Of a stretch of 64,000 nucleotides of DNA, positions 1 to 64,000 are shown one piece after another. The notes below the pieces were generated by a model. That model did not search any database. It saw only the letters and a program-made list of their open reading frames with translations, and was not told where the DNA came from. The position numbers were made by a program, and so were the translations under genes. How positions within the stretch are numbered: position 1 is the stretch's first letter; each line of letters starts with the position of its first letter. This stretch comes from a virus. Location of the stretch: the IMG/VR virus record IMGVR_UViG_3300045988_127961; one strand, 5' to 3'.

Positions 1-3000
1 CCACTTTAAAGAATACTGCTCGTTGGCAAATTTCTTCAAGTATTTTACATGGTTTTATTGGATCAGTTCAATCTGCGTATTATTATGCTTAGGACTTAAA
101 TGAATCTTTGAATAATATTCGTATTGTTACAGGTCAAAATACTGAATAGATGGCTAAATTTGCTAAATAGGCAAATGCTACAGCCAAGGCTTTAAGTACT
201 ACCACTACAAAATATACTGATGCTGCTTTGATTTATTATCAATAGGGTTTATCTGATGAAGAAGTAAAAGAACGTACTGATATTACAGTAAAAATGGCTA
301 ATGTAGCTCGTGAAAGTGCTGAAACGGTTTCAGATCAAATGACCGCGGTTTGGAATAATTTCTATAATGGAAGTTAGTCATTAGAGCATTATGCCGATGC
401 GATGGTACGTCTAGGTGCTGATACTGCTTCTAGCACTGATGAAATTGCTGGTGGTCTTGAAAAATTCGCAGCTGTTGCTAATACAATTGGTTTAAGTTTT
501 GATAATGCGGCTGCTGCCTTAGCTACTATTACTGCTACTACTCGTCAAAGTGAAGATGTTGTAGGTACTGCTTTAAAAACTATCTTTGCTCGTATTCAAG
601 GTTTAAAGCTTGGGGAAACTCTTGAAGATGGTACTACATTAAATCAATATTCATAGGCTCTCGAAAAAGTTGGAATTAATATTAAAGATTCTAACGGTAA
701 GTTAAAAGATATGGATAATATCATTGAAGAAATGGGTAATAAATGGGGAGCTATTGATAAAGACTAGCAAGTAGCTTTGGCTCAATAGGTTGCTGGTGTT
801 CGTCAATATACTCAATTGATTGCTTTAATGGATAATTTTAATTATTATAAAGAGAATCTTGAAAGAGCATAGAGCGCAGATGGCTCTCTTCAAAAACAAG
901 CAGATATTTATGCTGAGTCTTGGGAAGCTGCCGGAAAAAGAGTTAAAGCAGCAATGGAAACTATATATTCTTCATTATTAAGTGATGAATTTTTTATTGA
1001 TTTGACTGATGGAGTAGGTAGCTTTCTTGAAATTTTAAATGGTGTAATAAAAAGTCTTGGTGGAGTAAAAGGTTTACTTTTAGGAATTACTTCTATTGTT
1101 TTAACTAAAATGCAACCATAGATTACTAAAGGTCTTAGCAATATTAAATATAATATTGATTAGATGACTGGTAAAGAAACACAAAGTGTAGCTAATACTA
1201 AAAAGACTGCGAATTAGATGTTAATAAATTCCGCAGATGTAAATTCTATTTACGGTAAAAATGCTAATAAAGCTTATCAAGAATAGGCAAATCTTTAGAA
1301 TGAGTATATTAGAATAGCTGATAAATTAACAGAAGTACAACAAAAAGAAGCTGCATCGTATTTAGATATTTAGAAAAATTTAATTAAGAATATTGAACTT
1401 AAATCTCAAGAATTAGAAATAAGTGAAAAAGAAGCTTATAAAACTACAAATAGAGCTAAAGGAGATATTTATTCTGGAGATTACACTAAAAATAAACTAA
1501 CTTCTTAGCAAAGATCAGGTATTGATTTATTAATGAATGATTTGGCTTAGTAGAGTAAAGCTTATGCCGAAGTAGAAAGTTACCAATATAATTTAGGAAC
1601 TTAGGGTGAAACAACGGTAAAAGACCTTGAAATATTAAGAAAAAAAATTAATGAATGTAGTATGTCTGCGGAAAAGTTTGGGCTTGCTTATGGAAAAGAA
1701 GGAGCTAAAGCATTTTTAGAATTTGAAAATGCTTTAAAAAATAATAATATTGACAAAGTAGATTAGTCATTAGAAAAATTAAATAATTTAATGACTTAGA
1801 GTGAACCAGTATATAGAGATACTAAAAATATTATTTTAGATTTTGTTACTGCTTTAGGAGCTACCGAAGATCAATATAATGATTTAAGTAAGGTTTTAGA
1901 TAATATTGTTAGTAAAAATCAAAAAGTTGGAGAAACTGAATAGGATTTATCTAATAAACATGTTATTTTAAAGAATTTTACTAAACAAGTAGAAGAAGTA
2001 TTTAAAGAACTATCAGTACAAACAATGTCTGCTTCTCAATCATTTGTTGCTTTTGCTGGAGCTTTATCTTCTGTTGGTATGTTAGTATCATAGATTTAGG
2101 GTATTATAGAAACTTTTAATGATGATACGGTAGACACAAAAGATAAAATTATCAGTATAACAACTTCTTTAGGATTTATGATTCCTATGCTATCTTCTGT
2201 GATTAATAGCTTAAAAGATTCTCGTTTCTTTTTAGGGTCTTTAGGAGCTTAGATGGGAGTAGCTGCTAATGGGGCAGGATTATTAGGTAAGTCATTGGGA
2301 GAGGTTAGTATAGCAGGAACTTAGACGGCCATTTCATTAGGATCAGTTTTAACTGGACTTTCTGGATTATTAGCAGCTATTGTAATAGTAGGAACTGTTA
2401 TTCTTGCCATAAAAGGTGTTATTGATTATGTAAATTAGGCTTCAATTGCTTTAGAAGACGCTACCAAAAACGCAGAAAAAGCTAGTGATGCTTTCAATGA
2501 AGTAAAAACATCTTTTGATTCATTAAAAAATGATATTGAAGATTATTCTTCTATGAAAGATTCACTAGAAACTTTAACAGAAGGCACAAAAGAATGGAAT
2601 GAAGCTTTACAAAAAAATAACGAACAAGTTTCTTAGATGCTTAAAAATTATCCTGAATTAGCTAAATATTTTGATAAAAAATCTAATGGATAGTATTATT
2701 TTACTGATACTGAAGCTGTTGAAAAAATTTATGACAATAAAGTAAAAAATGCTTAGAACGCTGTTAATATGGCAAATGTAGCTAAAGCTAATGCTAACTA
2801 TAATAATGAGAGGATTGCTTCTTTAAGAGATGCTAGTTCTTTTGATACTTATAATAGTTCTGATTTTATGAAAAAAATTGGAAATAGCACAATAGCTGGT
2901 TCTGGTATGGCGGCTATTTTAATGGGGATATTAGGCGGTAGCGCTGCTGGAATAGGAGCTGGTCCAATTGGAGCTTTAGCTGGTGGATTAGCAGGATTAA

Positions 3001-6000
3001 CTGCTGCAATTATAGATAATCAAAAATCGGCAGAAGAAAGTCAACAGGCTATGATTCTTTTACAAGAAGCCTATGAAGAATCTGGCACCTTAGTTTTTTC
3101 TTCTCAAGAAGAATTCACAAAAGCTCTTAAAGATGTAAAAAATGATACTATAGAAGCATTATGGAAAAATGTTGATACTATTTAGGAATAGATTGTAGCT
3201 TTAGATAATAATTCTACGTAGCTAAAGAATTTATTAGAAATGGCTTCTAGTGGATATAATGAAAATAATGAAGATTATAATAAATTAACTGATGAAGAAA
3301 AAGCTCTTGCTGATGCTGTTATTGCTGAAAGAGCTTCAAAAGATATTACTAATTAGACTCAAACATATGTAAATGCTCGTTCTACTGGCACTATGCTATT
3401 ACAAGGAAACGAATAGCAACAAAAATAGTATTTACAAGCAGTTTATGGAGCTGATAGTGAAAATTATCAAATTAAACAAGGTTGGTTCGGAAAATATACC
3501 ATCCAAAAGAGAGATTTGAATGGAACTTGGACTGATTTTAAATCTGGAAAAGCTAATGAACTAGGAGCCGATTATGGTACTTATCTTCTAAATCAATTTA
3601 CATCTGAAGATTCTGATACAATTAATAAATTAACTCAAGTTGGGGATCAAATTAAATCTAAAGATAGTAAAGAAGATTTAAGTGAAAAAATTTTTTAGTT
3701 ACAAAAAGATATTATAGATGGTGTTGGGGTATCTCTAGCTGGTTTTGATGAAGATGTTGTTGAAAATCTTAAAAATAATTTAGGTTAGATCCCTGACGAG
3801 TATAAAAAATAGATAGAAGCAGCTATAGAAGATTATGAAAAGAATTCTTCTGATTATGCAATACAACGATTTGCTGAAAAAGCTGAAGCTGCTAAAGGCA
3901 ATGCAGAAGGTGTTGGAGGGGTTTTAACATCTTTAAATAATGGTGATGATTTATCAACTGAACAAATTGCTTTTTTAGATACACTTAAATAGAAATATAC
4001 TGAATTAAATGATATTAAAGATCAAGGCAGTCATGAATATTTAGCTTTATTGAGAGAAATTTAGGAGCAAGAAGAAACTAATTATTTATAGGCTTTAGAA
4101 GATTCTAGAGATAGTTTATTTAAACAAGCATCTGATTTATCAAAAGAAATAAAAAATAAAGAAAGTGCTTTAAACGATCCAACTCTAAATAAAGATAAAA
4201 AAACTGAATTAGAAATTGAATTACAAGCAAAAACAGATAAATTCAATGAAGTAATGGATAAAATCCAAAACTCCGATTATTCAATTCAAGTTGCTATAGA
4301 TGCTGATTTAAAGTCTGATGTCGATTAGGCTTTTGGATTAGCTGATGAATTTGAAAAATTATAGTCTTATGTGAGTGATGGTTTGACAATTAGCATAGAA
4401 AAAGCATAGTAGATTATTGCTGATGGATATGGAGCAATGCTTACAAATGCTGAAGAGACTGCTGACGGCTAGATTAAATTAAATCAATAGGCAAGAGATT
4501 CTTTTATTGATGATAAACAAGCAGAATTGAATGCTGATAAAGATGCTAAAATTAAATAGTTAGAACTTGAGCGTCAAATGCTTGTTACTAAATAGCAAGC
4601 AACTGAAAAAGCTATTGAAATTTTATAGGGTGGATTAGAAGCAACTACTGCCACTGCTAAAGCAGAAGCTTTAGTTAATGCTGGTTTAGAATCTTAGAAA
4701 GCAGACCAAGCTGTATAGACTGAAGAAATAAAATCAAATGCTGCTGATGCCGGTAATGAAGAAATAGCTTAGGATACTGAAAATTTAGTTAATGATTTAG
4801 GTTTAATGTATTCAGATAATGCTAAAAATCTTGGTAATTCATTTGATGATGCTACAACAAATGCTGAAACATCAGCATCAGCGCAAGTTTCAGCTTGGAA
4901 CTAGGCCCAAAGAGCTGTTGTTGAATACGGTAAAAAAGTAAGAGAAGCCCCAAAAACCACCGGAGATATTTCTTATAATGAAATTAAATTTACGGGGTCT
5001 GGTAAGAAAAGTAAAACAACTGAAAGCACTCCTACTAGCAGTAATTATGCTTATTCTGAATCTACTATTGGAGATACAGTTGATTCAATACTTCGTGAAG
5101 CCGGGAAGCATGAAAGTGGGACAGCATTCTTAGATGAAGCTATTGAAAAGGCTATCGCACAACAATAGTAGAAGCTTGCCGCAGTAAATGCTCAGATTGG
5201 TAGTATTGATGCAGGAATTGCTGCTTTAAAAAGTACTGATGTTTATTTAGATAGATTACAAAAGAATTTAGGAAAAACTTCTAATGAAGTTAAAAAATTA
5301 GCAGAACGTTATCATGAAATAACCCGTGAAATTCAATATCAAGAAAAGCTTTTAGATAAACTATCTAAAACTAAAGATAGAGTTTATGGCAAAGCTAGAA
5401 TTGATAATATCAATTAGGAAATTGAAGCTAATAAAAAATTAGTTGACTTACAAACTAAACTTTATGATTTAGTATTAGCTAATGTTCTTGTAGACTAGCA
5501 AGAAGTTTAGAAACAATTTGGTGGATAGGCAATTTTTAATAAAGAAACATTAGAAATTGATAATTATACTGCTTTATATAATAAAGCTACTACTGATAAA
5601 TAGAGAGAAGCTTTAGAACAATATGAAGAGACTTTAGATAAATTAAAAGAACAAGAGGAAGTTTTAATTGATTTAAAGAATACTATTCAAGATTTACATT
5701 ATGAAAAATTAACTTATGAAGTTGAAGTAAAAATTCAATTAGATGAAAATGATACTAAGAAATTAGAATATTATTTTGATAAATTAAGTGATAATATTTA
5801 TAAAGCAGTTGAAGCTCTTGGATATTTACAAGGTCAATTCGATCCAGTAATTAGTCAATTAGGAACTTATGAAAACTTCTATGGCTAGTTAAACAATGCT
5901 TATTCTAATGGAGAAATTTCTCAAGAAAATTATATCGAAGGTTTACAAGATGTGTATGATAACACATTAGATAATTTAAATGCTTTGTAGGATTTAGACA

Positions 6001-8078
6001 AAGAAATGCTTGAATACTATGGTAATACTATAGATTTAGCAAATGATGAATTATCTAAATATACAGATCATATGGAGCATTTGACTAGTGTATTAGATCA
6101 TTATCGTTCTATTATTACTTTGTTAGGTAAGGATAAAGATTATGATAAAGTTTTATCAGTTTTGAATGGAACTGCTTAGACTAAGAAAAATAATTTTGAT
6201 GCTTCTAAACAATGGTATGAAAGCTTGAAGCATGAGCGCGATGCAGCGGCCGCTGCTTTAGCCAGTTCAACTGATGAGGCTGAACGCGAAGTGCTTCAAA
6301 AGAATTATGATGCTATATTAGCTGCATTTGATGAAGCGGAAGAGGATATGCTTTCTAAAGCTGAAGAATATGGCGAAGCATTAAAAGAAATTCTTACCAC
6401 AAAGATGGAACAAGCTGCGGATGAAATGAATAAGCAATTAAGTACTACCAAAGTGAGTATTAATGGTAATAACTTTAATATTTCTGGTTGGGATGCTTTA
6501 AATGATGCTTTGGATAGAATGTCTTCTTATCAAGATGAATATTTAACAAAAACTAATTAGATTTATGAAATGAATAAATTGCTTAATAATGTTAATTAGG
6601 CTATTGATAAGACAAATAATCAAGCAGCTAAAAATAGATACCAGCAATTTACTAAAGAGATTGAATAGCTAAAAGATAAAGATAAATTAAGTCAATTAGA
6701 ATTAGAAATTGCTTAGGCTAAATATAAAGTGCTTGAAGCACAAATCGCATTAGAAGAAGCTCAAAACGCAAAGTCTACAGTTAGATTGCAACGTGATAAT
6801 GAAGGTAATTTTGGTTATGTGTATACCGCAGACCAAGAGAAAGTAAATGACGCACAATAGGCTTTGGCGGATGCGGAAAATGATTTGTATAATATTCGTC
6901 TTAATGCGACAAACAAATATGGTCAACAAAAACTTCAATATGAGAAAGAGTTGGCTGAAAAGCTTGCAGAACTCGATTAGAAGGCCGCGGAAGATGCCGT
7001 TTACCGCGAGACTACATATCAGCAAGAACGCGCGCTAGTAATTCAACAATATACCGATTTAATTACTACTGCTGGAAATCTTTATGCAAAAGCGCAAGAA
7101 GAGGATAGCAGAGTCGTTCAAGACGCTTGGGTAAATTCTTTTGATATTATCAAAGATAATAGTAATAATTGGAAAGATACTATTACTGAAAACACTAATA
7201 TTATCAATGATACATTTAAAGAATGGCAAGACAGTATGGATGAAATTAGTAAAATTGTTGGTGATGATTTAAAAGATACTCAATAGAAAGTTAAAGATGT
7301 TACTGATGAAAGTAATAAACTTTATCAAGAAGTATCTAATAGAGTTATTCCTGCTCTTGAAAGCGAGTTAAGTTCTGTTCGTAGTGCTACTGAAGCTTGG
7401 GCACAACATCGTCAGCAATTACTTGATACTATTAGAGCTTATGAAGAGCTTTTAAACGCCATTCAAGCGACATTGCGTGCTTAGAGTGGATTCGGTAGCG
7501 ATAGTGGTGGAGATACTGACTGGGCGGCCATGATGGGCACTGTGGCTTATGGCTCCGCGCAATATAATCAATATAAAAGAAACCGCGAAGAAAAAATTGC
7601 TAATGGTGGTAGTATTAATGAAGATACTACGGCTCGAGTTGATGCATATTATAAATTGCTAAGTGAAGGAAAAATCTCTGGTAAACTTCCTAATGGTAAA
7701 TATAGTTTTACTTAGCTTACTGATTAGGAGTGGAGAGATTTAGTCGGATTTAGAAGTGGTGGTTACACTGGCACTTGGAATGATGACGGAAAATTAGCAT
7801 TCTTACATTAGAAAGAATTAGTTCTTAATGCTGATGACACGGAAAATATGTTAGCCTCTATCCAATTAGTTAGATAGATCGCAAAACAATTAGATTTCAA
7901 TAGTCAACAAATCTCCACTCTTTCTTCTTCTGGATTTACTGTTAGTTCTCAAGATGGAACATTAGAATAGAATGTTAAAATTGAAGCTAGTTTCCCGAAC
8001 GCGACTGATAGATACGAAATTCAAGAAGCATTTAATACATTAGTTAATGTAGCTTCTCAGTATGCCAATAGAAAATAA
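1..8078 (+). CDS. Tail tape measure protein, 5'-partial (more than 2690 codons in window). Read in frame 0 with dozens of in-frame TAG codons taken as sense. Stop is TAA at 8076-8078.
   Basis: Continuous frame-0 reading from nt 3 to 8075 contains only TAG as apparent stops (e.g. 90-92, 147-149, 168-170, 243-245, 375-377, 654-656). All ORF-track fragments (402, 2769, 3516, 6225, 7530) share frame 0. The TP901/TMP-like motif MVRLGADTASSTDEIAGGLEKFAAVANTIGLSFDNAAAALATITATTRQSEDVVGTALKTIFARIQG is present. There are Gly-rich hydrophobic segments (e.g. 2200-2420) and long coiled-coil Q/E/K-rich stretches. A rho-independent terminator follows. Confidence 0.85.
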
Positions 8079-8084
8079 AATTAA

Positions 8085-8120
8085 GGGTGAAGTCTTATAG
8101 GCTTCACCCTTTTTCTTTTT
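8085..8120 (+). terminator. Rho-independent terminator after the TMP gene
   Basis: GGGTGAAG...CTTCACCC stem followed by TTTTTCTTTTT. Confidence 0.7.
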
Positions 8121-8193
8121 GGGTAATTATATTGAATAAAACTAATTAATTTTTTAGAAAATTATAGAGTAATGAGTAAAAGGAGGGATTATT

Positions 8194-11100
8194 TTGGCTG
8201 ATAACGCACTAAATATTCAAGAAAGTTTATGTCAAGCAATGAGTATTATTGCTAATTCAAGTGTTGACAAAGTTAAATTTGATAGTACCATTGAATGTAC
8301 TATTATTGATGCGACTGATAAACTTATTGGTAAGTATAAGGTCAAAAATGAATCTTATGCGGAATTTTATGCTTATTCCCAAATAACCACTTATAACAAA
8401 GGTGATAAAGTGTATGTATAGATTCCGAAAGGAGATTATAATAGCACTAAATTTATTGTCGGCAAAAAGACAGATAAAAATGAAGATAAACCATATAATT
8501 TTGTTAATCCTTTTAATACTTTTATTGATTTAACTGGCAATTTTTTTATTGCCAAAGATAATAATAAAGAGATTTGGAGTATCTTAGCTAATGGCAATGA
8601 AGAAGAAATTGAGATTACTCCAAATGGTGGAATTACCTTTACTGATGAGCAATAGGGATTTACGCGGTTGGGGTTGCGTGCCGATTTCCGCGCCTGGCTT
8701 GAAACACTCGGTGTAATAAGTGGTAATTATGGATTAAAAATAAATATATATGGTATTAAAGATGATACTGCGGATAATATTAAAAAAATAGAAGCAAGTA
8801 TCAAAAATAATGGAGAAACCCCTTTAATCGCATCCATTGATTTAGATACTAATGACATGTATGGCAATCCCTATAATTTTGAAGGATATTATTCTCAAGA
8901 AATTGTTATTGATACTAGCGCAGTAGCTAAAATATATAATATAAAAATATTTTTATATCAAAAAGATAATTTTAAAGATAGTAATAATAATTTAATTAGT
9001 TATGCCAATGATTTCAATATGTCAATTCCGCCTAATAATATCTTTGTAAAAGATATATATATGGGATTAGGTATTTCCGCAGATGAAATAGAAAATGAAT
9101 ATGTAAGACTGTATTCATTAGATGGAAGTACTTATGTAATTGATGATAAAGGTTAGATTGATTCTAAAACTATTAAATTGAAATGGGTTCATTTTGATGA
9201 AGATGGCAATAGAACTCAAATAACTGAACATAAAAAAGAAGATACATTTGAAGTTCGCTGGTATGCGTATGAATTTGGAGCACCTTCCGCGGACGAATAT
9301 TCTGGTGTCTATTGGACTGCGATTGAAGATAATAAAAATAATTTTTATTATTAGCTAAAACCGCGCTCTAATAAAAATCAAGAATAGGTTAAAGTAATTA
9401 TTTTATATAATGGAAAAGTTTATAGAAGTAATATAATTACTTTTAATAATGAAAAACAAGTTCCTAATGATGCGACTATTGATAGTTTAAATGCTTTGTC
9501 TATTCACTGTGAAGATTAGACTAATGGTAATTATTTAATTTATAATTAGGCTAATTATTTGATGAATAGATCAGATGGAAAGATTAGTCGTAAATTAACT
9601 TTGCATTTTGATTCTAAGACTTATGCTATTAATAATGGTATAATTGGTAAAAATTAGGATGGAGAAAGTAAATTAGTTGAAGCTTAGAGAGTAATTTGGC
9701 AAATTCCTATTAAAAATACTATGCTTAATTTTGGTATTAAAGATGATGGAACTGATGCTACTTATAAAGAAATTATTATTGATTTAACTAATGAAAACGT
9801 CAATGTTTCTCCTGGAGAATTTTCTTTAAATTATACTATTAATACTTTTTATAGTAGTAATAAATCTAATAATACCGTAATTGCTAAAGTAGAAAAAGAT
9901 GGTATTGTTTATACCTCCATTAAAGATTTCACTTTTGGATAGGTAGGAACTAATGGCACTGATTGTACTTTGGTAATTGATATGATAGCTCACGAGAATT
10001 TAAATAATAAAGTATTTACTGCTATAAAAAGTGGAGTAAGAGATAATTATACTTTTAGAGCTTAGTTATATGATAATGAAGGTAAAGAAATTACTAATTT
10101 TGAAAAATGTAATTGGACTTGGAGTTTTATGGCTGGATCAACGGTTAATAATGTTGATTTATAGAATACTAATAATTAGAATTGTGTGTTAAGAGTTAAT
10201 ACTACAAACTCTATAATGAGTAATTTAATTATTTTGTAGGTAAAATTATCTGGTTGGGGAGACTATGATTTAACTGCTTACTATCCAGTTCCTATTACAA
10301 CTTTAGATAATACTTATATGAATGGTCCAACAGAGGTAATTTATTTAAGTAATGGTGAACCTACATTTTCTAAAGAGCCTTATAAATTATTTGTAAATGG
10401 CGAAGTAGATGAAATTGCGACTTGGAGTATTTATTCTAGTAATTCTAATGATGCTTTTATCGGTAAGATTAATTATAATGAAGATAAAAAAGAGTATAGA
10501 TTAAGTCCTATGAGTTTTTATGTTGATGGAGTAAGCGTTTATGGAGTCCAAGGAAAATAGGGAAATAAGATAGTTTGGACGTAGCCTATTTTAGTATTAT
10601 AGAATAAATATCCATCTGCTATGGTAAATAAATGGGATGGAAAATTTTATACTGATGTAGAAAATAATTTTTTAGGTGTAGCTTAGATTGCTGCAGGTAA
10701 AAAAGATAAAAATGCTAATACTTTTACCGGAGTATTAATAGGTGATTTTGGAACAAAACAAAATGCAGATTCAAGTATTTCTTATAATACTGGGGTTTAT
10801 GGATATAATAATGGATATCAAGTTTATGCTTTAAAAGATGACGGAACTGCTACTTTTGGTAAATCTAGCACAGGATAGATTATAATTAATGGAACTTCAA
10901 GTATTATAGAATCTAAAGATTTTGAATATACTTATAATGAGTCTGGAGCTAGTGTAATAACAGGGTTAAGTTTAGATTTATTAAATGGTAAAATTTATGC
11001 TTAGTCTGGTACTTTTAGTGATAATATTAAAATTAATTATAATGGTTCTACGGGATAGCCTTGGTATATTTAGTATGGAGCGGGAGAAAAATCATTAAGT

Positions 11101-11511
11101 GATATATTAAATGCAATTGGTAGCGCTGCTGCTGAAGCTAAAAGTGCCGCTAGTGCGGCGGGGGCTGCTGCTACTAAAGCTCAATAGGCAGCAGATGCAG
11201 CCGCGGATGTAGCGGAAACAGCTGCTTCAATTTCTATAGTAGCTAGCAATGCTGCGTCTAATGCATAGAGTGCGGTAGATGATTTAAGTTATTTATCAAA
11301 AATTTTGAATTATAAAAATAGTAGTAATATTTATTTAGGTCCTTCTGTTGAATATTCTTCTACTCCCAATTTAACTATTTTTAATGGCACAATTGGCTTA
11401 ATGGGAGGAACTGGTAATTATCTTAATGTGACTGATAGGTCTATCTATTTACAAGGTCCCGTTGTAATAAATGGTTCATTGACTCTCAATGGAAAAGAAA
11501 TAACAGGTTAA
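8194..11511 (+). CDS. Large tail structural protein (1105 aa, TTG start). The position after the TMP suggests a distal-tail or baseplate component. TAG-recoded.
   Basis: RBS AAAGGAGGG 6 nt upstream of TTG. Frame-1 ORF fragments 8194, 8668, 9721, 10318 and 11305 are joined only by TAG codons. Ala/Gln-rich coiled segment near the C-terminus. TAA stop at 11509. Confidence 0.55.
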
Positions 11512-11533
11512 ATTAAAAAGGAGAAAAAGGAAA

Positions 11534-11710
11534 ATGAAAGAACAAGATATTAATTTTTTAAAAGTTTTATACAATACTCTTTCTTTAGTATCAACTAAAG
11601 GAGAAGATACTATTCTTATGGGAGAGTGTTTAAAACAATTAAGAGATTTTACAAATAGATTAGTAGATCTTCAAGAGGAGAAGAATAACGAGAATAATTA
11701 GGAGGGATAA
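11534..11710 (+). CDS. Small hypothetical protein (58 aa) with one in-frame TAG
   Basis: ATG preceded by a purine-rich RBS-like stretch. Ends with TAA just before the RBS of the next gene. Confidence 0.3.
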
Positions 11711-11711
11711 A

Positions 11712-14603
11712 ATGGTTAATAAATTATATCCACCTATTATATCTGGAACTTTACCAGCATTTGTTGGATAGGAAATTACTATTCCATTTCAAATGAATCG
11801 TGCAGTTAGTATGGTAGAAGTTTCAGGATTATGTTATATAATTAAAACAGTGTCAAGCAATGTCGTAATTGCTTAGGGAACAACCGCGGATTTTACTCCA
11901 AGCAAAGTCCGCGGTTGTTTGGAACAAGGTTCTATTACTTTTAATATAAATCTTAAATCAATTACTAATAATGGAAAACCTATTCAATATAAATTAAATC
12001 CAGGATAGTCTTACAAAATTCAGTTAGCATATATTAATACTAATGGAGTAGTTGGATATTATTCTACGGTTGGTATTGCTAAATGCACGACTAAGCCCGC
12101 AGTTTATATAAAAGGTTTTGAAGATAATTTAGTAGGAATAAATAAAACAAATTTTATTGGAGTATATAGCCAAAAAGAAAAAAATGATGATATTACTGAA
12201 AAAGTTTATTCATATAGATTTAAAGTGTATGATGAAAATGGTAATATTTTTGCTGATAGTGGAGAGCAATTACATAATTCAATTAATGACACGGAATTAA
12301 ATGAAAGTTATGATAGTTTTGAATTAAATAAAGAATTACAAAAAAATAAAAATTATTTTATTCAATATTCTATAACTACTATTAATAACTATGAAGCAGA
12401 GAGTGTTAGATACCAAATCATTAATAGAGAAACTATTAATCCAGAATTACAAGCAACCCTTTCCGCTACTATGGATGAAAATAATGGATATGTAAAAATT
12501 AATTTAAATGGAATCCGCGATAAAAAAACAGGGTTAGAAATTCCTGCTACTGGGGCTTTTGCTTTATTAAGAGCCAGTAGCGAAGATGATTTCAATACTT
12601 GGAATACAGTATTAAAATTTAAATTAGTTGGTGAAACTCCATCAAGAGAATTATATAGAGATTTTACTGTCGAGCATGGGTTTAGTTATCAATATGCGGT
12701 TCAGCAATATAGCGACGAAACTGCGGTCCGCAGCAATAAAATCTTTTCTAATACTGTATATAGTATTTTTGAAGATAGTTTTTTATATAATAATGGATAG
12801 TTATTAAAAATAAGATTTAATCCAAAAGTAAGCAATTTTAAAATTAATACCCTTGAAAGTAAAACTGATACTATTGGAAGCCAATATCCTTATATTTTTA
12901 GGAATGGAAATACTTATTATCACGAATTTCCTATAAGTGGTTTAATTTCTTACCTTATGGATGAAGACCATTTATTTATAGGTAAATTAGGCGATGATGA
13001 AATTAAAGATTTTACATCAACTGATTTAACTAACTATAATATTAATATAGAACGTCAATTTAAAACTAAGGCTTTAGAATTTTTAACTGATGGAGAACCT
13101 AAATTATTTAAATCTCCAACAGAAGGAAACTTTATTGTGCGTTTGTTAAATGTAAGTTTAAGCCCTGAAGATAAATTAGGACGTATGCTTCATACATTTA
13201 GTGGAACTGCATATGAGATTGATAAAGTTAGTTTTGATAATCTTACTACTTATGGATTTATTGACGCGGACCCGCCCGAGAGCGAAATTCTTAAATGGGA
13301 TAGTATTTCTTTTGATGGATGGTATAAAATTAATGGGTATATTAATGATGTAAATACCTATATTGATAATTTGAAAGATGAAAATCTGACTTAGGTAGAA
13401 ATTAATAAATTACAAGCAAATAAACAAACTTGTTTAGATAATTTATTACAAACATTAAGTTTTTATCCTATGTTTGAATTACTTTATGACGGAGATCATT
13501 ATAGTTTATAGACCAAAGATATTTTAGCTAATTCTCCTGCGATAACGATTCGATTTGAAGGTTTTGCTCCTGGAGATAAGTTCAGCATTGATGGAGAAGA
13601 AATTGTTATTGGTATTACAGGAGCTTATTTAATAGATCATGTTGCTCCAATCTATAGTGTTAAAGTAGTAGAATTATCTGACGTGGGCTTATAGCAAGGA
13701 ACTATTGTATATTCTTATTATGGCAAGCAGGCAAGTAAGTTTGATACTATTAATGATATTCAAGTTGCGGATTTACCTTTAGAGCAATATTATGGAACTG
13801 AAGGTAATATTTTAAATCTTTATAATGATGATTTTAAATACAAAGTAACATAGATTTATTTCTTGCGTTTTACTAAGCGTGATGTATAGAAATTATATAC
13901 AAGTAATAAAGTTAATTTTTATACTACTCCCGGCAGAGCAATTAGTGAAGAAGAAGGAGAAAAAGATCATTCTGTAGAAATTAAACGTGTAGATTTTGAT
14001 CCTACCTTAATTTATCATATCTATTTAGTAAGTCAAACTGAAGAACAAGATTATTATATTGATGGATATACTAAGAAAGAAATTTATGATTCTGGCGTAT
14101 TAGTTAGTGAAAAGAATTGGGCTTGTAATATTAGAATAAATGAAGATGATAAACAAATTATTGGTATTGATTAGAAGAATGAATATTAGATTAAAGACTT
14201 AACTGATATTACTTCTATTGAAATCGATCCAGGCGTTTTATGCGAATTATCAGTTCAACGTCAAGAAGTAGTTTACTCTTTTGAAAATGATAATCAAACT
14301 ACTTATAGAATTTTTAATGGTTAGAATTATACTACAACTACAATTTATCAATTAAAGCAAAATTGGTTAAGGGCTAAGAAGGCTTTAAAAGATTTTAAAG
14401 AATTAGAGCAAGATAAAAGCAATCCTGATTTTACTAAAGATGATCCATTTTATAATGTAAATTAGAGTAATATTTAGACTTGTATAAAAAATTATAATAA
14501 TAAAGTAGCAGAATTACAAAAGATAGTTGATGAAACATATACTTTATTTATTGATACTTTAAGAAAGGCGGTAGAGGATTATGAAGACTCAAAGACAATA
14601 TGA
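11712..14603 (+). CDS. Tail or baseplate structural protein (963 aa), TAG-recoded
   Basis: ATG at 11712 after GGAGGG. Frame-0 fragments 12225 and 12957 are joined by TAG. TGA stop at 14601 overlaps the next start. Confidence 0.55.
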
Positions 14604-16887
14604 TACCGACTTTCTTAAAAAATTAGACGAATTTAAACATAAAGTAGTTTATGCTCGTATTGAGCTATTAACATTTGATGAATTGCCAATAGAGAGTATA
14701 GAAGGCAAGATAACCAGCGGATCGATTAATATTGATGGAACATCTGCGGTCCGCAGGTCTTGTTCCCTTACTATGATGACTAATGAGAAATTATATAGAC
14801 AATATTCTTGGGGTTTAAATTCTAAATTTAGTTTAGCTATTGGATTAGAAAATAAGATTGATAGTAAATATCCAGATATTATTTGGTTTAATCAAGGTAT
14901 TTATTTAATTACTTCTTTTAATACTTCTCAAAGTGCTAGCTCATATAGCATTTCTATTCAAGGTAAAGACAAAATGTGTTTATTAAATGGAGATTTGGGA
15001 GGAGATTTACCTGCTTCTATAGATTTTGGATAGGAAGAAGTAATTACTTATACTTATAATAAACAAGATAATATAACCAAAGATAACTATATAAAAGGTA
15101 AATATTGCTATATTGTCAATAGTGAGGAAGAAGCTAAGAAACATAACGTTTATTATATTTCTACTTAGAATAAACAAACCACTTATTACGTTTTAGATGA
15201 AGAAGAATTTAGTAATAGAGAATACTATTTAAGAGAAAGTTATTTAAATTTAATTCAAATTCCTATTTAGACTATTATTAAAAAACTTCTTACAGTTTAT
15301 GGCAAAGAAAAAGAAAGTAATATAGTTATTAATGATTTAGATCAATATGGTTATGAATTATTGGCTAATAAATGTGATGAAACTATGTATTTTTTTAAAG
15401 ACGCGCAAACTAATAGAATAGTTAATGCTTCAATAGGGACATTGCCAGATTTATTAGATATAAATAATGTAAAAATAACTGATACAAGCAATATTAAATT
15501 TGATAATTTAGATAGTAATAAATTATTAGATGATGCCCCTAAACCAACTAAAGTAAGATTAGTAAATAATGGGACTATTTATACTATTGTAAGTCGAACA
15601 ACTAATGAAACAGTTGGTTATCGTATTTGTGATTTGGTTTACGCTGGAGATCTTATCACCAGTGTTGGTGAAAATGTGGCTAGCGTGTTAGACAAAATTA
15701 AAAATATGTTAAGTTGTTTTGAATATTATTATGATATAGATGGTAGATTTATTTTCCAAAGAAAGAAATTTTATGAATATTAGTCTTGGACTAGTATAGT
15801 GAATAATTCTAATGGAGATAGTTATATTGAGCCTGCAGTTTATTCTTCATCTTCAATTTATTCATTTAGAGACGGATAGACAATTATTTCTTTTAACAAC
15901 ACTCCACAGATTGCTAATTTAAGAAATGATTTTTCTATTTGGGGATAGAGAGAAAGTGCGAGTGGTACTGAGATTCCTATTCATCTAAGATACGCGATAG
16001 ACCAAAAGCCTATTTAGTATACTACGATTATTGTAAATGATAATGATATAAATAGATATAAATCTACAATGTATAATAATGATATTTTTGATACTATGAA
16101 TCCGCAATTAGAACAAAAAACTTATAAAAATAAGTGGTATCGAAGTGAAAATGAACCAGGAGTTATTTATTGCGATTGGCGCGAAGTTCTATATCGTATG
16201 GCTGTAGATTATTATCAATATAATTATGCAGATGATTTTACCAGTAAAGTGGCGACCGCGAATCCTGACCTCTATCCTTCTGGAATAACTGGTTATGAGA
16301 CTTATTATGTAGATTTATTCTCCTTTTGGAGAGATATTTATGATTATGATAAATTAGATTTCAAGGAAGAAGTAAAAAATAATCCTGAGAATTTAAATTT
16401 TTGGTTTGATTTTATTGGGGAAGAAAATGCGGACATTGCTAAATATTCAGTCCAATTAATTGGAGATAGAACAAAAGCAATTAATGATACTAATGTAAAA
16501 GTTATATGTTATAGAGATACACCTGATGTATTATTTATGACATAGACAGATTATGATTCTATTATTTAGAATAATTATCCAACAGAAAGTGGGTATATTT
16601 GGATTAATATTCCTTCTGGATATGATAATTATTTTAAAATTAGTTCTAAAGGTAAGAGTGCGGTTGATGAAATTGAAGATTTACTTTATACAACAGCCTA
16701 TTGTACGGAAAGCGTTTCAATTTCTACTATTCCAGTTTATTATTTAGAGCCTAATAATAGAATTTATATTGAAGATAAAAGAAGTGGCGTTGAAGGAGAA
16801 TATTTAGTTAATAAAATAACTATTCCATTAACTTATAATGGTTCAATGTCTATTAGTGCCACCAAAGCAATATCAAGAGTATATTAA
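14581..16887 (+). CDS. Tail-associated protein (768 aa). The N-terminal region resembles siphovirus tail-tip (Tal/gp27-like) proteins. TAG-recoded.
   Basis: Frame-1 fragments 14581, 15361 and 16069 are joined by TAG. N-terminus is MKTQRQYDTDFLKKLDEF...IELLTFDELPIESIEGKITSGSINIDGTSAVRRSCSLTM. TAA stop at 16885. Confidence 0.5.
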
Positions 16888-16900
16888 GGAGGACCACTAA

Positions 16901-17245
16901 ATGGCAAGAAAGATAAGACAAATTCGTTATTATGGTGAAGGTCTTAATTCTAAGAACTATCCAAGTGATGTTAATATGAGTAAATTAATTACAGGAACCG
17001 CATTTAAAAATAATAACCAAAATGTATTAATTACTCAATTAGGTATTTAGACTTTGCCAGGAACGAAATTTTATTTAAATGATAGCGCTAATGCTATTAT
17101 TGTTGGAAATACTGGTATTTATGAATTAGATTTAGAAGGTATTTCTACTATTAATTTGATTAAATTTGATAGAAGCTCTATGAATTTGATTAATCAAAAT
17201 CAAGAAGCATATCTTATTATAGATTATTTATTTGAGGAGGGTTGA
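16901..17245 (+). CDS. Small tail-module protein (114 aa)
   Basis: RBS AAGGAGG. One in-frame TAG. TGA stop. Confidence 0.5.
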
Positions 17246-17247
17246 TA

Positions 17248-19560
17248 ATGGGTTTTTATGGTAATATAACTAATACTTCAAAAACAACCTTTACTTTTGA
17301 TAAAATTTACAGTAATAGACTTCAAATGGATAATAGCTGTACGAGTGATGGTATATTTTTAGGACGCTATGTTTTAGTTGAATATGGTCTTCCCGCCACT
17401 CAATATTTAGTAGGATATCTTGATAATAAAATTATGTATGATGATCCTTCTGATAGAAGTGATTCTCATATTATTTTATGTGAGAATGGAAAATTAGTAA
17501 AAGTTAAAAGAAGCAACCAATGGTATTTATATGTGGGAAATATAACCGCGAGTGGGGTTAAAGAGTGGAAATATCTCACTAGAATTACTAATGACAGAGT
17601 TGATGATGAATAGTATAATTTAAATTATCAAATAGATTATCCTGTTTATGGTCGTGGCTATGATTCTACAGTTTGGATAAAACAATACATCAATAATCAA
17701 GAGACTTATGTTTAGATTGCTGAATTAAATACTGTTGTTCCTAATTTTTCAATTTACCCACTACTTCCTCAAGATCCCTATGTCGCAGTTGATGATAGTA
17801 ATATCGTATATTAGCCAGGTAAGTATTATTATTATGATGAAACTGATAGTCATTATAAATTAGATAATAATGATACTAAAACCGAGGGGCGCGTTTACTA
17901 TTTAGAAAGTGAACTTGGACCTGCGATAACTACAGATCAAAGTAGCACAAATTTACTTTATAAATTAAGAGTTCCTACTAATTTCCAGCTTGATTTAGAC
18001 GATAATAATATTTATTATAATAAAGAAGGATTTAGTAAGACAAAACATTTTCGTGATGATAAAACAGAAAATACTATTAATTATAAATTAAGTTAGTCAG
18101 GATATAGATTTTACTATAATGTAGAATAGGATAATGTTGTTGGTGAGCCGATCGAAGATGGCTACGACCGCAAATCTCTCGTTGTAAAACTTCCTGCTCT
18201 TGGTAATGCGGTATGCGACACTTATGATTTGCTTTACGGTCAAAATCGCAATGATTCTGCTACCAATTTTGATAAAACTAACATTAAAGGTGCTTTAAAT
18301 ACTCTTAATAGAAAAATGAACTTAGATAAATTAGATACTAATAAACTTATTTATTTTTCTACTGAGACTGATAATAATATTAATGATAATTATATGAAGT
18401 CTGCGACTATCAAAGGAGATAATTTGATTTCAGTAGATGCTAATATTGAGAAGAATAACGGAGTTATTAAAATTACCCATAATAATTTAGATGTAAGTAA
18501 AGCATCAAAAAATTATGGTAAAGATGTTGATTTTAGTACTTTTGGCTCTTCTATTACTTTACCTAAATTATTTACAGATAGAGCTGGGCATATTGTAAAA
18601 GAAGAAACATTCTCAGTTAGTATTCCAAAAGGCTCTTATGAAAATACTAAAGAGGGTAATGTTCTTACTTCTTTAAGTTTTATTGATACTACCGGAGCTT
18701 TAAGTAGTGAAAAATCTTATTTAGGTACTTTAACGTTAGGAACTGGATATATTACCAATGATAAATTAAATACTATTACCAAAGATACAACTCTTAATGA
18801 TAGTATTAATAGATTGATTGATAATAGCGATAGCAAATATAATACTTTATTGGGTCAAACTAATAATAGTTTTGGTAAAGATACTGTTCCAACTCTTTAT
18901 GGCTTAAGACAAGGAATCAATAGTGATAGAGATAATATTAGTAATTTAAGCGATAAAATTGATATTTTAAATGGAGCCGTATCTACTACTAATTCTGTTG
19001 CTTATAGTATTAAGTAGGCTATTGATAAATTAGATAAAACTGATAACAAGGTAGATAAACAATTTGTTACGGCTGTAGAAGAAAAAGATGGTTTAATAAC
19101 TGTTTCAAGAAGTGCCTTACAAGAAAATGATTTACCTATTACTTTTGATGGAACTTATAGTAGTAGCAATAAAGTTGCTACTATGAGTAGTTTAAATACT
19201 TTAAAAGCAAATCTTTTAGGCGATTATACTGGCACATTAGCTGATGTAAATACTTTAGCAAGTAGTAAATTAAATGAAGACGCAGTGCGCGGTCTTACGT
19301 ATAATGCAACTTCTGGAACTAATGGAGCTAAAACCATAGCAGAAATGTTTGATTTAATTGTAGAATTATAGAATAAAAATACGTAGTTAAATACAACTAT
19401 TAAGGCATTATAGGATAAAGACGCGGAATCTGATACGACTATTAAAGTATTATAGGACAAAGATATTGAATTAAATAATTTAATTGCTGGATTAAGAACT
19501 GATGTTGATGCTTTAAAGAATAATTCGAATAATACTGATACTCCATCTGAAACAACTTAA
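17248..19560 (+). CDS. Tail fibre-like protein (770 aa), TAG-recoded
   Basis: RBS GAGGAGG. Frame-1 fragments 17242, 18229 and 19183 are joined by TAG. Asn/Thr-rich with a coiled-coil C-terminal part. TAA stop followed by a terminator. Confidence 0.55.
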
Positions 19561-19569
19561 TTTAAATAA

Positions 19570-19599
19570 GGGTTTGGTCTTAATAGGCCAAACCCTTTT
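19570..19599 (+). terminator. Rho-independent terminator
   Basis: GGGTTTGG...CCAAACCC stem followed by TTTT. Confidence 0.65.
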
Positions 19600-19647
19600 A
19601 GTATTGATTAAAAAGATTTTATAAATAATAGAAAGGAGTCGATTATC

Positions 19648-20229
19648 TTGCCTAATACATTAAATAAATATGTAAAATTTGTCAGAGGTTCTAAAACCGC
19701 TTTTGAAAATTTAGGGAATAGAAGAGACAATGATACTTTATATTTTATTTATGGGGAAAATGATTCTTCTGGAGAACTTTATTTAGGTAGTCGTCTAATT
19801 TGCGGTGGAATTAGTTCCGCGGGTAAGTTAAGCGATTTAAGTGATATTGTTCTCAATGAAGTTAAAACAAATCAAGTTTTAATTTATGATGAAGAACAAA
19901 AGAAATGGGTTAATTAGGGTTTAGAGAATAATGAGACTTTAATTAATTCTATTGTTGAAAAATTATCTACAGAAGAAAATTTAGCTAAATTAGCTCCTGT
20001 TTTTAAGGGCACAGTTCCAGGGTTAGTTCCAGTTTCTTTACATGAAACTAAAGGAAAGCATATTCTTACCGATGCAGGTACATGGATTGATATGCCAGTA
20101 GGAACATTAACTTAGGGAGATATTGAAACAATTAATATAGCTAATAAATATTTAGTAGATAAAGGTCCTGATAATTTGGTAACTCGTGTTGAAGCAGTCG
20201 AACAAACTGTTTCTTGGGCTGATATTTAA
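19648..20229 (+). CDS. Tail-fibre N-terminal-domain protein (193 aa, TTG start)
   Basis: RBS AAAGGAG. The N-terminus KFVRGSKTAFENLG...LYFIYGEND is shared with the next two genes. Two in-frame TAGs. Confidence 0.5.
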
Positions 20230-20243
20230 AGGAGTGAAAAAGA

Positions 20244-21890
20244 TTGAACGTTAAGTTTTTAAAAGGCTCTCAAGCTGAATTCGAAAAAGTGGCAGGTAGA
20301 TATAAACCTGGTGCATTTTATTTAGTAATTAATGATAATAAGTCCGCGGAGGACTATAAAAAACCAAGTCGTCTTTACTATGGTGTAGATGAAAATAATT
20401 GCGTTCCTGTAAATTAGGGTATTAATGTAGTTGATACTACAGCAGGTTTACCTCAAAGTTTTAACCAAAATACAGCAGGCGAATTTTATTATGTAAAAGA
20501 TAAAAATATTTTATGTATTAATAATGGTAAAGGCTGGATTCAAACAAATACTGATACTGTTTTGGATACTGATAAAAAGAATAGTAATGTGTCAGTAAAT
20601 ACTAGTCCCAATAATGCCAATGGAGCTTCTATAACTAATACTATTGCTGATAGTAGTGGTAACGTTATTACTGAGACTTATGATATTATTGGTAGTGATT
20701 ATATTCAAGTTGAAGTAATTCCTGCAACTAATGATAAAGGTGTAGACACTATTAAACTTAGTTTAACAGGAGTTAATTATCAATTAAGCTCTTCTTTAAG
20801 TAAAAAAACTTTAAATGTTAATTTAAAAAATGCTAATACTGATGCGGGTAATTTTAATATTATCGCCGGTAGCAATGTTAATATTGCCGAAAGCTCTGCG
20901 GGCAATTATACTTTAAGTGTCGATAAAGCAGTTAATGATATCAACGTAATTAATCATGCTACTGGTACTGGTTTTACTGCTTCTATTAGTGGTCCTGGTG
21001 TCGAAGGAGCTGGTAATAGTACAACTTTATCTGCTGATATTGATCCAGAAATTGCTTTAGAAGGCAAGGATGGTAGTTATAAATTTAAAGATGGTGTTTT
21101 AACTCTTCCTGTTTATAGCAAACAAGATATTGATAATCAACTTAGAACTATTAATGCTATGGTATTCCGTGGCGGATTCCAAATTAAAGATGGAGCCATT
21201 ATCTATGATAGTTCTGATATTACTGAAATTGCTGAAGGTAATACCTTTATTTATACTGGCGCTGAAGATACTCTTTGGAACGGCCATTATTTACGTCCTG
21301 GAGATTTAATTATTGCTTCTGGTGAAGAAGTTGATGGAGTTATTACTGGCACTATTAGTTGGACTTATGTTCCTTCTGCTGATGATCCTGTTACTGAGGT
21401 CGAAGGAGCTGATGATAACAGTAATGCTGGATTTATTATTAAGCTTGGTTCTACTAAAGAGCTTTTAAATTATATCCTTAAAGGTGAAAAAGGTATTGAG
21501 TTAGAAGTAAAGGCTCAAACTGGCTCAGTAGTGAAAGAAATTACTATTAAACATAGTAATACTTTAACTGTGAATACTCCAGTCTCTCAAGATTATGCTG
21601 ATGAGTAGACTATTGTTATTAATGAACCAACTGAAATTGATGATCAAGGTCATGTAATTAAATCTACTCGAAAAACATTTACTGTAAAGAATACTCACCA
21701 AGAAATTGCTAACGCAGATTATACAGTAAATGGTACTGATACTTTAATTCCTAATCTTAAAGTTGCTGGTGCTGATCTTGAAGGCAAACCGCTTGTTTTC
21801 ACTAGTAATAGCCTAAAGGTTAATGTTTCTGCGGCGACTGCGGCTAATGATGCGAAAGTTAGTTTTGAGTTAGAGTGGGGAACATTCTAA
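20244..21890 (+). CDS. Tail fibre protein (548 aa, TTG start)
   Basis: RBS AAAGGAG. N-terminus VKFLKGSQAEFEKVAG...GAFYLVIND. One TAG at 21606. TAA stop followed by a terminator. Confidence 0.55.
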
Positions 21891-21951
21891 GGGCAATATT
21901 ATTTAATAATAAATATAATTTTTTCTATTTTATATAGAAGAATGTTTTTAT

Positions 21952-21989
21952 GGGGAAAGATGAAATATTCTTTCCCCATATTTTTTTTA
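21952..21989 (+). terminator. Rho-independent terminator
   Basis: GGGGAAAGA...TCTTTCCCC stem followed by ATATTTTTTTT. Confidence 0.7.
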
Positions 21990-22008
21990 GGATAGAAAGG
22001 AGTAAATT

Positions 22009-25000
22009 ATGTCTAAGATACGTTTTCGTCCTGTATAGGGTCCAGAAGAAAAGATAAAAGCATATCCACAAACTGATGGATATTTTTATGTGGCAACAGA
22101 TACCGGACGAGTTTATTTAGATACAGCGACTGAGAATAAAATACCAATAGGTTCAAGTGGCGTTTAGGTAATTTATGGAACTGAAAAAGACGTCGGAATT
22201 GATTATGATGCGGATGAAAACCCAATCGGATATTCAATTCGTTTATCTAATTTATCAAGTTCTAATCCTCATGTAAATGATTTAATTTTAAATAGCGATG
22301 GAGCATTTTATCGTATTAAAGAATTTAAATTAAATGATGATAAAGAAGAAGTCGCAAGTTGTGAAAAATTAACTGTCGCCGGGGCGGGCGGTGGCGGAGA
22401 AGGAGACTCTGAACAAAAAGTTTTAGGAACTGTTTCTTTAACAAGAATTCCACCCGATAGTCCTGTTGATGTTTTGAATGAAGAAAATGTTAAAGTAAAG
22501 GTATTGGTTAAATGTAGAACTGTTGGAGGAGTTCCACAATCTTCTTCTGTGCAAGGAATTATAACTATAAGCGAAATTAAAAGTGCTACAGAAAAAGAAA
22601 TTTATTATACTTCTCCTCCTACTACTTATGAGCATAATATTCCGCAAGAAATTGATTTAACTAATATTTTAAGAAATTCATGTTCTAGTGAAATTAATTT
22701 TAGTATTTATTATAATCCTGATAAAGAAAATAATAGATTTTAGAAAAGCTCTGATACTATTAATATTAATAAACATCATCTTTCTTTTAGTTGGAAAGAA
22801 AGTAGTTTTAGTAATGATAGTCCAGTTGATAATGGACAAATATCTGTTAGTTGGTTAATGTCTGAAGATATTGCTAGATCTGTTGAAGTTTATTTTGATG
22901 ATTATTTAGTTTTAGATAGAACTTATAGTGATACTGATTCTTCTTCTGAAGATTCTTTTGTTATTACTCCTGATACAAATATATTAGGGACTGATAAAGT
23001 TTCTACTTTAAAAAATTATTTTACTCATGGTGAGCATATAATAAAGGCAAAGTTATATTTAATGAATAATTCTAAAAAAGGTACAGGAACAGATTTTATT
23101 TAGAAAGAAATCGTTATTCAAGAACCAGGCAATAAAATGCCTTTAATTTGGGTACAAGATTTTAAAACAGAATATTATACTTATGAGACAATAAGAATTC
23201 CTTTTAAAGTATTAGATCCAAATAATAATGGAGCTTTTATAACTCTTTATAAAAATGGTGTTCAAGTAGGAACTAGAGAATTAGATAGTTCGCAAGTTAG
23301 AGAATGGCAATATTGGGAAATTACTAATTTAACTGTAGATGATAGTTCTTATTATACTATTAAAGTTGGTACTGATCCTTATTCTTATTCTCGTAATTTT
23401 AATTTTACAATTTTAATTGACCCTTTAAGAGATATGAAGTTAGTAAAAAAAGATAATTTAAAGGTTAATTTTATAGCTACTGGTCGTTCTAATTCAGAAG
23501 GAAAATTAGGTCGTGAAACTTATTTAATTAATAATAATAAATATGTAGAATTTAAAAATTTTAACTGGTATAATAATGGTTGGGTTTTTGATGAAAATAA
23601 TACGACTTGTTTACGAGTAAGCAATGGTGCTGAAGTATCTATCCCAGTCGGAAAAATGGCTTTTAAAGATGGATCATCATCTGCTACTATTGAGATTCAA
23701 TTTAAAATAAAGAATCCTCAAAATTATGCTAAAGTTATAACTAAATATACTAGATATAAAGTAAGTAAAGATAATTGGGAAGATAATGATGCTTGGGATA
23801 AATTTAAAGCCCAAAATAAATATCTTAATTATGATGAGTTTTTAACTAAAGAATATTTACCGACAACTAATTATACTTATGATGATTTAGAATATAATAA
23901 AATAGAACAAGATTTTAATTTAAAGAATTTAGTTTGTGCATATGGTAAATTAGGGAATTCTGTTTCTCCTGGTATTTATTTTAGTCCATAGGATGCTGTA
24001 TTTACAGCTAACGGGGCTCAAGAAACAGTTTCAGTTGATTTTATTGAAAATGAAATGCTAAATCTTTCATTTGTTTATACTAAAAAGAAAAGTGATATAG
24101 AAGGCGGAAATTCTAAATTATTAGAAATTTTTATGAATGGCGTTTTAACTAGTGTTGTACGTTGTAGTAGTGATGTTTGGAATATTGATTCTGATTTCAT
24201 TAAATTTATGTCTAATACTTGTGATATTGATATTTATAGTATTAGAGTTTATGATACAGATTTAACTATTCCTGAAATAGTCCAAAATTACGCTTTTGAT
24301 AAGAGAAGTATAAAACAGTGGGACCAAAAAGATCTTTATGAAAACAATACGGTATTAAAAGATGATGTATTTTCTTATACTAAAATGAAAAAGTATAATG
24401 ATAATCATCCGACTGAACCTTTAATGCCCTATATTATTCTAAGGACTACTAAAAATAATAAAAATAATACGGATAATAGATTACCTTATTCTAAAGCAAA
24501 AGGAAGCTAGGAAGGAACTTTAGAATTTGTTAACACTGCTTTAGACGCTGCTTACAATAGTGGTGAATTAGAAAAAGTTGCTATAAAAGAAGGATGGAAA
24601 CCTGTAATCGAAAAAAATGAAGAAACATAGGAAGAAGTAGTAAAATATACTGCGGTATAGAATTATTATATGCATCATTGTCCTAGTTTTATAACTGTTC
24701 TTAATGGATGTACTTTCCAAGTTCAAGGTACTTCTTCACAATTTTATCCTCGTCGTAATTATAAAGCTAAATGCAAAGAATCAATGCTTTTAAATAGAGG
24801 CCCATTTGCTGAAGACTATAAAAAAGCAGGAGACTAGTATAATGAAGATATAACTAAACATCCTTGTTATTTAGAGTGGTTTTATATGGATAATAAGACA
24901 GTCGGTACTACTAAATTTACTTTAAAAATAGATTTTATGGAATCTTCTGGAGATTATAATAGAGGATTTGCTAATTTAGTTAACGAGATTTATTCTAAAC

Positions 25001-28000
25001 ATCCAATAGAAGACTATAAAGATTCTTTTGATAATTATAATTTATATGGAAATTTAGAAGATTATCGCACTTCGGTAAAAGGATTCCCCGTTTTAGCTTT
25101 CCATTATATGTCCAACGATGATAATACTTACTCTAAGGAAAATAGTAATAACTGTATTTTTATTGGCAAATATAATATGTTATTAGATAAAGGCTCAGAT
25201 GAATGTTTTGGATTTAAGCCAAATAAAAAGATTTTACAAAATCAAATTACGGGCAACCCTAAAGTAAGAGATATGGCAGAATGTTGGGAATTTTAGAACA
25301 ATTCAAGAACTTTTTGCTCTTTCCGCGACCCTTGGAATCGTTATAAATTATCATTTAGAAATCCTAATATGGTAATCCCTCCAGATGGAGATAATCCTGA
25401 ATTAGTTAAAGGCGCTCCAAAAGTCGTTGATTCTTTTGAACCAAGATATAATCCAAATGATGATTTAATTGCTGATAATTTATTTAGTTTAAAAGAGTGG
25501 CTTGATCCAGATGGGACATAGACTAAGATTGTTGGGGAAGAATTAAAAAATGTAGCCCCAGATAGACTTACTAAAAAAGAAATAGTTGATGAAATTACTG
25601 GTATAAAATCTATTAAATGGATTATAAAGAACCCAGACGGAGAAGAAATAGAATTTAATGTTGCTAATGATACAAGTAAACAAGAATTACTCTTAGCTTT
25701 AATGTCTAACTGGGAAGACGCAGTTAGTTGGGTGTGGAGTACTTGTTTAGATTGCGATATTGAATTTGATGATGGATAGAAATTAAAAATTCCATCTATG
25801 GGCATTTATACTAAAGTTGATGGATTAGCTGAAGCTATATATGTTCCTAATGTCTATTATGTTGAAGATGGAGTTAATGAAAATGGAAAAATTATTTATA
25901 AATTAGCTTCTGAAGAATATAACTCTGAAACAAGATATTATAAGTAGATTAATGAAAATAATAGTTTAAAGTATGTAAGCATAAAACTTACAAATAATTC
26001 AGATAAAGTATATAAAGCAAATATTTATTATCTTTTAACTGATAGTAAAAATGAAATTTATGTATTAAGTTCTGATAAATTTAATTCTTCTTTAGATTAT
26101 TATTCTTTTAATAAAAATGAAGAAGGTATTGAGGAAAGATGGAAATTACCTAATCCAGTAACCTATGGCTCTATTACTTATACTAAAGATAGTAAAGAAT
26201 ACCGTCAAGCTAAATTTAAAAATGAATTAAGTAATTTCTTTGATATTGAATATTTAGCTTCTTACCTTTTAATGACAGAAATTTTTGAATGTTATGATTC
26301 TCGTGGAAAAAATGCAATGTTTGCTTCTTGGGGACCTCAAAAAGGTAATATTCAAAAATCTACTGGCAAACAACATTATATTTGGTATCCTATCTTTTAT
26401 GATATTGATACTCAATTAGGTATTAATAATACTGGTATCCCATCTTTTGAATACTACATTGATGCTACTGAAGAAGGAAGTTTTTCAACTAATGATAGTG
26501 TTCTTTGGAATAATTTTTACACTTTCTTTAGAAGTAAGATGGTGGATAAATATAAGCAATTAATGGGAACTCAAAATAATTCTTATAGTCCAAATGATTC
26601 AAGAGTAAATAAAATTTTTACCAAAGGAGCAGGAAGCGGGGCTAAAAAAAGTGATATTGTAGATAAATGGTATCGTACTGATCCATCGGTATTTCTTGAT
26701 AGCTATGCCGTTCTAGGAGACAGACCAATTGTTGCCTTAAGTTTAGACGAAGAATTTAAGTATATTATTCCAACAAACTCTAAAGCCAAAGATATGCCAG
26801 TGTTTGGTCGTTTGACTGATGGAGGTTCATATGAGGTTGAAGATGATAAATATTTTTATGCTTTGCAAGGAGATAGAAATCTTTATCGCGCGCAATTTTT
26901 AGCAAATCGTCTTAATTACATCGACTCTTGGTTGACCGTTGGCACTTATGCTAGAAATGGTGGAGGAAGCTATATTAGAAGTCGTATTTCTGCAAACAAT
27001 CCTAAGAATACGTCAGATAAATGGATTGAAGGCACTAATACTCAAAATATGGAAGGATTAATTACAAATTCTCAGTATTGGAAAAATGATGTTGAATTCG
27101 AAGAGAAAAATCATATGTTCGATGGTGAGTATTGGATTAACATGGAGCCCGCGCGTAATGCTTATGTTACTATTGGCACAGATGGAGAGAATTTTCCTTC
27201 AAAGAAATATAATGGTTTAGAACCAGTTAAATATGTAGCTCCTGATATTAAAAAAGGAATTATAAGTAGCGGTAATTATAAAGAACAATTATATTATATT
27301 TATGGAATGGATCAAATGAAATCTCTCGGTGATTTAAGTAAATTATATTTCCAAGAGTTCGCGGCTGAAGGAAAAATGGAGCGTTTAACTGATTTATTAT
27401 TAGGATATGATGGAAAAGATGAAAGTGGTAATGAATATTTTAATAATGATGTAAATGACTGGTCCTTCTCAAAAGGCGGAATGCCTTTACTTAAAGAAAT
27501 GAATCTTTGTAATATTAACTTTAAAAAAGACTAGGGGGCATTAGATTTAACTAAAAGTGAAAAACTTGAAAACTTTAGAAATACTAAATCTAATATCCCG
27601 AGAGTTAATTTTGCTCCTGGAGTAGCTTTAAATACTTTATATTTAACCAATCGAACAAATTATTTAAGTTTAATAGAAGCTAATTTATTAACGAAATTAA
27701 TAACTAACTATATATATCCTGAAAAAAATCCAATTACTGGAAAACTTGAGGTCTCAGATGAAAATCGTGGTTTATATATTCAAGGTCTTACTGATGCTGA
27801 AGAAGGAAAAGAAAAAACCGAGATAAGAACTTTTGATATTCGAGGCGGTAATTTAGGTTATAATAGTTATGAATTGTTACGCAAATATATTTCAGCTAGT
27901 AAAAATAGTAAATTAGATTTATCTAATTGTATTATTAATTTAAATAATGTTTAGTGGAGTCCATATAGACTTCTGACTGACACTAAAACAACTCTTGATC

Positions 28001-29754
28001 CAGAAAGAAAATCTTATTATAGAGATAATGGACATTTTTAGTTGGTAGCTATTCCAAAAGATTAGGTTAATAAAATAACAAAATCTGATATTAAAAATAA
28101 TTAGATTTATTATTTAGATACAATAAATGGAGACAATAATAATCATAGTATAATAACTGATTATAATTTATTAATTGATATTTATAATAATTATAGGGGT
28201 CTTAATACTAATAAGCCAGAAATATCTGGTGTTATGTATATAAAAAATAATAATTAGATTGATGAATCTATTATCTAGAATGAGTTATAGGATAAATACC
28301 CTGATTTAATAATTTTTGTAGAAAATGTTAAACAAGAATGTTCTGCCAAGTTTATTTTAGAAAAAGAAGATATTGATGGAGTATTAATTTAGGAGGTTCT
28401 AAAAACTTAGAAATTACCCTTATCTAGCAGTAAATTCTTTGATGATCCAACAAATTCTTCTAGCGAAACTTATATTTCTTTTGGTAGCTTACAAGAAAAA
28501 ATGCCAACTTATGATTTTAAAGGTTGGGAAGATGATACGGGAGAATTAGTAATTGCTGTTGGAAAAAATGTAAATGAAGAAGACGTTGTTTTAAAAAGCG
28601 ATTGGAATTCTTTGTCTTTACAATCTAATAAAATGGATTATATTTTTAAAGCGAGATTTGAGCGCAAATCTTATACGATCACTTTCGTTAATGGTGACCG
28701 CGTTATTAATGATTCAACTGTAAAGAAAGTATTTAATTATGGTGAAAGAATTACTGTTCCAGAAGAATTTTATTATTTTAATAATACAGAAGTATCTGAT
28801 TTACCAGAAGGCGAAGACTCATTAGAATGGACTTGGAGATAGACGGGATGGGCGGATAAAGATGGAGTTAAAATTGATTTAACTAAACAATTAGCCTATG
28901 CTGACCGCGAATTCTACGCTGTTGGAGAGCCGATTAGTGTTTATGATAATATTTTAACTAATGATTCTACTCATAAATATTATGATATTATAAATTCTGA
29001 TGGAGAGTTATCATTTGTAATGACTGACTTAGCTAAGAATTTAAAAGGTAAAGTTACTTTACCTACAACTTATAACGGTTAGCCGATTACAAGAATTAAA
29101 TATAGCCAAGTTAATCCATCAGCAGCAGTTGGTATTCAAGTAAATCCTAATATCACTGCGATATTTTTTGCTCCAAAAGATAGCAATAAAATTTCTGTAA
29201 TAGATGATTATGCTTTTATTTTAGATAGTGGGTTAGAATATTTCCAATTTAGTGATTGTTTAAAGAAAATTGGTACTAAAGCATTTTATCAATGTCCTTT
29301 AAGTCGTAATAACATAATTCCTTATTCTTCTTCTACTGAAGGTTTGACTTTTGGAGCTCAAGCATTTTATCAAAGTAAGATGGGTTCTTATTCTCCTTAT
29401 AATTTAATTATAGAGGGATGCAAAGACGGTATTCTTAATTTTGATATAAATGCATTTTCTGGTCAGACAATTTTAAATATGTCTGGTAATTAGTTTAAAG
29501 GTTATACTGGCGCTATTCAAGTATAGATTGGTACTAATAAACACCCAATTAAACAAATTACAGCAGATAGCTCTGGCAATATTTTTACTCCTCGTCAAAC
29601 TGGTATGCCTACAGTGGCTAATGGATACACAGGTCGTTTTAGATATTATTATGTTGCTAGTTATGGTGAAAGTATTAAAAATACTTTACACAATATTTAT
29701 GAAGCAATGATATCTAATAGAGCGAATTTTGAAGAAGAGCCTATTGTAAAGTGA
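22009..29754 (+). CDS. Giant tail fibre or host-recognition protein (2581 aa) with C-terminal BspA-type leucine-rich repeats. TAG-recoded.
   Basis: ATG after AAAGGAG. Frame-1 fragments 22474, 22858, 23137, 24055, 24886, 26272 and 28501 are all joined only by TAG. N-terminus RFRPVQGPEEKIKAYPQTDGYFYVATDTG is of the fibre N-terminal type. The C-terminal region (about 28950-29500) has repeats such as ISVIDDYAF...FSDCLKKIGTKAFYQCPL...LTFGAQAFYQS typical of BspA LRRs. TGA stop at 29752. Confidence 0.55.
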
Positions 29755-29763
29755 GGATAAATT

Positions 29764-29964
29764 ATGGAAAAAGAAATTGTTTATAGATATATGGGTTCTA
29801 ACGGTATTATTGAATCTTCTATATAGTTGACAGGAATTCCTGCGACTACTTTGTATAGATTAATAGCAGATTACAATAAGAAATTAACGAGAGATGGAAA
29901 AGAATTCTTTTCCATCTCTCCTTTAGTTCCCGAAGATGAATTAGAAGAATGGTATGAGGTCTAA
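29764..29964 (+). CDS. Small hypothetical protein (66 aa)
   Basis: RBS GAGGA. One TAG. Followed by a strong terminator. Confidence 0.3.
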
Positions 29965-29998
29965 ATAGGCCAGAATACATTGATTTAAATATAAAAAA

Positions 29999-30043
29999 AA
30001 TTAGGTTAAATAGGAAAAGAAACTATTTAACCTAATTTTTTTA
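29999..30043 (+). terminator. Rho-independent terminator with a 15-bp perfect stem
   Basis: AATTAGGTTAAATAG / CTATTTAACCTAATT followed by TTTTTTT. Confidence 0.75.
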
Positions 30044-30060
30044 GAAAGGAAGAGATAGAT

Positions 30061-31743
30061 TTGATAGTTAAAAATGATAGTGTTATCGAACAAGCTAAAT
30101 GGGAAGAGCTTCAAAAGAAAATCAATACTTTAGCTAAAGATAACTCAATAAAAAACGTTAATGGAAAAATCGTTGAAATAAAATCTATTGAAGACTATTA
30201 TAGTAATATCACTGGTATCGTTCAAATGAAGAAATTAGATCCATCTGTTCTTCGTATACCTTTAGATGAACCTATTATAAATATAAACGCTGATACTCGT
30301 CAAATTGAATTAACTAAAGAATTTGGAAAAACACAATTACTTACTGTTGAAAATGATCATTTGGCAGAAACAATTTATTTTCAAATTGATAGATATTTTG
30401 ATTTACAAGATTTAGCGGCTGATGATATTAAAATTTATATTCAGTATTATTTAAACGATCAAGTTCAAGGTTATTCTGAAGCTATTTGTCCTGATATCGG
30501 GACTGCTGGAAAACTGATTTTTGGATGGCAAATTAGTGATGAAGTGACTAGTGAATCTGGTACTTTATAGTTTTCTATTATTTTCTTTAAAAAGAATCCA
30601 AAAGATAATAATAATTTAATGTATGTATTTAATACATTACCAGCGCAAATGGTTATTAATAAAACTTTAGATATTGACGAAGATTTAATTACCGCTTAGC
30701 CTGTTGATTATTTAACTGGTTATCTAGAAAGCCTAATTGATTCAAAGAAATCTGCTGGTTTTGGTGTTCCTGATAATGTTGCTTTCTTGACAAGTATTTT
30801 AAATAATAAATCTGTTTATTTAACAGGTGATAAATTATATGCTTTAGCCTATAATGATACTTTAAATAATCCAGATAATACTACAATTGAATATAAATGG
30901 ATTTGTAATTATAGAGGAACTAATACTGAATTAAAAAGTGGTATTGGTTATGAATATAAAAAAATTATTGAAGATAATAGTATTTTTAGTGGAGATATGG
31001 TTTATAATGAAAAATTAACTTATTTCACTAAAAATGGAGATTCTTATATTAATAGCAGTAGTGATATTAATCTTGAAAACTACACTGCTAAGAAAAATGA
31101 TCTCTATTTAAAAGTTCAATATTGTGAAGTTGATGGATGCGGAAGCTATAGTGTCACCGCGTTTGGCGCTACTGCTAATCAAGTAAGCAAAGAAGTTAAA
31201 TGGACTGGATTGGCTATTTCTGTTGAAGGAATTAGTGAAAATTTTAGAATTGTTCTTGATCCTTCTCCTGATAATGGATGCTATTATGGTTCTTCTAACA
31301 CTATTACTGCTGTTGGATAGAATGATGAAGGTGTTTAGTGTACTTATCTTTGGAAAAAGAATGGCTCTGATTTTAGTACTGAAAAAACTGTAACCTTAAC
31401 TAAAGAAGATAATTATACTTTGTCAGTTCATGGCTATAAAAATAAAGATAGTATAGATTATCCTACAATTAGTTTCACTAATTATTTTGATCCAACTAAT
31501 TTAGTTCCTGTCATTGATAAAAAAGTTAAAATTGAGAATGGAAAATATATTGTTACAGTTACTAACACTAGTGAATTAGGCAATGGTATTTATGAATATC
31601 AATGGAAAAATGCGTAGGGTGCTACTTTAAAGACAACTTCTGATAATTCAACAGAAGTAGATGAAAATATTACTCAAGGAGCTGTAATTATCCAGAAGGG
31701 TGAAAGAAAATCGCAACCAGGAACCTTTAAGATTGAGGGGTAA
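30061..31743 (+). CDS. Structural protein (560 aa, TTG start). Paralog of the next gene.
   Basis: Frame-1 fragments 30061, 30787 and 31420 are joined by TAG. Shares the motifs ETIYFQIDRYFDLQDL and NTLPAQ with 31749..32369. Confidence 0.5.
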
Positions 31744-31748
31744 GATAA

Positions 31749-32369
31749 ATGATAACTAATCCAACTGATTATTATAGTGTTTTACATCAAATACAAGATG
31801 AAAATTTTCCAGTTAAATATCCTGCTCTTCCAGCCCCAGAAGATGAGAAGTTGGTTTAGATAGATTTAAACTCAAGAATTATTAGTAATGAAAATAGTTA
31901 TATTACAGTTGAAGGTGATCATGCTGCTGAAATTATTTATTTTGAAATAAATAGATATTTTGATACTATGGATTTAACCAATATGATGTGTATTATTTAG
32001 TATATTAATGCTGATAATGAAAAACGCATTTATCCAGTCCCATATTATGATACTTTAACTCATAAAGATAAAATTATTTTTCCTTGGGTTTTAAATTATA
32101 GTGCTACTAAAAAATCTGGCACTTTAAATTATATGATAACTTTTTATAAAATAGAAAAAGATTCTAATAATTTATTATATAATTTAAACACATTACCAGC
32201 AAGTCTTTAGGTTTATTCTAAACTTAATTTAGATTCTATTGTAAAAGAAGAAGATTATTATATAATTGATGATAGCCAAGTAGTACAACAAATTTGGGAG
32301 CGTTTAGCACGTTTAGAAGGATTTGTTGGTGGTAATGGGTTGGATGTTTATTGGATTGTTCTCGAATAA
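31749..32369 (+). CDS. Hypothetical protein (206 aa). Short paralog of the 30061 gene.
   Basis: The segments EIIYFEINRYFDTMDL and LNTLPASLQ match the N-terminal half of the preceding gene. Three in-frame TAGs. Confidence 0.45.
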
Positions 32370-32377
32370 ATAAACCA

Positions 32378-32413
32378 AATGGTATAGAATTATTAATTTA
32401 ATTCTATACCATT
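32378..32413 (+). terminator. Hairpin (14-bp stem), possible weak terminator
   Basis: AATGGTATAGAATT / AATTCTATACCATT. Only a short T/A-rich tail follows. Confidence 0.35.
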
Positions 32414-32442
32414 AATTTATAGAAAGGAGTTATTGAAGATCG

Positions 32443-33471
32443 ATGGCTCTATTTAAAATTTTAAAAGGTGATTCAGATAGATTAGTCACCTATGATGCGA
32501 AAACGGTTAATGGGAAAATACCTTTTCCCGCCTTAGATTCTGGAAAAACTTTATTCACCCCAGTAGAAGATGCTACTCCTATTAAAGAAGGATACGCTTA
32601 TTTTACAGAAGATACTCATAAATTTTATATTGATACTGTAGATAAAAGATTAAATTTATATACCGATCATGCAGATTATGCTACTTATGATGAAAATGGT
32701 CGTAATTTAGCCGAATTGTCAGAAGTATCTTATGAAAATATTGATGATAATGGAAGTAAAATTGGTACGATAAATATTAATGGAATTGAGTATAATGTTA
32801 CTTGTCCTGCGGATGTAGCAAGTAAACCTGTAAATAAATATGTGTTTACCGCGAAAGCAAATTAGAATACATTTACTATTCCTTTTGATTTTGATGATAG
32901 TAGTGCTTTAACTTTATATTATAATGGTATCATGCTAAAAGAAAATGATCATTACACTGTTAAGGGAAAGGTTATTACTTTAAATGGGTGGACTAGTGAA
33001 GCTGATGATTATCTTACTGTAATGGGTATTGAGGGTGCGGCTGCGATTAATGTTGATGAAAAAGTGGCTTAGATTCAAGAAGCAGTAGATAACGCCGAAG
33101 TGACTATTAATAATAAAGTTGCTGATGCTATTAAATCTATTGATAATAAATTGGCGACTGTACCTGATGATGTTACACAAGCAGTTTATAAAAATAAATC
33201 CAATATAATGACTGCTGATGGTAGAATTACGATGGATAGTAGTTATGTTCCTACGGCTGATATGGAATTAGCTACTAAAAAATATGTTGATAATGCTACT
33301 CCTCCTACAGTTGGAACTACTACTGATTATTCTATTTATATTGGATCTACACAACCTGCTTCTGGGACCGCTCCTTTAGTATGGATAGATACAACAGTTA
33401 AAACTGGCACTTTTAAATATAGAACTTCTACCACAGGTACTTGGACCCCTGTTCCCGTGGCTTGGATTTAA
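32443..33471 (+). CDS. Tail fibre protein (342 aa)
   Basis: RBS AAAGGAG. N-terminus MALFKILKGDSDRL...GYAYFTEDTHKFYIDT. Two TAGs. TAA stop. Confidence 0.55.
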
Positions 33472-33505
33472 TATAAATTTATTGTAAGAAAAAGGAGATA
33501 ATATT

Positions 33506-33916
33506 ATGGATCAAAATTTGATTAATCAATTATTCCAAGTATGTTTGATTCCTATGCTTGGCGCTTTAACTACTTTTATAGTTATTTGGATTAAAGCAAA
33601 AAGTGCGGAATTACAAAAGAAAACTAATAATGATATTTTAAATAAATATGTGCAAATGGCTACTGACACAATTACTAACTGTGTTATTGCCACTAATCAA
33701 ACTTATGTAAATTCTCTTAAAGAACAAGGTAAGTTTGATGAAGCTGCTCAAAAAGAAGCATTTTAGAGAACTTATCAAGCAGTATTGCTCATTTTAAGTG
33801 ATGACGCTAAAGAGTATTTGAATAATGCTTTTGGTGATTTAAATAAATATTTACAAGAGAAGATTGAGTCTACAGTAAATAATTATCGTACTCCAAGTAA
33901 TGATTTAAAGCAATAA
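33506..33916 (+). CDS. Holin, LL-H-like (136 aa). Single N-terminal transmembrane segment. One in-frame TAG.
   Basis: RBS AAAGGAG. TM helix LFQVCLIPMLGALTTFIVIWIKA followed by a charged or amphipathic tail. Located at the end of the structural module. Confidence 0.5.
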
Positions 33917-33920
33917 AAAT

Positions 33921-33962
33921 AAGGGAGACATTCTTAATTGAATGTCTCCCTTATTTTTTTTA
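33921..33962. terminator. Bidirectional rho-independent terminator
   Basis: AAGGGAGACATTC / GAATGTCTCCCTT, A-rich on the left and T-rich on the right. Separates the plus-strand holin from the minus-strand LytTR gene. Confidence 0.7.
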
Positions 33963-34685
33963 TCTAAATGGATTTTTCCATCGTCGATTAATTTCTTCAT
34001 AGCCTTTTTTAGGAAAGTATAAAACTTCACCATTTTTAAAAGTTAAATTATCTTTATTCATTATTTTAATTTGATTTAAATTAATAATTAAACTTGGCGG
34101 AATAAAGACAAAATCTGGATGATAAACTAAAGTTCCTATATAATTTTCAAAAGAAGTTTTTAAAGTTTTACTATTTAGAATTTCGTTCTCTAAATGACAA
34201 CACAAATTTCGTTTTTGAATATCAGCATATAATACTTTACCCAAATCAATTTTTACTTCTCCGTTAGGAGTGTCTAAATATTTATATTCACGTCTTTTTT
34301 CTTCTCTAACTTCATGTAAAATAGAAAAAATTTTTTCTTTATTAACAGGTTTTTTGACGAAGTTAAAGGCCTTTACTTCATAAGAAGCTACTCCATAATT
34401 TATTTGAGAGGAAACAAAAATTATTTTTCCAATATACCCATTTGTTTTTAAAGATGAGCTATTTCAATACCATCCATTTTTTTGAATGTAATTCCTAAAA
34501 AGATTGCATCATAATCAATATTGGAGTTAATTAATTTTTCAGGATCAGTAAATTTATATACATATCCTGGCAAATTAAATTCTTTAAAATACTGATTTAT
34601 TATTTCTTCTAATGAGTCATTTTGCTAATCGCTATTGTCGCAAACACCTACAATAAAAATTTTAATCACCTTCATTTTGTTTATT
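33960..34685 (-). pseudogene. LytTR-family (AgrA/ComE-like) response regulator, disrupted. The receiver-like N-terminus (ATG 34685) ends at TAA after IAHL in an A5 tract. The LytTR DNA-binding domain continues in the -1 frame.
   Basis: N-frame reads MKVIKIFIVGVCDNSD(Q)QNDSLEEIINQYFKEFNLPGYVYKFTDPEKLINSNIDYDAIFLGITFKKMDGIEIAHL then TAA. The other frame reads ...FVKKPVNKEKIFSILHEVREEKRREYKYLDTPNGEVKIDLGKVLYADIQKRNLCCHLENEILNSKTLKTSFENYIGTLVYHPDFVFIPPSLIINLNQIKIM..., which is a LytTR pattern. The canonical phospho-acceptor Asp is replaced (IFLGI instead of FLDI). Confidence 0.5.
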
Positions 34686-34759
34686 TTAGAAAAAATTTTT
34701 CTATCTCTATATTTTCTCTATATTATAATTATACAAAAATTTTTAAATATTGTAAAATA

Positions 34760-34835
34760 AAAAATTATAAAGTGTCAAATTTATTTAATTTTAAGTAAGT
34801 GAAATTTTTATTCAAAAAGTGTCAGTAATTATAAT
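34760..34835 (+). promoter_or_regulatory. Divergent AT-rich control region with two copies of AAGTGTCA (34770 and 34817) and a -10-like TATAAT
   Basis: Direct repeat AAAGTGTCAAATT / AAAGTGTCAGTAATT, 47 bp apart. TATAAT at 34830-34835. Lies between the LytTR gene and the downstream plus-strand cluster. Confidence 0.3.
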
Positions 34836-34918
34836 ATATTTACACAAAATAAAAGTCATATAATAATGAAAGGAAAAGATAAAACCTTTCATTATTATAT
34901 TTCTCCGGAGGTAATAAC

Positions 34919-35365
34919 ATGAATACTTATGGTTATCCATAGCAGTAGTATCCAATAGGTAATAATAGACCTATTTATGGAACAACTGCTACGCCTGTGA
35001 TTCAAAACAATACTACATAGCGAATTAGACCCGTTGCTTCTTTAGAAGAAGTTCGAGCTATGAATATAGATTTTGATGGTTCAGTTTTTTATTTTCCTGA
35101 CTATGCTAATCGTAGAATTTATACAAAACAAATAAATATGGATGGAACAGCTTCTATTAATATGTATGAATTAAAGGAAATCCCAAATTCTTCTTAGCCT
35201 AATAATGATTATATAACACGAGAAGAATTTAATACTACTTTAACTTCTATTAAAGAAGTATTTGCATAGATCATGGGATCTAATAACGCGGTTGCGCCGT
35301 CTTAGGAATCGGGTTAGCCAGCTCAATAGCAACCAGTAGAGAGCAAACCGCAGTTTAATTTTTAA
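34919..35365 (+). CDS. Gln-rich hypothetical protein (148 aa) with 8 in-frame TAGs
   Basis: RBS GGAGG. TAG codons flank CAG codons (CCA TAG CAG TAG TAT at 34937-34951) and occur in a PAQQQPV-type tail. Confidence 0.5.
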
Positions 35366-35377
35366 GGAGAGTTTTAA

Positions 35378-35626
35378 ATGACACAATCAATGAATCCAAT
35401 GCAAATTATTGCTATGATTAAAAACGGTCAAAATCCATAGCAATTAGTTTTATCTATGCTTGAAAATCAAATGGGCGGAACGCCAATGGGCAATAATTTA
35501 TTACAAATGGCACGGAACGGTCAATCCGATGACATTGAAAAATTTGCTCGTAATTTGTTTGAATCAAGAGGGTTAAATTTCGATAAAGAATTTAATAGTT
35601 TTAAGTCCCAAATGGGGTTTAAATAA
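35378..35626 (+). CDS. Small hypothetical protein (82 aa), one TAG
   Basis: RBS AAGGAG. TAA stop. Confidence 0.45.
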
Positions 35627-35652
35627 ATAAAATTATAGAAAGAGGTTTTGTT

Positions 35653-36534
35653 ATGTTTAATTACAATTATCCAATGAGCACGCCTAATTATTCATTATCT
35701 GATATTGCTGCGGCTTCTGGAAATGGCTATCGTAATAATGATGGCGGAATGTGGGGAGACGGAGCATGGTGGATTATTATCCTGTTCTTATTCTGCTTCA
35801 ATGGTTGGGGCGGTAATGGCTGGGGTAATAATGGTGCTAATGGTTCTGGTTTCCAAGGCACTACAACTCGAGAAGAAATCGGCTATGGTTTTAACATGAG
35901 CGATCTTAAATCTGGGGTTAATGGTTTAGCTTCTAGCCTTTGTAATGGTTTTAGTGGAGTAAACACTAATCTTTTAAGTGGTTTTGCTAATCTTGCTGAA
36001 ACTAATAATGCTAATACTCGCACTTTACAGAGTGATATCTGCAATATGGGTATGAATAATATGCAGAATACCTTTAGTATTACTCAGGCTATTAATGCTG
36101 ATACTGTAGCAAGTATGCAGAATACTAATAATTTAACTCAGCAATTAAGTAATATGGCAGCTACTAATGCTCAATGCTGCTGCGAAAATAAACAGTTAAT
36201 TCAATCTAGTTTTGCTGATCTTAATTATAATCTTGCTAGTATTGCTTGCCAGAATCGTCAGGCTACCGTTGATGGTGTTCGCGATATTATTGACAACAAT
36301 AATGCTAATATGCGTTCTATTCTTGACTTCCTTGTTCAAGATAAAATTGAGACTCTTACCAGTGAAAATAGCACTCTTAAAAATTAGATTTCTCAAAATC
36401 TTCAAAATGCTTATCTTATTGATCAGTTGTCTCCAAAAGCAACTCCTGCTTATATCGTTGCTAATCCTTATACTGGTGTTAGCTATACCAGTTATGGATG
36501 CGGTTATGGTTCAGGATGCGGTTGTAATTCCTGA
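35653..36534 (+). CDS. Asn/Gly-rich low-complexity membrane protein with Cys clusters (293 aa)
   Basis: RBS AAAGAGG. Hydrophobic segment WWIIILFLFCF. The region GWGGNGWGNNGANGSG, a CCC motif and a C-terminal YGCGYGSGCGCNS. One TAG. Confidence 0.5.
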
Positions 36535-36555
36535 TTGAAGAAAGAAGGTTAAATT

Positions 36556-36978
36556 ATGGAAATAACGGCTAATGCTTTACAATCAGTTGCTACTGGTTCT
36601 AATGTAGTATTCACTAACACAGCTGTTGCTGGAAACTGTTCCATAATGTATCGCGAGGGTAGCGGTTTAGTTACCCTCCGCGGTCTTACGAACGGTCAAC
36701 GCAGAGCTCGCTTCCGCATTTCATTTGGAGGTAATATAGGACTTCCAACTACTGGAACTGCGGGTGCTATTTCTTTGGCTATAGCTATTAATGGAGAGCC
36801 AGTTACTACTTCTACAATGATTTCCACTCCTACGGCTACTGGATAGTTTAATAATGTTTCACGTGCTTTATTCCTCGATGTGTTAGGCGGTTGTTGCACT
36901 CAAATCAGTATTGAAAACACGAGTTCATAGGCTATTGATGTTGAAAACGCCAGCTTAATTATCGAGAGAGTGGCATAA
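36556..36978 (+). CDS. BclA C-terminal-domain-like (C1q/TNF-like jelly-roll) protein (140 aa)
   Basis: The pattern ANALQSVATGSNVVFTNTAVAGNCSIMYREGSGLVTLRGL...RFRISFGGNIG...ISLAIAINGEPVTTSTMISTP...ASLIIERVA resembles exosporium BclA C-terminal domains. Two TAGs. Confidence 0.45.
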
Positions 36979-36991
36979 GGAGGTTTTTTAA

Positions 36992-37537
36992 ATGTGTGAT
37001 AAATTCCAAGAAATTAAAAAACAATTATTAACTCAAGTAGAAGGCCAAATGGCTCATTTAGAATGTGTTGATACAAAGGAAATGGGCGAAGTAATAGATA
37101 TGATAAAAGACCTTGAAGAGGCTATTTATTATTGCACTATTACTGAAGCTATGAATGATTTACCTGAAACCACACATTATTATACTGAAAAATATAAATC
37201 TCCTCATAAAAAAAGAATCTATAAACCTATGACATATGACTATGATTGGGAAGATTATGATTATGATGAGCACGAATATGAGATGCCAACAAGTGGGAAA
37301 TCTCATGAAACCCATGATAGCAGAGAAGGCCGTAGTGGCGTCCACAGAAAGATGTATATAGAAGCCAAAGAACTTCATAAAGATAAGAGTGTTTAGATAA
37401 AAGAGTTAGACAAGTATCTTCAAGAATTAAGTTCTGATATAGTAGAAATGATTGAAGATGCTTCTAATGATGAACGTTCTTATATGGAGAAGAAAATCTA
37501 GGCTTTAGCATCTAAAATTGGATCTATGAATGGTTAA
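36992..37537 (+). CDS. Hypothetical protein (181 aa). Acidic, with a Tyr/Asp-rich middle. Two TAGs.
   Basis: RBS AAGGAGG. Frame-2 ORF 36992 extends through TAGs at 37394 and 37498 to TAA at 37535. Confidence 0.45.
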
Positions 37538-37850
37538 TATTAATAATAGGAATTGGAGGATACTATTAGTATCTTCCAATCATCCTATGTTAATGCGACC
37601 TTCTGGAATATATACTTTAGGTTCTTGCGATGATCCTACTTCAACAATTTATATTAATGAAAATATTAGTAATAAAAAATTAAAAAAAGTATTAGCACAT
37701 GAATTAACTCATGCTGCTATTTTTAGCTATGATATTTCATTAAAACCAGAAGAAGAAGAATTGATTGCGGATTTAGTGGGAACTTATGGCGAAGAAATTA
37801 TAAATAATACTAATCTTTTATTTAAATAGATAAAAAAAATAAGGGAATGA
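37530..37850 (+). CDS. ImmA/IrrE-family zinc metallopeptidase-like protein (106 aa). HEXXH motif HELTH. The terminal TAG is read through to TGA at 37848.
   Basis: TIYINENISNKKLKKVLAHELTHAAIF matches the ImmA/IrrE core. The ORF ends with TAG at 37827, then IKKIRE and TGA inside the terminator. Confidence 0.5.
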
Positions 37851-37883
37851 AACTATTTTTGTTTCATTCCCTTATTTTTTTTT
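37832..37883. terminator. Bidirectional terminator between the convergent late (plus) and replication (minus) modules
   Basis: AAGGGAATGAAAC / GTTTCATTCCCTT with an A8 tract on the left and a T9 tract on the right. Confidence 0.7.
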
Positions 37884-37884
37884 A

Positions 37885-38313
37885 TTAGTCTTTAAGCGGT
37901 AATTTTAAAGTCCTTTCATAGTACTCTTTAGCCTATCCATTTCCACCTAAACCTGCATATACTTTAAAGAATTCGACTAACTATTCATACTGCCCTGAAG
38001 TCATATATCCTTGTTTTAAGAAACTTTGACATAACTGAATTAATCTAAATCTATAAGAAGCAAGAATTATTTCAATATATCTCTCACTAATTTTCTTTTC
38101 TTCCAATACAAAAGATCTCAAATTATTTAGATCTTCTTTGATTGGGGCTATATGTTCTTCAATTAATTCTTCTAATTTTTCATCTTTCTTTTCTTCTGCC
38201 AATTTTTGATACATTTTCATTTGAGTATAAATATATCTACAAAAGGCTAAGAGGCCAGCAGAAATAAGACCAAAAAATATTTCTATAAAATGCTAGGCAA
38301 TAAAAGCAGACAT
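37885..38313 (-). CDS. Small membrane protein (142 aa) with an N-terminal TM helix. Possible lysis-associated protein. Three in-frame TAGs.
   Basis: RBS GGAAGGAGG. MSAFIAQHFIEIFFGLISAGLLAFCRYIY then a charged coiled region. ORF-track fragment 37981..38220 is extended both ways through TAG codons to TAA at 37885. Confidence 0.5.
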
Positions 38314-38391
38314 AAAAAATACCTCCTTCCACTTAACTTCTAATATATTTTAAAAGAAGGGAAGGAGGATTATTTATTTAAGGCCTATCTA

Positions 38392-38904
38392 TTACTCCCA
38401 ATTAAAATCATTATTGGAACTTTCTTTCGTGAAATACGCAGTATATAAACATATGGCATCACATACATCATCATTGGCTTTTATATTATATTTTTGCTAT
38501 ACAAAATCAATATCGGCTTGTTTAAGAGTTTCACGTTTAATACTGCGTCCGGTTTTAATTCCAAGTTTTTTTCGCCATTCACTAGCCTACATTAGCTCTA
38601 ATGTTTTGGAAGTAAATGAAGAATTAACTCCGTGCGCACCTAACATTACTGCTCCTTGAAGCCACATTAATAAACGTGAAGTGTCAGAATATCCATAAGT
38701 TTCAGGATGAACATCTTCCGCCACTATCTTCTCTATATTATATTTTTTTACCAACTCAATAATCTAATCTTGTATTTTTTGTATTCTATCTAAATTATTA
38801 GAGGAAATCGCGGTTAGCAGTCCATAATCTAACATTTCTCCCTTACTATTAGATACACAATAACCAGTAGATTTAGTAGATAAATCTAAAAAGAGGATAT
38901 TCAA
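38392..38904 (-). CDS. RuvC-like Holliday-junction resolvase (170 aa, TTG start). Three in-frame TAGs.
   Basis: RBS AAGGAGG. N-terminus MNILFLDLSTKSTGYCVS... and later VAEDV and DAICLY acidic motifs typical of phage RuvC/YqgF-fold resolvases. Confidence 0.6.
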
Positions 38905-38936
38905 GTAATTACCTCCTTTCTTTAGGTTTGAGGTAA

Positions 38937-39455
38937 TTACTTTGAAGTTGAACCAAATCCTCCAAGGCGGTCACCAGAAGCGTTATCGTCTTCAGTGATT
39001 AAATAAGGTTTAATAATACCTTGGCCAATAACATCACCTTTATGAAGTTGAATATCAAAAGGAGATAAATTAATCATTTGAAAATAAATATGTCCTTCAT
39101 TGTCAGGATTATTATAATAGTCTGCATCAATAATCCCAACGCCATTAGCAAGAATAAGCCAATATTTTAAAGGACAAGAACTGCGAACTGATAATTCAAG
39201 ATATGTATTATCATTTAATTCACATTTAATTCCAGTAGGTACAAGAGTTGGTTTTGCCTTAAGATTTTTTGTCATATTACTCATATCTTCAAGGGAGATC
39301 GAATCAAAATAACATGTTGGAAATCTATTTAACAAATTCTTGTATGCTGGAATTACAATATCTTCCGCCACTGTAAAATCGTAGCCTGCGGATTTTGCTG
39401 TTTTTCTTACAGGCAAAACTGCATCAGGATATTTGCTTACTCGTTCAAACTTCAT
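38937..39455 (-). CDS. dut: dUTP diphosphatase (172 aa)
   Basis: Motifs SAGYDF, VRSS, GIIDADY, GDVIGQ and C-terminal RLGGFGSTSK. No TAG. Confidence 0.8.
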   Translation of the reverse strand: MKFERVSKYPDAVLPVRKTAKSAGYDFTVAEDIVIPAYKNLLNRFPTCYFDSISLEDMSNMTKNLKAKPTLVPTGIKCELNDNTYLELSVRSSCPLKYWLILANGVGIIDADYYNNPDNEGHIYFQMINLSPFDIQLHKGDVIGQGIIKPYLITEDDNASGDRLGGFGSTSK

Positions 39456-39703
39456 TAAAAGCTTACCTCATAATTTACATCAATATTACTAATAGGATCT
39501 TTTTCATCATTGAATTTCTTAACAAGAGTAACTTGATACCATTCATCGACAATTTCACCCTTAGCCTTTTTTTCTTTCTTTACTGAACTATACTTAGCTA
39601 AAATATATTTAGTTTCAGCCTTAGCCTCATCAATAAGCGCGGCCGCACTCTCTTCATTATCTACACGATAAACTTCTGTAGCACTTACAAGATACTTATT
39701 CAT
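39455..39703 (-). CDS. Hypothetical protein (82 aa)
   Basis: Intact ORF with TAA stop. Overlaps the dut start. Confidence 0.4.
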   Translation of the reverse strand: MNKYLVSATEVYRVDNEESAAALIDEAKAETKYILAKYSSVKKEKKAKGEIVDEWYQVTLVKKFNDEKDPISNIDVNYEVSF

Positions 39704-39963
39704 TAACCTACCTCAACTTTAATTTCTTTTCTATTGGAATAATTTAAATTATTACTTTCATAAATTTTTGGAATTAATTCATTAATAAAATCTTCAATAC
39801 CATATAAACGTATAGTATCAGTATCGTTTTTATAACAAGATGCTACTAAAACATTTGGAAGATCAGAAATACTACAAGTTCCAATAGTTACTGCCATTCC
39901 GTCATCATAAGTTTTAAAAATATTTTGTTCCATTGAAAATAAATTAATATTACAAACAATCAT
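39703..39963 (-). CDS. Hypothetical protein (86 aa)
   Basis: Intact ORF with TAA stop. Confidence 0.4.
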   Translation of the reverse strand: MIVCNINLFSMEQNIFKTYDDGMAVTIGTCSISDLPNVLVASCYKNDTDTIRLYGIEDFINELIPKIYESNNLNYSNRKEIKVEVG

Positions 39964-40497
39964 TTAATTACACTCCACAATACCAGCATCATATTGGAAT
40001 AAATAAAAACAATAAGATTCATTATCAATATTTATCCAAATTTCAATAGCGCCATTATTATTTTTTTCCCAACCAACAATACTTCCTAATTCTTGACAAA
40101 GTATAATTACCATACTCGCTAAAGAACCAGTTGAAATAATTGGAGGAATATTTTTGTGAAAAATGGTATAATAATTATAATCTTTACATAATAACATATA
40201 ATACATTCCATATTCACTCATTTCATTAATACTACTCATTAATTTATTTAATTCTTCTTTATTAATCGGATCCATTTGTATCATAATATTTTTATTAAAA
40301 TCATATAAATTCATTCCAGTTTGAAATGTAGTAGAATTATCTGACAAATTATTAGTAGTAGTTCCTATCATTACCCATTCATTTCCAGTGTAACAATATT
40401 GTTTCTGATCTTCACCAGAAATGGCAATAGTTCCTTCTTCGAATTTACGAGGAGAATTATATAATTCTCCCATCGTATTAGTATAAAAAACATTCAT
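39964..40497 (-). CDS. Hypothetical protein (177 aa)
   Basis: Intact ORF preceded by a consensus promoter and RBS AGGAG. Confidence 0.45.
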   Translation of the reverse strand: MNVFYTNTMGELYNSPRKFEEGTIAISGEDQKQYCYTGNEWVMIGTTTNNLSDNSTTFQTGMNLYDFNKNIMIQMDPINKEELNKLMSSINEMSEYGMYYMLLCKDYNYYTIFHKNIPPIISTGSLASMVIILCQELGSIVGWEKNNNGAIEIWINIDNESYCFYLFQYDAGIVECN

Positions 40498-40519
40498 TGT
40501 TATATAATCTCCTATCTAT

Positions 40520-40559
40520 TTCATAGAAAAATTATATCACAAATTTTCTTTTTTGTCAA
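40520..40559 (-). promoter_or_regulatory. Sigma70-type promoter, TTGACA-N17-TATAAT
   Basis: Minus-strand TTGACA (plus 40554-40559) and TATAAT (plus 40531-40536) with a 17-nt spacer. Confidence 0.6.
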
Positions 40560-40578
40560 GTTTTAAATTAATAATGTT

Positions 40579-41031
40579 CTAATTGCGAGAACCGCGCAAA
40601 GGTAAAGTAATATCTCTTTCCTTTTGGATATATGGTCCATCAATTAGATAATCAGCAGTTTTTAGTATATTCTTAATTCTAATATTATTACTATTCTTTA
40701 AATCATCATAAACATATCCAGTCCATATATATATTTTAATGTTTGGATATATTTTTTTAATTTCAGTAATAACTAAATTAGTTAAAAATTCGTTTTCAGG
40801 GCAGAGAGGTTCTCCACCCATAATACAAAGATTACGCGCAACATTATTCGCATTAATAGCAGTAATTAATTCATCTAATACTTTATTAGTAAATTCTTTG
40901 CCACCATTAAAATCCCACGTTTCAGGATTCTGACATCCTTCACAATGGTGCGGGCACCCTTGTGTAAAAAATGATACACATACTCCGGGTGCCGCCGCCA
41001 AATCATTCTTTATAATTCCTGCATATTTCAT
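40579..41031 (-). CDS. nrdG: Anaerobic ribonucleotide reductase activating protein (radical SAM)
   Basis: CPHHCEGC cluster. ATGA overlap with the nrdD stop. Confidence 0.75.
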   Translation of the reverse strand: MKYAGIIKNDLAAAPGVCVSFFTQGCPHHCEGCQNPETWDFNGGKEFTNKVLDELITAINANNVARNLCIMGGEPLCPENEFLTNLVITEIKKIYPNIKIYIWTGYVYDDLKNSNNIRIKNILKTADYLIDGPYIQKERDITLPLRGSRN

Positions 41032-43364
41032 TCTAATGCTCCTGTATGTTTTACTCTTGCTTCAACTTCTTTTTGTTTACCCCAGTTAAAAGCAGTTTTA
41101 TAATTGCCTGTAAGATAGCCAGTTACACGACGTAATTGCTGAATATTATGGCTTCCACACACTGGGCAAGAATCATTAAATTCATCACAATAACCGCATT
41201 CAAGGCAAGTGTCATTAGGAACATTTACTGCGAAATAAGGAATATCATGATCCATAGCATAATTAACAATAGTTTCAAGAGCATCAATATTATGTTTTAC
41301 AGTAGAATCAAGTTCAACATAAGTGATACATCCTGCGGATGAATAACCAGTCAGCTCAGATTCAATATCAATTTTTTCAAATGGACTCATTTCTTTCCAC
41401 ACCGGAACATGAATACTGTTAGTGAAAAATTCTCTATCACTAACATTAGGGATAATTCCATACCTTTCTTTAAATTTCGTCATAGCTGTATAACAAAGAT
41501 TTTCTGCTGGAGTATAGTATACACCAAAATTTAATTTATATTTTTCTTTGTATTCAGCGCATCTTTCTTTAAATAATTGTTCAATTTGTTTAGCTAATTC
41601 CATTCCTTCTGAAGTGGTGTGGTCTTTACCAATAAGAATTTGAAGAGTTTCTGCCAAACCTAACTGACCAATAGCAAGAGTTCCATGCTTAAGAGCAGAA
41701 CGAATTCCCTCTTCTGGGATATAGCCTGCCATAACGTTATTTTCATACATAAATTTCGCGGAACCTGGATCTTGAGAACAAATCCACTCAAAACGCTCCA
41801 TTAATTGAATACGCGCTTCATTGATTTTTCTATCGAGTAAAGACATAAATCGTTCTACGCCAATTTTAGTCCGTTCTTCTTGAGACAATGATTTATAGTC
41901 ATCCCAATTATCATTTTCATTTAGAGTAACGGCCATCATCGCTAGAGTAGGAAGAATAATAGTAACTGGACAAATATTTCCACGTCCATCTTTAAGCTGG
42001 CCGAATCCATTAATATCCCATCCATTCGCGGTTCTGCATCCCATCGTAGAAAAATAAGTGCGAGGATCATTAATATCATATCCAGCATTACCGGACCAAT
42101 CAACATTTGCATAATTAGGATAAAGGCGTCTTGCGGTGCTTTCTAATGCTAATCTATATAAATCATAGTTAGGATCACCAGGTTTGCGGTTAACACCTTT
42201 CATACATTGGAAAATTCCACAAGGGAAAATCGAAGTTTTATGAAGTTTACCAAGACCTTCAATAGAAACATCTAATAACGCCTTAGTCACCATTCTGCCT
42301 TCTGGTAAGGTGCAAGTGCCATAATTAATACTCGTAAATGGTAATTGGTTACCGCTACGAGACTGTAAAGTATTAAGATTATGGTAAAGACCTTCTGCAG
42401 CTTGATGAGTCTCACGGACAGTCATATCATAGGCATAATCATAAGCCTTTTTATAAGTTTCAGAAGCTAATAAATAACTAACTGCATTTTCTTCTTCAGT
42501 TTTTGTTGTGGCATTTCGGTATGATTGAATAGGCATTTTTGATGTGTCTAAATCTCCTAATACATTATTAACAATATAGTTATAATCATTAGGACTATAT
42601 AAGTATTTAACTCCATCTTTAAAATGCTTCCAAAAAGATTTTCTTACATAAGGAACCATAGTCCAATCTAAGTGAGTGGCACTAACTCCGCCAAACTAAC
42701 AAAGACTTTGGATTTGAAAAATAACAGCAATTAATTGAAATGCTGTATTAATTGAACCCGCAGGACGAACATCTGCTTGACGAGTATTAAATCCATTAGC
42801 AAGCAAATTATCAAAAGGAATACTTAAACAGTTATGAGAACCAACATAATAAGAATCAAGATCGTGAGTATATATCATATTATCAATATGATTCTTACGA
42901 GCCATAGGGGAAAGTAAGTAATCAAGTGCAAGTTGTTTGGTGACAACACCACTTGCTTCACCTATACGACCACCGAATGAATGTTCATCAACATTAGCAT
43001 TTTGATTTTTTACGTTATTACCATCGAGCTTTTCACGAATTGCTTTAATAAAATCATCTTTTTTATTACGAGCAACTTCTTTTTTATATCTATATCTGAT
43101 ATAAGCACGAGCAACATCGCGTCGCTCAGAACGCATTAAATAATCTTCAATCCAATCTTGAAGATCTTCTACTCCAACACTTCCATCGGGGAAATGATTT
43201 ATTTGTCTTTCAATGTCTTCCGCGATATCTTTTGCGGTATCATCTTCATATAGTTTACCATCAACTTCAATAAATGCTTTATTTATTGCGTTAATAATTT
43301 TCTTTTTATTAAATTGAGTTATACTTCCATCACGTTTAATAATATACAATTTTTTTGCCTCCAA
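41028..43364 (-). CDS. nrdD: Anaerobic ribonucleoside-triphosphate reductase (778 aa). One in-frame TAG at 42696-42698 joins ORF-track fragments 42696..43364 and 41028..42659.
   Basis: N-terminal ATP-cone (IIKRDGSITQFNKKKI). C-terminal Zn ribbon CLECGYCDEF...CPVCGS and glycyl-radical motif RVTGYL. Both fragments are in the same frame with no other stop between them. Confidence 0.75.
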
Positions 43365-43365
43365 A

Positions 43366-43406
43366 CTAAATATAGTAGTTCTTTTAGAATATTCTACTAT
43401 ATTTAG
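43366..43406 (-). terminator. Hairpin with a 13-bp perfect stem downstream of the kinase gene
   Basis: CTAAATATAGTAG / CTACTATATTTAG. Confidence 0.45.
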
Positions 43407-43423
43407 GTTTTGTTAGTAAATAA

Positions 43424-43999
43424 TTATTTATCTTGGTCCATTTCCGCCCATTGCTTAACTTTTTGAGTTAAAAGATTAACAATATTATTATAATCTTCTA
43501 ATGTTTCATTTGTCACAACATTGCACTTAATATCATTCATTAGCTAAAATTGAATTTCATCAGTAGTATATCTTCTAATGATTTCATTTACATCAGGATT
43601 TTTTTCTCTATTTAATTGCCTAATTAAGCGTGTCTTTCCTTTAGCGGTAATATAATATATCTCCAATTCAATTCTATCATCTTTAAGAAGACTTATAATT
43701 CCTTCAGGATTAAAAACACCAATATTAACTTTACTATCAGACAAACTATCAATACTTGTGCCATAATACCAATTATTAAAAGAAGTGGTTTCTAACATTT
43801 TATTTTCATCAATTAAAGTTAAAAACTGGTCATCTGAAACAAAATGATAATTTTTGTCTGCTATTTCTTTTTCACGCTTCGGGCGCGTAGTGTGGCTTAT
43901 AATAGGATTTAAATATTCCTCTAAGTGGGAAAAGGTAGCCATCATTAGGCTATCTTTTCCCGCACCAGATTTTCCACATAATGCAATAATTTTATACAT
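43424..43999 (-). CDS. Guanylate-kinase-like nucleotide kinase (191 aa). One in-frame TAG at 43544.
   Basis: RBS AAGGAGG inside the polymerase 3' end. P-loop GKSGAGKDS and SHTTRPKREKE motif. ORF-track fragment 43544..44029 continues through TAG to TAA at 43424. Confidence 0.5.
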
Positions 44000-46900
44000 C
44001 TTCTTCAATTCCTCCTTGATAACGAGCATCTTTTAAAACTAAATCGCCATTAGATAAAATTTCATCAATTTTATATAATTGATGCCCTCCAGAAGAAGCA
44101 TATTTTTTTGACATGAAATTATCTCCATTGCGGATTCCAGAGACTACAATCATATTTCCGCGATTAAACCAAGATTTTTCAACAATATGTTTGGTTCCAT
44201 CTGCACCGCGCTCTGAAATTTGTTTATCAAACAAACTAAAATATTCTTTTCTAAATTTTACTTCTACAGGACCAGTAGTAGTAAGGATAGTTACGGTACT
44301 TTTAGTTTTATTTTTGGCAATACAAGTTCCGCAAATTTTAAATAACTTATAAATATGAATAGTATGATTTCCTTTAGTAAAACTTCTATCAATTATTGGG
44401 TCTTCTGGAAGTTTAAAGAAATCTACAAATCCATATTTATCATTGTTAATATTGTTTAATTCATGAGTATGATAATAATAACAAAGAACTTCCATTTCCC
44501 AAGCGGATAGATTATTTTTATTAGCGTATTTATCCCAATCATCTTTAAATATTTTTATATTCAGATTATTCAAAATTTCATCTTTATTATTAGCAATCCA
44601 AGTGCGAAATATATCCATCCACTTTTGGTATATACCATTCCAAATATTTTCACTTAAAGAATAATTAGTTCCATCAAATTGAATATTATTATCTTCTCCA
44701 ATTTCTACTAAGAAATTAATAGCTCGTTCATCAAGTTGATATAAACCATTATTTTTTGTAGTTTTACAAATTGCTTTTAAATATCTATTAAATTCATAAA
44801 TACGGCGAGCCATAATTTGATTTTCATTTTCTTCTGGAAGAAGATCATACTTCATAAGTCCGCCCATATTTTGAAGAGTAATTCTTTTCTTTTTGTCGCA
44901 AGTTTCCCAAATATACCAAATCATTAATTCTTTTCTATCCATCATATTATCAAAAGCTCCGCCTTTAATAAGAGAAATCATAGCTTGTTTACCTGGCTTA
45001 ATACGATATAAAAATTCTTTAGGATTTGAATAAGGGCGATTGGCAATGATTGTATTAACTAATTCATCACCAACATTTAGCATACCTTTTAGTCCAAAAA
45101 GGATTTTATTATTTTCAATATCAGGGGCAAATCCAAATTTAGATTTGTTAATATCAGGAAGACCTACTTCAATTCCTGCTTTTTGAATGTCACTAATAGC
45201 CTTGGCAATTTTTCCATAATCAGTAGCCGCGGTTTTGCGGATTTTGCCACTTTTGTCAGGAAGATCTTCAAATGTTACTCCATTAGCTAAATCATCGCCT
45301 TCAGGAGCATAAATATCGACAATCTCTTCTTCGCTATTATCTTCAAGGGAACCACTATTAACAATTAAACAAGCGGTATCCCAATAGATAGGATTAAAAT
45401 GAATTACTAAGTAAATCATTTGAATTGCTACAAATGAATAAGGAAGGGAATGGTTAAGGCTAAATGCATATCCTAATTGAGGAGCAACTGCAATTTCCCA
45501 AAAGTATTCAGCAGATTTTTCATTATCAAATTTACTAAATACTTGTTCTCTCAGTTGTGGAATTTTAGCCATTTGCTTTTTAGCAACAATCTTACGCGCA
45601 GTATTAGCTTCACCAAGAGTAAAATGAGCTACATCCATAAGGATTTCCATCATTTGCTCTTGAATAGGACAACATCCATAATATTTATCACAATGCTTAT
45701 GCATCTTATCAATTAATTCTTGTGGAAGATGCTGAGCCTTCATTTCATCATCAAATACTTTAATACCCGAATGTTGAATGCGATAATATCTATCTTGCTG
45801 TGATTCCTTGCCTTTTTCAGACATAAGACGCATCATAGCATTTGCCGCCGTCATTTCCATAGGGTCTTGGGGTTTAAGACGTTTCGCAATTGCTAAACCA
45901 ACTCCCGTAGAAAATTGGAATACATCTAATACATCACCCGCGGCAAGGTGGTCCCAAATTGCTTGGTCAGTTGTATCTATTACTTCTGGATGAATATATT
46001 TATTATAGAATTCTCGTAAAGATAATTCTGGAATTTGTTTATCTTTTAGAAGTAATTGATAACAAGTAATAATTTTGTCAGAAGCTTCAGTTACAAGGAA
46101 GTCATATTTTGTATCTCCCGCGGCTTCCGCTTTATGAAGATCCCAACAAGTAATCATATCTCCACTAGGAGTTCTCATAAATGATGCTGTATCAAATGGA
46201 TCGTCACCATACAAAATAACGCCAGAAGCATGAGAAGAACGTTTATTAACCATTCCTTCAATATATACAATAATATTCAAAAGACCAGGATATTGGTTTA
46301 CTTCTCGAATAAATGCTTGAACGGGTTTACGGTCTTTTTCTTCATTACCATAAATAACATCATGGATAGGCCATAAAAATCCACGCTCTTGGGGAATTAA
46401 TGAAGACATATATTGAGCATTATCAACATCAATTCCTTCTGGAAATTCTTCACTTCTATATCCACGACAAGCAGTTAAAATACTTTGTTTAGTGCCTTCA
46501 GTTCCAAATGTAGCAACTTGAACCAATCCCAATTCTCCGCGTTCTTTTCTAATTGCTTTAAAAATTGCGGGACGCTTACTTGGGGCAAGGTCAATATCAA
46601 TATCGGGCAATTCCGCGCGCTCCTTATTTAAAAATCTCCAATAAGGAAGTCCCCAACGAATTGGGTCTAATTGAGTAATACCTAAAAGATAATTAGATAA
46701 AAAGCCAGTCGCAGAACCACGTCCAGGACCTACAATACTTCCACATTCCCAAAATAAATTAATATAATGTTGGAAAGTATTAAAATAAGCAAAAAGACAG
46801 TCATCTAATTTTTCGCCAATATCTTTTATGATATCAGCTTCAATTTCAAGTCGTTCCAAATAATTTTTATTATTATAAAGTTGCTTTTCTTGTAAAGCTT

Positions 46901-47982
46901 TAATACATTCATTTACCCAATATCGTTCTTGAATATTGTCGCTATTAATTAAAGAACAGATAATTGGATATTTATCGAACCAATTTGAAGGAATAAATCC
47001 TTTCTTATAATCCTTTACTTCAACTTTTGGAATAATTTGTTTTCTTTCTAATGAATAAAAAGAAATTTTATTTTGGATCTCTTGAGTGTTATCAAGAATC
47101 CAATTTATCAATTCTTTTCCTGTTTTATTACCTTTATCCCAATCATTAGCATAAGGTTCCATTAATTCAAAAATTTCATCACTCGTCATTAAGTAAGTAA
47201 ATTTATAAAAATCGTCAACTTCTCTTTCTCCTGGCTTAGAAGTAAGATATGCTTTATGAATGGATCTATCGTCTTTAGTTAAATAATGCGCATCTGTTCC
47301 AACTACCATTTTTAAATCAAATGCCTTGGCGATTTGATAAATTTTATGATTTACAATTATTTGCTCAGCATCAGTAGATGGCGCACATTCAAGATAAAAA
47401 TCATCTTTTCCAAATACTTTAATACAAAAATTGATATAATCAATTATTTGATTATAATATTTAGTTTGAGTTTCAATATCTTTGTTTAATTCAGCTTGGA
47501 ACATTGGTAAAATACAACTCCCAAGTTCTCCACCAATACAAGCAGTTGTTGCTATAACATGCCCTTTATATTGTTCCATTACCATTTCAAGTTCACTTTT
47601 TAAAGTAGGAACTCGTTCCATACGTCTATCAACATAACTATGAATCCAAGCAATAGAACTTAATTCTCTTAACGCTTTATGTCCAATGGCATCTTTAGCA
47701 ATAAGAATAAAGTGGTAATATTTTTGTCCGTTATCTCTTGTATCAGTGAGATAAATTTCATTACCAAGAGCAATAGTAAAATCAGGATTTTCTTCTCTTA
47801 TTTTTTTTGCATATTGATTTACTTCCATATGCGCAGAAAGGCATTCATGGTCTGTAATAGTTATTCCTGATAGGCCTAATTCTATCGCTTTGTCAATAAG
47901 AGCTTGTGGTCTATTAATACAGTCAAAGTAAGCGGAGATTCGAATACATAGTATGATTATGGATACCAAAATATGATCTCAT
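43992..47982 (-). CDS. DNA polymerase III alpha-type (DnaE-like, PHP domain) replicative polymerase, about 1330 aa. No TAG. An apparent +1 frameshift lies near 47922-47928.
   Basis: ATG 47982 gives MRSYFGIHNHTMYSNLRLL then TGA. The +1 frame continues DCINRPQALIDKAIELGLSGITITDHE... Together these reproduce the PHP motif (HxH..YS..D, AITDH). Confidence 0.75.
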
Positions 47983-48644
47983 TCTAACTCCAGCCCTCCT
48001 TCCAAATTCATTATTTTATCAATAAAATAATCTGAAGTAGTATTTGTTTTTATTTTAAAAGCATTCCATTCTTCCATTGTCATATCTCTTTTTGAAAAAT
48101 TTTCATAAACTGTTAAAAATTGATAATTTTCTAATTTTTCTTCTCCACCTTTGGAGATTGGAATTATATGATCTAAGCTAGGTTTGGCCCAATCATAAAA
48201 TGTTTTATTTTTATTCTTATTATTATTCCAAAATTGGTATACTTTATTAAATTGTTTATCTTGCCAAAAATATCTTATAATAGTTTTATATTCTTCAATA
48301 TGATTATTATAATAAAGCAAATCTCTATGAGTAATTCTTAATGCTTTATGTAAAAATAAATATTTTTCAAAATCTTCTTTAAATTCATTAAGAAAATCTT
48401 CTTCAACTTCTATATAAGTTGTTGCTTGGAAAGCTTTTTTCTTTCTATCACAACCACAACTAGTTTGGGTATAATTCCCATTCCCTGTTAAATATGAAGT
48501 AGGCACTTTACAATAATTGCCGCATTCACATTTACACAGCCAATAATTTCCATGGGTTTGTGTCGGACGTTCTTCTATTGAGCAAAGACGTATAACTTTT
48601 AATTTTCCAATTTGTTTATCAGTTAAGTCATATTTTGTAGCCAT
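47979..48644 (-). CDS. HNH endonuclease with an N-terminal Cys cluster (221 aa)
   Basis: DHIIPISKGGEEKLENYQFLTVYEN is an HNH motif. CKCECG...CGC. Overlaps the polymerase start. Confidence 0.65.
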   Translation of the reverse strand: MATKYDLTDKQIGKLKVIRLCSIEERPTQTHGNYWLCKCECGNYCKVPTSYLTGNGNYTQTSCGCDRKKKAFQATTYIEVEEDFLNEFKEDFEKYLFLHKALRITHRDLLYYNNHIEEYKTIIRYFWQDKQFNKVYQFWNNNKNKNKTFYDWAKPSLDHIIPISKGGEEKLENYQFLTVYENFSKRDMTMEEWNAFKIKTNTTSDYFIDKIMNLEGGLELE

Positions 48645-48746
48645 AAAAAATCTCCTTTAATTTTGTTATATTATTTGAAAATCTAACAATAGAAATTTTT
48701 TAAGGTTGCCCGATTTTCATTTATATTTATATAATATCATATTATT

Positions 48747-48999
48747 TAATAATAATCAAATCGAGAGATATAATTATCGCATATACTACGAATATCTTTT
48801 AAAAAATCAGCAAATTCCCTTGACCGAGATGATATCTTATGCATATTATCACAAACCATAGAATTTAATGTATCTAATTCTACATTTAAGTCATGGGTAA
48901 AAAGTTCTAAATTAGAATTTAAATCCTAAGCTAAATCCGCGTCTTTAAGAAACATATTATTTTCAAGTATAGCATTAATACTTGAATTTAAATTAGATG
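48747..48999 (-). CDS. Hypothetical small protein (84 aa), one TAG
   Basis: RBS AAGGAAG. ATG 48999. Confidence 0.35.
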
Positions 49000-49010
49000 T
49001 ATTTAACATA

Positions 49011-50204
49011 TTACTTCCTTATAATTACTAATTTATCACTGGCTCTAGTAGCCATAGTATATAAATATTTTTTATGTTCTTCTCGATCAAAAGGATGATT
49101 TTCTTCAAATCCTAATACTTTTCCATACTCACTACCTTGTGCTTTCCAACAGGTAATAGCGTAAGCATAGGAGAAATCAAGTGGAGGATCGAGGCATTGT
49201 TTATTATTTCTTAATTGATAGCATTGGCTACCTGTAAGAGTCCCTTCACCGGTGATAAGTTGTTTATAATCAATTGGAGTCCCACAAAATTTATCTCCAT
49301 CGCTTAAAACAATTTGAGTAAACATATAAGTAATAGGAACTTCTGAAATATAATAAGGGACTCGAATGTCTTCAGTATAAAAATCTTCAATAGTTCCAAC
49401 AGTGCCATTAGTTAAGGCCCATACTCGATTCTCAGACATAAAATCCCAGTTATTATGTAACCCAATAATTTTATCTCCAATTTGAGGGACATTAGGATCA
49501 AACCCTTTTCTTAATCGGACTACATTATTAATTTTAGTTCTCGTAGCATTTTTAGCACAAATAATCTAATCTGCCCAATCGTACATTTCAGGTATAACTT
49601 GACTTTTATCATATACTCTTACTTGTTTTCCTTCTGGACGATAAGAAATTAAAGATTTGCCTTCTCTAATCCACATTGAAAAACGAATAATTTCACTATC
49701 TTGCGCTTGACGCATAATTTCATCGAGAAAAATATGTGGTTTATCTAATACACGATTATTTTCATTAGGATCTACAGGAGGTAATTGACCTGGATCGCCG
49801 GCCGCAATAATATAAATACCATGGGTTAGCATTAAGTCCCATAACTTTTTAGGAAGCATTGATACTTCATCGACAACAATTACTTTATATTGGGCTAATT
49901 CACTGTTATCTTTTGGAAAAAATTTAAAAGTTCCATTAGCCATCATTTTAGCTTTATATAAAAGTTTATGCGCGGTTGTCGCATTCGGGCAACCCTTTTG
50001 TTGAAGCACAGTCGCAGCTTTACCTGTAAATGCTACATAACAAACTTCTTCTTCTGGATCAACATCAAGAGCAGAAATAATAAATTTAATCAAAGTGCTC
50101 TTTCCGCTTCCCGCGTATCCCGCTATACAAGTCCAACGCTCATGGGCGTAATAGCGCTCAACCGCAATTTTCAATCCTTCTTCTTGTTTACGAGTTAATT
50201 CCAT
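49011..50204 (-). CDS. RecD/Dda-like SF1 helicase (about 398 aa). One in-frame TAG at 49566 joins the two ORF-track fragments.
   Basis: Walker A GYAGSGKST, VVDEVSM and AAGDPGQLPPV. C-terminal AITCWKAQGSEYGKV and TMATRASDKLVII. The 49440-49565 bridge has no stops. Confidence 0.65.
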
Positions 50205-50409
50205 TTTCACACTCTCCAGGGTTTAATCTATAATATTTATTTTCATCAGCTATAAAATAATCACAAGCCCATTTTAATGTTCCATAAACACCTGTCGTAT
50301 GTCTATCTATATTATCTAATTTAGAAATTAATTCTTGAGCTTTATTATAATAAGAACAATTTTCATAATTAGAACAATAATTACATTGTTCTTTCCAGTA
50401 AATCCACAT
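50188..50409 (-). CDS. Small Cys-rich protein (73 aa)
   Basis: Intact ORF. CNYCSNYENCSYYN. Confidence 0.35.
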   Translation of the reverse strand: MWIYWKEQCNYCSNYENCSYYNKAQELISKLDNIDRHTTGVYGTLKWACDYFIADENKYYRLNPGECENGINS

Positions 50410-50687
50410 TAATCATGTTCTCCAATTGCTTCATTAAGAATTTGGTAAAAACGTATACAATCTCTTTCATAAAGGTCTCTAGCCGCGTTTTCAGCTTCTC
50501 TTTTAGAATATCCTTTACTATTAATATACATTTCAATATCTTCCTTCATAGCTTTATAGCGGGCTAATTGATATCTATAACAAAGACTATCATATATATA
50601 ACCTTTAGTATGTTTTTCTCTTTCTTCAAAAAATTCTAAATTATTATCGTATTTATGAGCTTTATCAACCATTTCTTTTAAATCCAT
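50409..50687 (-). CDS. Hypothetical protein (92 aa)
   Basis: Intact ORF. Confidence 0.35.
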   Translation of the reverse strand: MDLKEMVDKAHKYDNNLEFFEEREKHTKGYIYDSLCYRYQLARYKAMKEDIEMYINSKGYSKREAENAARDLYERDCIRFYQILNEAIGEHD

Positions 50688-50690
50688 ATT

Positions 50691-51005
50691 TTATACCTCT
50701 TTAAAATCAACATCTTCGGGTTCATCTATATCAAATAATTCAAATAGCATTGGGATAGTTGCAACACAAGCATTAACTTCATCATTACAACAATTATTTA
50801 AAAAATTCGAGGTAACAATACCTGCTACAAAACAAGCAAAATCTTTATGATTCTAATTAAATTTTTTTACAAGAGATTCTAACTCTTCTTCGTTTAAAGA
50901 AAGTAAATAATCCTTTGAAAATTGTTTCTAATATTTAGTTAAATAACTATTCCATTCTATATAAGACCTTAAAATCTTTTTATAACATAAAGATGGACTA
51001 CCCAT
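50691..51005 (-). CDS. Hypothetical protein (104 aa), two TAGs
   Basis: ATG 51005. Acidic C-terminus. Confidence 0.3.
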
Positions 51006-51068
51006 AATATTTTTCTTCTTTCTTCATTTATATTTATATAATACCATATTTTAATTATTTAGTCAAAT

Positions 51069-51515
51069 TTAGAATATAATAAAGTCATTATCTGTATTGT
51101 CAGCTTTAATTATCATAGGTGGTCCAAAAGAAATAGTTTTTGTGCGTGGCTGGTTAGATTCAGAAAAAATTTCAGATTTAAGTTTTTCCCCAAAAATTTC
51201 TAAATCACTTTTTTCATTTGACTTGTCGGTTTCTTCGTCTGTTCCCGGCCCGAGCAACCACCCTTTTTCTTTATAACCAGGGGTAGAAGCTTTAATCCAT
51301 AAGTCTGCGATTTCATCTAATACCTTGAACAAATCGTCTTTAGAAGAAATTCCCAGTTCATTTAATTGTTTATTTATTCTATTATTCACTTCATTATATG
51401 TATACCCATATGACCCTAAAGATTCTAAAATCTCGTGCAGGGCTTCACCACTTTTTTGTGGGGTTGCCTAATATATCATATTAATGTCATCAGCATAATA
51501 ATTAAATTTTCCCAT
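51069..51515 (-). CDS. Hypothetical protein (148 aa), one TAG
   Basis: RBS GGAG. The ORF-track fragment is extended upstream through TAG to ATG 51515. Confidence 0.4.
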
Positions 51516-51540
51516 AATCTACTCCATAAATGAAAATAAT

Positions 51541-51572
51541 GGCTATATGAAGAAATAAATCTTCATATAGCC
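51541..51572 (-). terminator. Hairpin terminator with a 13-bp perfect stem
   Basis: GGCTATATGAAGA / TCTTCATATAGCC downstream of the lysozyme-like gene. Confidence 0.55.
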
Positions 51573-51578
51573 GTAAAA

Positions 51579-52418
51579 TTAATTAGTAAAATAATTATAA
51601 GCAGTGGTCGCATTCTTTTGTCTTTGATTTAAAGAACTTGATCCACAACGCTCATAACATTTTGCAAAAGCTTTAGCAACTTCTTTTTCATCATTTAAAT
51701 TTAAAAAAGAATTAAAATTAAATCCTCTTTTATATGAAGAACCAAAAGTATTAAATTCATATCCAATAGTATTTATTAAGAATTCGCATTGTGTATCTAA
51801 ATCAGAATACCAAACACTTGAATATCCTTTACTCCATTGACAAATTCCATAATAATATTTATTAGAAGCAGTTGGCTGTAAAGATAAAGTATTACCGCCA
51901 CATTCTGCCATCATATTACCCAAAATACCGGCGCAAACCGCGTCATTCCATCCTTGGTCTTTCATATAAAGCCAAATTTCTGTCGCTACTGGATAAGTAG
52001 ATGATTTATCATTCCATTGAGAATTAATTTTATCTAAACGATTCTGATAAATTTCCAAATATCCATTAGCGGTTTCATATTCTTTTTTAGCAAATTCAAT
52101 AATAGGATGATTTTCATCATATCCTAATGCTCTCGTTGCTTCGGCTAAGTCATGAGCACTATTTACAATCTCTTGATACTCTTGGATTAGAGATTTGAGC
52201 TCTTTACGGTTAACTGTATTATTAATTTCTCTATCCATAGGCTCCATATCAATAGTTTCTTCTGGTAAAAAATTATATACAGTTGATGATTCAGAAGGGA
52301 TGTAAGCTTCCGAAAAAGTAGTGATTTCGCTATAATTTAGAGCAAGAGCTGATGTTTGTAAAATAAAAATTAATACAAAACAAATAATGCTTCCTGCTAA
52401 AATCTTATATCTTTTCAT
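51579..52418 (-). CDS. Secreted lysozyme-like peptidoglycan hydrolase (279 aa) with an N-terminal signal peptide or TM segment
   Basis: N-terminus MKRYKILAGSIICFVLIFILQTSALA. Motif GILGNMMAECGG...GICQWS resembles the ESGG-type lysozyme-like or phage tail lysozyme domains. No TAG. Confidence 0.5.
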   Translation of the reverse strand: MKRYKILAGSIICFVLIFILQTSALALNYSEITTFSEAYIPSESSTVYNFLPEETIDMEPMDREINNTVNRKELKSLIQEYQEIVNSAHDLAEATRALGYDENHPIIEFAKKEYETANGYLEIYQNRLDKINSQWNDKSSTYPVATEIWLYMKDQGWNDAVCAGILGNMMAECGGNTLSLQPTASNKYYYGICQWSKGYSSVWYSDLDTQCEFLINTIGYEFNTFGSSYKRGFNFNSFLNLNDEKEVAKAFAKCYERCGSSSLNQRQKNATTAYNYFTN

Positions 52419-52582
52419 AAATGATTTCCTCCTAATAGGTTTTTTAAGTCTATTAGTCGTAGTGTCAATTATTAAAAATAATAAGCAGCCCTATCTACAA
52501 TTTCGTAATCTTCTATAATAATCTAAGGACTAATGTTATTATTCCATATATTTCGTTCGCATTTACCAACGATATTAATTGT

Positions 52583-54220
52583 CACATAACCCTATTCAGA
52601 ATACAATTTCTCGTATTCCTCCTCGGACGACTTAAACTTGATTAAACTGATGCCATCTGGCATAGTTATCTTCAAGGTAGGATTTTTATCTTTTGACATT
52701 AAAGTTAAGTTATTTGATGCAACTTTTATTCCTTCAACGGCAATAGATGCTTCTTCTACCCCTTGGCCCCAAAGTGATTTAAGTTGAGCGATATCAATAA
52801 TATCTTTTCCAACTAAATCATTAGTGTGATAAATAAAATCAACACTATAAATTGGGGTGAAATCAAAATCTTGTAAAGCAGAATTCGCATATTCAATAAA
52901 TTTATCAAAATTATCATCAATAATACCAAATCCAAAAGCATTAGGATGTCCTTCCGCATACATAATTAGATTTGATTTTTGACAAAATTCTCTAAAGTCT
53001 TTAAGCGCGGATTTGTCGTATCCTCTGCCGGAGCCTTCCCAACAAATTTGTTGAGTTTCTTCATCTATTGTTTTATTAAGAATTAAAACAGGACGTTGAT
53101 ATTTGCTCATTAATTGATTGGCCATTAATCCAGTCAAATTTTTGTCAGCAGCAAATCCATCTAACTTAATTCCTAAGATTTTATTACTTAAAAGATTTTG
53201 ATTTGCGATTATCTATTCAATTTTTTCCAAGCTAGTGTCTCTGATTTTAGTTTGCCTATTCTTGATATTAGTACAATTACGACAAGCTTGTTCTACTCTT
53301 GTCTCTGCTTGACCTTTACATCCACGTTTTGTTGAAGGGACAAGTTCGTATCCCTTAAAATCAAGCATTGACTCGAATAGCATGAGCTTTTCTTCTTGCG
53401 TCCCAACACGAGTAGTTGCATTAACTAAAGGAGCAATATAGAAAGCTACTCCAATAGACGTAATCTCATTATTAAAATGAAACTAATCTCTATTGATTAT
53501 GCCTCTGAAGCAAGGATTGGTGATTTGTTGTAAGCCTTTATTAATTAAATGTTTTGTTTCAAAATCACGCATATCCATCATGTCGGCCACCATTCCAAGA
53601 GCAACTAAATCCAATATATGATCTGCGTATTGAACGTTCATAAGTTCATCAATATAACAACAAAACTTATAAACCATTCCTACGCCAGATAAAGATTTTG
53701 TCGGATAATCACATAATTGATTGTTAATAATACAAGCATACTATGATATTTTATCAGCTTCATGGTGGTCTATTACCAACACGTCAATACCATTTTTATA
53801 TAAATATTCGTGTTCTAAATAATCATTTGATGAAGAATCTGGAGCAATTACTAATTTAATATCTTTATCAATACTATCTGGTATAATTCCGTGTTGTTTT
53901 CCTGCATGGACACGATAAAAAATATTGTTTTGCACAAACGCAGGAAAAAGACAGTATAAGTAATTCATGAGTGCGGCCGCCGAAGTATAGCCATCACAAT
54001 CACTATCTACCTATATAAGAACTTTGTCATTTTGTGCAATATGTTTGACGAGCATTTTTGCACCATTTTCTATTCTATCAATAGTTGCTGGTTCTATAAT
54101 GTCATCATCAGTGGTATTAAGATAATGAGGAATATCTTGTAATTTAATTCCTCTATTGGTTAGCACCTGTTCGACCGCTGAATACTGCGGGATGCGAGGG
54201 GCTTTTAGTTGATAGTCCAT
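52583..54220 (-). CDS. RecJ-like DHH/DHHA1 ssDNA exonuclease (about 545 aa). Five in-frame TAGs join four ORF-track fragments.
   Basis: DSDCDGYTSAA (DHH motif I), VLVIDHHE (motif III), LVALGMVADMMDM (motif IV) and GHPNAFGFG (DHHA1). All fragments are in one frame. TAGs at 54011, 53741, 53483, about 53200 and 52592. Confidence 0.65.
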
Positions 54221-54289
54221 AGGCTATTCAACCTCCTTTCATAATACCACCACTATTATTTAAGAATTTCTATAATTTACTTATTCATA

Positions 54290-54607
54290 TCAGTCCTCTC
54301 CTACTGGATCACCATAGTAATGATAAGCAGTATAAGGAAGGGCTCTTGTGCATGGAAAAATAATAGTTTCAATAACTGAAAGAGGGGTTTGACAAGAAAT
54401 ATAAGAAATATTACACTTATATCCTCTGGCATTTCCAGTAGAAATAACTACTTTCCAATAATCTTCATTTTCAAAAACTATAGAATAACGATTGATAGAT
54501 TTAATTTTTTCTATTGGTTTTATATCCATTGCTTTGTATTGTTCTTCAATTCTTTCCAATTGTTCAATTCCTTCAATGAAAGTATTACACCAAACAATGC
54601 CTGTCAT
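54290..54607 (-). CDS. Hypothetical protein (105 aa)
   Basis: Intact ORF with TGA stop. Confidence 0.4.
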   Translation of the reverse strand: MTGIVWCNTFIEGIEQLERIEEQYKAMDIKPIEKIKSINRYSIVFENEDYWKVVISTGNARGYKCNISYISCQTPLSVIETIIFPCTRALPYTAYHYYGDPVGED

Positions 54608-54894
54608 AAACCGCTCTCTCCCATCTTATGCCCTAATGGACAAATATGAAAAAGAACAGGAATTTCCATTTCCGTATATCCTTTTTCTAAATCTCCATTA
54701 TATCTAATTACTTTTCGAGTTTCAATTCCACTTGATATACACTTACTGGTTTTATCATAATATTTATTACATTTATCGCAATAAATACAACTTCGGAGCA
54801 AACTATCTCTTTGTTTTTTTAATCCTTCGATTTGCGCGCTCAGTGAAATAATTGTATCATTTACAGAGATAGGAATATCATAATCATCATTCAT
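54604..54894 (-). CDS. Zinc-ribbon-containing small protein (96 aa)
   Basis: CIYCDKCNKYYDKTSKC and HICPLGH. Confidence 0.4.
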   Translation of the reverse strand: MNDDYDIPISVNDTIISLSAQIEGLKKQRDSLLRSCIYCDKCNKYYDKTSKCISSGIETRKVIRYNGDLEKGYTEMEIPVLFHICPLGHKMGESGL

Positions 54895-55994
54895 ATAAAT
54901 ATCCTTTCCTTATATAATTGTAAAAATTTTTCTTTACCATCATCAATTGGTGAATCTTTGTATTTTGTAATCATATTTTTATCAAAAATAAAAGATATAA
55001 GCACATCATTTTTAAATTTAGTTCTAATTTTTAAAAGATTTAACTTTAAGTGTTGAAATTCTGCGTCTCCAATTTCTTGGAATTGTCTATCAAAAGCAAT
55101 TATAATTTCTTGCGCACCACTATCTAATAATAATTGAATTTGATGCGAAGAAACATTACTTCCGCAACAAGCTACTGATATATTGTTATTCCAACCGAAA
55201 TCAGTAGCATATTTCAATACTGATTTTTCACTTTCAAAAATGATTGCTTTTTTCATTATGCCAATGGCCTTTTTAGACCAATTTAATCCATATAAGTTCA
55301 TTCCAAGAGGATGATTATATAATTGATTATTTATTTTCATTGGTCTATATTTCCCATATAGCTCCGCCTCGTCTTTGCACATGGTGCGTCCGCGCAAGCC
55401 TACAAATCTTCCGCTAATATCATAATGAGGAATTGTAATTTGATCGGCTCCTGGATAAAAACCAATACGTGCTTTATTAATTACTTCTTGAGAAATTCCT
55501 TCATCAAGCCAAGGAATTATTTTAATATTATAATTTAATCTATTTAAAATAGAATCATCATAATCTTTTAAAATAATTTTATTATTTTTTAATTCAATCT
55601 CTTGGATACGAGAATAATTTGATAAAATTTTCCAATCATCTAAAGTTTTACCCATATCGTCATCTTTTATCATGCCTGACAAACCAAAACGACGAGCAAC
55701 CCATAACACTGAATCATTTAAATCAAATTCTTCATCATATTGAATTTTCATTACTTTAGAACATAATTCAAAAATATCAAAAGTTGAATCGCATCCCGTG
55801 TAGCATTTAAATAATCCTGTATTTTCATAAAAATAAAGTTTTCTGCTACCTTCTCCAGGAGGATTATGACAAATGGTGGAAGAGAGAATCCCGAATTCTG
55901 TATATTCAGGATCTCCGCCCCATTCAATTAATAAATCATAAATATTTTCAAGCCCAAGAGCTTGACGAATTTCTGATTTATCAAATACTATCAT
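54891..55994 (-). CDS. DNA primase, DnaG-like (367 aa)
   Basis: Zn-binding CHNPPGEGSRKLYFYENTGLFKCYTGC. TOPRIM-like region. Confidence 0.65.
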   Translation of the reverse strand: MIVFDKSEIRQALGLENIYDLLIEWGGDPEYTEFGILSSTICHNPPGEGSRKLYFYENTGLFKCYTGCDSTFDIFELCSKVMKIQYDEEFDLNDSVLWVARRFGLSGMIKDDDMGKTLDDWKILSNYSRIQEIELKNNKIILKDYDDSILNRLNYNIKIIPWLDEGISQEVINKARIGFYPGADQITIPHYDISGRFVGLRGRTMCKDEAELYGKYRPMKINNQLYNHPLGMNLYGLNWSKKAIGIMKKAIIFESEKSVLKYATDFGWNNNISVACCGSNVSSHQIQLLLDSGAQEIIIAFDRQFQEIGDAEFQHLKLNLLKIRTKFKNDVLISFIFDKNMITKYKDSPIDDGKEKFLQLYKERIFI

Positions 55995-56163
55995 AAGTAA
56001 TTACTTTAGAACAATTTCTCATAAGTCCACACTGTTCATTAACATAATGGACAAGCATTTCCTGCGGACGAAGCTTAGCAAGACTAGGAACGGCTTTATA
56101 AGAACGAATAATCTCCTTAGCCATTCTATTGCTCATCTTGTATTCAACATTACCACTCTTCAT
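55981..56163 (-). CDS. Small hypothetical protein (60 aa)
   Basis: Intact ORF between the DnaB and primase genes. Confidence 0.3.
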   Translation of the reverse strand: MKSGNVEYKMSNRMAKEIIRSYKAVPSLAKLRPQEMLVHYVNEQCGLMRNCSKVITYDSI

Positions 56164-56180
56164 AATTTTTCTCCTTAATT

Positions 56181-57713
56181 TTAAAAAGCTGACTCTTCTT
56201 CAAGAGTAATTTTTATATCATCAATAGGAACAAGTTCATAAGCGTATGTAGTACAAAACATAGGAATAATTCTACAAGTTCCTAAATCTGCTTTACACCA
56301 TAAAATAACTCCTTTATACCTACCACGTCTATTTTTATAAACAGACATTTTAATAGTTGGAGTATCAAATAATTTTGTGTTTAGTATTTTTTCCAATGAA
56401 ATTAAATCATCATCTTGGACATTTAAAAGAATTGATCCATAATCTACTTTATCGGCAATAGATTTTGCTCCACGCAAAAGATTCTGGTCAGGAGTTTTAG
56501 AATCAACATAATCACCATTTAACTGTGTTGCTGACATAATAAAAACACCATATTGATTACAGATATCTTTTAATTTGTTAGATAGCATAAAAAGTATGTT
56601 ATCTTCACGAAGTTTTACTCCACCACTACGACGAGTAATTTCTTCAAGAATTTTCATGCTTGTATGAATATAGTCGTGAAATATATATTTTACATCGTGA
56701 TCTCGGATGCCTTTTTTGATTTCATTCTCGACATCCTGCAATGAAAAATCAGGTAATTCACGGATATACAATGGGCTATCTTTAAGAATTTTTGCGGCCT
56801 CTATTACTCGTTCTTTTTCATTTCCTTGATATTCATTATAAATAATATGTTCTTCATTCACATTAGAAAGAAAAGCAAGCATCATTGTTTGAATTTCATT
56901 TTTATCTTGCTCTGTAGTTATATACAATACTGGTTCTTGAATTCCGTTTTTAATCCAACTTCCAAAAGTATCATCATATATTTTATTACAAGCAATATAG
57001 CACGAATCCGCAATCATAGAACGAGTTTTACCTACTCCTGTGGCCGCGGAACGCAAATAAAACTTTTTAAGTCTTGCACCACGAGTAACTGTATTAATTA
57101 ATGGCCCATATAGAGGACTTCCTGCTATTGGATGTTGCTCTAAGTCATCAAGCAATTCAAAAATTCCATCACCTGCTTGAACCGCAACTCCTTCAACGTC
57201 ATTTACATACTCATATTTAATTTGTTCTATGCGGTCATCAATTAATTGTGCGATATGCTCTAATGAAGAATTATCAAGATTATCTTCTTGTAATTGTTTT
57301 TTTTCAGTATCTAAAATATTATCAGGGTCATAAATAAAAGAAACATCAATGCCATATCTGTCATAAGCGCGAAGTAGAGACATTTTTTTTAAACGACCAT
57401 AATAATAATCAAATGATAAAGGTTTCGCATTTTCAGAAACTTTTAATAACCACTCTTCGCCTTTATTAACTTTAAATGTAGCTTCATATTTAGGGCGAGA
57501 AGAAAGAAAATCACTAATATTTTCTAAAGTAATTTTCTAAGCTCCTAATTCATGAATTTTATATATTGCTCCAAAAACAATTCTATGAAATTCATCAGCG
57601 AAATCTTCATCAGTTATTATATATCTATCAGTAAAATCCAAAAGCTAAGGAGTATTATATACGCACCCTATAACTTGTGTAATCGCTGTTGGGTCTACAT
57701 ATTTACTCGGCAT
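56181..57713 (-). CDS. Replicative DNA helicase, DnaB-like (510 aa). Two in-frame TAGs (57645 and 57537) extend the ORF-track fragment upstream to ATG 57713.
   Basis: RecA-fold motifs GARLKKFYLRSAATGVGKTRSM. N-terminal domain EFHRIVFGAIYKIHELGAQKITLENISDFL. Confidence 0.7.
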
Positions 57714-58053
57714 TTAAGTCCTCCTATTCATCTAAAAATGTAAAAACTGATTTTTTTCGAGGTTCTTTTTTAGGAATAGGAATTTTTATTTCCTTTAATT
57801 TAGGAACGTAATCAATAACATTTTTATCTTTATTGGATTGTTGAATCATCCAAAGATTATAATAATAATTGTAAGCGTCTTTATAAATAAAAGGTATAAT
57901 ACCAATTCCACCATTAGCTTTATTTTTATTATTTCCCTTAACCTCATAAAAATAAACTAAGGCTTTTAACATTCCAGAATATGTATATTGGTATTCTCTT
58001 ATATAATCATTCATTTGCTTGCGGACGCGAGCATTAATATATGATTCTCCCAA
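57703..58053 (-). CDS. Hypothetical protein. Probably N-terminally longer (possibly to about 58283) with a C4-type zinc-finger segment and a non-canonical start. One TAG at 57724 and another upstream.
   Basis: The ORF stays open upstream of TTG 58053 through KVKCIYCQQTF...RRYAHPEC to a TAA. Only an ATA/ATT codon follows the AAGGAG RBS at about 58283. Confidence 0.35.
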
Positions 58054-58328
58054 TAAGTTTTTTACATATTCTTCAAATTTTTCTTTATCTAAATCTTCTT
58101 TTGTTTTTACTTTTTCGGGCGAATTATGAACTTGTAAAGGAGTGTCTTCATTTTCAGCCTATTTAGCACATTCAGGGTGCGCATATCTTCGAGATTTTAT
58201 TTGAACATAAGGAAATTTATCTCTATCAAAAGTCTGCTGACAATAAATACATTTAACTTTATGTATATAAATTACTCCTTTCCATTACTTTATATAAATA
58301 TTATACAATATTTTTAAATAAAAGTCAA

Positions 58329-58354
58329 ACCGGAGCGACTTTTATCACTCCGGT
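58329..58354 (-). terminator. Short hairpin downstream of the Sak4-like gene
   Basis: CCGGAG...CTCCGG stem. Confidence 0.3.
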
Positions 58355-58371
58355 TATAAATTATATTTTAT

Positions 58372-59367
58372 TTACTTATTTTCCATTTGAGGAAGAAGAT
58401 CATCTTTAATTTCGCCAACAATTAAAGATACAAATTCTGCCTGCTCAGGAGTGGCGTCAGAAATTTTCTTGCCTTTACCCAAATATTTATCAATAATTTG
58501 AGTGATACGAGGACCAAAGAATCCAGGATTCTTATTCATCATATCTCCAGCAAGATTTTGGAATTCAGCCATAAGTGCTTCATAATCATAAGTAGGAGCT
58601 TCAGGGGCAACGACCATCTTTTCATCAGTGACAAATTTACCACCATTGTCAGCTGCTTCCTTATCAATAGCCTCATGGATAGCATTAATAAGACTATCAT
58701 AATTCATAGGAATTTCGCTTTCAATATACTTGAAACGACCACCACAGTCAATAAGGTCATTACCAGAACGAAGAGTTAGGACAGACATTTGGCCGGCCGC
58801 CTTTTGATGAGCATATCCATAAACATCAGCCATACCGGTGATAATAGTGCGAGTGGATTGAGAAAGATTTGGTCTTACTGCCACAACCTCAGTGCCATCA
58901 GGACGAGTTACAGTTTGTTCTTTTTCATGTCCGATAAAGAAAACGGCATATCCAAGACGAGTTAAACCTCTAAAGACTTCATTAAATTCATCTTTAAACT
59001 TAGACCAGCCCTTACCATAACCAAGGTCTCCAAGAGATTCAATCTGATTTTGATTACAGATATATTTCTCACAATATTTAGCGGCTTCATCAATAGTATC
59101 TACAATAATAGCATTATACATTGCCTTTACTTCTGGACGCTTCAAATCACGATAAACTTGCTTCATTTCTGCCCAAGAAGTAATGTCCGCGGCCATAACA
59201 CCAGGAAGGCAGTTATAGCCTTGCTCAAAAGCTAAAAGCAAAGAATTCGGCATTTGAGTCGCCAAAGTAGTCTTGCCTGTCTTGGGCTTGCCATAAATAA
59301 AAGTAATATAACCAGAAAGATCTTTACTTACCTTATGAGGTTGAATTTTAGTTAAATCAATAGCCAT
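58372..59367 (-). CDS. Sak4-like RecA-family ATPase (AAA_24-type ssDNA annealing/recombination protein), 331 aa
   Basis: Walker A GKPKTGKTTLA. No TAG. Confidence 0.6.
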   Translation of the reverse strand: MAIDLTKIQPHKVSKDLSGYITFIYGKPKTGKTTLATQMPNSLLLAFEQGYNCLPGVMAADITSWAEMKQVYRDLKRPEVKAMYNAIIVDTIDEAAKYCEKYICNQNQIESLGDLGYGKGWSKFKDEFNEVFRGLTRLGYAVFFIGHEKEQTVTRPDGTEVVAVRPNLSQSTRTIITGMADVYGYAHQKAAGQMSVLTLRSGNDLIDCGGRFKYIESEIPMNYDSLINAIHEAIDKEAADNGGKFVTDEKMVVAPEAPTYDYEALMAEFQNLAGDMMNKNPGFFGPRITQIIDKYLGKGKKISDATPEQAEFVSLIVGEIKDDLLPQMENK

Positions 59368-59464
59368 TATGTTATTTCTCCTTATTTGTTTTAATTATTA
59401 TCTCTTTAAGTATTTCTTCTAAATTTAGTATATTACAAAAATCATCATATAAATTAACTTTAGC

Positions 59465-59493
59465 GCAATGGCCTCTTATTGAGAGGCCATTGC
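59465..59493 (-). terminator. Hairpin with a 12-bp perfect stem downstream of the SSB-like gene
   Basis: GCAATGGCCTCT / AGAGGCCATTGC. Confidence 0.45.
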
Positions 59494-59514
59494 TATTTAA
59501 TGGCTAATTCATGA

Positions 59515-60462
59515 TTAGAATTTAAAACCTTCTGTAGCAGGGGATGCGACAGTAGTAGCAGTAGTAACATTCTGCTTAGAAGCTTTATATTCATCTTGAC
59601 GCTGCTTCAAAGTAGCAAGGTAAGTCTCACGCGCGGCCATAGCTTCAGTAAGCTCTTTCGCAGTGATAGAACTTTCATCATCCCAAACATAAGGCTCCTT
59701 AGCGCCACCGGTAATAACAAAATCCTTACGAGTGCTTTGAACCTCACGAACATTATCATCGCCAAACGCAGACTCTTCACGAATCTCGCGCTTAATTACT
59801 TCAGATACCTGACGACCCCAAAGCTTTGTGAACACAGGCTCAGAAGGAGAGGCTCCAAGACCTTCGTAATAAGCCATAGCTCCAGGATTAGTAGCTGTAA
59901 ACTCAACAGGAAGCAAAGACTTACGGAAATCAAAAATTGCTCCCTTAACAATTACCTTTTCAGGGATATTGTGCTCTTCATCAGCATCAACATGAGTCAC
60001 ATTGGTGATAATCATGTCGCACTTAAAAGTATTGCGCTGTTTTTCATCATCAATAAGAGTAGTAGTAGTATGAACAAATCCGCCCTCATTGCGCTTAGTG
60101 CTTACAAGCTCTTCCTTGCCGTTACGATCAGAATAAAATTCATTAAGACCAATCGCAGAATCAACACGAAGCTTAGCAGCTTTATCTTCTCCATCAGCCA
60201 TATAATTACCGATTGTACCATCAATAATATTCTGAAGAATACTATATGTAGCATTAGGAGTGCCCTTAGTAGTAGTTTGAGTTACATAAGTAAAATGAAC
60301 CTGGACGATATTAGTAAGAGCATTATCAGTAGCAATACTAATAGTACCAGAAATAAAAGGAGTGCCGGGATTCTTAGAATTTGGTCCGGTTACCTTATTT
60401 TCCAAAGCATGTTCGTACAAGATACCTTCAATATGAGTAGCATTTTCCATTACTTTCTTCAT
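59515..60462 (-). CDS. Putative ssDNA-binding protein, partner of Sak4 (315 aa)
   Basis: RBS AAGGAG. Position immediately upstream of the Sak4-like gene. No TAG. Relatively GC-rich codon usage. Confidence 0.3.
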   Translation of the reverse strand: MKKVMENATHIEGILYEHALENKVTGPNSKNPGTPFISGTISIATDNALTNIVQVHFTYVTQTTTKGTPNATYSILQNIIDGTIGNYMADGEDKAAKLRVDSAIGLNEFYSDRNGKEELVSTKRNEGGFVHTTTTLIDDEKQRNTFKCDMIITNVTHVDADEEHNIPEKVIVKGAIFDFRKSLLPVEFTATNPGAMAYYEGLGASPSEPVFTKLWGRQVSEVIKREIREESAFGDDNVREVQSTRKDFVITGGAKEPYVWDDESSITAKELTEAMAARETYLATLKQRQDEYKASKQNVTTATTVASPATEGFKF

Positions 60463-60476
60463 AAATAAATTTCTCC

Positions 60477-60854
60477 TTAATTAAATAAATTCAATAAATT
60501 AATATTTTTTCCTTTTTCTGTTAAAGTATAAATAATTGGATCTTGACTAACTTTTTCTACGAAACCATCAGATACTAATTTGCGCATGGAACCCGCAACT
60601 CCACGGCTAGACACACCGAGATATTCGGCAATTTCTCTTGATTTAACAAGAGGAATATCTTTATTATTATCTTGCATCCATTTAATAATGGCTTTTCCGC
60701 CCTCAGTAAATAGAGGCTTTTCAGTTTCTTCTTTAGCTTTTAACGCTTCCCAATAGATACTAGCATCTTCACTCATTACTACTGGATAGCGGTTTTCATT
60801 AGTGGCAACAATTAATTCTTCAACATAATCAATAAATGCTTGTTTCTTACTCAT
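60477..60854 (-). CDS. Helix-turn-helix DNA-binding protein (125 aa)
   Basis: HTH segment SREIAEYLGVSSRGVAGSMRKLVSDGFV. Confidence 0.5.
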   Translation of the reverse strand: MSKKQAFIDYVEELIVATNENRYPVVMSEDASIYWEALKAKEETEKPLFTEGGKAIIKWMQDNNKDIPLVKSREIAEYLGVSSRGVAGSMRKLVSDGFVEKVSQDPIIYTLTEKGKNINLLNLFN

Positions 60855-60892
60855 TTTAAAAAGTTTATAACCTTTCTTTATCTTATATAAAT

Positions 60893-60921
60893 ATTATATA
60901 ATATTTATTTAGAAAAATCAA
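60893..60921 (-). promoter_or_regulatory. Sigma70-type promoter, TTGATT-N17-TATAAT
   Basis: Minus-strand -35 (plus 60916-60921), -10 (plus 60893-60898) and a 17-nt spacer upstream of the HTH gene. Confidence 0.5.
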
Positions 60922-60934
60922 GTTATGATTAATT

Positions 60935-61591
60935 TACCAATAGTTCTTCCGCATAAGGAAGAGTTTCAATCCATTCACAGAATTCTCTCCATTCGGGAAG
61001 ACGATGATTTTTTCTCTAAATATATATGTTTCTTAAACATCTATAATTAGTAGTTAATCTTGCGGTAAGCAAAAATCCAGCAGGGTTAGAGTATAGAATT
61101 TCAAGATATTTTTCTTTTCTAATCTCTTCTAACTGCTCAAGCATTTTAATTCTCTCGTTTTTATTTTCAGTTTCACAATGCTTAATTCTATCAATAATAC
61201 TTAAAAGTTTATTATAAATATCAACTTTCTCACGCATTATCTCAATGATTCTTGGATCAACATATTCATTATATTGTTCATTTAAATCAAATTTAGTAAT
61301 GCAATGCATTGTGGATTGCGAAGATACAAATTCAAGGAATCTATATCTTTCTGCTTCAACCCAAGCCTTATTGGAAAAAGTTAAATCAAAATTAACTCTA
61401 ATACCAGTTAAAAATTGGGCATGGGCCATATTACCACTTTTCGTGGCAGATACAAGATTCTAACATCTTGTCATATCTTTATCATTAATTGGATGTTGCT
61501 CGGTATCCGTTCTCATTGGATATCCAGAAGCAACCATACTTTCTGGTAAGTCATAGACTCTTACATTACTGACGATTTTATTATTTTTCAT
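60935..61591 (-). CDS. Hypothetical protein (218 aa), two in-frame TAGs
   Basis: RBS GAGGA. ORF-track fragment 61016..61429 extends upstream to ATG 61591 and downstream through TAG 61016 to TAA 60935. Confidence 0.4.
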
Positions 61592-61700
61592 AATCAATCC
61601 TCATTACTTAAAGTATATCCGCTTAGATTATGCCCAAGAGAACGAACAAAACAATCAAGTTCATCAATGAATACCATATTGCCTTTTGGATAATTCCCAT

Positions 61701-61865
61701 TTATATAATCATAATATGAAATAAAATCAATTCCAATAATTCCATATCCTTCTGACTTAATTCTCCATCAGGATTAGAACAAGCAATAATAGCATTTTTC
61801 TCTTTGGCTAACAATATTAATCTACTCGTTTTTCCTGTTCCACGTTTATCAATTATTCTATACAT
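61701..61865 (-). CDS. Small ORF (54 aa) with a P-loop-like GTGKT motif. Possibly a gene remnant.
   Basis: MYRIIDKRGTGKTSRLILLAKEKNAIIACSNPDG... followed by a second 25-codon ORF in the same frame after TAA. Confidence 0.2.
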   Translation of the reverse strand: MYRIIDKRGTGKTSRLILLAKEKNAIIACSNPDGELSQKDMELLELILFHIMII

Positions 61866-62878
61866 TATTTTATACTATACCCAAATTCCTTAGCTTTAAA
61901 ATAGTCTTGCCAGTAATCTTCTCGCACATCTAACTCTTCACGAGAACATTCTTCTATTACTTCAAAACTAAAATTTTCTACTCCAATAGCCAACATAGCA
62001 GGATAAAGTTTATTGCGTGTGGCGGGTTCCGCTCCAATTCCGCGTTTAATATGTTGTTTCCAACGCGCAGAAAGATCGACTGCTTGACCCACATAACACA
62101 TTTGATTTTCTAAATTAGTAATTTTATAAATCCCTGTATGGACTCCAGAACCGATTACTCGACCAATTAAATCTGTAGTTGGTTTTTCATAATAACTTTT
62201 CCAAATTACTTTATTTAAAATATCTTTATCACGAAGTTTTGGTTCAATAGAACGAAGAAGACTGATTTCATCAATATCTATTTGAGGCAACTATAATTTA
62301 TAAAAATCAGCTTGATTTTTAATTTCTTCGGCACGTTTCGCAGCATCAACTGCGGCCGCGACTTCTCTACTATGTAATTGAATTTCTTCATCTAATTTAT
62401 TTAATTCTTCTTTTTTAGAATCAATTAAATTAGATAATTCTAAAGAACAATCAACAAGAGTTGATTGATATTCATTTTCATATTCTTCTTTAGCTTTCGT
62501 ATATTTAAATTCTTGTTTATTTAAATCATATTCAAGGCGAACACGAGCATTTTCCATTGATTGCTGATAGAAAATATCCGCTGATTGCTTTGCTTGGTTC
62601 TATAAAGAATTTAAACTATTTTCAACTTCGTCTCTTTTGGACTAAAGAATATTTAAATTATTTTCTACTTCTTCTTTTCTGGAAGTAATACCTTTTACTG
62701 CCGTTGATAATATTGTATACTAATCATCTAAATCTGAATTTTTATATTCAAGCTCTTTATTTTGTTTTATTATTTCTTCATTAAGCTTTTGAATATTATT
62801 TAGTCGTGGACGTAAAATAAAATATATTAAAAATCCACCAATAATAAACGCCAGTATAGCAATTATTAAAGTAAGCAT
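61865..62878 (-). CDS. Membrane-anchored coiled-coil protein with a C-terminal GIY-YIG nuclease domain (337 aa). Four in-frame TAGs.
   Basis: N-terminal TM LTLIIAILAFIIGGFLIYFIL, repetitive coiled coil, then GIYKITNLENQMCYVGQAVDLSARWKQHIKRG. ORF-track fragments 61865 and 62291 are joined by TAG 62291 and extended upstream to ATG 62878. Confidence 0.5.
62599..62683 (-). repeat. Imperfect ~40-bp tandem duplication inside the coiled-coil coding region
   Basis: TATAAAGAATTTAAACTATTTTCAACTTCGTCTCTTTTGG versus CTAAAGAATATTTAAATTATTTTCTACTTCTTCTTTTCTGG. Confidence 0.35.
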
Positions 62879-62893
62879 AAATATTTAAAAAAG

Positions 62894-62922
62894 AAGGGGC
62901 AGATATTAAATATCTACCCCTT
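62894..62922 (-). terminator. Hairpin terminator (13-bp stem, one mismatch) downstream of the 62938 gene
   Basis: AAGGGGCAGATAT / ATATCTACCCCTT followed on the minus strand by a T-rich run. Confidence 0.5.
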
Positions 62923-62937
62923 AATAATTTATATTAA

Positions 62938-63207
62938 TTACTCCGCGTCAGGAGCGTCGGGATCAAAGCTCATGCCAGCGGGAGTGAGAGAGAGGAACTT
63001 GACCTGCTTATGAGTGCCATCCTCAAGCTCAACCTCAGCGGGAGTGCGAAGACCGAGACCCTTGCGCTGAATAGCACTGGTAAAGATACCATCAACAGAA
63101 CGCTTCTCGAGACCGAGAGCCTCAGCAACATCAGCAGCGGTAACTTCCTGACCGTTAACTTCCTTCAAATAATTAAGAACCTTCTTAGAATTTTCCTTCA
63201 TAGCCAT
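62938..63207 (-). CDS. Small putative DNA-binding protein (89 aa) encoded by an anomalously GC-rich (~50%) gene
   Basis: RBS AAAGGAG. Consensus promoter upstream. GC-rich codons (GCG, CTC, GAG, ACC) contrast with the surrounding ~30% GC sequence. Confidence 0.5.
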   Translation of the reverse strand: MAMKENSKKVLNYLKEVNGQEVTAADVAEALGLEKRSVDGIFTSAIQRKGLGLRTPAEVELEDGTHKQVKFLSLTPAGMSFDPDAPDAE

Positions 63208-63260
63208 AATAATAATAATCTCCTTTAAATAATTAAATATTTTTTTTTATTTTTTTCTTT

Positions 63261-63310
63261 TAACCTTTAGGTTATGTAAATATTATAGTAAAAAATTTTT
63301 TATTTGTCAA
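63261..63310 (-). promoter_or_regulatory. Consensus sigma70 promoter, TTGACA-N17-TATAAT
   Basis: Minus-strand TTGACA (plus 63305-63310) and TATAAT (plus 63282-63287) with a 17-nt spacer. Shares the 20-bp element TTGACAAATAAAAAATTTTT with the promoter at 63534-63562. Confidence 0.65.
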
Positions 63311-63500
63311 GAATTTTTCCAAGAATTTCTTGAACCATTTCGTCAATGGTTGTAATATCATCAAGACTGTGAACGTGGCTCGAAAGTTCCATAATTTGAT
63401 TCTGGGCTTTACGAACAGCTTGCGGGTCTTCACTTGTCTGAACGACTAATTCTGCATTAGCAATTTTTTTTGCGAGATTCTTGAGTTCTTTTGTTTTCAT
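63300..63500 (-). CDS. Small hypothetical protein (66 aa)
   Basis: RBS AAGGAAG. Preceded by a promoter. Confidence 0.4.
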   Translation of the reverse strand: MKTKELKNLAKKIANAELVVQTSEDPQAVRKAQNQIMELSSHVHSLDDITTIDEMVQEILGKILDK

Positions 63501-63533
63501 TTAAAAATTTTCTTCCTTAATTTTTACAAGTTT

Positions 63534-63562
63534 ATTTTACAAAAAATTTTTTTATTTGTCAA
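63534..63562 (-). promoter_or_regulatory. Sigma70-type promoter, TTGACA-N17-TAAAAT
   Basis: Minus-strand TTGACA (plus 63557-63562) and TAAAAT (plus 63534-63539) with a 17-nt spacer. Confidence 0.55.
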
Positions 63563-64000
63563 AACATTCCGCCAAAGTGCAGTCGGTAATGTTCTTATCA
63601 TCGCGGAATCCTTTAAAAAAGCCATGCCTTAAAGTATGCTCTTCATTATTGCGTTGCATACACTGTATGGCAACTACTCGATTAAGGTATTTTTCAGGTT
63701 CTTTAGCAAAAGCTTCTTTAAGTTCATCGGTTAATCCAGAGGATACCGTTCCGATTTCAATAAGATTTCCTTTATCATCATAGGCGCCTAACTTCATAGA
63801 TGTCTTCCATCCATAATAATAGCCTTTGGTAATTGGTTGATAATATTTTTCATCATCTTCTAATAAATTACTTCCATTAGCAGGAGGATTCTTCAAATAA
63901 TTTTTATAGAAATTTCCTTTTACTAATTGGGGTTTTGACCATCCTGCGAAACAATGATCTTCTTCAAAGCAATTATAAAACATTGGAGTTTTTATTTCCC
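63552..64000 (-). CDS. ATP-dependent DNA ligase, C-terminal OB-domain part (the 5' portion lies beyond the window end)
   Basis: C-terminal LRHGFFKGFRDDK resembles the LRFPRF.R.R.DK ligase motif. The ORF is open to the window edge. Confidence 0.45.
   Translation of the reverse strand, partial: EIKTPMFYNCFEEDHCFAGWSKPQLVKGNFYKNYLKNPPANGSNLLEDDEKYYQPITKGYYYGWKTSMKLGAYDDKGNLIEIGTVSSGLTDELKEAFAKEPEKYLNRVVAIQCMQRNNEEHTLRHGFFKGFRDDKNITDCTLAECFDK

Follow-up and report, generated by a model that had tools for sequence, protein, structure and literature searches.

The virus behind the window (the whole stretch of 64,000 nucleotides analysed here) has very probably reassigned UAG to glutamine, as in genetic code 15, judging from codon comparisons with its relatives. 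Every one of the 18 late genes uses TAG as a sense codon, as do 13 of the 25 genes of the replication module. The window is in all likelihood 64 kb of a ~160-195 kb virulent-type human-gut siphovirus with 30% G+C, distantly similar to SPbeta and EF1-like phages, and its genome is a further case of a recoding already known in gut phages.

Once only TAA and TGA count as stops, the plus strand between positions 3 and 37850 reads as 18 back-to-back ORFs with short intergenic gaps, the longest two having 2691 and 2581 codons. Among their 11,763 codons are 192 in-frame TAG, and neither TAA nor TGA occurs in frame, which agrees with the earlier note, where the frame had been described as maintained across TAG throughout the large plus-strand genes. 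TAA+TGA occur at 0.10 per codon in the off frames, and therefore the chance of such open late frames is ~1e-545. The note had also placed TAA and TGA only at gene ends, followed by starts with an RBS, and this was confirmed, as all 43 genes of the window end in TAA (34) or TGA (9), none ends in TAG, and a Shine-Dalgarno-like motif lies ahead of 13 of the 17 late-gene starts. In a comparison of translation tables, ORFs of 100 aa or more covered 45% of the plus strand under table 11, 95% with TAG as sense and 46% with TGA as sense. Table 11 splits the late genes into 210 fragments, but the expectation that standard annotation would leave the region mostly non-coding was overstated, since table 11 keeps 45-68% in ORF fragments and public gene calls on an identical ENA contig already read through TAG. 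The late genes are the following.

3..8078, plus strand: tail tape measure protein, 2691 codons, 78 in-frame TAG against 118 CAA+CAG; 5′ end outside the window
8194..11511, plus strand: large tail protein with a weak PHROG minor-tail match, 24 TAG against 15 CAA
11712..14603, plus strand: tail or baseplate-region protein (phrog_30026), 14 TAG
14581..16887, plus strand: tail protein (phrog_32343, phrog_1887), 9 TAG
17248-19560, 19648-20229 and 20244-21890, plus strand: three putative fibre-like structural genes with 10, 2 and 2 TAG
22009..29754, plus strand: giant late protein of 2581 aa, 27 TAG
30226..33471, plus strand: three late structural genes of 505, 206 and 342 aa with 5, 3 and 2 TAG
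33506..33916, plus strand: holin (phrog_13712, E=6.7e-38, residues 5-133), 1 TAG inside the matched region
34919..35365, plus strand: 148-aa late protein, TAG in 8 of 14 Gln-type codons (57%); holds the CCA TAG CAG TAG site
35378..37850, plus strand: last five genes, of 82, 293, 140, 181 and 106 aa, 1-2 TAG each; end of the late module

The product names proposed earlier were confirmed for the tail proteins, the holin and the tape measure, which matches PHROG tape-measure families (E=8e-62) and whose homologs contain Pfam PF10145. For the fibres, family searches with the three putative fibre-like genes gave no match. The tail protein at 14581..16887 is distant kin of proteins of Phass-1 and MT835469. 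For the giant late gene, the public call on the identical ENA contig has the same length of 2581 aa and therefore reads through TAG. Among large genes, TAG bias is highest in the tail gene at 8194..11511 (TAG share 62%), and the holin is weakly recoded, with TAG as 1 of 12 Gln-type codons.

The 13 minus-strand genes with in-frame TAG lie within 37885 to 64000; genes with TAG are listed here together with a TAG-free polymerase.

37885..38835, minus strand: first two minus-strand genes, 142 and 147 aa, 3 TAG each
40537..43412, minus strand: NrdG (anaerobic ribonucleotide reductase activase) and NrdD (reductase), 1 TAG each, inside PF13353 in NrdG and at the Q[YF]GG motif in NrdD
43992..47982, minus strand: DNA polymerase III alpha (YorL-like), no TAG, 49 Gln codons
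52472..54220, minus strand: RecJ-like DHH exonuclease, 6 TAG, four of them within the DHH and RecJ_OB Pfam domains
56181..58257, minus strand: DnaB-type helicase with 2 TAG in its N-terminal domain, and an upstream 184-aa gene with 2 TAG
60929..62878, minus strand: 220-aa gene with 2 TAG and GIY-YIG endonuclease with 4 TAG; relatives have CAA or CAG at some of these positions

Our data support a recoding that is genome-wide, yet concentrated in late genes. In the late module 36% of the Gln-type codons are TAG, versus 10% for the replication module (odds ratio 5.1, P=1e-16); 18/18 late and 13/25 early-module genes contain it. The same pattern had been proposed from the first 37,850 positions alone, and the minus-strand genes extend it beyond that range. 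DNA polymerase III alpha is the contrast case, an early gene free of TAG. As a separate observation, that gene contains a prfB-like +1 frameshift site (CUU UGA C), which may be more novel. In two early genes TAG stands 7-14 codons ahead of the stop, and in NrdG the Pfam domain runs beyond it.

Glutamine is the residue best matched to these positions. Opposite the 12 TAGs of the tape-measure N-terminus, the DNA of 44 relatives has CAA 108 and CAG 26 times, codons for Glu 66 and Lys 60 times, and TAG itself 53 times; CAA+CAG, with 134 of the 439 non-TAG codons, are the commonest class, and at site 81 the relatives have only CAA (23), CAG (10) or TAG (10). In a substitution-profile likelihood Gln was best, followed by Lys (-48 lnL) and Glu (-160 lnL), with Ser behind by more than 350. 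In a 94.6%-identical contig, 90 of the 97 aligned window TAGs are also TAG, and of the 17 codon changes in which TAG is one of the two codons, 13 have CAA/CAG as the other. The TAG of NrdD falls opposite Gln in two of three solved NrdD structures. These comparisons show that, in evolution between genomes, TAG behaves as a synonym of CAA/CAG, and they uphold the earlier assignment to code 15. That assignment had been argued from TAG inside glutamine runs; both quoted sites exist exactly as given (5160-5174, CAACAATAGTAGAAG; 34937-34948, CCATAGCAGTAG), but the statistics behind the argument are weak, with a CAA/CAG neighbour at 9.4% of TAGs versus 5.5% of other codons (P=0.04).

No tRNA and no Rfam match was found in the 64-kb window. 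The source genome is known here from the window only, and the tRNA(CUA) evidence comes from contigs of close relatives (94-99% identical to the window where compared, including contigs of 98.7% and 94.6% identity): each of the 14 scanned has a single tRNA(CUA), which always takes the same place within an array of more than 20 tRNAs, upstream of tRNA-Tyr and, where the locus extends that far, after tRNA-Val. In the closest relative scanned, the array is upstream of the replication genes on the same strand. The note had suggested looking for a tRNA(CUA), a release factor or a Gln-tRNA synthetase elsewhere in the genome. Neither the window, nor the public Pfam gene tables for its flanks, nor the ORFs of 170 aa or more over ~55 kb of a relative contained a gene for a release factor, GlnRS, GluRS, any other aminoacyl-tRNA synthetase or an amidotransferase.

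The form of this tRNA bears on the main competing explanation, that TAG is sense but is read as Ser, Tyr or Leu by the long-arm tRNA(CUA), as Glu if a non-discriminating GluRS charges the tRNA and amidation fails, or ambiguously. In the closest relatives the tRNA has 90 nt, and with a variable region of ~21 nt it resembles the class II tRNAs for Ser, Leu and Tyr; such a region is atypical for tRNA-Gln, and glutamine is therefore only the presumed charge of the 90-nt form. Its position next to tRNA-Tyr, and Glu and Lys ranking second and third opposite TAG, point in the same direction. SerRS and LeuRS do not read the anticodon, and many Bacillota lack GlnRS. However, the likelihoods given above separate Gln from Lys, Glu and Ser, Tyr and Ser make up only 10 and 19 of the 439 codons, one invariant site admits CAA, CAG and TAG only, and the exchanges in the 94.6% relative are mostly with CAA/CAG. 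Further relatives have an ordinary 73-75-nt tRNA(CUA) in the same slot, and the tRNA(CUA)s compared start with U1, apart from one Phass-1 copy with A1; in all of them position 73 is G and the 1:72 pair is weak or mismatched. The acceptor stem of the close relatives' tRNA(CUA) covaries with that of the Phass-1 suppressor. We consider another residue quite improbable.

Far less probable is that TAG is a true stop, in a decayed prophage or pseudogenes, through an assembly artefact, or in deliberately truncated products. The 210 pieces of table 11 would fit this, and the GenBank record of Phass-1 is annotated in just such fragments, but decay would also add TAA, TGA and frameshifts, and none is present in the late codons. 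TAG positions are kept in relatives across independent assemblies from many samples, and Pfam or PHROG family matches continue across TAGs in the tape measure, holin, NrdG, Gmk, RecJ and DnaB. The phage is moreover widespread in human-gut metagenome assemblies, one protein being indexed in 411 blocks of the collection, and the open-frame statistics refute this reading. Pyrrolysine is the least probable of all, since it has in its favor only the automatic ARAGORN label 'tRNA-Pyl' on tRNAs with a normal T-loop (TTCAAAT), a normal D-arm and a standard or long variable region instead of the compact architecture of tRNA-Pyl, TAG sites align with Gln and not with Lys-like positions, and no pyl genes were found in the scanned regions of the window, flanks and relative.

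With UAG read as glutamine, a mechanism can be proposed in which the phage tRNA(CUA) would be charged with glutamine by host enzymes and would then, at UAG codons, beat release factor 1 of the host; its U1, weak 1:72 pair and G73 resemble tRNA-Gln identity elements. On this model, tail and lysis proteins would be completed only after enough suppressor tRNA accumulates, and in an uninfected or early-infected standard-code cell late mRNAs would yield truncated products. The essential DnaB and RecJ also need suppression, which is evidence against a strict late-only switch and suggests that the tRNA is probably expressed early; an effect that scales with TAG dose is more likely than an on/off late switch.

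It is also conceivable, though unlikely, that the recoding is part of a wider translational control in the lineage. This is suggested by the unusual class-II-like tRNA(CUA) in a slot where other relatives have the ordinary form, and by the need of the essential DNA polymerase III alpha for a prfB-type, RF2-sensitive frameshift. If true, the output of the polymerase and of the late proteins would report the host termination state, via RF2 and RF1 respectively. As another possibility, the long-arm tRNA might decode UAG ambiguously and not as pure Gln.

Suppression of UAG as such is familiar from E. coli, where the amber suppressors supE (tRNA-Gln CUA) and supF (tRNA-Tyr CUA) compete with RF1. 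There suppression is partial and UAG is still a stop, whereas here none of 43 genes ends in UAG, and a third of the Gln codons in late genes are UAG. Closer parallels are the code-15 gut phages, described among crAss-like phages, Lak megaphages and 'gemstone' clades (Borges et al., 10.1101/2021.08.26.457843; Peters et al., PMC9523058), with Gln recoding validated by metaproteomics for crAss-like phages (PMC9523058). The window lineage shares with them in-frame TAG opposite Gln, low G+C, a tRNA(CUA) carried here by the close relatives, recoding that is concentrated in genes for structure and lysis and varies among replication genes, and mixed-code relatives. Differences are that it is a lineage of siphoviruses, a tape measure that exceeds 2700 aa, SPbeta-type Yom/Yor genes, the absence of a release factor from the parts scanned, and a holin that is not preferentially recoded, unlike the lysis-gene bias reported for crAss-like phages. 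The Agate clade (154 +/- 27 kb; 10.1101/2021.08.26.457843), to which genomes are assigned by their place in a large-terminase phylogeny with 95% bootstrap or more, is compatible in size with the 159-194 kb found here; the terminase gene lies outside the window.

Phass-1, of the proposed Phassvirus group (OQ749652, 'Caudoviricetes code 15 clade'), reads TAG as Gln in ~28% of ORFs (PMC10607447). It is likewise a human-gut siphovirus of more than 130 kb with a tape measure of ~3150 aa, NrdD/NrdG, dUTPase and many tRNAs, and of its 91-nt long-arm and 75-nt tRNA(CUA) the long form aligns with the relatives' 90-nt one. Genomes of the window lineage are larger (159-194 kb), and a megablast of the window against INPHARED phages gave no match. 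Similarity and synteny at the level of the Phassvirus genus are lacking, with no nucleotide-level match to Phass-1 and 27% aa identity in the sole matching tail protein. The suppressor tRNAs adjoin nrdD in Phass-1, a position empty here, the tRNA being in a distant array.

The best cultured matches are SPbeta/phi3T (Spbetavirus) and Enterococcus EF1-like phages, with a similar size, full-length similarity in PolIII alpha (YorL, 38% aa) and, for the SPbeta type, the YorF, YomU, YomV, YomW, YonB and YonD Pfam families in the window or relatives, but the kinship is distant. No stop-codon recoding is known in the SPbeta group. For EF1 none is reported (PMC10607447). The window lineage, being distantly SPbeta-like, probably infects Firmicutes; related contigs bear conflicting MAG labels (Mollicutes, Bacilli, Clostridia, Bacteroidales), a sign that phage contigs were probably mis-binned.

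This genome and many human-gut metagenome relatives need translation table 15 for annotation, without which the late genes are broken up and most of the tail and lysis module seems non-coding, as in GenBank's Phass-1 record. Another large siphovirus lineage joins the amber-recoded gut phages, and the current picture of phage recoding is unchanged. One tape-measure family spans TAG-recoded, TGA-recoded and unrecoded relatives.

When only TAA and TGA were taken as stops, the plus strand of the window (G+C content 30%) was tiled by long ORFs lying end to end:

3-8078, plus strand, ORF of 2691 codons
8176-11511, plus strand, ORF
11643-14603, plus strand, ORF
14563-16887, plus strand, ORF
17236-19560, plus strand, ORF
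22006-29754, plus strand, ORF of 2582 codons
as far as 37850, plus strand, smaller ORFs in series

With refined starts, the plus strand holds 18 genes and 11,763 codons, in which TAG occurs in frame 192 times and neither TAA nor TGA ever does. TAA and TGA together occur at 0.10 per codon in the two off frames, and the chance of the 18 late genes' frames being open is ~1e-545. The share of the plus strand covered by ORFs of 100 aa or more is 45% with table 11 (the standard bacterial code), 95% if TAG is read as sense, and 46% if TGA is, and table 11 would split the 18 late genes into 210 pieces. Shine-Dalgarno-like motifs lie upstream of 13 of 17 starts, and the two TAG sites quoted in the earlier note are both exact in the sequence. 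The open frames, the ORF coverage, the exact sites, and the Shine-Dalgarno-like motifs together confirm that the frame is kept across in-frame TAG codons, as had been claimed. Recoding of TGA in this genome was rejected because table 4, with TGA as sense, brought no gain in ORF coverage; pyrrolysine at TAG and pseudogenisation of the window genes were also considered and rejected. An alternative-frame ORF at 7663-8139 (plus strand, 159 codons, 10 TAG) overlaps the 3′ end of the tape measure gene and is probably spurious.

The sign of the GC skew flips near 37.8 kb, separating the plus-strand module (1-37850) from the minus-strand module (37885-64000). In the former, 3-8078 encodes a tail tape measure protein (PHROG E=8e-62, with PF10145 in homologs), 14581-16887 and 8194-11511 match tail-protein PHROGs, and 33506-33916 encodes a holin (phrog_13712, E=7e-38). 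These late gene names were borne out, but the remaining late genes had no informative family match, so the "fibres" named with them are still putative. The minus-strand module encodes a dUTPase, NrdG, NrdD, a guanylate-kinase-like protein, PolIII alpha (a YorL-like DNA polymerase gene, 43992-47982, minus strand), an HNH endonuclease, an SF1 helicase, a tail-lysozyme-family protein, RecJ, a primase-like protein, DnaB, AAA_24, YorF, GIY-YIG, and a DNA ligase. The tail-lysozyme-family protein (PF18013; 51579-52418, minus strand) has an N-terminal signal-anchor and no TAG, and it sits in the replication module; no endolysin was recognised beside the holin in the TAG-rich late module. A response-regulator/LytTR-like gene (33960-34675, minus strand) lies antisense within the late module, in the space that separates the holin from the late genes following it. 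Its LytTR match of 19.5 bits is under the Pfam cut-off of 22.6 bits, and it spans two overlapping frames (34448-34675 and 33960-34463), which could reflect a frameshift, a pseudogene, or two separate genes.

TAG accounts for 192 of the 531 Gln-type codons of the late module (36%), with at least one in every gene, versus 28 of 279 (10%) in the minus-strand module, spread over 13 of its 25 genes (odds ratio 5.1, P=1e-16). The description of the reassignment as genome-wide and concentrated in late genes is accurate on these counts. The highest TAG bias was found in 8194-11511 (62%) and 34919-35365 (57%), and the holin is weakly recoded (1 of 12). No TAG is present in PolIII alpha (49 Gln codons), the primase-like protein, AAA_24, YorF, or the dUTPase. 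Pfam domains run across the early-gene TAGs of NrdG (PF13353, to its last position), Gmk, RecJ (DHH and OB), and DnaB-N, and relatives either keep the early-gene TAGs or carry CAA/CAG in their place; judged from these alignments, the early-gene TAGs are not artefacts. The terminators of 43 genes are TAA in 34 and TGA in 9.

Close relatives are abundant in human-gut assemblies, where one 125-aa protein is indexed in 411 collection blocks, and include IMG/VR contigs of 159-196 kb, one with 98.7% and one with 94.6% identity over the compared stretches. IMG/VR contig _131075 matches the window at 100% over 631 nt and at 98.7% across a longer overlap, and window 28937-49455 is 100% identical to the ENA contig ERZ28569356 BRIT16-1_SAMN02333939_METAG-scaffold_31 (194,080 bp). 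Public gene calls on this contig and on relatives (L140, the identical stretch, and L003-L006) translate through TAG; one product on the identical contig, for example, is 2581 aa long. Code-15 products are thus present in the large protein collection, and protein-level counts of Q opposite TAG can be circular.

For this reason, a protein-level tally of the tape-measure N-terminus against 120 database homologs, in which Q made up 36.5% of aligned positions over a background of 6.8%, was put aside as possibly circular and replaced by a codon tally at the DNA level. Across 44 loci with tape-measure N-terminus homologs, mostly phage contigs binned into MAGs, the codons opposite 12 TAGs of the window were CAA (108), CAG (26), TAG (53), Glu codons (66), Lys codons (60), Thr (33), Ala (33), Ser (19), and Tyr (10). 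Site 81 (IYYQ-x-GLSD) showed solely CAA (23), CAG (10), and TAG (10). With substitution profiles learned from these same tape-measure alignments, the likelihood of TAG identity was at its maximum for Gln, with Lys at -48 lnL, Glu at -160, and Ser at -356. The 94.6%-identical contig keeps TAG at 90 of 97 aligned window TAGs, and 13 of the 17 codon changes with TAG on either side are to or from CAA/CAG. When NrdD is aligned with three solved NrdD structures, its sole TAG matches the Q of the Q[YF]GG motif in two of them; for the NrdG TAG, a PDB search returned no match covering the position. The codon tally, the likelihood, the exchange between TAG and CAA/CAG, and the NrdD motif all support reading TAG as Gln. 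The glutamine runs from which this had been proposed are a real but weak clue, as the excess of Gln neighbours is only slight (9.4% at TAG versus 5.5% at other codons, P=0.04). The TAG finding is real, and the interpretation given in the earlier note is correct.

The tRNA(CUA) that the earlier note proposed to look for, a putative amber suppressor, is absent from the window but present in the relatives. Scans of the window for tRNA and Rfam families, at gathering and E<=1 thresholds, returned no tRNA and nothing relevant. In the 98.7%-identical IMG/VR contig, searched in consecutive steps of ~10 kb, the first tRNA cluster (Thr, Ser, Ser, Gly, Cys) lacks a suppressor, and a tRNA(CUA) lies in a larger array ~15 kb further on. 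All 14 of the 14 close-relative contigs scanned carry one tRNA(CUA) at the larger array, upstream of tRNA-Tyr(GUA) and, where the locus extends far enough, after tRNA-Val(UAC). In the closest relatives, it is 90 nt long and has G73, U1 facing U72, CUCUAAA as its anticodon loop, and ~21 nt of variable region. It aligns with the 91-nt suppressor of Phass-1, a code-15 human-gut siphovirus (GenBank OQ749652), and the two acceptor stems differ by compensatory changes. In other relatives, the slot is occupied by a conventional tRNA(CUA) of 73-75 nt. The weak 1:72 pair, together with U1 and G73, resembles identity elements of tRNA-Gln, and no tRNA-Gln(UUG) was seen in the closest relative's array.

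Genes for a release factor or a Gln-tRNA synthetase, also proposed there as search targets, were not found in the parts scanned. Neither Pfam searches of 18 ORFs of at least 170 aa over ~55 kb of the 98.7%-identical relative, a scan reaching to within ~11 kb of one end of the contig and ~23 kb of the other (~34 kb in total), nor the public Pfam tables for the window plus flanking sequence revealed a release factor, aminoacyl-tRNA synthetase, or amidotransferase. From established knowledge of translation, host enzymes would charge the phage tRNA(CUA) with Gln, and the charged tRNA would compete with RF1 at UAG.

The relatives' tRNA region has several further features. The tRNA(CUA) of the closest relatives (L127 945-1034, equal to L186 9677-9766) and one of those in Phass-1 (L008 12442-12532) have a class-II-like variable region of ~17-21 nt. 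Beside the CUA/Tyr pair, two relatives (L187 11046-11125 and L194 11041-11120) also encode an 80-nt tRNA(UCA), which ARAGORN labels tRNA-SeC and which is possibly an opal suppressor. On contig _131075, tRNA-Lys(UUU) (L119 9742-9881) carries a 68-nt insert within the anticodon loop, as in L120, L121, and L112. This insert has a mini-tRNA-like fold that includes a T-arm and an acceptor stem of 7 bp, and it carries a 3′ GCCA. The interrupted gene is missed by ARAGORN and scores 59.9 bits with the Rfam tRNA model; other relatives have an uninterrupted 75-nt gene, and two have a ~485-nt insert at the same point. A RAGATH-33 RNA (RF03102; L119 8537-8665, 126.8 bits, above the gathering score) lies inside the array in the place of the relatives' tRNA-Leu(UAA), and a literature search on RAGATH-33 returned nothing pertinent. 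A gene cluster beside the array (L107 10935-20212, L119 11187-18067, L090 16619-17878; ~104-131 kb of a relative) encodes an RNA ligase, an AAA_33 polynucleotide-kinase-like protein, an RlaP nucleotidyltransferase, three metallophosphatases, a DUF2828/DUF7788 protein, PhoH-PIN, an Eco57I-type methylase, and an 832-aa protein with major-vault-protein shoulder and repeat domains, and looks like an RNA-repair and defence-evasion set.

Recoding of TAG to Gln, as seen here, is of a kind already well described in gut phages. It has been reported in late genes, together with phage suppressor tRNAs, for crAss-like and Lak phages and six further gut-phage clades, in which replication genes are variably recoded and close relatives are of mixed code (Borges et al., 10.1101/2021.08.26.457843). 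For crAss-like phages, it is reported to have been validated by metaproteomics (PMC9523058). NCBI taxonomy includes a "Caudoviricetes code 15 clade". Phass-1, a 136-kb siphovirus in which TAG is read as Gln, encodes NrdD/NrdG, a tape measure of 3149 aa, and two to three copies of tRNA-Sup-CTA (Babkin et al., PMC10607447). Although the window phage works in the same way, it is not a Phassvirus, as a sole tail protein matches (27% aa identity) and the suppressor tRNA, as seen in its relatives, lies at a different genomic place. None of 50,697 phage records (INPHARED) matched at the nucleotide level when stretches of 8 kb and 12 kb from the window were compared with them by megablast. The nearest cultured relatives are SPbeta/phi3T and Enterococcus EF1-like phages, with 38% aa identity in PolIII alpha, and Yom/Yon/Yor Pfam families were found in the window or in relatives. 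Within the tape-measure family, ~19 relatives have no in-frame stop, ~21 have TAG, and 4 have in-frame TGA, so all three coding states occur in one protein family, echoing the published plasticity of phage codes. The TGA-bearing N-termini (MAG contigs L163, L170, L171, L173) contain two to three in-frame TGA and no TAG.

Outside the range of the TAG finding, the most interesting item is a prfB-like +1 frameshift site (CUU UGA C) in PolIII alpha (47982-47922, minus strand), 19 codons into the gene. A leader of 19 codons, MRSYFGIHNHTMYSNLRLL, begins with the ATG at 47982 and contains the PHP HxH motif, as phi3T YorL does; this leader stops at CTT TGA C (47928-47922), and the gene continues in the +1 frame for its other 1310 codons. 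In the public gene call, a later ATG is used and the motif is lost. No Shine-Dalgarno-like stimulator was seen upstream of the site, and a literature search on CUU-UGA frameshifting in phages found nothing pertinent. The identical heptamer is present in four other close-relative assemblies, found via their identical upstream HNH protein, and the heptamer occurs in 11 of 58 metagenome relatives, in three divergence groups; the remaining 47 encode ...RLLDCINRP in a single frame. Among the 11, the leader varies synonymously and the heptamer is invariant except for the base following TGA (C in 10, T in 1); both reading frames show selection. The HNH endonuclease ORF (47979-48644, minus strand) lies directly upstream, its TGA stop overlapping the polymerase ATG (ATGA), and tblastn found an HNH homolog upstream in 3 of the 11 frameshift-bearing relatives versus none of the 47 single-frame ones, suggesting from sequence comparison that the frameshift version may be a mobile-element-linked allele.

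Follow-up and report, generated by a model that had tools for sequence, protein, structure and literature searches.

Between the tail genes and the lysis genes of an uncultured phage lies a run of open reading frames (ORFs), one of which extends over 7.7 kb when TAG is read as sense. What does this locus encode, and is its largest ORF one gene? We examined positions 19648–33471 within a 64-kb window (the whole stretch of DNA analyzed), which corresponds to about one third of a ~190-kb genome. The phage that carries the locus is uncultured, low in GC and long-tailed, with a genome of ~190–197 kb and late genes in which TAG encodes Gln.

Genomic context and recoding of the locus

The gene order in the window runs from the tape measure (more than 2,691 aa; phrog_4211, E=8e-62) through other tail proteins, one of which matches phrog_1887, to the locus and then directly to a holin (E=7e-38). 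The locus therefore sits at the distal end of the tail module, ahead of the lysis genes, as is typical of tail fiber and receptor-binding genes. Together with the preceding gene, here g17248, it is best explained as the distal portion of the tail-gene block, devoted to host recognition, with at least six surface or fiber-like products: g17248, A, B, C, D and P, the last accompanied by a short paralog, Q. The coordinates originally predicted for A, B, C, P, Q and D were confirmed, and an AAAGGAG-type ribosome-binding site precedes each of the six genes. The features of the region are as follows.

17248–19560, + strand: g17248, a context gene for a 770-aa fiber-like protein with a coiled-coil C terminus and an N terminus unlike the others
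19568–19597, + strand: hairpin ending in a T-rich tail, placed between g17248 and the A–B unit
19648–20229, + strand: gene A, a 193-aa short fiber-like protein with a type-1 N terminus (VKFVRG...TLYFIY)
20244–21890, + strand: gene B, a 548-aa fiber-like protein with a type-1 N terminus
21949–21980, + strand: hairpin that precedes a T8 run, in the B–C intergenic region
22009–29754, + strand: gene C, a single ORF of 2,581 aa with 27 in-frame TAG (Gln) codons, encoding a giant multidomain protein predicted to be tail-associated
29764–29964, + strand: 66-codon ORF, 9 nt past the stop of C, HTH-like, with one in-frame TAG; missed in the original prediction
30061–31743, + strand: gene P, 560 aa, in which residues 64–206 form the domain common to P and Q
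31749–32369, + strand: gene Q, a highly conserved 206-aa short paralog of P (residues 27–162)
32378–32413, no strand assigned: hairpin between Q and D
32443–33471, + strand: gene D, a 342-aa fiber-like protein with a C-type motif at residues 43–72
33506–33916, + strand: holin, a context gene that marks the end of the tail module

A candidate terminator at 29889–29920 was not accepted because it falls inside the 66-codon ORF, which is conserved in 17 of 17 relatives. The suspected paralogy of P and Q is evident (37% identity over 144 aa, E=1e-16), and their common domain occurs in these two copies and no others in the window. Homolog searches with B and P returned narrow, unannotated families.

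Reading through TAG raises long-ORF coverage from 41 to 69 kb, in agreement with the earlier assumption that TAG is a sense codon in this phage. Opposite TAG, the aligned residue is Gln in 512 of 971 cases (53%), compared with a Gln background of 2%. In-frame TAGs are concentrated in late structural genes, including 27 in gene C and 78 in the tape measure, and early and replication genes are nearly devoid of them. The same concentration in late structural genes characterizes the code-15 (TAG to Gln) gut phages (crAss-like, Lak, Jade, Sapphire, Agate and the phAss-1 group; PMC10607447, PMC9523058), and Pol III alpha and NrdD, found in the phAss-1 group, are present here too. The phage differs from these in having no nucleotide similarity to any GenBank phage (megablast of 14–38 kb) and no suppressor tRNA(CTA) within the 64-kb window, where a tRNA scan detected no tRNA; an Rfam scan of the window was likewise empty. 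A suppressor tRNA is also absent from some recoded phages (PMC10607447).

If the TAGs were true stops, 22009–29754 would represent several genes or a decayed pseudogene. Standard-code gene callers do split the region, the JGI annotation listing fragments of 244–532 aa labelled "hypothetical protein," and the absence of a suppressor tRNA from the window could be read in the same way. Against this, no in-frame Shine-Dalgarno sequence with a start codon occurs inside 22009–29754, and the frame is open in 17 of 17 relatives (2,564–2,651 aa, 23–40 TAGs and no TAA or TGA, at 64–98% identity). The TAG columns align with Gln, purifying selection extends along the entire length (dN/dS 0.09–0.29 in every 300-codon window), and full-length collinear homologs exist, with 80 proteins of 2,100–3,000 aa on contigs of up to 210 kb, most of them with PF13306. 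These observations refute the fragmented reading, to which we attach almost no probability, and 22009–29754 is one gene, as initially proposed.

Architecture and relatives of the giant protein

The organization of C is best explained as a ~125-residue beta module followed by a poly-Gly hinge (disordered; residues 124–133), Ig-like domains, a LamG-like lectin, a CotH-type domain, another conserved region and, near the C terminus, a short leucine-rich repeat (LRR) segment of BspA type. The assigned parts are listed below.

22009–22383, + strand: residues 1–125, all-beta N-terminal module (F-x-P-V-x-G ... G-x-x-Y-F-A-T-D-T-G-x-I-Y-L-D ... D-D-L-I-L-N-S-D-G-x-F-Y-R-V), proposed to be a virion-attachment module
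22411–22788, + strand: residues ~135–260, Ig-like (PKD/CARDB-type) beta-sandwich
23836–24408, + strand: residues ~610–800, Laminin_G_3/concanavalin-like lectin region, an assignment made through the homologs P0080 and P0076 (transitive homology), not through a direct Pfam hit
24706–26958, + strand: residues ~900–1650, domain of CotH atypical-kinase fold, interrupted by a variable insert (~1110–1390) and bearing the motifs QGTSS (906), DSRGKN (1430) and WYPIFYDID (1459)
29185–29370, + strand: residues 2393–2454, BspA-type LRR (LRR_5-like) repeats, sub-threshold for Pfam in the protein encoded by gene C itself

Several of these assignments depend on homologs. The LamG_3 match in homolog P0080 scores 34.9 bits and maps onto C residues 610–800. 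The BspA-type LRRs that had been predicted at the C terminus are substantiated through orthologs, but in C itself PF13306 (LRR_5) scores 19.9 bits with the full-length sequence and 24.2 bits (E=3e-5) with the segment alone, below the Pfam gathering threshold of 27.7 bits. Precomputed annotations place PF13306 on orthologs at 52–82% identity, and the LRR region of C aligns with the LRR_5 region (213 bits) of homolog P0065 at an hhalign probability of 69% (E=4.6e-5). The repeats share the I-x-x-x-A-F-x-x-C-x-x-L pattern of BspA-type LRR surface proteins, with orthologs passing the Pfam threshold; C differs from those proteins in that its repeats are few, degenerate and sub-threshold and make up a minor share of the protein.

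For the CotH-type domain, PF08757 aligns with C residues 1396–1509 (profile positions 154–255) at 17.9 bits (E=0.002), short of the 23.8-bit gathering threshold; in homolog P0076 the family scores 43.8 bits, above the cut-off, and maps onto C residues 900–1650. Searches of PDB sequences with C (phmmer) and with a family profile of the CotH core returned nothing meaningful, and CotH was recovered by fold search alone. The query in that search was an AlphaFold model of P0001, a 98%-identical stand-in for the gene C sequence, whose CotH core is modeled at low confidence (pLDDT 55). Its match to CotH bound to Mg/AMP is nonetheless clear, and we assign C a predicted CotH atypical-kinase fold. Within the family, QGTSS is found in 81 of 81 members, D-x-R-x-K-N in 72 of 81 and W-x-P-x-F-Y-D-x-D in 70 of 81. 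Judged by their spacing, DSRGKN and WYPIFYDID would correspond to the catalytic D228, metal-binding D251 and adenine-stacking W245 of CotH; the Trp of the C motif lies six residues ahead of the Asp, as W245 does relative to D251. The domain is the best-conserved part of the family (52–62% identity at residues 1400–1500 among distant homologs), although some distant members lack the strict motifs, and the pattern is best explained if the CotH-type domain of C retains catalytic-type residues, as its sequence suggests. Compared with the Bacillus spore-coat protein kinase CotH (PDB 5JDA; PF08757), the domain of C is only 11% identical in sequence, scores below the Pfam cut-off and is interrupted by a large insert; it forms part of a 2,581-aa phage protein of structural type, in which any activity is putative.

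By sequence comparison, C is a distant relative of the DGR-target "tail fiber" of the Bacteroides Hankyphage (p00), a protein of 2,245 aa. The two align in collinear blastp blocks covering C residues 356–1069 and 1392–1888 (E=9e-14 and 2e-16), and both exceed 2,000 aa, are encoded at equivalent places in their genomes, behind the tape measure and the tail-tip genes (in Hankyphage, after the tape measure, hub and minor tail protein) and share a collinear core of ~1,200 residues that includes the CotH-kinase-like region. The Hankyphage homolog has been detected by mass spectrometry in particle preparations and is now treated as a tail fiber that sets host range (PMC12135933, including its S6 Table), and "domain group 3" DGR variable proteins of Bacteroides combine CotH-like, carbohydrate-binding and LRR motifs (bioRxiv 10.1101/2024.11.15.621889). 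Another homolog, a 1,673-aa protein of NatCom_3357, which like Hankyphage is an isolated phage, is encoded by the last large tail gene ahead of a holin and an endolysin; the core is common to all three proteins, and their N and C termini differ. In contrast to C, the Hankyphage protein (~22% identical) has a helical N terminus unrelated to the 125-aa beta module and ends in a C-type lectin, and its gene is not TAG-recoded. The host type probably differs as well, since the phage studied here uses strong Shine-Dalgarno sites.

The N-terminal segments of A, B, C and D had been thought to represent one shared anchor. Similarity is real within the pairs A–B (Smith-Waterman z=10.3; blastp E=1e-5; hhalign 90%, E=1e-6) and C–D (z=6.1; hhalign 96%, E=1e-9), with the motif in D lying behind a ~35-residue insertion and not at the extreme N terminus. 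The link between the pairs, however, is weak: B and C align with z=2.4, hhalign relates A/B to C (70%, E=4e-5) only with a deepened A/B profile, and a HMMER profile built on the 124-aa C-type module yields 19.4 bits for D and ~0 bits for A and B. Pfam searches with the isolated 70–90-aa N termini of A, B, C, D and four homologs matched no family and no described attachment domain; a similarity to Mtd_N or hyaluronidase-type fiber N termini, which we had expected, was not confirmed. Its sole hint is a BFVD match to a "Hyaluronidase" (E=2.7e-4), which we treat as a lead and not a result. An exhaustive profile search found the module of C in 819 clusters at 50% identity. Its reuse on small proteins is unsupported, because 65 of the 89 short matches are truncated giants.

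Allelic variation among near-isogenic genomes

Comparison of the window phage with 17 relatives, a set of 18 near-isogenic genomes, showed that g17248, B, C, P and D each fall into allele classes that assort independently of one another; cassette exchange, which the original prediction had suggested looking for, therefore occurs. The flanking genes are 94–100% identical where C drops to 64–71%, and the divergent C alleles (dS 0.8–1.1; dN/dS 0.26–0.29) are conserved at their ends, over ~300 nt on the 5′ side and ~1.2 kb on the 3′ side, including the LRR-bearing C terminus (86–97%), and vary in the center. A conserved LRR end combined with a variable center is a poor fit with the LRRs as the specificity determinant. 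Unlike C, the proteins B, P and D pair a conserved N terminus with a variable C terminus. Residues 1–80 of B are 95–96% conserved and its distal part is variable (mean 71% around residues 401–440; at least five allele classes); residues 1–280 of P are 98–100% conserved, followed by a variable Ig/PKD-like C-terminal part (63–80%); and D varies in its C-terminal half, its relatives falling into three length classes of ~323–324, 341–342 and 375–376 aa. The g17248 protein also varies between relatives, and A is 93–97% identical among them.

Because C is homologous to the Hankyphage protein, a diversity-generating retroelement (DGR) was considered as the source of this variation. No direct repeat of the length and identity required of a VR/TR pair with adenine-specific mismatches involves C, the sole repeat in the locus being the P–Q paralog segment, and a search for reverse transcriptase and Avd found no reverse transcriptase among the large ORFs of the 64-kb window. 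We therefore reject a DGR within the window; C appears to vary by allele exchange, as opposed to the mutagenic retrohoming of Hankyphage. We propose that strain-level specificity is varied by homologous recombination, in which conserved gene ends and flanks would mediate the swapping of old, diverged alleles, both for the C center and for the distal portions of B, P and D.

Position and independent allele assortment together uphold the main original reading, that of a modular locus for host range (the tail tip) in which reading TAG as sense yields a single, very large ORF. Its placement between tail-tip and lysis genes, the pattern of B, P and D and the mosaic recombination all recall the modular receptor-binding and tail-fiber loci of long-tailed phages. 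It departs from them in that its N-terminal modules match no described adaptor family and that in C the center is exchanged, not the tip.

Proposed roles of C and their alternatives

Taken as a whole, the findings are probably best accounted for by a host-recognition locus built around a multidomain C protein with a CotH-type fold, in which specificity is shifted by recombination. C, A, B, P and D would be located on the virion. The N-terminal module may dock C to the tail tip or baseplate, at a site that D may share; another site, possibly a related one, may serve A and B. Candidate baseplate proteins are encoded at 8176–11511, 11643–14603, 14581–16887 and 16901–17245. The poly-Gly hinge would give C reach, its lectin, Ig and LRR parts would bind host-surface ligands, and the CotH domain may bind or enzymatically modify a surface component.

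Two other assignments for C deserve consideration. It could act on the virion as an adhesin toward substrates other than the host (mucus glycans, for instance, or other cells), leaving A, B, D and P as the true host-receptor binders. Ig-like, lectin-like and BspA-type LRR modules abound in C, "adherence to mucus" was proposed for the Hankyphage homolog by Benler et al. (PMC6199706), and the classical receptor-binding pattern is seen in B, P and D but not in C. We nevertheless consider this unlikely: the allelic divergence of C is the strongest in the locus, and its Hankyphage homolog is a DGR target treated as a host-range tail fiber (PMC12135933). Alternatively, C could be primarily an enzyme, acting on the virion or in assembly as a kinase of host envelope components or phage structural proteins, much as CotH phosphorylates spore-coat proteins, with its binding modules serving only for targeting. 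The conservation of the CotH domain, its near-invariant catalytic-type residues and the predicted fold match to Mg/AMP-bound CotH are in keeping with such a role. Yet the supply of extracellular ATP to a tail-tip enzyme is doubtful, the strict motifs are missing from some distant members, and the conservation could be that of a pseudokinase with a structural function or one in ligand binding; we give this assignment an equally small share of the probability. Host recognition remains our preferred reading of C.

A bolder extension would see in these proteins a widespread, unstudied family of tail proteins of 2,000–3,000 aa in which a CotH-type kinase with catalytic competence sits at the tail tip; these proteins would use phosphorylation or nucleotide-dependent modification in adsorption or tail assembly and would be diversified by DGRs (Hankyphage) or by swaps of the whole central region (here). 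This is conceivable, though we rate it as improbable. If true, a tail-tip CotH-type kinase would be an enzymatic activity new for phage tails; we know of no role for a kinase fold there.

The host-range locus is real, and it is of a kind barely characterized so far. Our analysis joins the enigmatic Hankyphage DGR-target "tail fiber" to giant CotH-fold tail proteins that make up a far larger family, which occur in large TAG-recoded gut phages, apparently with a different host type, and in which the core is conserved and the virion-attachment and ligand-binding ends are swapped between lineages. Standard-code public gene calls cut C-type genes into "hypothetical proteins" of 100–500 aa, which inflates counts of small orphans and leaves the family largely invisible in databases. 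The 18 near-isogenic genomes, with five genes whose alleles assort independently, provide a natural data set for host-range mapping, and the near-invariant kinase-type residues raise a testable question: what purpose a CotH kinase fold may serve on a phage tail.

Coding capacity and integrity of the giant gene

With TAG read as sense, ORFs of 100 codons or more add up to 69 kb in this ~30% GC window, compared with 41 kb otherwise. The gain is concentrated in a plus-strand block (1 to ~37.8 kb), which is the late structural module; in-frame TAGs are few in the minus-strand block (38-64 kb). The latter is the replication module and encodes anaerobic NrdD, Pol III alpha, DnaB, a RecJ-like protein, an SF1 helicase, AAA_24 and GIY-YIG. 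The tape-measure ORF carries 78 in-frame TAGs (2.9% of codons), and its length and TAG load imply that the tail is very long and that the phage depends heavily on suppression of TAG.

Features discussed in the text
3-8078, plus strand: tape-measure protein, >2,691 aa, running off the window start (phrog_4211, E=8e-62)
14581-16887, plus strand: g14581, tail protein (phrog_1887)
17248-19560: g17248, 770-aa fibre-like protein
19648-20229: A, 193 aa
20244-21890: B, 548 aa
22009-29754: C, the 2581-aa giant
29764-29964, plus strand: 66-codon ORF starting 9 nt after the C stop, kept in 17/17 relatives
30061-31743: P, 560 aa
31749-32369: Q, 206 aa
32443-33471: D, 342 aa
33506-33916, plus strand: holin (phrog_13712, E=7e-38)
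41028-47978, minus strand: NrdD and Pol III alpha (DnaE-type) replicase

The originally predicted coordinates of A, B, C, P, Q and D were all correct. The C frame contains 27 TAGs and zero TAA or TGA codons, and a Shine-Dalgarno-like site with an in-frame start codon occurs nowhere inside it, compared with one at every real gene start (AAAGGAG-type throughout the locus). We compared 17 related IMG/VR loci, giving 18 genomes including the window. The frame is open in 17/17 relatives over 2,564-2,651 codons with 23-40 TAGs, and this holds even for five alleles whose amino-acid identity is as low as 64-71%. Across the 83 alignment columns with a TAG, other sequences carry Gln opposite it in 512 of 971 cases, where the background frequency of Gln is 2%. 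Overall dN/dS is 0.09-0.29, with dN below dS in every 300-codon window, and 80 homologs of 2,100-3,000 aa are collinear with C. Together these results rule out a division into several genes: 22009-29754 is a single gene, as originally proposed under a sense reading of TAG. Public standard-code calling breaks the TAG-recoded C and B genes into 100-550 aa "hypothetical protein" pieces; JGI calls cut C into 244-532 aa pieces so labelled, and several database homologs of B also end early at TAGs.

Contigs of cluster members pile up at 188-197 kb, the likely genome size. Nucleotide searches against GenBank phages, and tRNA and Rfam scans of the 64-kb window, returned no match. The phylogeny of phAss-1 phages, a TAG-recoded group, is based on the same replicase type, DnaE-type Pol III alpha (PMC10607447). 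Siphoviridae sp. ctxMM9, which belongs to that group, is among our Foldseek matches, and this match suggests a distant relationship.

Two further features lie in the minus block. The protein encoded at 51579-52535 (minus strand) has a "Phage tail lysozyme" domain (PF18013, E=3e-19) and an N-terminal hydrophobic segment, and sits inside the replication block, distant from tail and lysis genes. An AT-rich promoter-like element, TTATATAAATATTATA[C/T]AATATTT, is repeated in intergenic positions at 58280-58328 and 60873-60921 (80% identity, 49 nt) and is a candidate early or middle promoter motif.

N-terminal modules and neighboring genes

The original prediction gave A-C, and more loosely D, one shared N-terminal anchor. 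We aligned their first 80 residues by Smith-Waterman with a shuffle control, using six unrelated window N-termini for comparison. A-B (z=10.3) and C-D (z=6.1) were similar and B-C marginal (z=2.4); z was near zero for the other A-D cross-pairs and for all pairs with the unrelated N-termini. By blastp, A and B share 33% identity over 45 aa (E=1e-5), and C residues 3-39 pair with D residues 35-65, so the D motif sits after an insertion, not at the extreme N-terminus. Profile-profile comparison gave 90% probability for A-B (E=1e-6) and 96% for D against the C family (E=1e-9). Scored with an HMMER profile spanning all 124 positions of the C-type module, C reached 147 bits, D 19.4 bits (per-sequence P ~6e-8), and A and B ~0 bits. 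The N-termini thus fall into two types, {A,B} and {C,D}. Remote kinship between them is plausible: deepened with distant B homologs, the A/B profile matches the C-family N-terminus over 44 columns (70% probability, E=4e-5) and keeps the register first proposed. The anchor claim is therefore only partly right: it holds within each pair, and the link between the pairs is weak. Pfam matched no family in the N-termini of A-D, so their description as typical of phage fibre attachment domains is not borne out.

A regular expression built from the motif as first described matches A, B, C, D and g16901 out of 43 long ORFs (five matches, with a mean of 0.08 for shuffled N-termini); because A-D themselves served to fit it, the informative points are just the clustering and the additional match. 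The extra gene, g16901 (16901-17245, plus strand; 114 aa, RKIRQIRYYGEG...PGTKFYL), is 97-99% conserved and aligns significantly with none of A-D; it is possibly a fifth motif carrier or a docking partner.

An exhaustive search with the N-module profile found 819 clusters among 1.84 billion representatives, 448 of them at E<=1e-10. Most short matches are giants truncated by standard-code gene calling (65 of 89 are collinear with a giant from residue 1), so the full module is essentially a signature of the giant family. The top match, P0167 (2,123 aa), matches profile positions 22-53 with 13 separate segments, indicating that some proteins also carry the G-x-x-Y-F-A-T-D-T-G-x-I-Y-L-D unit as tandem copies.

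A domain common to P (residues 64-206) and Q (residues 27-162), at 37% identity (E=1e-16), confirms them as tandem paralogs; it has no further copy in the window. In a few database homologs (443-806 aa) the domain lies near the N-terminus, and the C-terminal parts that follow vary in length. P has the character of a further surface-exposed binder, and Q that of a truncated structural paralog. The 66-codon ORF, missing from the first gene list, has one in-frame TAG, replaced by a Gln codon in one relative (L003), and weakly resembles HTH_17 (LTGIPATTLYRLI; E=0.036). A hairpin flagged as a terminator (29889-29920) falls inside this conserved ORF; an AT-rich hairpin and T-run at ~30003-30040 is the likelier terminator ahead of P.

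Domain composition of C and its relatives in isolated phages

In C itself, Pfam reports only LRR_5, below its 27.7-bit cut-off (19.9 bits for the whole protein, 24.2 for the isolated segment), and PHROGs reports phrog_24896 and phrog_14959, a 2,494-position profile without functional annotation (E=8e-52). Homologs are more informative. PF13306 is precomputed in most of those at 30-82% identity, and distant homologs match CotH (P0076, 43.8 bits, above cut-off), Laminin_G_3 (P0080, 34.9 bits) and LRR_5 (P0065, 213 bits). Mapped by blastp, the LamG-like region corresponds to C 610-800 and the CotH-like region to 900-1650, with a variable insert at ~1110-1390. The C-terminal repeats align with the P0065 LRR_5 region (hhalign E=4.6e-5); the predicted BspA-type repeats at the end of C are thus backed by its homologs, although sub-threshold in C. 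Against distant homologs, residues 1-50, 900-1100 and 1400-1500 (52-62% identity) are best conserved and the last ~400 residues least.

CotH requires D228 and D251, and stacks the adenine between Y142 and W245 (bioRxiv 10.1101/469122). The C family carries QGTSS (81/81; position 906 in C), D-x-R-x-K-N (72/81; 1430) and W-x-P-x-F-Y-D-x-D (70/81; 1459), the last with a Trp six residues before an Asp, as in W245/D251. From this spacing we infer that the motifs are equivalents of the CotH catalytic residues, and their near-invariance makes an enzymatic function a live possibility for the predicted CotH fold. The isolated segment of C matches CotH profile positions 154-255 at 17.9 bits (E=0.002), short of the 23.8-bit cut-off; a core sequence profile searched against PDB did not recover CotH. 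Foldseek matches in BFVD are uncultured gut "Siphoviridae sp." proteins automatically labelled "Spore coat protein", "Spore coat protein H kinase fold" or "Leucine-rich repeat protein".

Among GenBank phages, tblastn matched "hypothetical" regions of Hankyphage-type Bacteroides phages, Bacillus phage G gp353 and NatCom_3357. The Hankyphage p00 ORF (6,738 nt, 2,245 aa) directly follows tape measure, baseplate hub and minor tail protein genes and has a DGR variable repeat at its 3' end, then the template repeat and reverse transcriptase. Its product was first reported as having a C-type lectin end and no similarity to any characterised protein (PMC6199706). It is now regarded as a tail fibre and was detected in particle preparations by mass spectrometry (5 peptides, 3/4 gel fractions; PMC12135933, S6 Table). 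Bacteroides "domain group 3" DGR variable proteins (>2,000 aa) combine CotH-kinase and carbohydrate-binding motifs with LRRs (bioRxiv 10.1101/2024.11.15.621889). The NatCom_3357 homolog (1,673 aa) is the last large tail-module gene (TMP, Dit, ...) ahead of holin and endolysin.

C and the Hankyphage protein align in collinear blocks (356-1069/552-1105, E=9e-14; 1392-1888/1185-1572, E=2e-16), whereas their N- and C-termini are unrelated. Across these phages the core is common, the attachment end tracks phage lineage and the ligand end differs, being a DGR-diversified lectin in Hankyphage and LRR in C, which supports a modular reading. DGR diversification of C was rejected: the 64-kb window contains no VR/TR-like repeat, and no reverse transcriptase is present among its large ORFs.

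Allelic variation and a proposed model for host recognition

Gene order is the same in 17/17 relatives, with 93-100% identity in g14581, g16901, A, Q and the holin. Three allele classes of C occur; five genomes carry alleles that are 64-71% identical, compared with 94-100% for their flanking genes. These divergent alleles retain the first ~100 residues (96-100%) and the last ~400 (86-97%), and their centre varies from 43 to 90% per 100-column window, mostly 45-80%. The exchanged part is the centre, not the tip. Both dN and dS are high (dS 0.8-1.1, dN/dS 0.26-0.29), arguing for old alleles introduced by recombination rather than rapid local diversification. B, P and D have conserved N-termini and variable distal parts (B, 95-96% at 1-80 and 71% at 401-440; P, 98-100% at 1-280 and 63-80% at the C-terminus; D, 97% at 61-90 and 63% at 211-240, in three length classes). 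Among the 18 genomes, the allele classes of g17248, B, C, P and D are combined independently of one another. The units [..g17248], [A B], [C and the 66-codon ORF], [P Q] and [D holin] are set off by hairpins.

The locus belongs to a known yet barely characterised kind, and its best-supported reading is a tail-tip host-recognition module, for which we infer virion location, docking and ligand binding. Two kinds of N-terminal module would serve to dock several fibre-like proteins. In C the 125-aa module would do the docking, a Gly hinge would provide extension, and the Ig, lectin, CotH-fold and LRR domains would be displayed.

Follow-up and report, generated by a model that had tools for sequence, protein, structure and literature searches.

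A conserved regulator-like gene of TAG-recoded gut phages with an aspartate-less receiver and a divergent LytTR-fold domain

The minus-strand gene lying between a holin gene and a divergent late gene cluster in the window (the whole 64,000-nucleotide stretch of viral DNA analysed here, IMG/VR record IMGVR_UViG_3300045988_127961) is conserved in a group of gut phages that decode TAG as glutamine. Read in a single frame, it encodes a LytTR-fold domain preceded by a receiver (REC) domain; in the window it is broken by the loss of one base (Table 1). We lean narrowly towards the view that the intact protein would be a phosphorylation-independent, dimerising LytTR regulator that acts on boxes in the divergent spacer and controls the adjacent late cluster, on the basis of adjacency and conservation. 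An earlier note on this DNA, made from its letters alone, had recognised the coding region, which is a real gene, but had misplaced the break within it.

Table 1. Features of the regulator locus in the window
Feature	Position	Strand	Details
Holin	33506-33916	plus	phrog_13712, E 6.7e-38; convergent with regulator
Bidirectional intrinsic terminator	33915-33958	.	19-bp stem, T runs on both sides; between holin and regulator
Regulator gene (REC + LytTR fold)	33960-34675	minus	238 aa once one T is restored
Regulator piece, 5' ORF	34448-34675	minus	75 codons
Regulator piece, remainder	33960-34451	minus	-1 frame
Pro-Pro-Ser (CCG CCA AGT)	34092-34100	minus	replaces His-Arg-Ser of LytTR signature; from alignments
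Frameshift site	34445-34453	minus	coding strand C-TTT-AAAAA-C; TAA created at 34448-34450
Gly61 (GGA)	34493-34495	minus	phospho-acceptor Asp position; from alignments
In-frame TAG (Gln), codon 17	34625-34627	minus	from alignment of orthologs
Proximal regulator promoter	34728-34756	minus	TTTACA-17-TATAAT; 11/12 consensus matches; kept in L002, L019
Distal promoter-like site	34749-34778	minus	TTGACA-18-TACAAT; regulator-facing
Candidate box 3	34767-34778		overlaps first AAAGTGTCA copy
Box 2, TCACTTACT	34794-34802	minus	starts 20 nt after box 1; kept in L002, L019
Box 1, CTGACACTTTTT	34813-34824	minus	second AAAGTGTCA copy; conserved element
Perfect hairpin, 16 bp	34858-34900	.	just upstream of cluster ribosome-binding site; z -4.0, -4.9
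Divergent six-gene late cluster	34919-37850	plus	putative target
g36556-36978	within six-gene cluster	plus	BclA-CTD/ExsF/TNF-like fold
g37530-37850	within six-gene cluster	plus	small HExxH protein

The window is from a phage with TAG recoded to Gln, and the source clade comprises large, low-GC gut phages with the same decoding, whose contigs reach approximately 100-200 kb. A tRNA scan of the window returned neither a tRNA nor a suppressor tRNA. Nucleotide searches of a phage collection gave short matches only, to unannotated human-faecal contigs, and such a regulator is not mentioned in the paper on the recoded phage phAss-1 (PMC10607447). TAG makes up 37% of Gln codons in the late arm, 28% in the six-gene cluster and 11% in the replication arm, and this last figure weakens the use of TAG as proof of late expression. 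Within the regulator one of six Gln codons is TAG, a density at the level of the replication arm and not of the late arm; TAG gating therefore tells little about timing. Every intact window-type ortholog keeps the TAG at codon 17, as do the lineages at 69% (L002-L006) and 85% identity (L019), and the full-length regulator would be translated only when this codon is decoded as Gln. It is an improbable reading that the protein, through this need for read-through, reports a switch of code in the host cell and then activates the BclA-fold cluster near the holin; if it did, stop-codon recoding would be linked by a transcription factor to a late and optional module on the virion-surface or lysis side. 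Neither the use of TAG for Gln in the window nor the in-frame TAG of the regulator had been noticed earlier.

A search for homologs recovered intact single-frame versions, in which the two halves form one open reading frame. Orthologs P0001 (238 aa, 97% identity, 574 member sequences) and P0002 (249 aa, 69% identical) are both of this kind, and the frame is open in 20 of 23 related loci compared. The exceptions are L023, which is frameshifted elsewhere by a 2-nt insertion, and L018 and L024, natural deletions that took away the 5' end of the regulator along with the spacer and the beginning of the cluster. Single-frame versions being the rule, the split receiver described in the earlier note is not a feature of the gene. 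The family contains 182 representative relatives, mostly of ~220-250 aa, that share the architecture. Across the clade, with the window copy included in its corrected frame, dN/dS is 0.07-0.22, and by this measure the regulator is under purifying selection. A decaying gene, which had been offered as an alternative, would thus describe at most the window copy and not the clade.

The break lies at residue 75/76, within helix alpha-3 of the receiver in the AF2 model, and not between the receiver and the DNA-binding domain as had been supposed. A change in the length of the A5 tract was likewise rejected, as alignment to relatives shows that it is the T run that lacks a base (coding strand CATC-TTTAAAAAC versus CATCTTTTAAGAAC; plus strand AAA at 34450-34452). 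A G-to-A change (Arg to Lys) adjoins the deletion; in an equivalent alignment AAG has lost its G and a T has been replaced by A, with two changes either way. The site is covered by 22 of the 23 related loci and is intact in all 22 (CTTTTAAGAAC or CTCTTAAGAAC), and the 1-nt deletion is unique to the window among 23 compared sequences. Given these intact loci and the dN/dS across the clade, the lesion in the window copy is therefore either newly arisen or an error of sequencing. From it only a 75-aa fragment would be made.

Whether inactivation of the window copy is genuine and recent, making it a pseudogene of an accessory module under loss in part of the population, is close to an even call. 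The regulator is disrupted in 4 of 21 window-type contigs, in four different ways, and is therefore dispensable at least sometimes; two of these disruptions are deletions that also remove the spacer and the first cluster genes. In addition, no ATG or GTG start in the 3' frame of the window yields a complete LytTR domain, and the first listed start, a TTG, gives 94 aa. On the other hand, purifying selection is strong across the clade, synteny is kept to ~30% identity and 17 of the 21 close contigs carry an intact gene. Also credible, if somewhat on the doubtful side, is a short-homopolymer error of sequencing or assembly, the gene in the source phage being an intact one of 238 aa. Only one base is affected, in a T3/A5 context, the lesion is found in no other of the sequences compared, and the rest of the gene gives no hint of decay (dN/dS 0.07-0.16 against relatives in the corrected frame). 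Nevertheless, the Arg-to-Lys substitution sits directly beside the deletion, and the independent lesions in L023, L018 and L024 indicate that real inactivation happens in the population.

The RF2 gene carries a +1 frameshift site, CUU UGA C, which the break at CUU UAA AAA C superficially resembles, and an A5 run adjoins the break. Programmed frameshifting or transcriptional slippage, yielding a short receiver fragment together with the full-length regulator, was nevertheless rejected as extremely unlikely. The -1 frame is needed, whereas an RF2-type +1 shift enters a closed frame; an X XXY YYZ heptamer is absent; the A5 and T3 runs are too short for efficient polymerase slippage; and the arrangement occurs in none of the 22 comparable relatives, all of which are simply in frame. 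For annotation, the window is to be read with TAG as Gln and the two open reading frames as one disrupted gene.

The assignment of the protein as AgrA/ComE-like, with REC and LytTR domains, held up. The frame-corrected window protein matches Pfam Response_reg (PF00072, curated cut-off 30.2 bits) at 35.8 bits over residues 41-120, which span the break, and P0001 and P0002 score 32.0 and 35.9 bits. The AF2 model (pLDDT 86.8) has five strand-helix units in residues 7-130, i.e. a (beta-alpha)5 fold, and Foldseek aligned it to receiver structures with TM 0.8-0.89 (e.g. 3nns, rmsd 1.7 A). The best match of the model was full-length ComE (4cbv, E 2e-13), with both domains covered, and the best receiver matches in a PDB sequence search were the LytR receiver, the ComE receiver and a protein deposited as MrkE. 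Receiver halves across the family are very degenerate.

The absence of the phospho-acceptor Asp, read earlier from the motif IFLGI, was confirmed by alignment of YDAIFLGITF to YDIIFLDVNL (6m8o) and DAIFLDINI (2qv0), in which Gly takes the place of the Asp; kinase input at the canonical site is therefore impossible. P0001 and P0002 share Gly61, a residue other than Asp stands here in many subfamily members, and a D/G polymorphism (GGT versus GAT) is present among ~98%-identical genes of the lineage L042/L043/L052. This variation fits a function without need of the Asp. One acidic residue is left of the post-beta-1 pair (C12-D13); as to the Ser/Thr that follows beta-4 and the Lys that follows beta-5 in receivers, S89/S90 and K109-P110 are present. 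The regulator appears to be an orphan, as had been stated, in that no histidine kinase was found among the large open reading frames of the window by Pfam and PHROG matches (a non-exhaustive search), nor a cognate kinase within +/-6 kb of the regulator in relatives.

A lysogeny or quorum-eavesdropping switch had been suggested, and a regulator of quorum sensing or of the lysis-lysogeny decision could listen to a host AgrC/ComD-type kinase. The fold is nearest to ComE, AgrA and LytR, and some Clostridioides difficile phages are reported to carry agr genes or response regulators (PMC3901668). This role is very doubtful, however, with the acceptor Asp absent and with kinase, peptide and integrase genes not found among the window ORFs examined or within +/-6 kb in relatives. 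Moreover, the gene lies in the virion/lysis arm, with synteny to match, and carries an in-frame TAG, and a prophage/host scan of bacterial genomes found no prophage copies and just two contigs binned into metagenome-assembled genomes, which were uninformative.

The second domain is a divergent LytTR-fold domain. A match of the C-terminal frame to Pfam LytTR (PF04397, curated cut-off 22.6 bits) exists, at 18.2-19.5 bits for the window copy (E 0.001-0.003, under the cut-off), 20.6 bits for P0001 (also under) and 24.5 bits for P0002 (over), and 28 of 45 subfamily members match the profile at E <= 0.01. A PDB sequence search with the LytTR half gave no matches, receivers alone being retrieved; by Foldseek, the LytTR domain of the model has TM 0.78 to the AgrA LytTR domain (4g4k) and 0.71 to 3d6w. 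The signature FhRhHRS (PMC4227749), the most conserved motif of LytTR domains, reads FVFIPPS in the regulator, only F and S being retained, and the pattern F.F..PS is common to the whole subfamily. AgrA contacts with DNA include R198, H200 and N201 (PMC4227749), and the equivalent residues here are F, P and P; with these positions altered, the domain could have modified its binding to DNA or given it up.

It is conceivable, but unlikely, that the LytTR-like domain has ceased to bind DNA and that the protein acts via protein contacts (e.g. with RNA polymerase or a host regulator) or is non-regulatory. Such a reading draws on the replacement of FhRhHRS by FhFhPPS throughout the subfamily (PMC4227749), on the borderline Pfam LytTR score and on receivers so degenerate that Response_reg is matched by only 20 of 45 subfamily members. 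Weighing against it are the confident prediction of the LytTR fold, the invariance of R156 and N199, the almost invariant basic C-terminal RRW, and the conserved LytTR-like boxes that adjoin the gene.

These boxes lie in the AT-rich upstream region pointed out in the earlier note, a divergent spacer of 243 bp with 16% GC, in which the two AAAGTGTCA copies (34769-34777 and 34816-34824, starts 47 bp apart) and the TATAAT are present. Identity between the window and L002 is 92% in box 1 and 89% in box 2, compared with 69% for the whole spacer; the proximal promoter is 83-86% identical to L002 and L019. The distal -35 hexamer, TTGACA, is the reverse complement of the AAAGTGTCA copy in box 3 and reads TTCTCA in L002. 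A plus-strand TATAAT at 34830-34835, considered as a promoter of the cluster, was rejected as not conserved, since the sequence around it is only 36% identical to that of L002. A further plus-strand TATAAT (34859-34864) is held in the left arm of the hairpin before the cluster, which occurs in divergent lineages too, with a different sequence.

LytTR proteins bind two imperfect direct repeats, of consensus [TA][AC][CA]GTTN[AG][TG], 12-13 bp apart and upstream of the -35 element (PMC5600425). The candidate boxes match 7-8 of the 9 consensus positions with spacers of 11 and 18 bp, against the canonical 12-13 bp, and by this resemblance are putative LytTR half-sites. They read ACAnTT on the strand of the regulator, opposite to cluster transcription. 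In seven of eight lineages a box-1-like CAC(N0-2)TTT element is found at 72-106 nt from the start codon of the cluster, whereas between 117 and 213 nt separate it from the start of the regulator, which suggests that box 1 is placed relative to the cluster start. The repeat count itself is modestly unusual, and conservation is the stronger evidence: AAGTGTCA occurs four times in the window versus 1.5 expected, a count reached by 8 of 100 shuffles; a repeated 9-mer with at least three G/C within the spacer has P ~0.008, the choice being post hoc; and the CACTT pair (1 found versus 0.5 expected) is not enriched. The motif was also considered as a phage-wide promoter element and rejected, with AAGTGTCA, ACACTTTTT, CACTT-N13-19-CACTT and TATAATAATGRAAGG at most marginally enriched elsewhere in the window.

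The spacer faces the cluster as described earlier, and a BclA-fold protein and a small HExxH protein are indeed encoded there. PDB sequence searches with two cluster proteins gave nothing useful, and PADLOC defence models had no matches to the regulator or the cluster. On the other side, the terminator separating regulator and holin folds at -27.9 and -28.7 kcal/mol (z -9.9 and -8.7), and the adjacency of holin and regulator is kept across the clade. The order of holin, convergent regulator and divergent six-gene cluster persists down to ~30% identity of the regulator protein, which places the regulator, by synteny, in a virion/lysis-side module.

In the regulatory role favoured here, intact orthologs would be transcribed by host RNA polymerase from the near-consensus sigma-70-type promoter. 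The product would act on the divergent spacer as a dimerising transcription factor, without phosphorylation, and would bind the ACACTT/TCACTT boxes, which resemble LytTR half-sites at a 20-bp interval and lie upstream both of a weak plus-strand promoter and of the regulator's own promoters. The six-gene late cluster, and perhaps the regulator too, would be controlled by this binding. Such a protein would be a phage-core transcription factor, built on a response-regulator scaffold without phosphorylation and dedicated to one late cluster, in a widespread and uncultured group of recoded gut phages. It would also provide a handle on the timing of a module with an exosporium-like BclA-fold protein in large phages, and an additional LytTR variant with a changed DNA-contact motif.

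The regulator shares its two-domain architecture and length of ~240 aa with ComE of Streptococcus pneumoniae (4cbv), AgrA (4g4k) and LytR (6m8o), and candidate direct-repeat boxes like the family consensus lie upstream of its promoters. It differs from them in having Gly for the acceptor Asp and FhFhPPS for FhRhHRS, in its box spacing (11 and 18 bp, not 12-13 bp), in having no nearby kinase or peptide gene, and in its place on a virulent-looking recoded phage, beside a holin and with an in-frame TAG. Aspartate-less (atypical, phosphorylation-independent) response regulators form a category in which, as here, the receiver fold is retained and the phosphorylatable Asp is absent; the regulator keeps the Ser (S89/S90) and Lys-Pro (K109-P110) and shows the D/G polymorphism among near-identical orthologs. 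To our knowledge, the characterised atypical regulators have helix-turn-helix or winged-helix outputs and are all cellular, whereas here an Asp-less receiver is joined to a LytTR fold and is phage-borne. HdrR and BrsR of Streptococcus mutans (PMC6193735) are stand-alone LytTR proteins that act on direct repeats without phosphorylation and autoregulate, a likeness proposed for the regulator; unlike it, they have no receiver and occur together with a gene for a membrane inhibitor. Finally, phrog_8810 matches the regulator over its full length (E 3.5e-25; residues 8-234 against profile positions 2-241 of 245), and the family is therefore already catalogued among phage protein families, with no function assigned; none of the annotations found mentions the missing Asp, the PPS motif, the TAG codon or the shared gene order.

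The regulator gene on the minus strand (33960-34675) is read as two ORFs in different frames, which become a single protein of 238 aa once one base is restored. In the corrected protein, the Pfam Response_reg profile matches residues 41-120 with 35.8 bits (cut-off 30.2), and as this match spans the frame break, both halves belong to one domain. The Pfam LytTR profile aligns with residues 141-233 over positions 4-97 of its 98, at 18.2 bits, below the cut-off of 22.6, and reaches 24.5 bits in the database ortholog P0002. Receivers rank first in a profile search of PDB sequences, namely LytR (6m8o), a protein deposited as MrkE (2qv0) and ComE (4ml3), and the acceptor Asp column of these alignments holds Gly in the regulator. 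An AlphaFold model built from nine homologs (mean pLDDT 86.8) consists of a (beta-alpha)5 domain with a beta-rich domain C-terminal to it; among PDB structures it fits full-length ComE best (4cbv, E 2e-13), and isolated LytTR domains are also matched, those of AgrA (4g4k, TM 0.78) and a Bacillus cereus protein (3d6w, TM 0.71). The earlier note had called a receiver without its phospho-acceptor Asp, followed by a LytTR-like domain, and both parts of this call are borne out.

The receiver had also been described as split from the DNA-binding domain by a frame change in an A5 tract. The break lies instead inside the receiver, in helix alpha-3 (H69-78 of the AlphaFold model); the A5 length is unchanged, and the lesion consists of one base missing at CDS position 224 with a substitution beside it. 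Intact single-frame homologs, for which a search had been proposed, are present as P0001 (238 aa, 97% identity, in a cluster of 574 member sequences) and P0002 (249 aa, 69% identity to the window regulator). When the contigs of these two orthologs were compared together with 18 IMG/VR contigs from this phage group, up to 196 kb, all 22 loci covering the break site were found to be in frame there, with CATCTTTTAAGAAC or one of its close variants. CATC-TTTAAAAAC occurs in the window alone, and a split receiver is not a feature of the gene. A programmed frameshift is not credible, because a shift to the -1 frame would be required, a slippery heptamer is absent and an RF2-like +1 shift runs into a closed frame. 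Low dN/dS values (0.07-0.16 for the window copy in its corrected frame against relatives, 0.07-0.22 across the clade) indicate purifying selection and therefore a gene that is functional in its lineage, with a break that arose very recently or is an error. The two ORFs are thus very probably one conserved gene, broken in the window by a single-base lesion, and the split that headed the earlier finding is ordinary.

A real and very recent inactivation comes close to an even chance, and genuine inactivation does happen in the population: L023 carries a 2-nt insertion in the regulator together with a shortened homolog of 36992-37537, and deletions in two IMG/VR contigs from this phage group (L018:5723-6013 and L024:5234-6180) have removed the 5' end of the regulator along with the spacer and between two and five genes at the start of the cluster. 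That the lesion is an error is also plausible, at somewhat below even likelihood. The regulator is disrupted in four of the 21 window-type contigs (L051 included), and the deletion variants and the altered L023 suggest that part of the population can do without the whole module.

The window, at 30% GC, makes sense only with TAG as a sense codon (Gln). In a stop-codon opening test, opening TAG yielded ORFs of 2,582 and 2,691 codons and sharply raised coverage by ORFs; opening TGA gave no comparable gain in ORFs, and opening of TAA, which is the most frequent stop codon of the AT-rich window, inflated ORFs indiscriminately. Most late genes are fragmented by standard-code ORF calling. Two giant late ORFs on the plus strand, 108-8078 (2,656 codons, 77 in-frame TAGs) and 22009-29754 (2,581 codons, 27 in-frame TAGs), are seen only under the recoded reading, and an ortholog of the latter has a weak LRR_5 match. 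Among Gln codons, TAG is most frequent in the late arm (37%), followed by the six-gene cluster (28%) and the replication arm (11%). The replication arm encodes NrdD, a Pol III alpha-type polymerase, RecD-like and DnaB-like helicases, a RecJ-like nuclease, an AAA_24 ATPase and a dUTPase. No tRNA genes were found in the window, hence no suppressor tRNA there. A Firmicute host is suggested by ribosome-binding sites such as GGAGG ahead of 34919 and by a gene pair with homologs in Butyrivibrio virus Ceridwen.

A TAG stands at codon 17 of the regulator in all intact window-type orthologs, as well as in L019 (a lineage of 85% identity) and in the lineage of 69% identity, where two more in-frame TAGs occur; the full regulator can therefore be made only if TAG is decoded as Gln. 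Among distant phage orthologs (30-45% identity), all but L046 contain in-frame TAGs, one to six in each. As TAG is no denser in the regulator than in the replication arm, its presence is not taken as proof of late expression. The first cluster gene (34919-35365, plus strand) is the densest nearby, with eight TAG codons in 148 and up to 11 in orthologs.

The regulator is a member of a phage family on a LytTR response-regulator scaffold. A search with its C-terminal 118 residues against 1.84 billion representative proteins (E <= 0.001) returned 182 matches, mostly proteins of 220-250 aa that are matched at their C-terminal end. The LytTR signature is FhRhHRS (PMC4227749), and F.F..PS stands in its place throughout 45 aligned family members, all of which have R156 and N199. 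Their receiver halves are so degenerate that Response_reg matches only 20 of the 45, and the acceptor position is occupied by D, G, E, S, N or other residues. The phospho-acceptor residue is polymorphic inside one lineage, where orthologs of about 98% identity (L042:5001-5693 vs L043 and L052) differ at the acceptor codon, GGT (Gly) vs GAT (Asp). The family appears no longer to depend on the acceptor Asp, and its main DNA-contact motif is altered. In a bacterial scan of one genome per species, only two contigs carried the regulator gene, both from metagenome bins, and tblastn against a phage collection matched only uncultured faecal phage contigs and, with a partial receiver match, two Clostridioides difficile phages. 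L051 (CAMELE010000001.1, 163,874 bp), which bears the label of an 'uncultured Mollicutes' metagenome-assembled genome, has a 95% identical regulator and resembles this phage's genome; the label is probably a binning artefact and not the host.

Arms of the window and features around the regulator
Feature	Coordinates	Strand	Description
Late arm	108-37850	+	Very large virion or tail-type proteins, holin
Holin	33506-33916	+	phrog_13712, E 6.7e-38
Bidirectional intrinsic terminator	33915-33958	both	Strong, 19-bp stem, about -28 kcal/mol
Proximal promoter TTTACA-17-TATAAT	34756 to 34728	-	Conserved in L002, L019
Distal promoter TTGACA-18-TACAAT	34778 to 34749	-	-35 hexamer is TTCTCA in L002
Hairpin	34858-34900		Perfect 16 bp, directly upstream of ribosome-binding site of 34919
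Divergent six-gene cluster	34919-37850	+	Across 243-bp spacer from regulator
g36556-36978	36556-36978	+	140 aa; BclA-C-terminal/ExsF(BxpB)/TNF-C1q-like jelly roll
Replication arm	37885-64000	-	Replication and nucleotide-metabolism proteins

The order of holin, terminator, convergent regulator, spacer and six-gene cluster is the same in all lineages compared, even where regulator identity has fallen to about 30%, and the terminator is common to the holin and the regulator. No endolysin adjoining the holin was found in the window; a protein of 279 aa that carries a Phage_lysozyme2 domain (E 2.7e-19) and, at its N-terminus, a hydrophobic segment is encoded in the replication arm (51579-52418, minus strand), distant from the holin. 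The cluster proteins have no function-bearing match in PHROGs or Pfam and no match at all in PADLOC. The model of g36556-36978 (AF2, pLDDT 86.6) matches 9h38 (E 1e-7, TM 0.70-0.75), which makes the label 'BclA-like' reasonable at fold level, and 'ImmA-like' is reasonable at motif level for the product of the last cluster gene, an HExxH protein of 106 aa that matches metallopeptidases weakly. The g36556-36978 family is very large and highly conserved (4,719 clusters, many >70% identical). Together with its upstream neighbour (35653-36534), this gene also occurs after the lysis genes of Ceridwen.

Two near-consensus sigma-70-type promoter sequences in the spacer face the regulator. Of the two repeat copies noticed earlier, the AAAGTGTCA copy at 34769-34777 is explained as a -35 box on the minus strand, because the distal -35 hexamer is its reverse complement. 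The copy at 34816-34824 (CTGACACTTTTT on the minus strand) stands as a conserved element, 92% identical to the related locus L002 vs 69% for the whole spacer; the TCACTTACT box between the copies is 89% identical, and the stretch with the plus-strand TATAAT (34830-34835) only 36%. A CAC(N0-2)TTT element lies 72-106 nt from the cluster start codon in seven of eight lineages and at 117-213 nt from the regulator start; with the one distance steady and the other variable, it looks tied to the cluster promoter region. The LytTR consensus is [TA][AC][CA]GTTN[AG][TG] with spacers of 12-13 bp (PMC5600425), vs 11 and 18 bp between the minus-strand boxes ACACTTTTT, TCACTTACT and ACACTTTAT, which match it at 7-8 of nine positions. 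By count alone the box evidence is modest: P is ~0.008 for a repeated G/C-containing 9-mer and ~0.046 for three CACTT copies in the spacer, and one spaced CACTT pair is observed in the window vs 0.5 expected. The hairpin contains another plus-strand TATAAT (34859-34864) and is found in the same place, with other sequence, in divergent lineages; it may be a 5' UTR structure, an attenuator or a minus-strand terminator.

On this evidence, it is an even call whether the intact protein would act as a transcription factor without phosphorylation, bind the candidate ACACTT-type boxes and control the divergent six-gene cluster, and perhaps its own gene. The lysogeny or quorum switch proposed in the earlier note finds no support, the acceptor Asp being missing and the gene placed on the virion/lysis side; no kinase, peptide gene or integrase was found among the ORFs examined.

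PHROGs already lists the family, with no function assigned, as phrog_8810, which matches the regulator over its full length (E 3.5e-25). LytTR regulators and Asp-less receivers are both known kinds. What is distinctive is the joining of a degenerate Asp-less receiver to a LytTR fold with a PPS signature, the conservation of the regulator as a syntenic gene of recoded phages, its in-frame TAG and its fixed pairing with a BclA-fold cluster.

What the first reader, a model, noticed from the sequence alone, without database searches (positions are those of the whole stretch)
34919..37850. Post-holin late cluster of unusual proteins: Q-rich, Asn/Gly/Cys-rich membrane, exosporium BclA-C-like, and an ImmA-like protease
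Downstream of the holin and the control region lies a TAG-rich (hence late-expressed) operon unrelated to classical tail or lysis genes. It encodes a Gln-rich protein, an Asn/Gly-rich protein with a TM segment and Cys clusters (CCC, and a CGYGSGCGC tail), a 140-aa protein whose pattern resembles the C1q/TNF-like C-terminal domain of exosporium BclA, an acidic Tyr/Asp-rich protein and an ImmA/IrrE-type HEXXH peptidase. The peptidase's terminal TAG is read through into the terminator. The combination suggests a virion-decoration or spore-surface-like module, or a regulatory protease module. This has not been characterised and is speculative.
Basis: inference. Interest (0 to 1): 0.65.

Follow-up and report, generated by a model that had tools for sequence, protein, structure and literature searches.

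The report
Conserved late phage fibre-and-knob gene cassette
Behind the holin gene of this stop-codon-recoded gut phage lies a six-gene late operon, found in thousands of gut viruses but never characterised. It appears to build a long helical stalk protein capped by a C1q/TNF-like knob, with a tiny zinc protease alongside. It is not a spore-surface or repressor-cleaving module.

Summary
Strong terminators bracket it, and its in-frame TAG density matches the late arm.

- **g3 (293 aa):** a short, very hydrophobic, glycine-flanked helix, one roughly 180-residue helix, a CCC motif and a GCGC tail.
- **g6:** a 106-aa HExxH...E minimal metallopeptidase on the edge of Peptidase_M78. Its TAG is a sense codon.

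The same gene order recurs in about 15 divergent phages. The g3-g4 pair also occurs in ordinary-code siphophages such as Butyrivibrio phage Ceridwen. g3 alone reaches C. perfringens phages, crAss-like phages, a Bacteroides phage and viruses assigned to methanogens, usually beside lysis genes.

This distribution argues against a spore-specific role. There is no repressor partner for an ImmA-type role.

My best model is a cytoplasmically made two-part trimeric fibre (stalk plus knob) with helper proteins, probably virion-associated. That function is inferred, not shown. The main rival is a membrane complex acting at lysis.

The parts
33915..33958 (.). Upstream bidirectional intrinsic terminator. 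It separates the holin gene from the cassette's control region.
   Evidence: Stem of 19 pairs followed by a T-run on both strands.
33960..34675 (-). Divergently transcribed LytTR-type response-regulator gene, broken here by a 1-nt deletion in a T-run. It is a possible regulator of the cassette in this phage clade only.
   Evidence: Two reading frames in the window. Close relatives have an intact 238-aa product with a Response_reg Pfam hit. The DNA alignment shows the single missing T. The gene is present only in L003-L006 and L011.
34676..34918 (+). Control region and 5' leader of the cassette. It holds AAAGTGTCA at 34769-34777 and 34816-34824, promoter-like hexamers, and a perfect 16-bp hairpin at 34858-34900 just upstream of the g1 ribosome-binding site.
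   Evidence: The motif occurs only at these two places in 64 kb; 0.4 are expected and 8 of 100 shuffles reach 2. Hairpin. Promoter-like sites are not above chance. The region is nearly invariant in close relatives, and the hairpin changes there remain G-U compatible on the + strand.
34919..35365 (+). g1: 148 aa with 8 in-frame TAG codons. It has a Q/N/P/Y-rich N-terminus, a conserved core (RPVxSxEE...DFDG...IYTKQ...DGT...YE), a helix and a conserved C-terminal aromatic motif. Proposed accessory or adaptor protein.
   Evidence: phrog_21718 at E 4e-7. It takes the same position in about 15 loci. Conserved columns. The core also occurs in C. perfringens phages, as CPD1_036.
35378..35626 (+). g2: 82-aa protein, presumably helical, with a conserved NP(Q/E)QL motif. 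Proposed accessory protein.
   Evidence: Conserved between g1 and g3 in relatives at 48-93% identity. Found in CPD1 and bajarodcaudo virus 5 by HMM. No family hit passes a threshold.
35653..36534 (+). g3: 293-aa stalk protein. It has a disordered N-tail, a glycine/tryptophan-flanked hydrophobic helix (residues 39-49), one long helix (82-259), QCCC at 174-177, the motif P-A-Y-I-V-A-N-P-Y and a Cys/Gly/Tyr tail.
   Evidence: phrog_16490 at E 7e-31. More than 7,400 homologue clusters with no Pfam hit. AF2 gives a single helix over 82-259 at pLDDT 60-85. Six of 65 homologues weakly hit TolA_bind_tri. Hydropathy. The same hallmarks appear in crAss-like, Bacteroides and archaeal-virus homologues.
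36556..36978 (+). g4: 140-aa free-standing C1q/TNF-like jelly-roll, the proposed trimeric knob. It is the most conserved protein of the cassette. Its termini (MEITANA..., ...ERVA) and C113-C114 are invariant, and C28 is nearly so.
36992..37537 (+). g5: 181-aa acidic protein. Its N- and C-terminal regions are conserved and look helical by eye. The middle is variable and rich in Tyr, Asp, Gly and Ser. Proposed chaperone or assembly factor.
   Evidence: Conserved position and 40-91% identity in relatives. pI 4.9 with 14 Tyr. No significant family or PDB hit.
37530..37850 (+). g6: 106-aa minimal zinc metallopeptidase with H57-E58-x-x-H61 and E76. Its start overlaps the g5 stop (ATGAATGGTTAA). The in-frame TAG at 37827-37829 is a sense codon. 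The stop is TGA 37848-37850.
   Evidence: Pfam: DUF2268 at 24.5 bits (cut-off 23.6) and Peptidase_M78 at 20.9 bits (cut-off 22). phrog_1233 at E 1e-14 and phrog_87 metallo-protease at E 4e-6. Invariant H, E, H and E columns, and homologues that run past the TAG. Best PDB match is MJ1213 at E 0.017; IrrE scores 0.4. About a third of the closest listed homologues carry PF06114.
37834..37880 (.). Downstream bidirectional intrinsic terminator. It is shared with the convergent minus-strand arm and contains the g6 stop codon.
   Evidence: Stem of 20 pairs followed by a T-run on both strands.

Best explanation
The region is a self-contained six-gene operon of the late class, conserved across a very large part of the animal-gut virome.

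Its core is a two-protein fibre. g3 supplies a stalk about 26 nm long. The stalk consists of one long helix that probably forms a trimeric coiled coil. It begins with a short, glycine-flanked, very hydrophobic helix and ends in a Pro/Tyr/Cys/Gly tail. g4 is a free-standing C1q/TNF-type jelly-roll that I propose caps the g3 tail as a trimeric knob. Conserved cysteine motifs on both partners could lock the two together through disulfides or bound metal.

g1, g2 and g5 are dedicated accessory, adaptor or chaperone proteins. g6 is a minimal Zn-peptidase that I propose processes one of the components.

No protein other than g3 has a hydrophobic or signal sequence. The assembly is therefore made in the cytoplasm alongside the virion parts. 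I consider it most likely a virion-associated appendage: a fibre, whisker or needle whose knob binds a conserved ligand and whose hydrophobic helix is membrane-seeking.

**Shown:** gene structure, late-type codon usage, synteny, distribution, the g4 fold, the g3 long helix and the g6 catalytic motif.

**Inferred:** trimerisation of g3, contact between g3 and g4, the role of the cysteines, the substrate of g6, and virion association.
For: - **Operon structure.** Spacers are short, g5 and g6 overlap, and strong terminators sit on both sides.
- **Late class.** TAG density is 15.8 per 1000 codons, against 16.2 in the structural arm and 4.2 in the early arm. With 15 in-frame TAGs, none of the six proteins can be made full-length under the standard code.
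- **Conserved order.** The order g1-g2-g3-g4-g5-g6 is kept in about 15 loci at 30-50% identity.
- **Core pair.** g3 and g4 lie adjacent in 24 of the 29 related loci where either was found; where only one was seen, the neighbour mostly runs off the stored contig.
- **Swappable knob.** Where g4 is missing, another small beta-rich, Cys-bearing protein fills the same slot. This is seen in CPD1_040, bajarodcaudo virus 5 and cr116_1, and resembles head swapping on a constant stalk.
- **g4 conservation.** g4 is always free-standing. It is far more conserved than its neighbours: 73% identity against 33-52% in the same pair of phages. Its termini are invariant.
- **g3 structure.** One 178-residue helix, weak trimerisation-coil hits, and homologues annotated by others as 'viral fiber' or 'spike' in crAss-like genomes.
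- **Precedent.** The stand-alone TNF-like trimer ExsF docks the leader peptide of a fibrous protein, and CC motifs serve as ENA connectors (PMC12357932).
- **No signal peptides** in g1, g2, g4, g5 or g6.
- **Recurring peptidase.** An HExxH protein also sits in the Bacteroides-phage and crAss-like versions of the module.
Against: - No virion proteome, structure or mutant exists for any carrier that I could find.
- The cassette lies after the lysis genes rather than among head or tail genes. An 11-residue WWIIILFLFCF helix is unusual for a virion fibre.
- The oligomeric state of g3 is not established. The AF2 monomer has pTM 0.21, and the heptad pattern is irregular.
- g3-g4 contact is inferred only from adjacency and co-occurrence. 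No fusion proteins were found.
- In temperate, standard-code carriers the pair sits where lysogenic-conversion genes usually lie, between lysis genes and the integrase.
- The recurring neighbourhood with a holin, lysin or LysB-like gene fits a lysis role equally well.
Confidence: 0.4

Rival explanations
1. Lysis or egress accessory complex. g3 is a membrane-inserted, coiled-coil, cysteine-linked protein comparable in layout to an i-spanin such as Rz or to FtsL/LysB-like proteins. Together with g4-g6 it acts at or after holin triggering, for example in membrane disruption, release of particles from the envelope, or control of timing.
For: The cassette lies directly after lysis genes in unrelated genome types:
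- after the holin here;
- after holin plus endolysin in bajarodcaudo virus 5, Ceridwen and Dulem virus 33;
- after holin plus L,D-carboxypeptidase in crAss-like cr116_1;
- after holin plus a LysB/FtsL-like protein in cr109_1, and after the same LysB/FtsL-like protein in cr52_1.

g3 has an N-terminal hydrophobic helix, long helices and conserved cysteines. From my own knowledge, Rz spanins have the same layout.
Against: The family spans hosts with outer membranes, hosts without them and probably archaea, so no single envelope step is common to all. No partner has a lipobox or signal peptide. The hydrophobic core is too short and lacks the positive flank of a signal anchor, and the flanking charges if anything favour a cytoplasmic stalk. 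A strongly conserved TNF-like knob has no known role in lysis. In the B. uniformis phage and csAssE-Sib the module is not next to annotated lysis genes.
Confidence: 0.2
2. Accessory ('moron') surface or exclusion module. The fibre is displayed by the infected or lysogenic cell to change adhesion, mask receptors or exclude other phages.
For: In temperate, standard-code carriers the g3-g4 pair lies between the lysis genes and the integrase, with its own terminators. This is the classical position of lysogenic-conversion genes. TNF-like domains act as lectins and adhesins in bacteria (hits 9ib6, 8ol4 and 8okw).
Against: In this phage every gene of the cassette carries in-frame TAG at the same density as the structural genes. 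It therefore cannot be expressed from a silent prophage under the host's code. g4 has no signal peptide. None of the six proteins gave a significant match to a defence-system model. The six-gene order is kept in large, apparently lytic phages.
Confidence: 0.08
3. One reading: a spore-surface or exosporium-like module that decorates host spores or mimics the exosporium.
For: The best structural neighbours of g4 are exosporium and endospore-appendage proteins: F-BclA CTD, BclA CTD and ExsFA. Cys-rich connectors and Tyr-rich proteins recall ENA and spore-coat proteins. The g3 hydrophobic helix resembles, from memory only, the tiny YjcZ-type sporulation proteins.
Against: The g3-g4 pair occurs in a phage isolated on Butyrivibrio fibrisolvens. 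g3 is common in crAss-like and Bacteroides phages and in viruses assigned to methanogens. There is no collagen-like region, no exosporium leader, and no Pfam BclA_C, C1q or DUF3992 hit in g4 or in 32 homologues. No NCBIfam sporulation family was hit.
Confidence: 0.03
4. One reading: a regulatory protease module of the ImmA/IrrE type, in which g6 cleaves a repressor.
For: g6 has HExxH plus a downstream Glu and scores just below the Peptidase_M78 cut-off. About a third of the closest listed homologues carry PF06114. IrrE appears among weak PDB hits.
Against: No HTH/XRE-type partner gene lies next to g6 here or in relatives. g6 lacks everything beyond the roughly 100-aa catalytic core. It is translationally coupled to g5 at the end of a late structural-type operon. 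It is expressed only under recoding.
Confidence: 0.03

Closest known systems
ExsFA/BxpB-BclA and ENA tip-fibrillum systems of the Bacillus exosporium (PDB 7r1m, 1wck, 9h38)
   Different: The cassette has no collagen-like region, no exosporium leader and no sequence-level relationship. Its stalk is alpha-helical and carries a hydrophobic helix. It is encoded by phages of hosts that I believe do not sporulate. It includes a dedicated mini-peptidase.
Viral fibres with a TNF-like knob: Sf6 tail-needle knob (3rwn), PRD1 P5 (1yq5), cyanophage A-1(L) short tail fibre (8ke9), mycobacteriophage TM4 gp23 (9n6a)
   Different: In those proteins the shaft and knob are one polypeptide encoded among tail or vertex genes. 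Here they are two genes in a separate post-lysis operon. The shaft has a hydrophobic N-terminal helix and Cys clusters. Virion location is unproven.
Minigluzincins (selecase MJ1213, 4qhf-4qhj) and Peptidase_M78 (ImmA/IrrE), DUF2268/YjaZ
   Same: Each is a soluble protein of about 105-110 aa consisting only of a zincin catalytic core, with HExxH and a downstream Glu at comparable positions.
   Different: Similarity is marginal: E 0.017 to MJ1213, and M78 just below its cut-off. ImmA/IrrE proteins work with an adjacent HTH repressor, which is absent here. The substrate of g6 is unknown.
i-spanins (lambda Rz, P2 LysB)
   Same: Both have an N-terminal hydrophobic helix, a long helical region and conserved cysteines, and both genes lie next to holin or endolysin genes. 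The Rz features are from my own knowledge.
   Different: There is no o-spanin-like lipoprotein partner. The module occurs in phages of hosts without an outer membrane. The hydrophobic core is only 11-13 residues with no positive flank. g3 is twice the size of Rz and poor in charged residues.

Membership tests
BclA C-terminal domain / C1q / TNF superfamily (g4) | Ten-strand jelly-roll fold of the TNF/C1q type | tested here: met
BclA C-terminal domain / C1q / TNF superfamily (g4) | Sequence-level match to Pfam BclA_C, C1q or TNF | tested here: not met
   g4 has no Pfam hit at E <= 1. None of 32 homologues hits these families. A profile search against PDB sequences finds nothing.
BclA-type exosporium glycoprotein (g4) | N-terminal exosporium leader plus a collagen-like GXX repeat region preceding the C-terminal domain | tested here: not met
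   g4 is 140 aa and the domain spans residues 1-140. All 150 listed representatives, out of 836 clusters, are short (71-196 aa) and match from their first residues to their last.
BclA C-terminal domain / C1q / TNF superfamily (g4) | Homotrimeric assembly | not testable with these tools
   Only a monomer could be predicted, and no multimer prediction is available.
Peptidase_M78 (ImmA/IrrE) (g6) | HExxH zinc-binding motif with a downstream Glu ligand | tested here: met
   H57, E58, H61 and E76 are invariant in 10 divergent homologues.
Peptidase_M78 (ImmA/IrrE) (g6) | Score above the Pfam gathering threshold for PF06114 | tested here: inconclusive
   g6 scores 20.9 bits against a cut-off of 22. 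DUF2268 just passes, at 24.5 against 23.6. About a third of the closest listed homologues carry a precomputed PF06114 hit.
ImmA/IrrE-type regulatory protease system (g6) | Adjacent cognate HTH (ImmR/XRE/DdrO-like) repressor that is the substrate | tested here: not met
   No HTH protein lies in the cassette. The neighbours are g5 and a terminator, here and in relatives.
Minigluzincins (selecase/projannalysin) (g6) | Soluble stand-alone zincin catalytic core of about 100-110 aa | tested here: met
   g6 is 106 aa and most listed homologues are 102-111 aa. The best PDB hit is MJ1213 (110 aa), aligned over residues 27-100 at E 0.017-0.05. The match is weak, so this is a resemblance and not proven homology.
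Spanin (i-spanin) (g3) | Type II signal-anchor topology and a cognate outer-membrane lipoprotein partner | tested here: not met
   No positive N-flank; the N-tail is net negative. No neighbour, here or in the crAss-like versions, has a lipobox or signal peptide by inspection of the sequences.
Anti-phage defence systems (whole cassette) | Match to a PADLOC model | tested here: not met
   No hit apart from a chance-level AbiEi fragment at E 0.016.

The most novel reading that the evidence does not exclude
The cassette is not a passive fibre but a membrane-active machine that works independently of envelope type. It would be shared by viruses of Bacillota, Bacteroidota and methanogenic archaea.

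g3 has the layout of a class I viral fusion protein. A glycine-flanked hydrophobic peptide is followed by a long helix, a cysteine cluster and a second helix. A TNF/C1q-like trimer caps it, and a dedicated mini-protease could prime it. Such a machine would carry out a so far unrecognised step of tailed-virus entry or release.

A second unexcluded exotic reading is that the strongly conserved C1q/TNF-like knob binds a ligand of the animal host, such as a glycan or a receptor, rather than a microbial one. That would explain why carriers come almost only from animal guts and infect unrelated hosts.
Probability: 0.15. Interest if true: 0.85.

Novelty: new variant of a known kind. Interest (0 to 1): 0.6.

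Why it matters
The g3, g4 and g6 families are among the commoner 'hypothetical' proteins of gut viromes. They have thousands of 90%-identity clusters. g3 and g4 have no Pfam family, and none of the matching PHROG families has a known function.

This work shows that they form one conserved cassette, and gives the parts predicted structural identities: helical stalk, C1q/TNF knob and minimal zincin. A scattered set of unknowns becomes a single testable unit. Three cultivable carriers can be used for the tests (Butyrivibrio phage Ceridwen, C. perfringens CPD1-like phages and B. uniformis phage C3_41T2LP).

If the cassette builds a virion appendage, it is a new way of constructing a fibre-and-knob adhesin. 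It would also be a candidate determinant of how gut phages attach or persist. If it acts at the membrane, it would add a step to phage entry or exit.

The finding also corrects 'spike glycoprotein' and 'outer capsid protein' labels in crAss-like genomes, which probably rest only on coiled-coil similarity.

Tried and rejected
- **Family searches.** Pfam, NCBIfam and PADLOC searches of all six proteins gave nothing for g1-g5 beyond chance-level hits.
- **PDB profile searches.** Profiles of g1, g4 and g5 found nothing significant.
- **g3 model.** The g3 structure came out as one long helix with low pTM. A fold search on it would have been uninformative, so I did not run one.
- **g2 fused to g3?** By eye, a g2-like motif seemed fused to the N-terminus of crAss-like and archaeal g3 homologues. 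This failed a shuffle test: 48 to 911 of 1000 shuffles scored as well, and the HMM found no hit. I dropped the idea.
- **crAss-like neighbours.** HMMs of g1, g2, g4 and g5 did not detect the proteins next to crAss-like g3. These are positional analogues only.
- **g4 fusions.** I looked for g4 fused to fibre or collagen domains and found none.
- **RNA features.** No tRNA, and so no suppressor tRNA, lies in the window. No Rfam family matches the region.
- **Heptad analysis of g3.** It was too irregular to assign an oligomeric state.
- **Literature.** Searches for virion proteomics or a functional study of any carrier found nothing usable.
- **Promoters.** The promoter scan is not above chance in this AT-rich DNA.


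Full report
**1. Genetic code and gene structure**

The window uses TAG as a sense codon. ORFs of at least 100 aa cover 20,697 residues when TAG is read through, against 10,637 under table 11.

The plus strand from 108 to 37850 carries very large structural-type genes full of in-frame TAG. The minus strand from 37885 onward carries replication genes with few. Pfam hits in near-identical contigs identify dUTPase, NrdD/NrdG, guanylate kinase and DnaE there. Near-identical contigs of about 195-198 kb occur in human gut metagenomes.

With TAG = Q, the finding's interval holds six genes, which I call g1 to g6:

| Gene | Coordinates | Length |
|---|---|---|
| g1 | 34919-35365 | 148 aa |
| g2 | 35378-35626 | 82 aa |
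| g3 | 35653-36534 | 293 aa |
| g4 | 36556-36978 | 140 aa |
| g5 | 36992-37537 | 181 aa |
| g6 | 37530-37850 | 106 aa |

Spacers are 12-26 nt, and the g6 start overlaps the g5 stop. Most genes have a GGAGG-like ribosome-binding site.

The unit is insulated by two strong bidirectional terminators, at 33915-33958 and 37834-37880.

TAG positions often align with CAA/CAG-encoded Gln in homologues. g6 homologues continue beyond the TAG position.

TAG density in the cassette is 15.8 per 1000 codons. The late arm has 16.2 and the opposite arm 4.2. The cassette therefore belongs to the late class. In this phage, none of the six proteins can be made full-length under the standard code.

**2. What the proteins are**

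*g4.* It matches only phrog_20016, of unknown function. It has more than 4,700 homologue clusters without any Pfam domain or name.
- An AF2 model built on a 99%-identical homologue has pLDDT 78 and pTM 0.75, and is all-beta.
- Viral fibre knobs follow: cyanophage A-1(L), PRD1 P5, the Sf6 needle knob and TM4 gp23.
- In BFVD the nearest neighbours are other phage proteins of 130-142 aa.

At sequence level, however, there is no C1q, TNF or BclA_C match in g4 or in 32 homologues, and there is no collagen-like region. A profile search of 1.84 billion representatives finds 836 clusters; all 150 listed are short and none is a fusion.

*g3.* It belongs to phrog_16490 and has more than 7,400 clusters. 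It is 15% Asn and 10% Gly and is poor in charged residues. Its parts, in order:
- An N-tail with a net negative charge.
- An 11-13-residue hydrophobic core, WWIIILFLFCF, flanked by Gly and Trp. It has no positive flank.
- One continuous predicted helix over residues 82-259, about 26 nm if straight.
- A QCCC motif, a conserved P-x-Y-(I/V)-V-x-N-P-Y motif, and a Gly/Cys tail.

Six of 65 homologues weakly hit the TolA_bind_tri trimerisation coil. The heptad pattern is irregular.

*g6.* It is a bare zincin core with invariant H57, E58, H61 and E76.
- It passes DUF2268 marginally and misses Peptidase_M78 by about 1 bit.
- About a third of its closest listed homologues carry a precomputed M78 hit.
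- Its closest solved relative by sequence is the 110-aa minigluzincin MJ1213, at E 0.017.

*g1, g2 and g5.* None has a significant family or PDB match. All three have conserved cores and, in g1 and g5, variable low-complexity segments. None of g1, g2, g4, g5 or g6 has a hydrophobic or signal segment.

**3. Conservation and distribution**

The order g1-g2-g3-g4-g5-g6 recurs in about 15 divergent loci. Most are TAG-recoded phages; at least one (L022) uses the standard code.

In the comparison with locus L007, g4 is 73% identical. The neighbours are 33% (g3), 40% (g5), 48% (g2), 51% (g1) and 52% (g6).

The g3-g4 pair, usually with a distant g1 and sometimes g2, occurs in standard-code siphophages. 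There it lies after the lysis genes and, where the phage is temperate, before the integrase. Examples are Butyrivibrio phage Ceridwen, Dulem viruses and bajarodcaudo virus 5.

In C. perfringens phages (CPD1 and relatives), g1, g2 and g3 are present. The slot after g3 holds a different small beta-rich protein with an N-terminal CNRRCNCC motif. Bajarodcaudo virus 5 is similar.

g3 homologues with every hallmark are present in:
- many crAss-like phages (Steigviridae and Suoliviridae);
- the cultured Bacteroides uniformis phage C3_41T2LP;
- viruses assigned to Methanomassiliicoccales.

The hallmarks are the Gly/Trp-flanked hydrophobic helix, QCCC, the coiled coil, PxPAYVVxNPY and a GCxC end. In those genomes g3 carries HHpred-style labels such as 'spike protein/glycoprotein' or 'outer capsid protein/viral fiber'.

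In these genomes g3 is again followed by small beta-rich, Cys-containing proteins. In cr116_1 and C3_41T2LP it is accompanied by HExxH proteins.

The neighbourhood is repeatedly a holin, an endolysin or a LysB/FtsL-like gene, though not always.

All identified sources are animal guts or faeces, including rumen and wastewater-derived isolates. I could not test this systematically.

**4. Interpretation**

The spore-surface reading fails on distribution. Butyrivibrio, Bacteroides hosts and methanogens do not, to my knowledge, form spores.

The ImmA/IrrE regulatory reading fails for lack of any repressor partner, and because of the late, structural-type context.

A defence-system role has no support.

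A lysogenic-conversion role is excluded for this phage by the in-frame TAGs. It cannot be excluded for temperate, standard-code carriers.

The evidence is consistent with a two-part fibre:
- a constant helical stalk, g3;
- an exchangeable small beta-rich head, here the TNF/C1q-like g4;
- conserved cysteines on both partners;
- a set of dedicated helper proteins, including a minimal protease.

A solved precedent exists for a stand-alone TNF-like trimer that docks a peptide of a fibrous partner. It is ExsF with the leader of collagen-like exosporium proteins, where CC motifs serve as covalent connectors in endospore appendages (PMC12357932). Fibre-plus-TNF-knob is also a recurrent design of viral attachment proteins.

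All partners lack export signals, and the genes share the codon usage of the late structural arm. I therefore favour a virion-associated appendage, at confidence 0.4. The strong conservation of g4 suggests a conserved ligand or a conserved assembly interface. The hydrophobic, glycine-flanked helix suggests a membrane-seeking element.

The main rival, at 0.2, is a membrane complex acting at lysis or egress. The recurrent synteny with lysis genes supports it. The range of host envelopes, the absence of a lipoprotein partner and the atypical 'TM' weigh against it.

**5. Regulation in this clade (side observation)**

A LytTR response-regulator gene is transcribed divergently from the cassette. It is intact (238 aa) in the closest relatives and carries a 1-nt deletion here. 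It occurs only in this closest clade.

The 243-bp intergenic region is almost invariant among those relatives. It contains the only two copies of AAAGTGTCA in the window, although 8 of 100 shuffles also reach two copies. It also holds a perfect 16-bp hairpin just before the g1 ribosome-binding site. The substitutions in relatives keep G-U pairing on the plus strand.

Control of the cassette by this regulator is only a hypothesis.

**6. Novelty and score**

I found no paper or annotated record that assigns a function to any of the six families.

The parts have known folds, and the proposed design has known analogues. I therefore rate it a new variant of a known kind rather than categorically new.

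The cassette's abundance across the gut virome, its reach across host phyla and possibly domains, and the availability of cultivable carriers make it a worthwhile target. Interest: 0.6.

Noticed in passing
window 33960-34675 (minus strand), break near 34445-34455: A phage-encoded LytTR-type response regulator is split into two frames by a single missing T in a T-run. In five close relatives it is an intact 238-aa protein. It carries an in-frame TAG itself. This is either a real pseudogene or a homopolymer assembly error.
   Followed up: partly
window 34769-34777 and 34816-34824: AAAGTGTCA occurs only twice in 64 kb, both times in the intergenic region between the response regulator and g1, 47 bp apart. 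A related AAGTGAAA lies between them. These may be regulator-binding repeats next to a TATAAT at 34829-34834. The second copy is GTGTTA in some relatives, and 8 of 100 shuffles also reach two copies.
   Followed up: partly
window 34858-34900: A perfect 16-bp inverted repeat forms a hairpin in the g1 leader, ending 10 nt before the ribosome-binding site. In relatives, changes in the arms keep pairing only if G-U pairs on the + strand are allowed. This suggests an RNA element with a role in stability, attenuation or translation.
   Followed up: partly
window 108-8078 and 22009-29754: Two giant late ORFs of 2656 aa (77 in-frame TAG) and 2581 aa (27 TAG) have no Pfam hit in the close relatives' records. 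They were not analysed further.
   Followed up: no
window 1-64000: No tRNA gene lies in the window, so there is no TAG-suppressor tRNA here. The recoding machinery must be encoded elsewhere in the roughly 195-kb genome.
   Followed up: partly
window 33506-33916 and whole late arm: The holin (phrog_13712) is not accompanied by any recognisable endolysin among the six genes I scanned upstream of it or the two just downstream of the cassette. MAG binning places near-identical contigs with 'Mollicutes', Anaeroplasmatales or Bacilli bins. This raises the question of the host and of how lysis is achieved.
   Followed up: no
window 37885-38313 (minus strand): The first gene of the convergent arm encodes a 142-aa protein with an N-terminal hydrophobic segment. 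It matches phrog_4105 and phrog_4257, both of unknown function, and has 3 in-frame TAG codons although it lies on the 'early' strand.
   Followed up: no
L031 (C. perfringens phage CPD1) 7902-8279; L032 (bajarodcaudo virus 5) 7758-8177; L033 (cr116_1) 5547-5957: Where g4 is absent, the gene after g3 encodes another small beta-rich protein with cysteine motifs, for example an N-terminal CNRRCNCCNRR. This recalls the CC connectors of endospore-appendage subunits. There is no Pfam hit, and the fold was not predicted.
   Followed up: partly
L036 and L037 (crAss-like cr52_1 and cr109_1), L035 (vir215): In these genomes the g3-like gene lies a few genes downstream of a tail protein similar to a 'major tropism determinant'. 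In cr52_1 and vir215 there is also a reverse transcriptase, indicating a diversity-generating retroelement.
   Followed up: no

Follow-up and report, generated by a model that had tools for sequence, protein, structure and literature searches.

The TAG content of each gene of this phage reflects gene- and frame-specific selection that has lasted across lineages. The window (the whole stretch of 64,000 nucleotides analysed here) belongs to a phage with genetic code 15, whose TAG codons stand for glutamine. Hardly any TAG occurs in the replisome core (DnaE, primase and an ORF of 315 aa), in a lysozyme-like gene or in the genes for capsid, scaffold and tail tube; it accumulates in the genes encoding the RuvC, GIY-YIG and RecJ nucleases, the endolysin, small membrane proteins and low-copy tail proteins. 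This uneven use of TAG is real and conserved, and it is an already known feature of such recoded phages. The reading favoured here, with modest confidence, is that TAG acts as a dose- and time-dependent brake whose two axes are timing and expression demand, the kinetic part being what we infer.

This gut phage is uncultivated, has a GC content of 30% and has relatives reaching about 190–200 kb. With TAG as a sense codon, 59.0 kb of the window lies in ORFs of 150 codons or more, vs 29.6 kb under the standard code. Gene calls based on Shine-Dalgarno-supported starts give 33 genes on the minus strand (63983..37885) and 19 on the plus strand. In alignments, the TAGs of the window are found mainly opposite Gln of standard-code orthologues, and at the conserved sites NrdD 218, NrdG 151, helicase 213 and RecJ 566 they pair exclusively with Gln. 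In the tape measure gene, 78 TAG sites share the substitution profile of CAA/CAG sites. These pairings indicate that the TAG-carrying genes are intact code-15 genes and that a pseudogene reading is wrong. The chance that these genes, which are split under the standard code, are inactivated pseudogenes or fragments is negligible: Pfam domains run across the TAGs, the interrupted frames are retained in dozens of relatives, relatives encode a tRNA(CUA), and proteomics is reported to have validated code 15 in other phages (PMC9523058). The sequence-only reading had rightly held that the split genes are functional and that standard-code annotation would fragment them, as is seen for the recoded genes in the GenBank record of phAss-1. 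The evidence for the suppressor tRNA comes from contigs of near-identical relatives, not from the window: a 90-nt tRNA(CUA) is present in contigs whose DnaE is 97–99% identical to that of the window. It belongs to a tRNA array located on the replication-arm strand, about 65–70 kb upstream of DnaE, and is a homologue of a tRNA-Sup-CTA of phAss-1.

The late module (tape measure, tail proteins and fibres; 3..37850, plus strand) and the replication module (minus strand, as are the genes and promoters given with coordinates below and the terminator after Sak4) are convergent and separated by a bidirectional terminator with a 20-bp stem (37834..37880). All 19 late genes of the window contain at least one TAG (193 TAG in 11,927 codons). 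TAG density is 16.2 per 1000 codons in the structural module and 3.8 in the replication module (Fisher P=2e-18), i.e. a 4.3-fold difference (3.3-fold without the tape measure gene) rather than the roughly ten-fold one first claimed. Within the replication module, heterogeneity is modest (permutation P=0.003 by chi-square, 6e-5 by G test) and persists without DnaE (P=0.02 and 0.004, respectively). The non-uniformity proposed from the sequence is largely borne out. The number of TAG-free genes in this module is not in excess (19 of 33 vs 16.2 expected, P=0.12).

The strongest avoidance is that of the DnaE-like DNA polymerase III alpha subunit (43992..47969; 1325 codons, TTG start), which has 50 CAA/CAG and 0 TAG codons where 6.0 TAG would be expected (P=0.002 within the window); it is the only gene of the replication module of the window that is significant on its own. 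Only the coding frame is depleted, since the other two frames harbour normal levels of TAG trinucleotides (25 and 19). Across relatives, TAG occupies only 3 of the 92 Gln columns of DnaE (17.6 expected, P=6e-6), five relatives having a single TAG each. The DNA primase (54891..55994; phrog_47, E=1e-33; 367 codons), the Sak4-like AAA_24 ATPase (58372..59367; PF13479, E=1e-41; 331 codons) and the 315-aa ORF (59515..60462) also lack TAG, but each of these zeros is non-significant alone in the window (1.2–1.5 expected, P=0.23–0.29). Across relatives, avoidance is significant for the primase (3 of 51 Gln columns, P=0.011) and the 315-aa ORF (1 of 34, P=0.01), and not for Sak4 (6 of 53). The 315-aa ORF had been called SSB-like; its sole match is phrog_2367 (unknown function), with none in Pfam or PDB, and this label found no support. 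The Phage_lysozyme2-domain gene (51579..52418; PF18013, E=3e-19; 279 codons), whose product has an N-terminal signal or transmembrane segment, has no TAG in the window and in none of 47 Gln columns from 25 relatives (P=7e-5). There is no obvious reason for this gene to be TAG-free, an observation that does not sit well with the favoured reading. The dUTPase (38937..39455; PF00692; 172 codons), a putative HNH endonuclease (47979..48644; weak HNH match; 221 codons) carried by only 2 of about 30 relatives, and the 3' part of an ATP-dependent DNA ligase (63552..63998; PF04679), which runs off the window and is complete in L046, are likewise devoid of TAG. Recounting thus gave zero for six of the genes first listed as TAG-free (DnaE, primase, Sak4, the 315-aa ORF, dUTPase and HNH). 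The seventh, the NrdG activase (40537..41031; 164 codons), has a TAG at codon 151, inside its Fer4_12 match (residues 15–154); this codon is TAG in 18 orthologues and Gln in all 21 others.

The RecJ-like exonuclease (52472..54220; 582 codons) carries six TAGs counted from its start codon (codons 70, 160, 246, 336, 543 and 566; seven in the stop-to-stop ORF) and not five as first counted; its DHH, DHHA1 and RecJ_OB domains extend across them, and 18 distinct TAG columns are found across relatives. The other initial counts for TAG-carrying genes were exact. The RuvC-like resolvase (38392..38904; weak PF02075 match; 170 codons) has three TAGs in the window and TAG in 19 of 30 Gln columns across relatives (P=6e-9), and a small membrane protein (37885..38313; 142 codons) has three, with 10 TAG columns across relatives (P=0.013). 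The membrane-anchored, coiled-coil GIY-YIG nuclease (61865..62878; 337 codons; PF01541 at residues 249–329) has four, all in its N-terminal coiled-coil part (21 of 65 columns across relatives, P=0.001). The DnaB-like helicase (56181..57713; PF03796 and PF00772; 510 codons) has two, at codons 23 and 59, the first being aligned with Gln in 15 orthologues; DnaB of a clade with 76% identity has none. A single TAG is carried by the anaerobic ribonucleotide reductase NrdD (41028..43349; 773 codons; codon 218, spanned by the PF13597 match, E=5e-143, and Gln in all 23 orthologues lacking TAG there), by the RecD/PIF1-like SF1 helicase (49011..50204; 397 codons; codon 213, flanked by AAA_30 and UvrD_C_2 and Gln in 21 orthologues) and by the guanylate-kinase-like dNMP kinase (43424..43999; PF00625, E=1e-21; 191 codons; codon 152). 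A zinc-ribbon gene (57703..58266) has two TAGs and probably an ATA start, judging from the sequence and its ribosome-binding site; its phrog_4680 match begins at profile position 64.

This pattern is conserved and gene-specific in about 28 recoded relatives and in the distant phAss-1: among the relatives, TAG is avoided in DnaE, the primase and the lysozyme-like gene and accumulates in RuvC, GIY-YIG and RecJ. It could be viewed as functionless, TAG arising by mutation after recoding wherever Gln is tolerated, so that fast-evolving genes collect more of them, an idea also raised by Lou et al. Gene variability does correlate with the density of TAG columns across relatives (Spearman 0.40, P=0.026), which explains part of the pattern, and the TAGs of tail genes are skewed towards variable C-terminal parts. 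Neutral accumulation is nevertheless very improbable as the general explanation. Where Gln is invariant, so that only synonymous codons are at stake, TAG is found in 1 of 18 columns for DnaE vs 23 of 52 elsewhere (P=0.003). RecJ and DnaE are similarly conserved between clades (75% and 76% identity), but the former has 5–8 TAGs and the latter none. In addition, the fast-evolving genes m28 (39964–40497), m29 (39703–39963) and m16 (the lysozyme-like gene) hold few or no TAGs, and phAss-1 repeats the split between TAG-free and TAG-rich in the same genes.

The sequence-only reading explained the pattern by timing, as in the model already published by Borges et al. (bioRxiv 10.1101/2021.08.26.457843): TAG-free genes would be expressed early under the host code, while TAG-containing genes would await the suppressor, the number of TAGs setting the delay. 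Part of this stands. TAG is abundant in late tail genes and in the endolysin and scarce in the replication arm, relatives encode the tRNA(CUA), and small regulators as well as the operon running from a winged-helix gene (62938–63207) through the 315-aa ORF to Sak4 are TAG-free behind strong sigma-A-like promoters, the winged-helix gene being preceded by a perfect one (TTGACA-17-TATAAT; 63282..63310). However, in about 60 recoded relatives, TAG represents only 1–2% of the Gln codons of the late major capsid, scaffold and tail tube genes, vs 31–47% in their neighbours, and these genes are TAG-free in phAss-1 too. The capsid protein was identified by gene order and by its similarity (26% identity) to a protein annotated as capsid, its structure model being too poor to use (pLDDT 42). 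Furthermore, the expected clustering of TAG-free genes next to early promoters was not found, as the first gene is TAG-free after four of seven strong sigma-A-like promoters for a background of 58%. A promoter (58328–58300, 11/12 matches), which directly follows a terminator (58355–58328) after Sak4 (58300..58355 for both), precedes the zinc-ribbon gene; a perfect sigma-A-like promoter with an extended -10 lies between nrdG and the next gene (40531..40559). Predicted operons mix both classes (e.g. DnaB with two TAGs, primase with none, RecJ with six and the lysozyme-like gene with none), DnaB is a replisome component, and some relatives do carry a TAG in DnaE. Finally, both suppressor tRNA genes of phAss-1 are upstream of its TAG-free replisome genes and in the same direction. 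For these reasons, timing appears insufficient as sole explanation and would account for the pattern only in part; a pure temporal switch is considered unlikely.

Conversely, TAG could simply be slow or leaky and be avoided according to expression level or protein cost, irrespective of timing. Its avoidance by the most abundant virion proteins agrees with this, as does the decrease of the TAG fraction of late genes with increasing codon-bias proxy (Spearman -0.53, P=0.007). But this proxy has no predictive value for TAG content in the replication module (rho=0.09), and DnaE shows the strongest avoidance although its start is TTG, its ribosome-binding site weak and its codon bias only mid-range. 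Moreover, roughly 90 TAGs in a tape measure of about 2,800 residues imply that late read-through is very efficient. Translational cost alone is therefore judged improbable.

In the favoured reading, which combines timing with expression demand, the decoding of TAG would be set by the amount of charged suppressor tRNA relative to the host release factor 1; early in infection, read-through would thus be lacking or poor, and it would never be cost-free, every TAG being a brake dependent on dose and time. Genes required before the suppressor or at low levels of it would avoid TAG, and so would genes with a very high output demand; timing would thus be one of two axes and expression demand the other. 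Genes whose product would be harmful or unneeded early or in excess would tolerate or even favour TAG. The endolysin gene, with eight TAGs between TAG-free topoisomerase, ligase and PhoH genes, fits such a gating of harmful genes. Other observations fit less well: DnaB, needed alongside DnaE, has two TAGs in the window lineage, and the codon-bias proxy fails inside the replication module, where RecJ combines a high value with its six TAGs.

The closest cultured relatives for DnaE (38% identity, to SPbeta YorL-type polymerases), capsid (40%) and tail tube (39%) are SPbeta-like and Enterococcus EF1/VRE9-type siphoviruses, which use the standard code without TAG recoding. The crAss-like phages with reassigned TAG or TGA (Yutin et al., PMC7886860) resemble the window phage in reassigning mostly late genes, in encoding suppressor tRNAs and in switching codes over short phylogenetic distances. 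However, they are an unrelated lineage with Bacteroidetes hosts, and their capsid gene carries reassigned stops (a detection criterion), which that of the window phage avoids. Another recoded system is phAss-1, of the proposed Phassvirus group (PMC10607447; GenBank OQ749652, 'Caudoviricetes code 15 clade'). It has homologous capsid (50% identity), DnaE (37%), tail tube, RecJ, NrdD and GIY-YIG genes, a homologous tRNA-Sup(CUA) with a long variable arm, and the same layout of two convergent arms. It also independently shows the same split, with no TAG in DnaE, primase, Sak4, capsid and tail tube, 4 in RecJ, 8 in GIY-YIG and 110 in the tape measure. It differs in size and GC content (136 kb and 44.5% vs about 190–200 kb and 30%), in the gene order of the replication arm and in having its two suppressor tRNA genes directly upstream of nrdD, where the window leaves a gap of just 75 nt. 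Lastly, the gut phages of Borges et al. (Lak, crAss-like, Jade, Sapphire, Garnet and other clades; bioRxiv 10.1101/2021.08.26.457843) also read TAG as Gln, have low GC, a suppressor tRNA in the genome and a host presumed to use the standard code, and heavily recode structural and lysis genes, alternative code use being variable in the replication machinery. In both cases, recoded and standard-code relatives share a clade, and the Jade clade would match the window phage in genome size, mixed codes and Firmicutes-type signals. That work applied the same test of TAG vs CAA/CAG per family; here, TAG avoidance is resolved gene by gene within the replication arm and is equally strong in the genes for capsid and tail tube, which lies outside the predictions of the temporal model.

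With a GC content of 30.2%, the window yields ORFs of at least 150 codons over 29.6 kb when the standard code is applied versus 59.0 kb when TAG is taken as sense, and two convergent arms appear once TAG is read in this way. The plus-strand (late) arm (3–37850) carries 19 genes, including those of the tape measure, tail proteins and fibres, and the minus-strand (replication) arm (63998–37885) carries 33 genes of replication and nucleotide metabolism. They are separated by a bidirectional terminator with a 20-bp stem (37834–37880). Functions were assigned from Pfam and PHROGs. The 52 called genes all end in TAA (40) or TGA (12), and strong AGGAGG-type ribosome-binding sites, Firmicutes-like, precede the start codons. 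The DnaE-type polymerase (43992–47969, minus strand, 1325 codons) is 38% identical to SPbeta YorL-type polymerases. Megablast against GenBank phages returned no nucleotide-level match to the window; dozens of relatives are present in IMG/VR, the longest contigs reaching 197–201 kb. No Rfam family reached its gathering score in the whole window, and a low-threshold scan of 33800–35000 gave chance matches only.

Some of the relatives are standard-coded in this region. Opposite the window TAGs, the standard-code orthologues carry Gln in 45 of 114 aligned cells, then Glu and Lys, and exclusively Gln at the conserved positions NrdD 218, NrdG 151 (Gln in 21 orthologues), helicase 213 and RecJ 566. 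In the tape measure gene, Gln is the majority residue at 28 of the 78 TAG sites, any other residue leading at no more than 10, and these TAGs share the substitution profile of the CAA/CAG codons of the same gene. As interrupted genes are restored and TAG matches Gln, the phage belongs to code 15. It is hardly conceivable that the genes split by TAG are pseudogenes, as TAG aligns with Gln and Pfam domains cross TAGs in NrdD, RecJ, DnaB, the helicase and NrdG. The split genes being intact, the mis-annotation under the standard code predicted by the sequence-only reading is confirmed: standard-code pipelines would cut nrdD, recJ, dnaB, the helicase gene and nearly all virion genes into fragments, and this in an abundant gut phage family. 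For crAss-like phages, code 15 has been validated by proteomics (PMC9523058). A recoding of TGA in some relatives was rejected, as the impression came from spurious ORFs obtained in AT-rich DNA with TGA as sense.

No tRNA was found in the window, nor in the about 104 kb formed by the window and relatives reached through five protein-anchored scans; relaxed ARAGORN calls were rejected as false matches inside genes. The anticodon and T arms of the suppressors of phAss-1, a distant code-15 phage (GenBank OQ749652), were then used as a search pattern. A 90-nt tRNA(CUA) was found in the related contigs L246 (9078–9167) and L239 (7965–8054), whose DnaE is 97–99% identical to that of the window. It has a long variable arm, a U·U pair at 1:72 and G73, and is homologous to one phAss-1 suppressor. 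It belongs to a tRNA array on the replication-arm strand, about 32–38 kb upstream of a NADAR-like gene, a distance that places it about 65–70 kb upstream of DnaE. The phAss-1 genome has two suppressor genes immediately upstream of nrdD, in the same orientation as the TAG-free replisome genes. In L246, which is recoded at TAG and still terminates its genes with TGA, the array also includes an 80-nt tRNA-like element called by ARAGORN (L246:7726–7805), with an opal-reading TCA anticodon and poor structure, possibly a degenerate tRNA or an erroneous call.

The two arms differ securely in TAG content (Fisher P=2e-18 by codon, 6e-17 by Gln codon). The excess in the late arm had been put at roughly ten-fold; it is in fact 4.3-fold (16.2 versus 3.8 TAG per 1000 codons), or 3.3-fold without the tape measure gene, and TAG makes up 36% of the Gln-type codons in the late arm versus 10% in the replication arm. 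Most of the counts proposed for individual replication genes were recovered: none in DnaE, primase, Sak4 (AAA_24), a 315-aa ORF (59515–60462, minus strand), dUTPase and HNH, three each in RuvC and the small membrane protein, four in GIY-YIG, two in DnaB, and one each in NrdD, the RecD-like helicase and the guanylate-kinase-like gene. RecJ has six TAGs from its start codon instead of five, and NrdG, listed as TAG-free, has one at codon 151 of 164, within the radical-SAM domain match. Searches of Pfam, PHROGs and PDB do not support the SSB-like label given to the 315-aa ORF.

Inside the replication arm, the window by itself provides modest evidence for unevenness (permutation P=0.003 by chi-square and about 6e-5 by G test; 0.02 and 0.004, respectively, without DnaE). 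The only individually significant replication gene is that of DnaE, with no TAG versus 6.0 expected (P=0.002). Since its two other frames contain 25 and 19 TAG trinucleotides, near the arm average, this depletion is specific to the reading frame. The absence of TAG is unremarkable in primase, Sak4 and the 315-aa ORF taken singly (1.2–1.5 expected; P=0.23–0.29), and TAG-free genes (19 of 33 in this arm) are no more numerous than expected. TAGs show no bias toward the 5' part of genes (mean relative position 0.45, P=0.14), and within the window their density does not correlate with gene conservation.

The comparison of orthologues covered about 28 recoded contigs with a DnaE 63–99% identical to that of the window. 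Among these relatives, TAG occupies 3 of 92 Gln-type columns of DnaE where 17.6 are expected (P=6e-6), none of 47 in the lysozyme-like gene (51579–52418, minus strand; P=7e-5), 3 of 51 in primase (P=0.011) and 1 of 34 in the 315-aa ORF (P=0.01). It occupies 19 of 30 columns in RuvC (P=6e-9), 21 of 65 in GIY-YIG (P=0.001) and 10 of 28 in the small membrane protein, and RecJ has 18 distinct TAG sites. In the columns where Gln is invariant, so that the choice is synonymous, TAG appears in 1 of 18 for DnaE versus 23 of 52 for other genes (Fisher P=0.003). Five relatives have one in-frame DnaE TAG each, in four cases opposite a Gln of the window; avoidance of TAG by DnaE is strong but not absolute. 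Neutral accumulation of TAG would be in keeping with the correlation between variability and TAG across relatives (rho 0.40, P=0.026), and variability does account for part of the pattern, the main contrasts excepted. However, conservation between clades is the same for RecJ and DnaE (75–76% identity), which have 5–8 TAGs and none, respectively, and several fast-evolving genes have few TAGs, which makes a neutral origin very improbable.

Other features of these genes were noted in the relatives. The HNH endonuclease gene (47979–48644), which adjoins that of DnaE, was found in only 2 of about 30 relatives and is probably a mobile homing element, whose lack of TAG may mean recent arrival only. 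The DnaE match extends over 4.9–5.8 kb instead of 3.9 kb in L017, L024, L027, L029, L035, L038 and L039, which suggests intein or intron insertions. Two lysozyme-type genes have opposite TAG contents: the replication-arm Phage_lysozyme2 protein, which has a signal/transmembrane segment, is TAG-free in 25 of 25 relatives, in contrast to the upstream endolysin.

The phage phAss-1 provides an independent replicate. This 136-kb code-15 phage carries 36 tRNAs, including three tRNA-Sup-CTA (PMC10607447), and its capsid is 50% identical to the capsid-like protein of the family of the window. After its genes were re-called under table 15, no TAG was found in DnaE (59 Gln codons), primase, Sak4 and the homologue of the 315-aa ORF, nor in the helicase, NrdD, capsid and tail tube, while RecJ has 4, the GIY-YIG homologue 8 and the tape measure 110. 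Because the DnaE proteins are only 37% identical and the GC content of phAss-1 is 44.5%, this shared split does not come from inherited TAG positions. TAG-free and TAG-rich gene classes are thus kept between lineages with just 37–50% protein identity, and comparisons involving this family provide a clean test of the function of in-frame stop codons.

The sequence-only reading explained the split by an amber suppression established during infection, TAG content tuning the timing of expression. This is an already published model: according to Borges et al. (bioRxiv 10.1101/2021.08.26.457843), early genes keep the host code and suppressor tRNAs later unlock structural and lysis genes, the replication machinery being variable in alternative-code use, and Yutin et al. 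proposed likewise for crAss-like phages. In its purely temporal form, TAG-free genes would be expressed early under the host code and TAG-bearing genes would wait for the suppressor. Every late gene of the window does contain TAG, and the endolysin gene (lysozyme2 and amidase) located just upstream of the window in a relative (L046:1528–2898) has 8 TAGs in the midst of genes encoding PhoH, topoisomerase and ligase that are TAG-free in relatives. The enrichment of structural and lysis genes therefore stands, but the equation of TAG-free with early genes does not. The head/tail cluster 5' of the tape measure gene is known from relatives, and in about 60 recoded ones the scaffold-like gene, the next one, the capsid-like gene, one further gene and the tail-tube-like gene, though late, use TAG for only 1–2% of their Gln codons, versus 31–47% for the genes between or beside them. 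The capsid and tail tube identities rest on homology to Bacillus phage major capsid and major tail/tail tube proteins (tblastn annotation); these two proteins and the product of the 315-aa ORF have zero Pfam or PDB matches, and a structure model of the capsid-like protein was set aside (pLDDT 42, shallow alignment).

Promoters and operons also count against timing alone. The intergenic gaps of the replication arm contain seven strong sigma-A-like promoters, and TAG-free genes do not cluster by them: the first gene is TAG-free in 4 of 7 cases, as in the background (58%). Predicted operons combine both classes. One of them would run on the minus strand from a promoter at 58328–58300 to a terminator at 51572–51541 and include the zinc-ribbon (2 TAGs), DnaB (2), primase (0), RecJ (6) and lysozyme-like (0) genes. 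Full-length DnaB, a replisome component, would require read-through at codons 23 and 59, and TAGs have no 5' bias. Finally, TAG fraction falls among late genes as a codon-bias proxy for high expression (C-ending two-fold pyrimidine codons) rises (rho=-0.53, P=0.007). A purely temporal explanation is thus unlikely. A purely cost-based one is quite unlikely as well, the same proxy being unrelated to TAG inside the replication arm (rho=0.09).

Start positions were also noted for two ORFs in or just beyond this predicted operon. The hairpin at 51541–51572 (13-bp stem, T tail), directly after the lysozyme-like gene, covers the first 8 codons and the first TAG of the next ORF (51069–51566), whose true start may be the ATG at 51515, leaving 1 TAG instead of 3. 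The zinc-ribbon gene (57703–58284, minus strand), first after the promoter at 58328–58300, has no ATG, GTG or TTG in its first 77 codons. An ATA at 58266 lies behind a strong ribosome-binding site, GGAAAGGAG, and a zinc ribbon (CxxC...HxxC) is encoded in the N-terminal part; together these suggest a non-canonical start codon.

Taken together, the family uses code 15, encodes a suppressor tRNA and is subject to conserved gene-specific selection on TAG. We somewhat favor a model that combines timing with expression demand and can be drawn as follows. The reading of TAG would be set by the balance between charged suppressor and release factor 1, each TAG acting as a brake dependent on dose and time. 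The polymerase, primase and regulators would avoid TAG as they are needed while the suppressor is low, and the capsid and tail tube because of the very large amounts required; nucleases, lysis proteins and low-copy tail proteins would tolerate or favor it. With its about 90 TAGs, the tape measure gene implies that read-through is nearly complete late in infection. More tentatively, TAG could be a per-gene translational throttle on two axes rather than an early/late marker, kept out of the replisome core and the highest-copy virion proteins and positively retained in RuvC, GIY-YIG, RecJ, endolysin and small membrane proteins. If so, potentially self-damaging enzymes co-transcribed with essential genes would be held in check at translation until the suppressor dominates.

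Several loci outside the replication arm also deserve mention. A LytTR-type response-regulator-like gene (33960–34675, minus strand) lies between late genes, with a TAG at codon 17 and two sigma-A-like promoters (11 of 12 matches, -10 ends at 34749 and 34728). A 1-nt deletion near 34452 frameshifts it in the window (CATCTTTAAAAAC versus CATCTTTTAAGAAC or close variants), and it is intact in 14 of 14 relatives spanning the deletion site. The end of the late arm is strain-variable, since L019, 98% identical elsewhere, lacks 35163–37633 (2.5 kb), from the 3' end of gene 34919–35365 into gene 37530–37850, with five small late genes between. L081 encodes, upstream of the replication arm, a Cys/Gly-rich repeat peptide and a radical-SAM/SPASM-type enzyme with 3 TAGs (6837–7541 and 7876–9165), a pair that resembles a peptide-maturation (RiPP-like) system.

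As for known systems, protein identities with phAss-1 (capsid 50%, DnaE 37%, RecJ 34%), a homologous suppressor tRNA and convergent late and replication arms show kinship with the phAss-1-related Clostridia-type group, at family level at most. The NAMPT protein of phAss-1, used as an anchor, retrieved phAss-like contigs only and none of the family of the window. The Jade clade of Borges et al. agrees in its genomes of about 200 kb, Firmicutes hosts and mixed codes, a likeness by description only. Uneven stop-codon recoding between gene classes is already well documented, and the phAss group has been described. The gene-by-gene picture of the replication arm, its conservation in distant lineages and the avoidance common to major virion proteins are a modest refinement, in which the capsid, tail tube and DnaB exceptions call for an expression-demand term in the published timing model.
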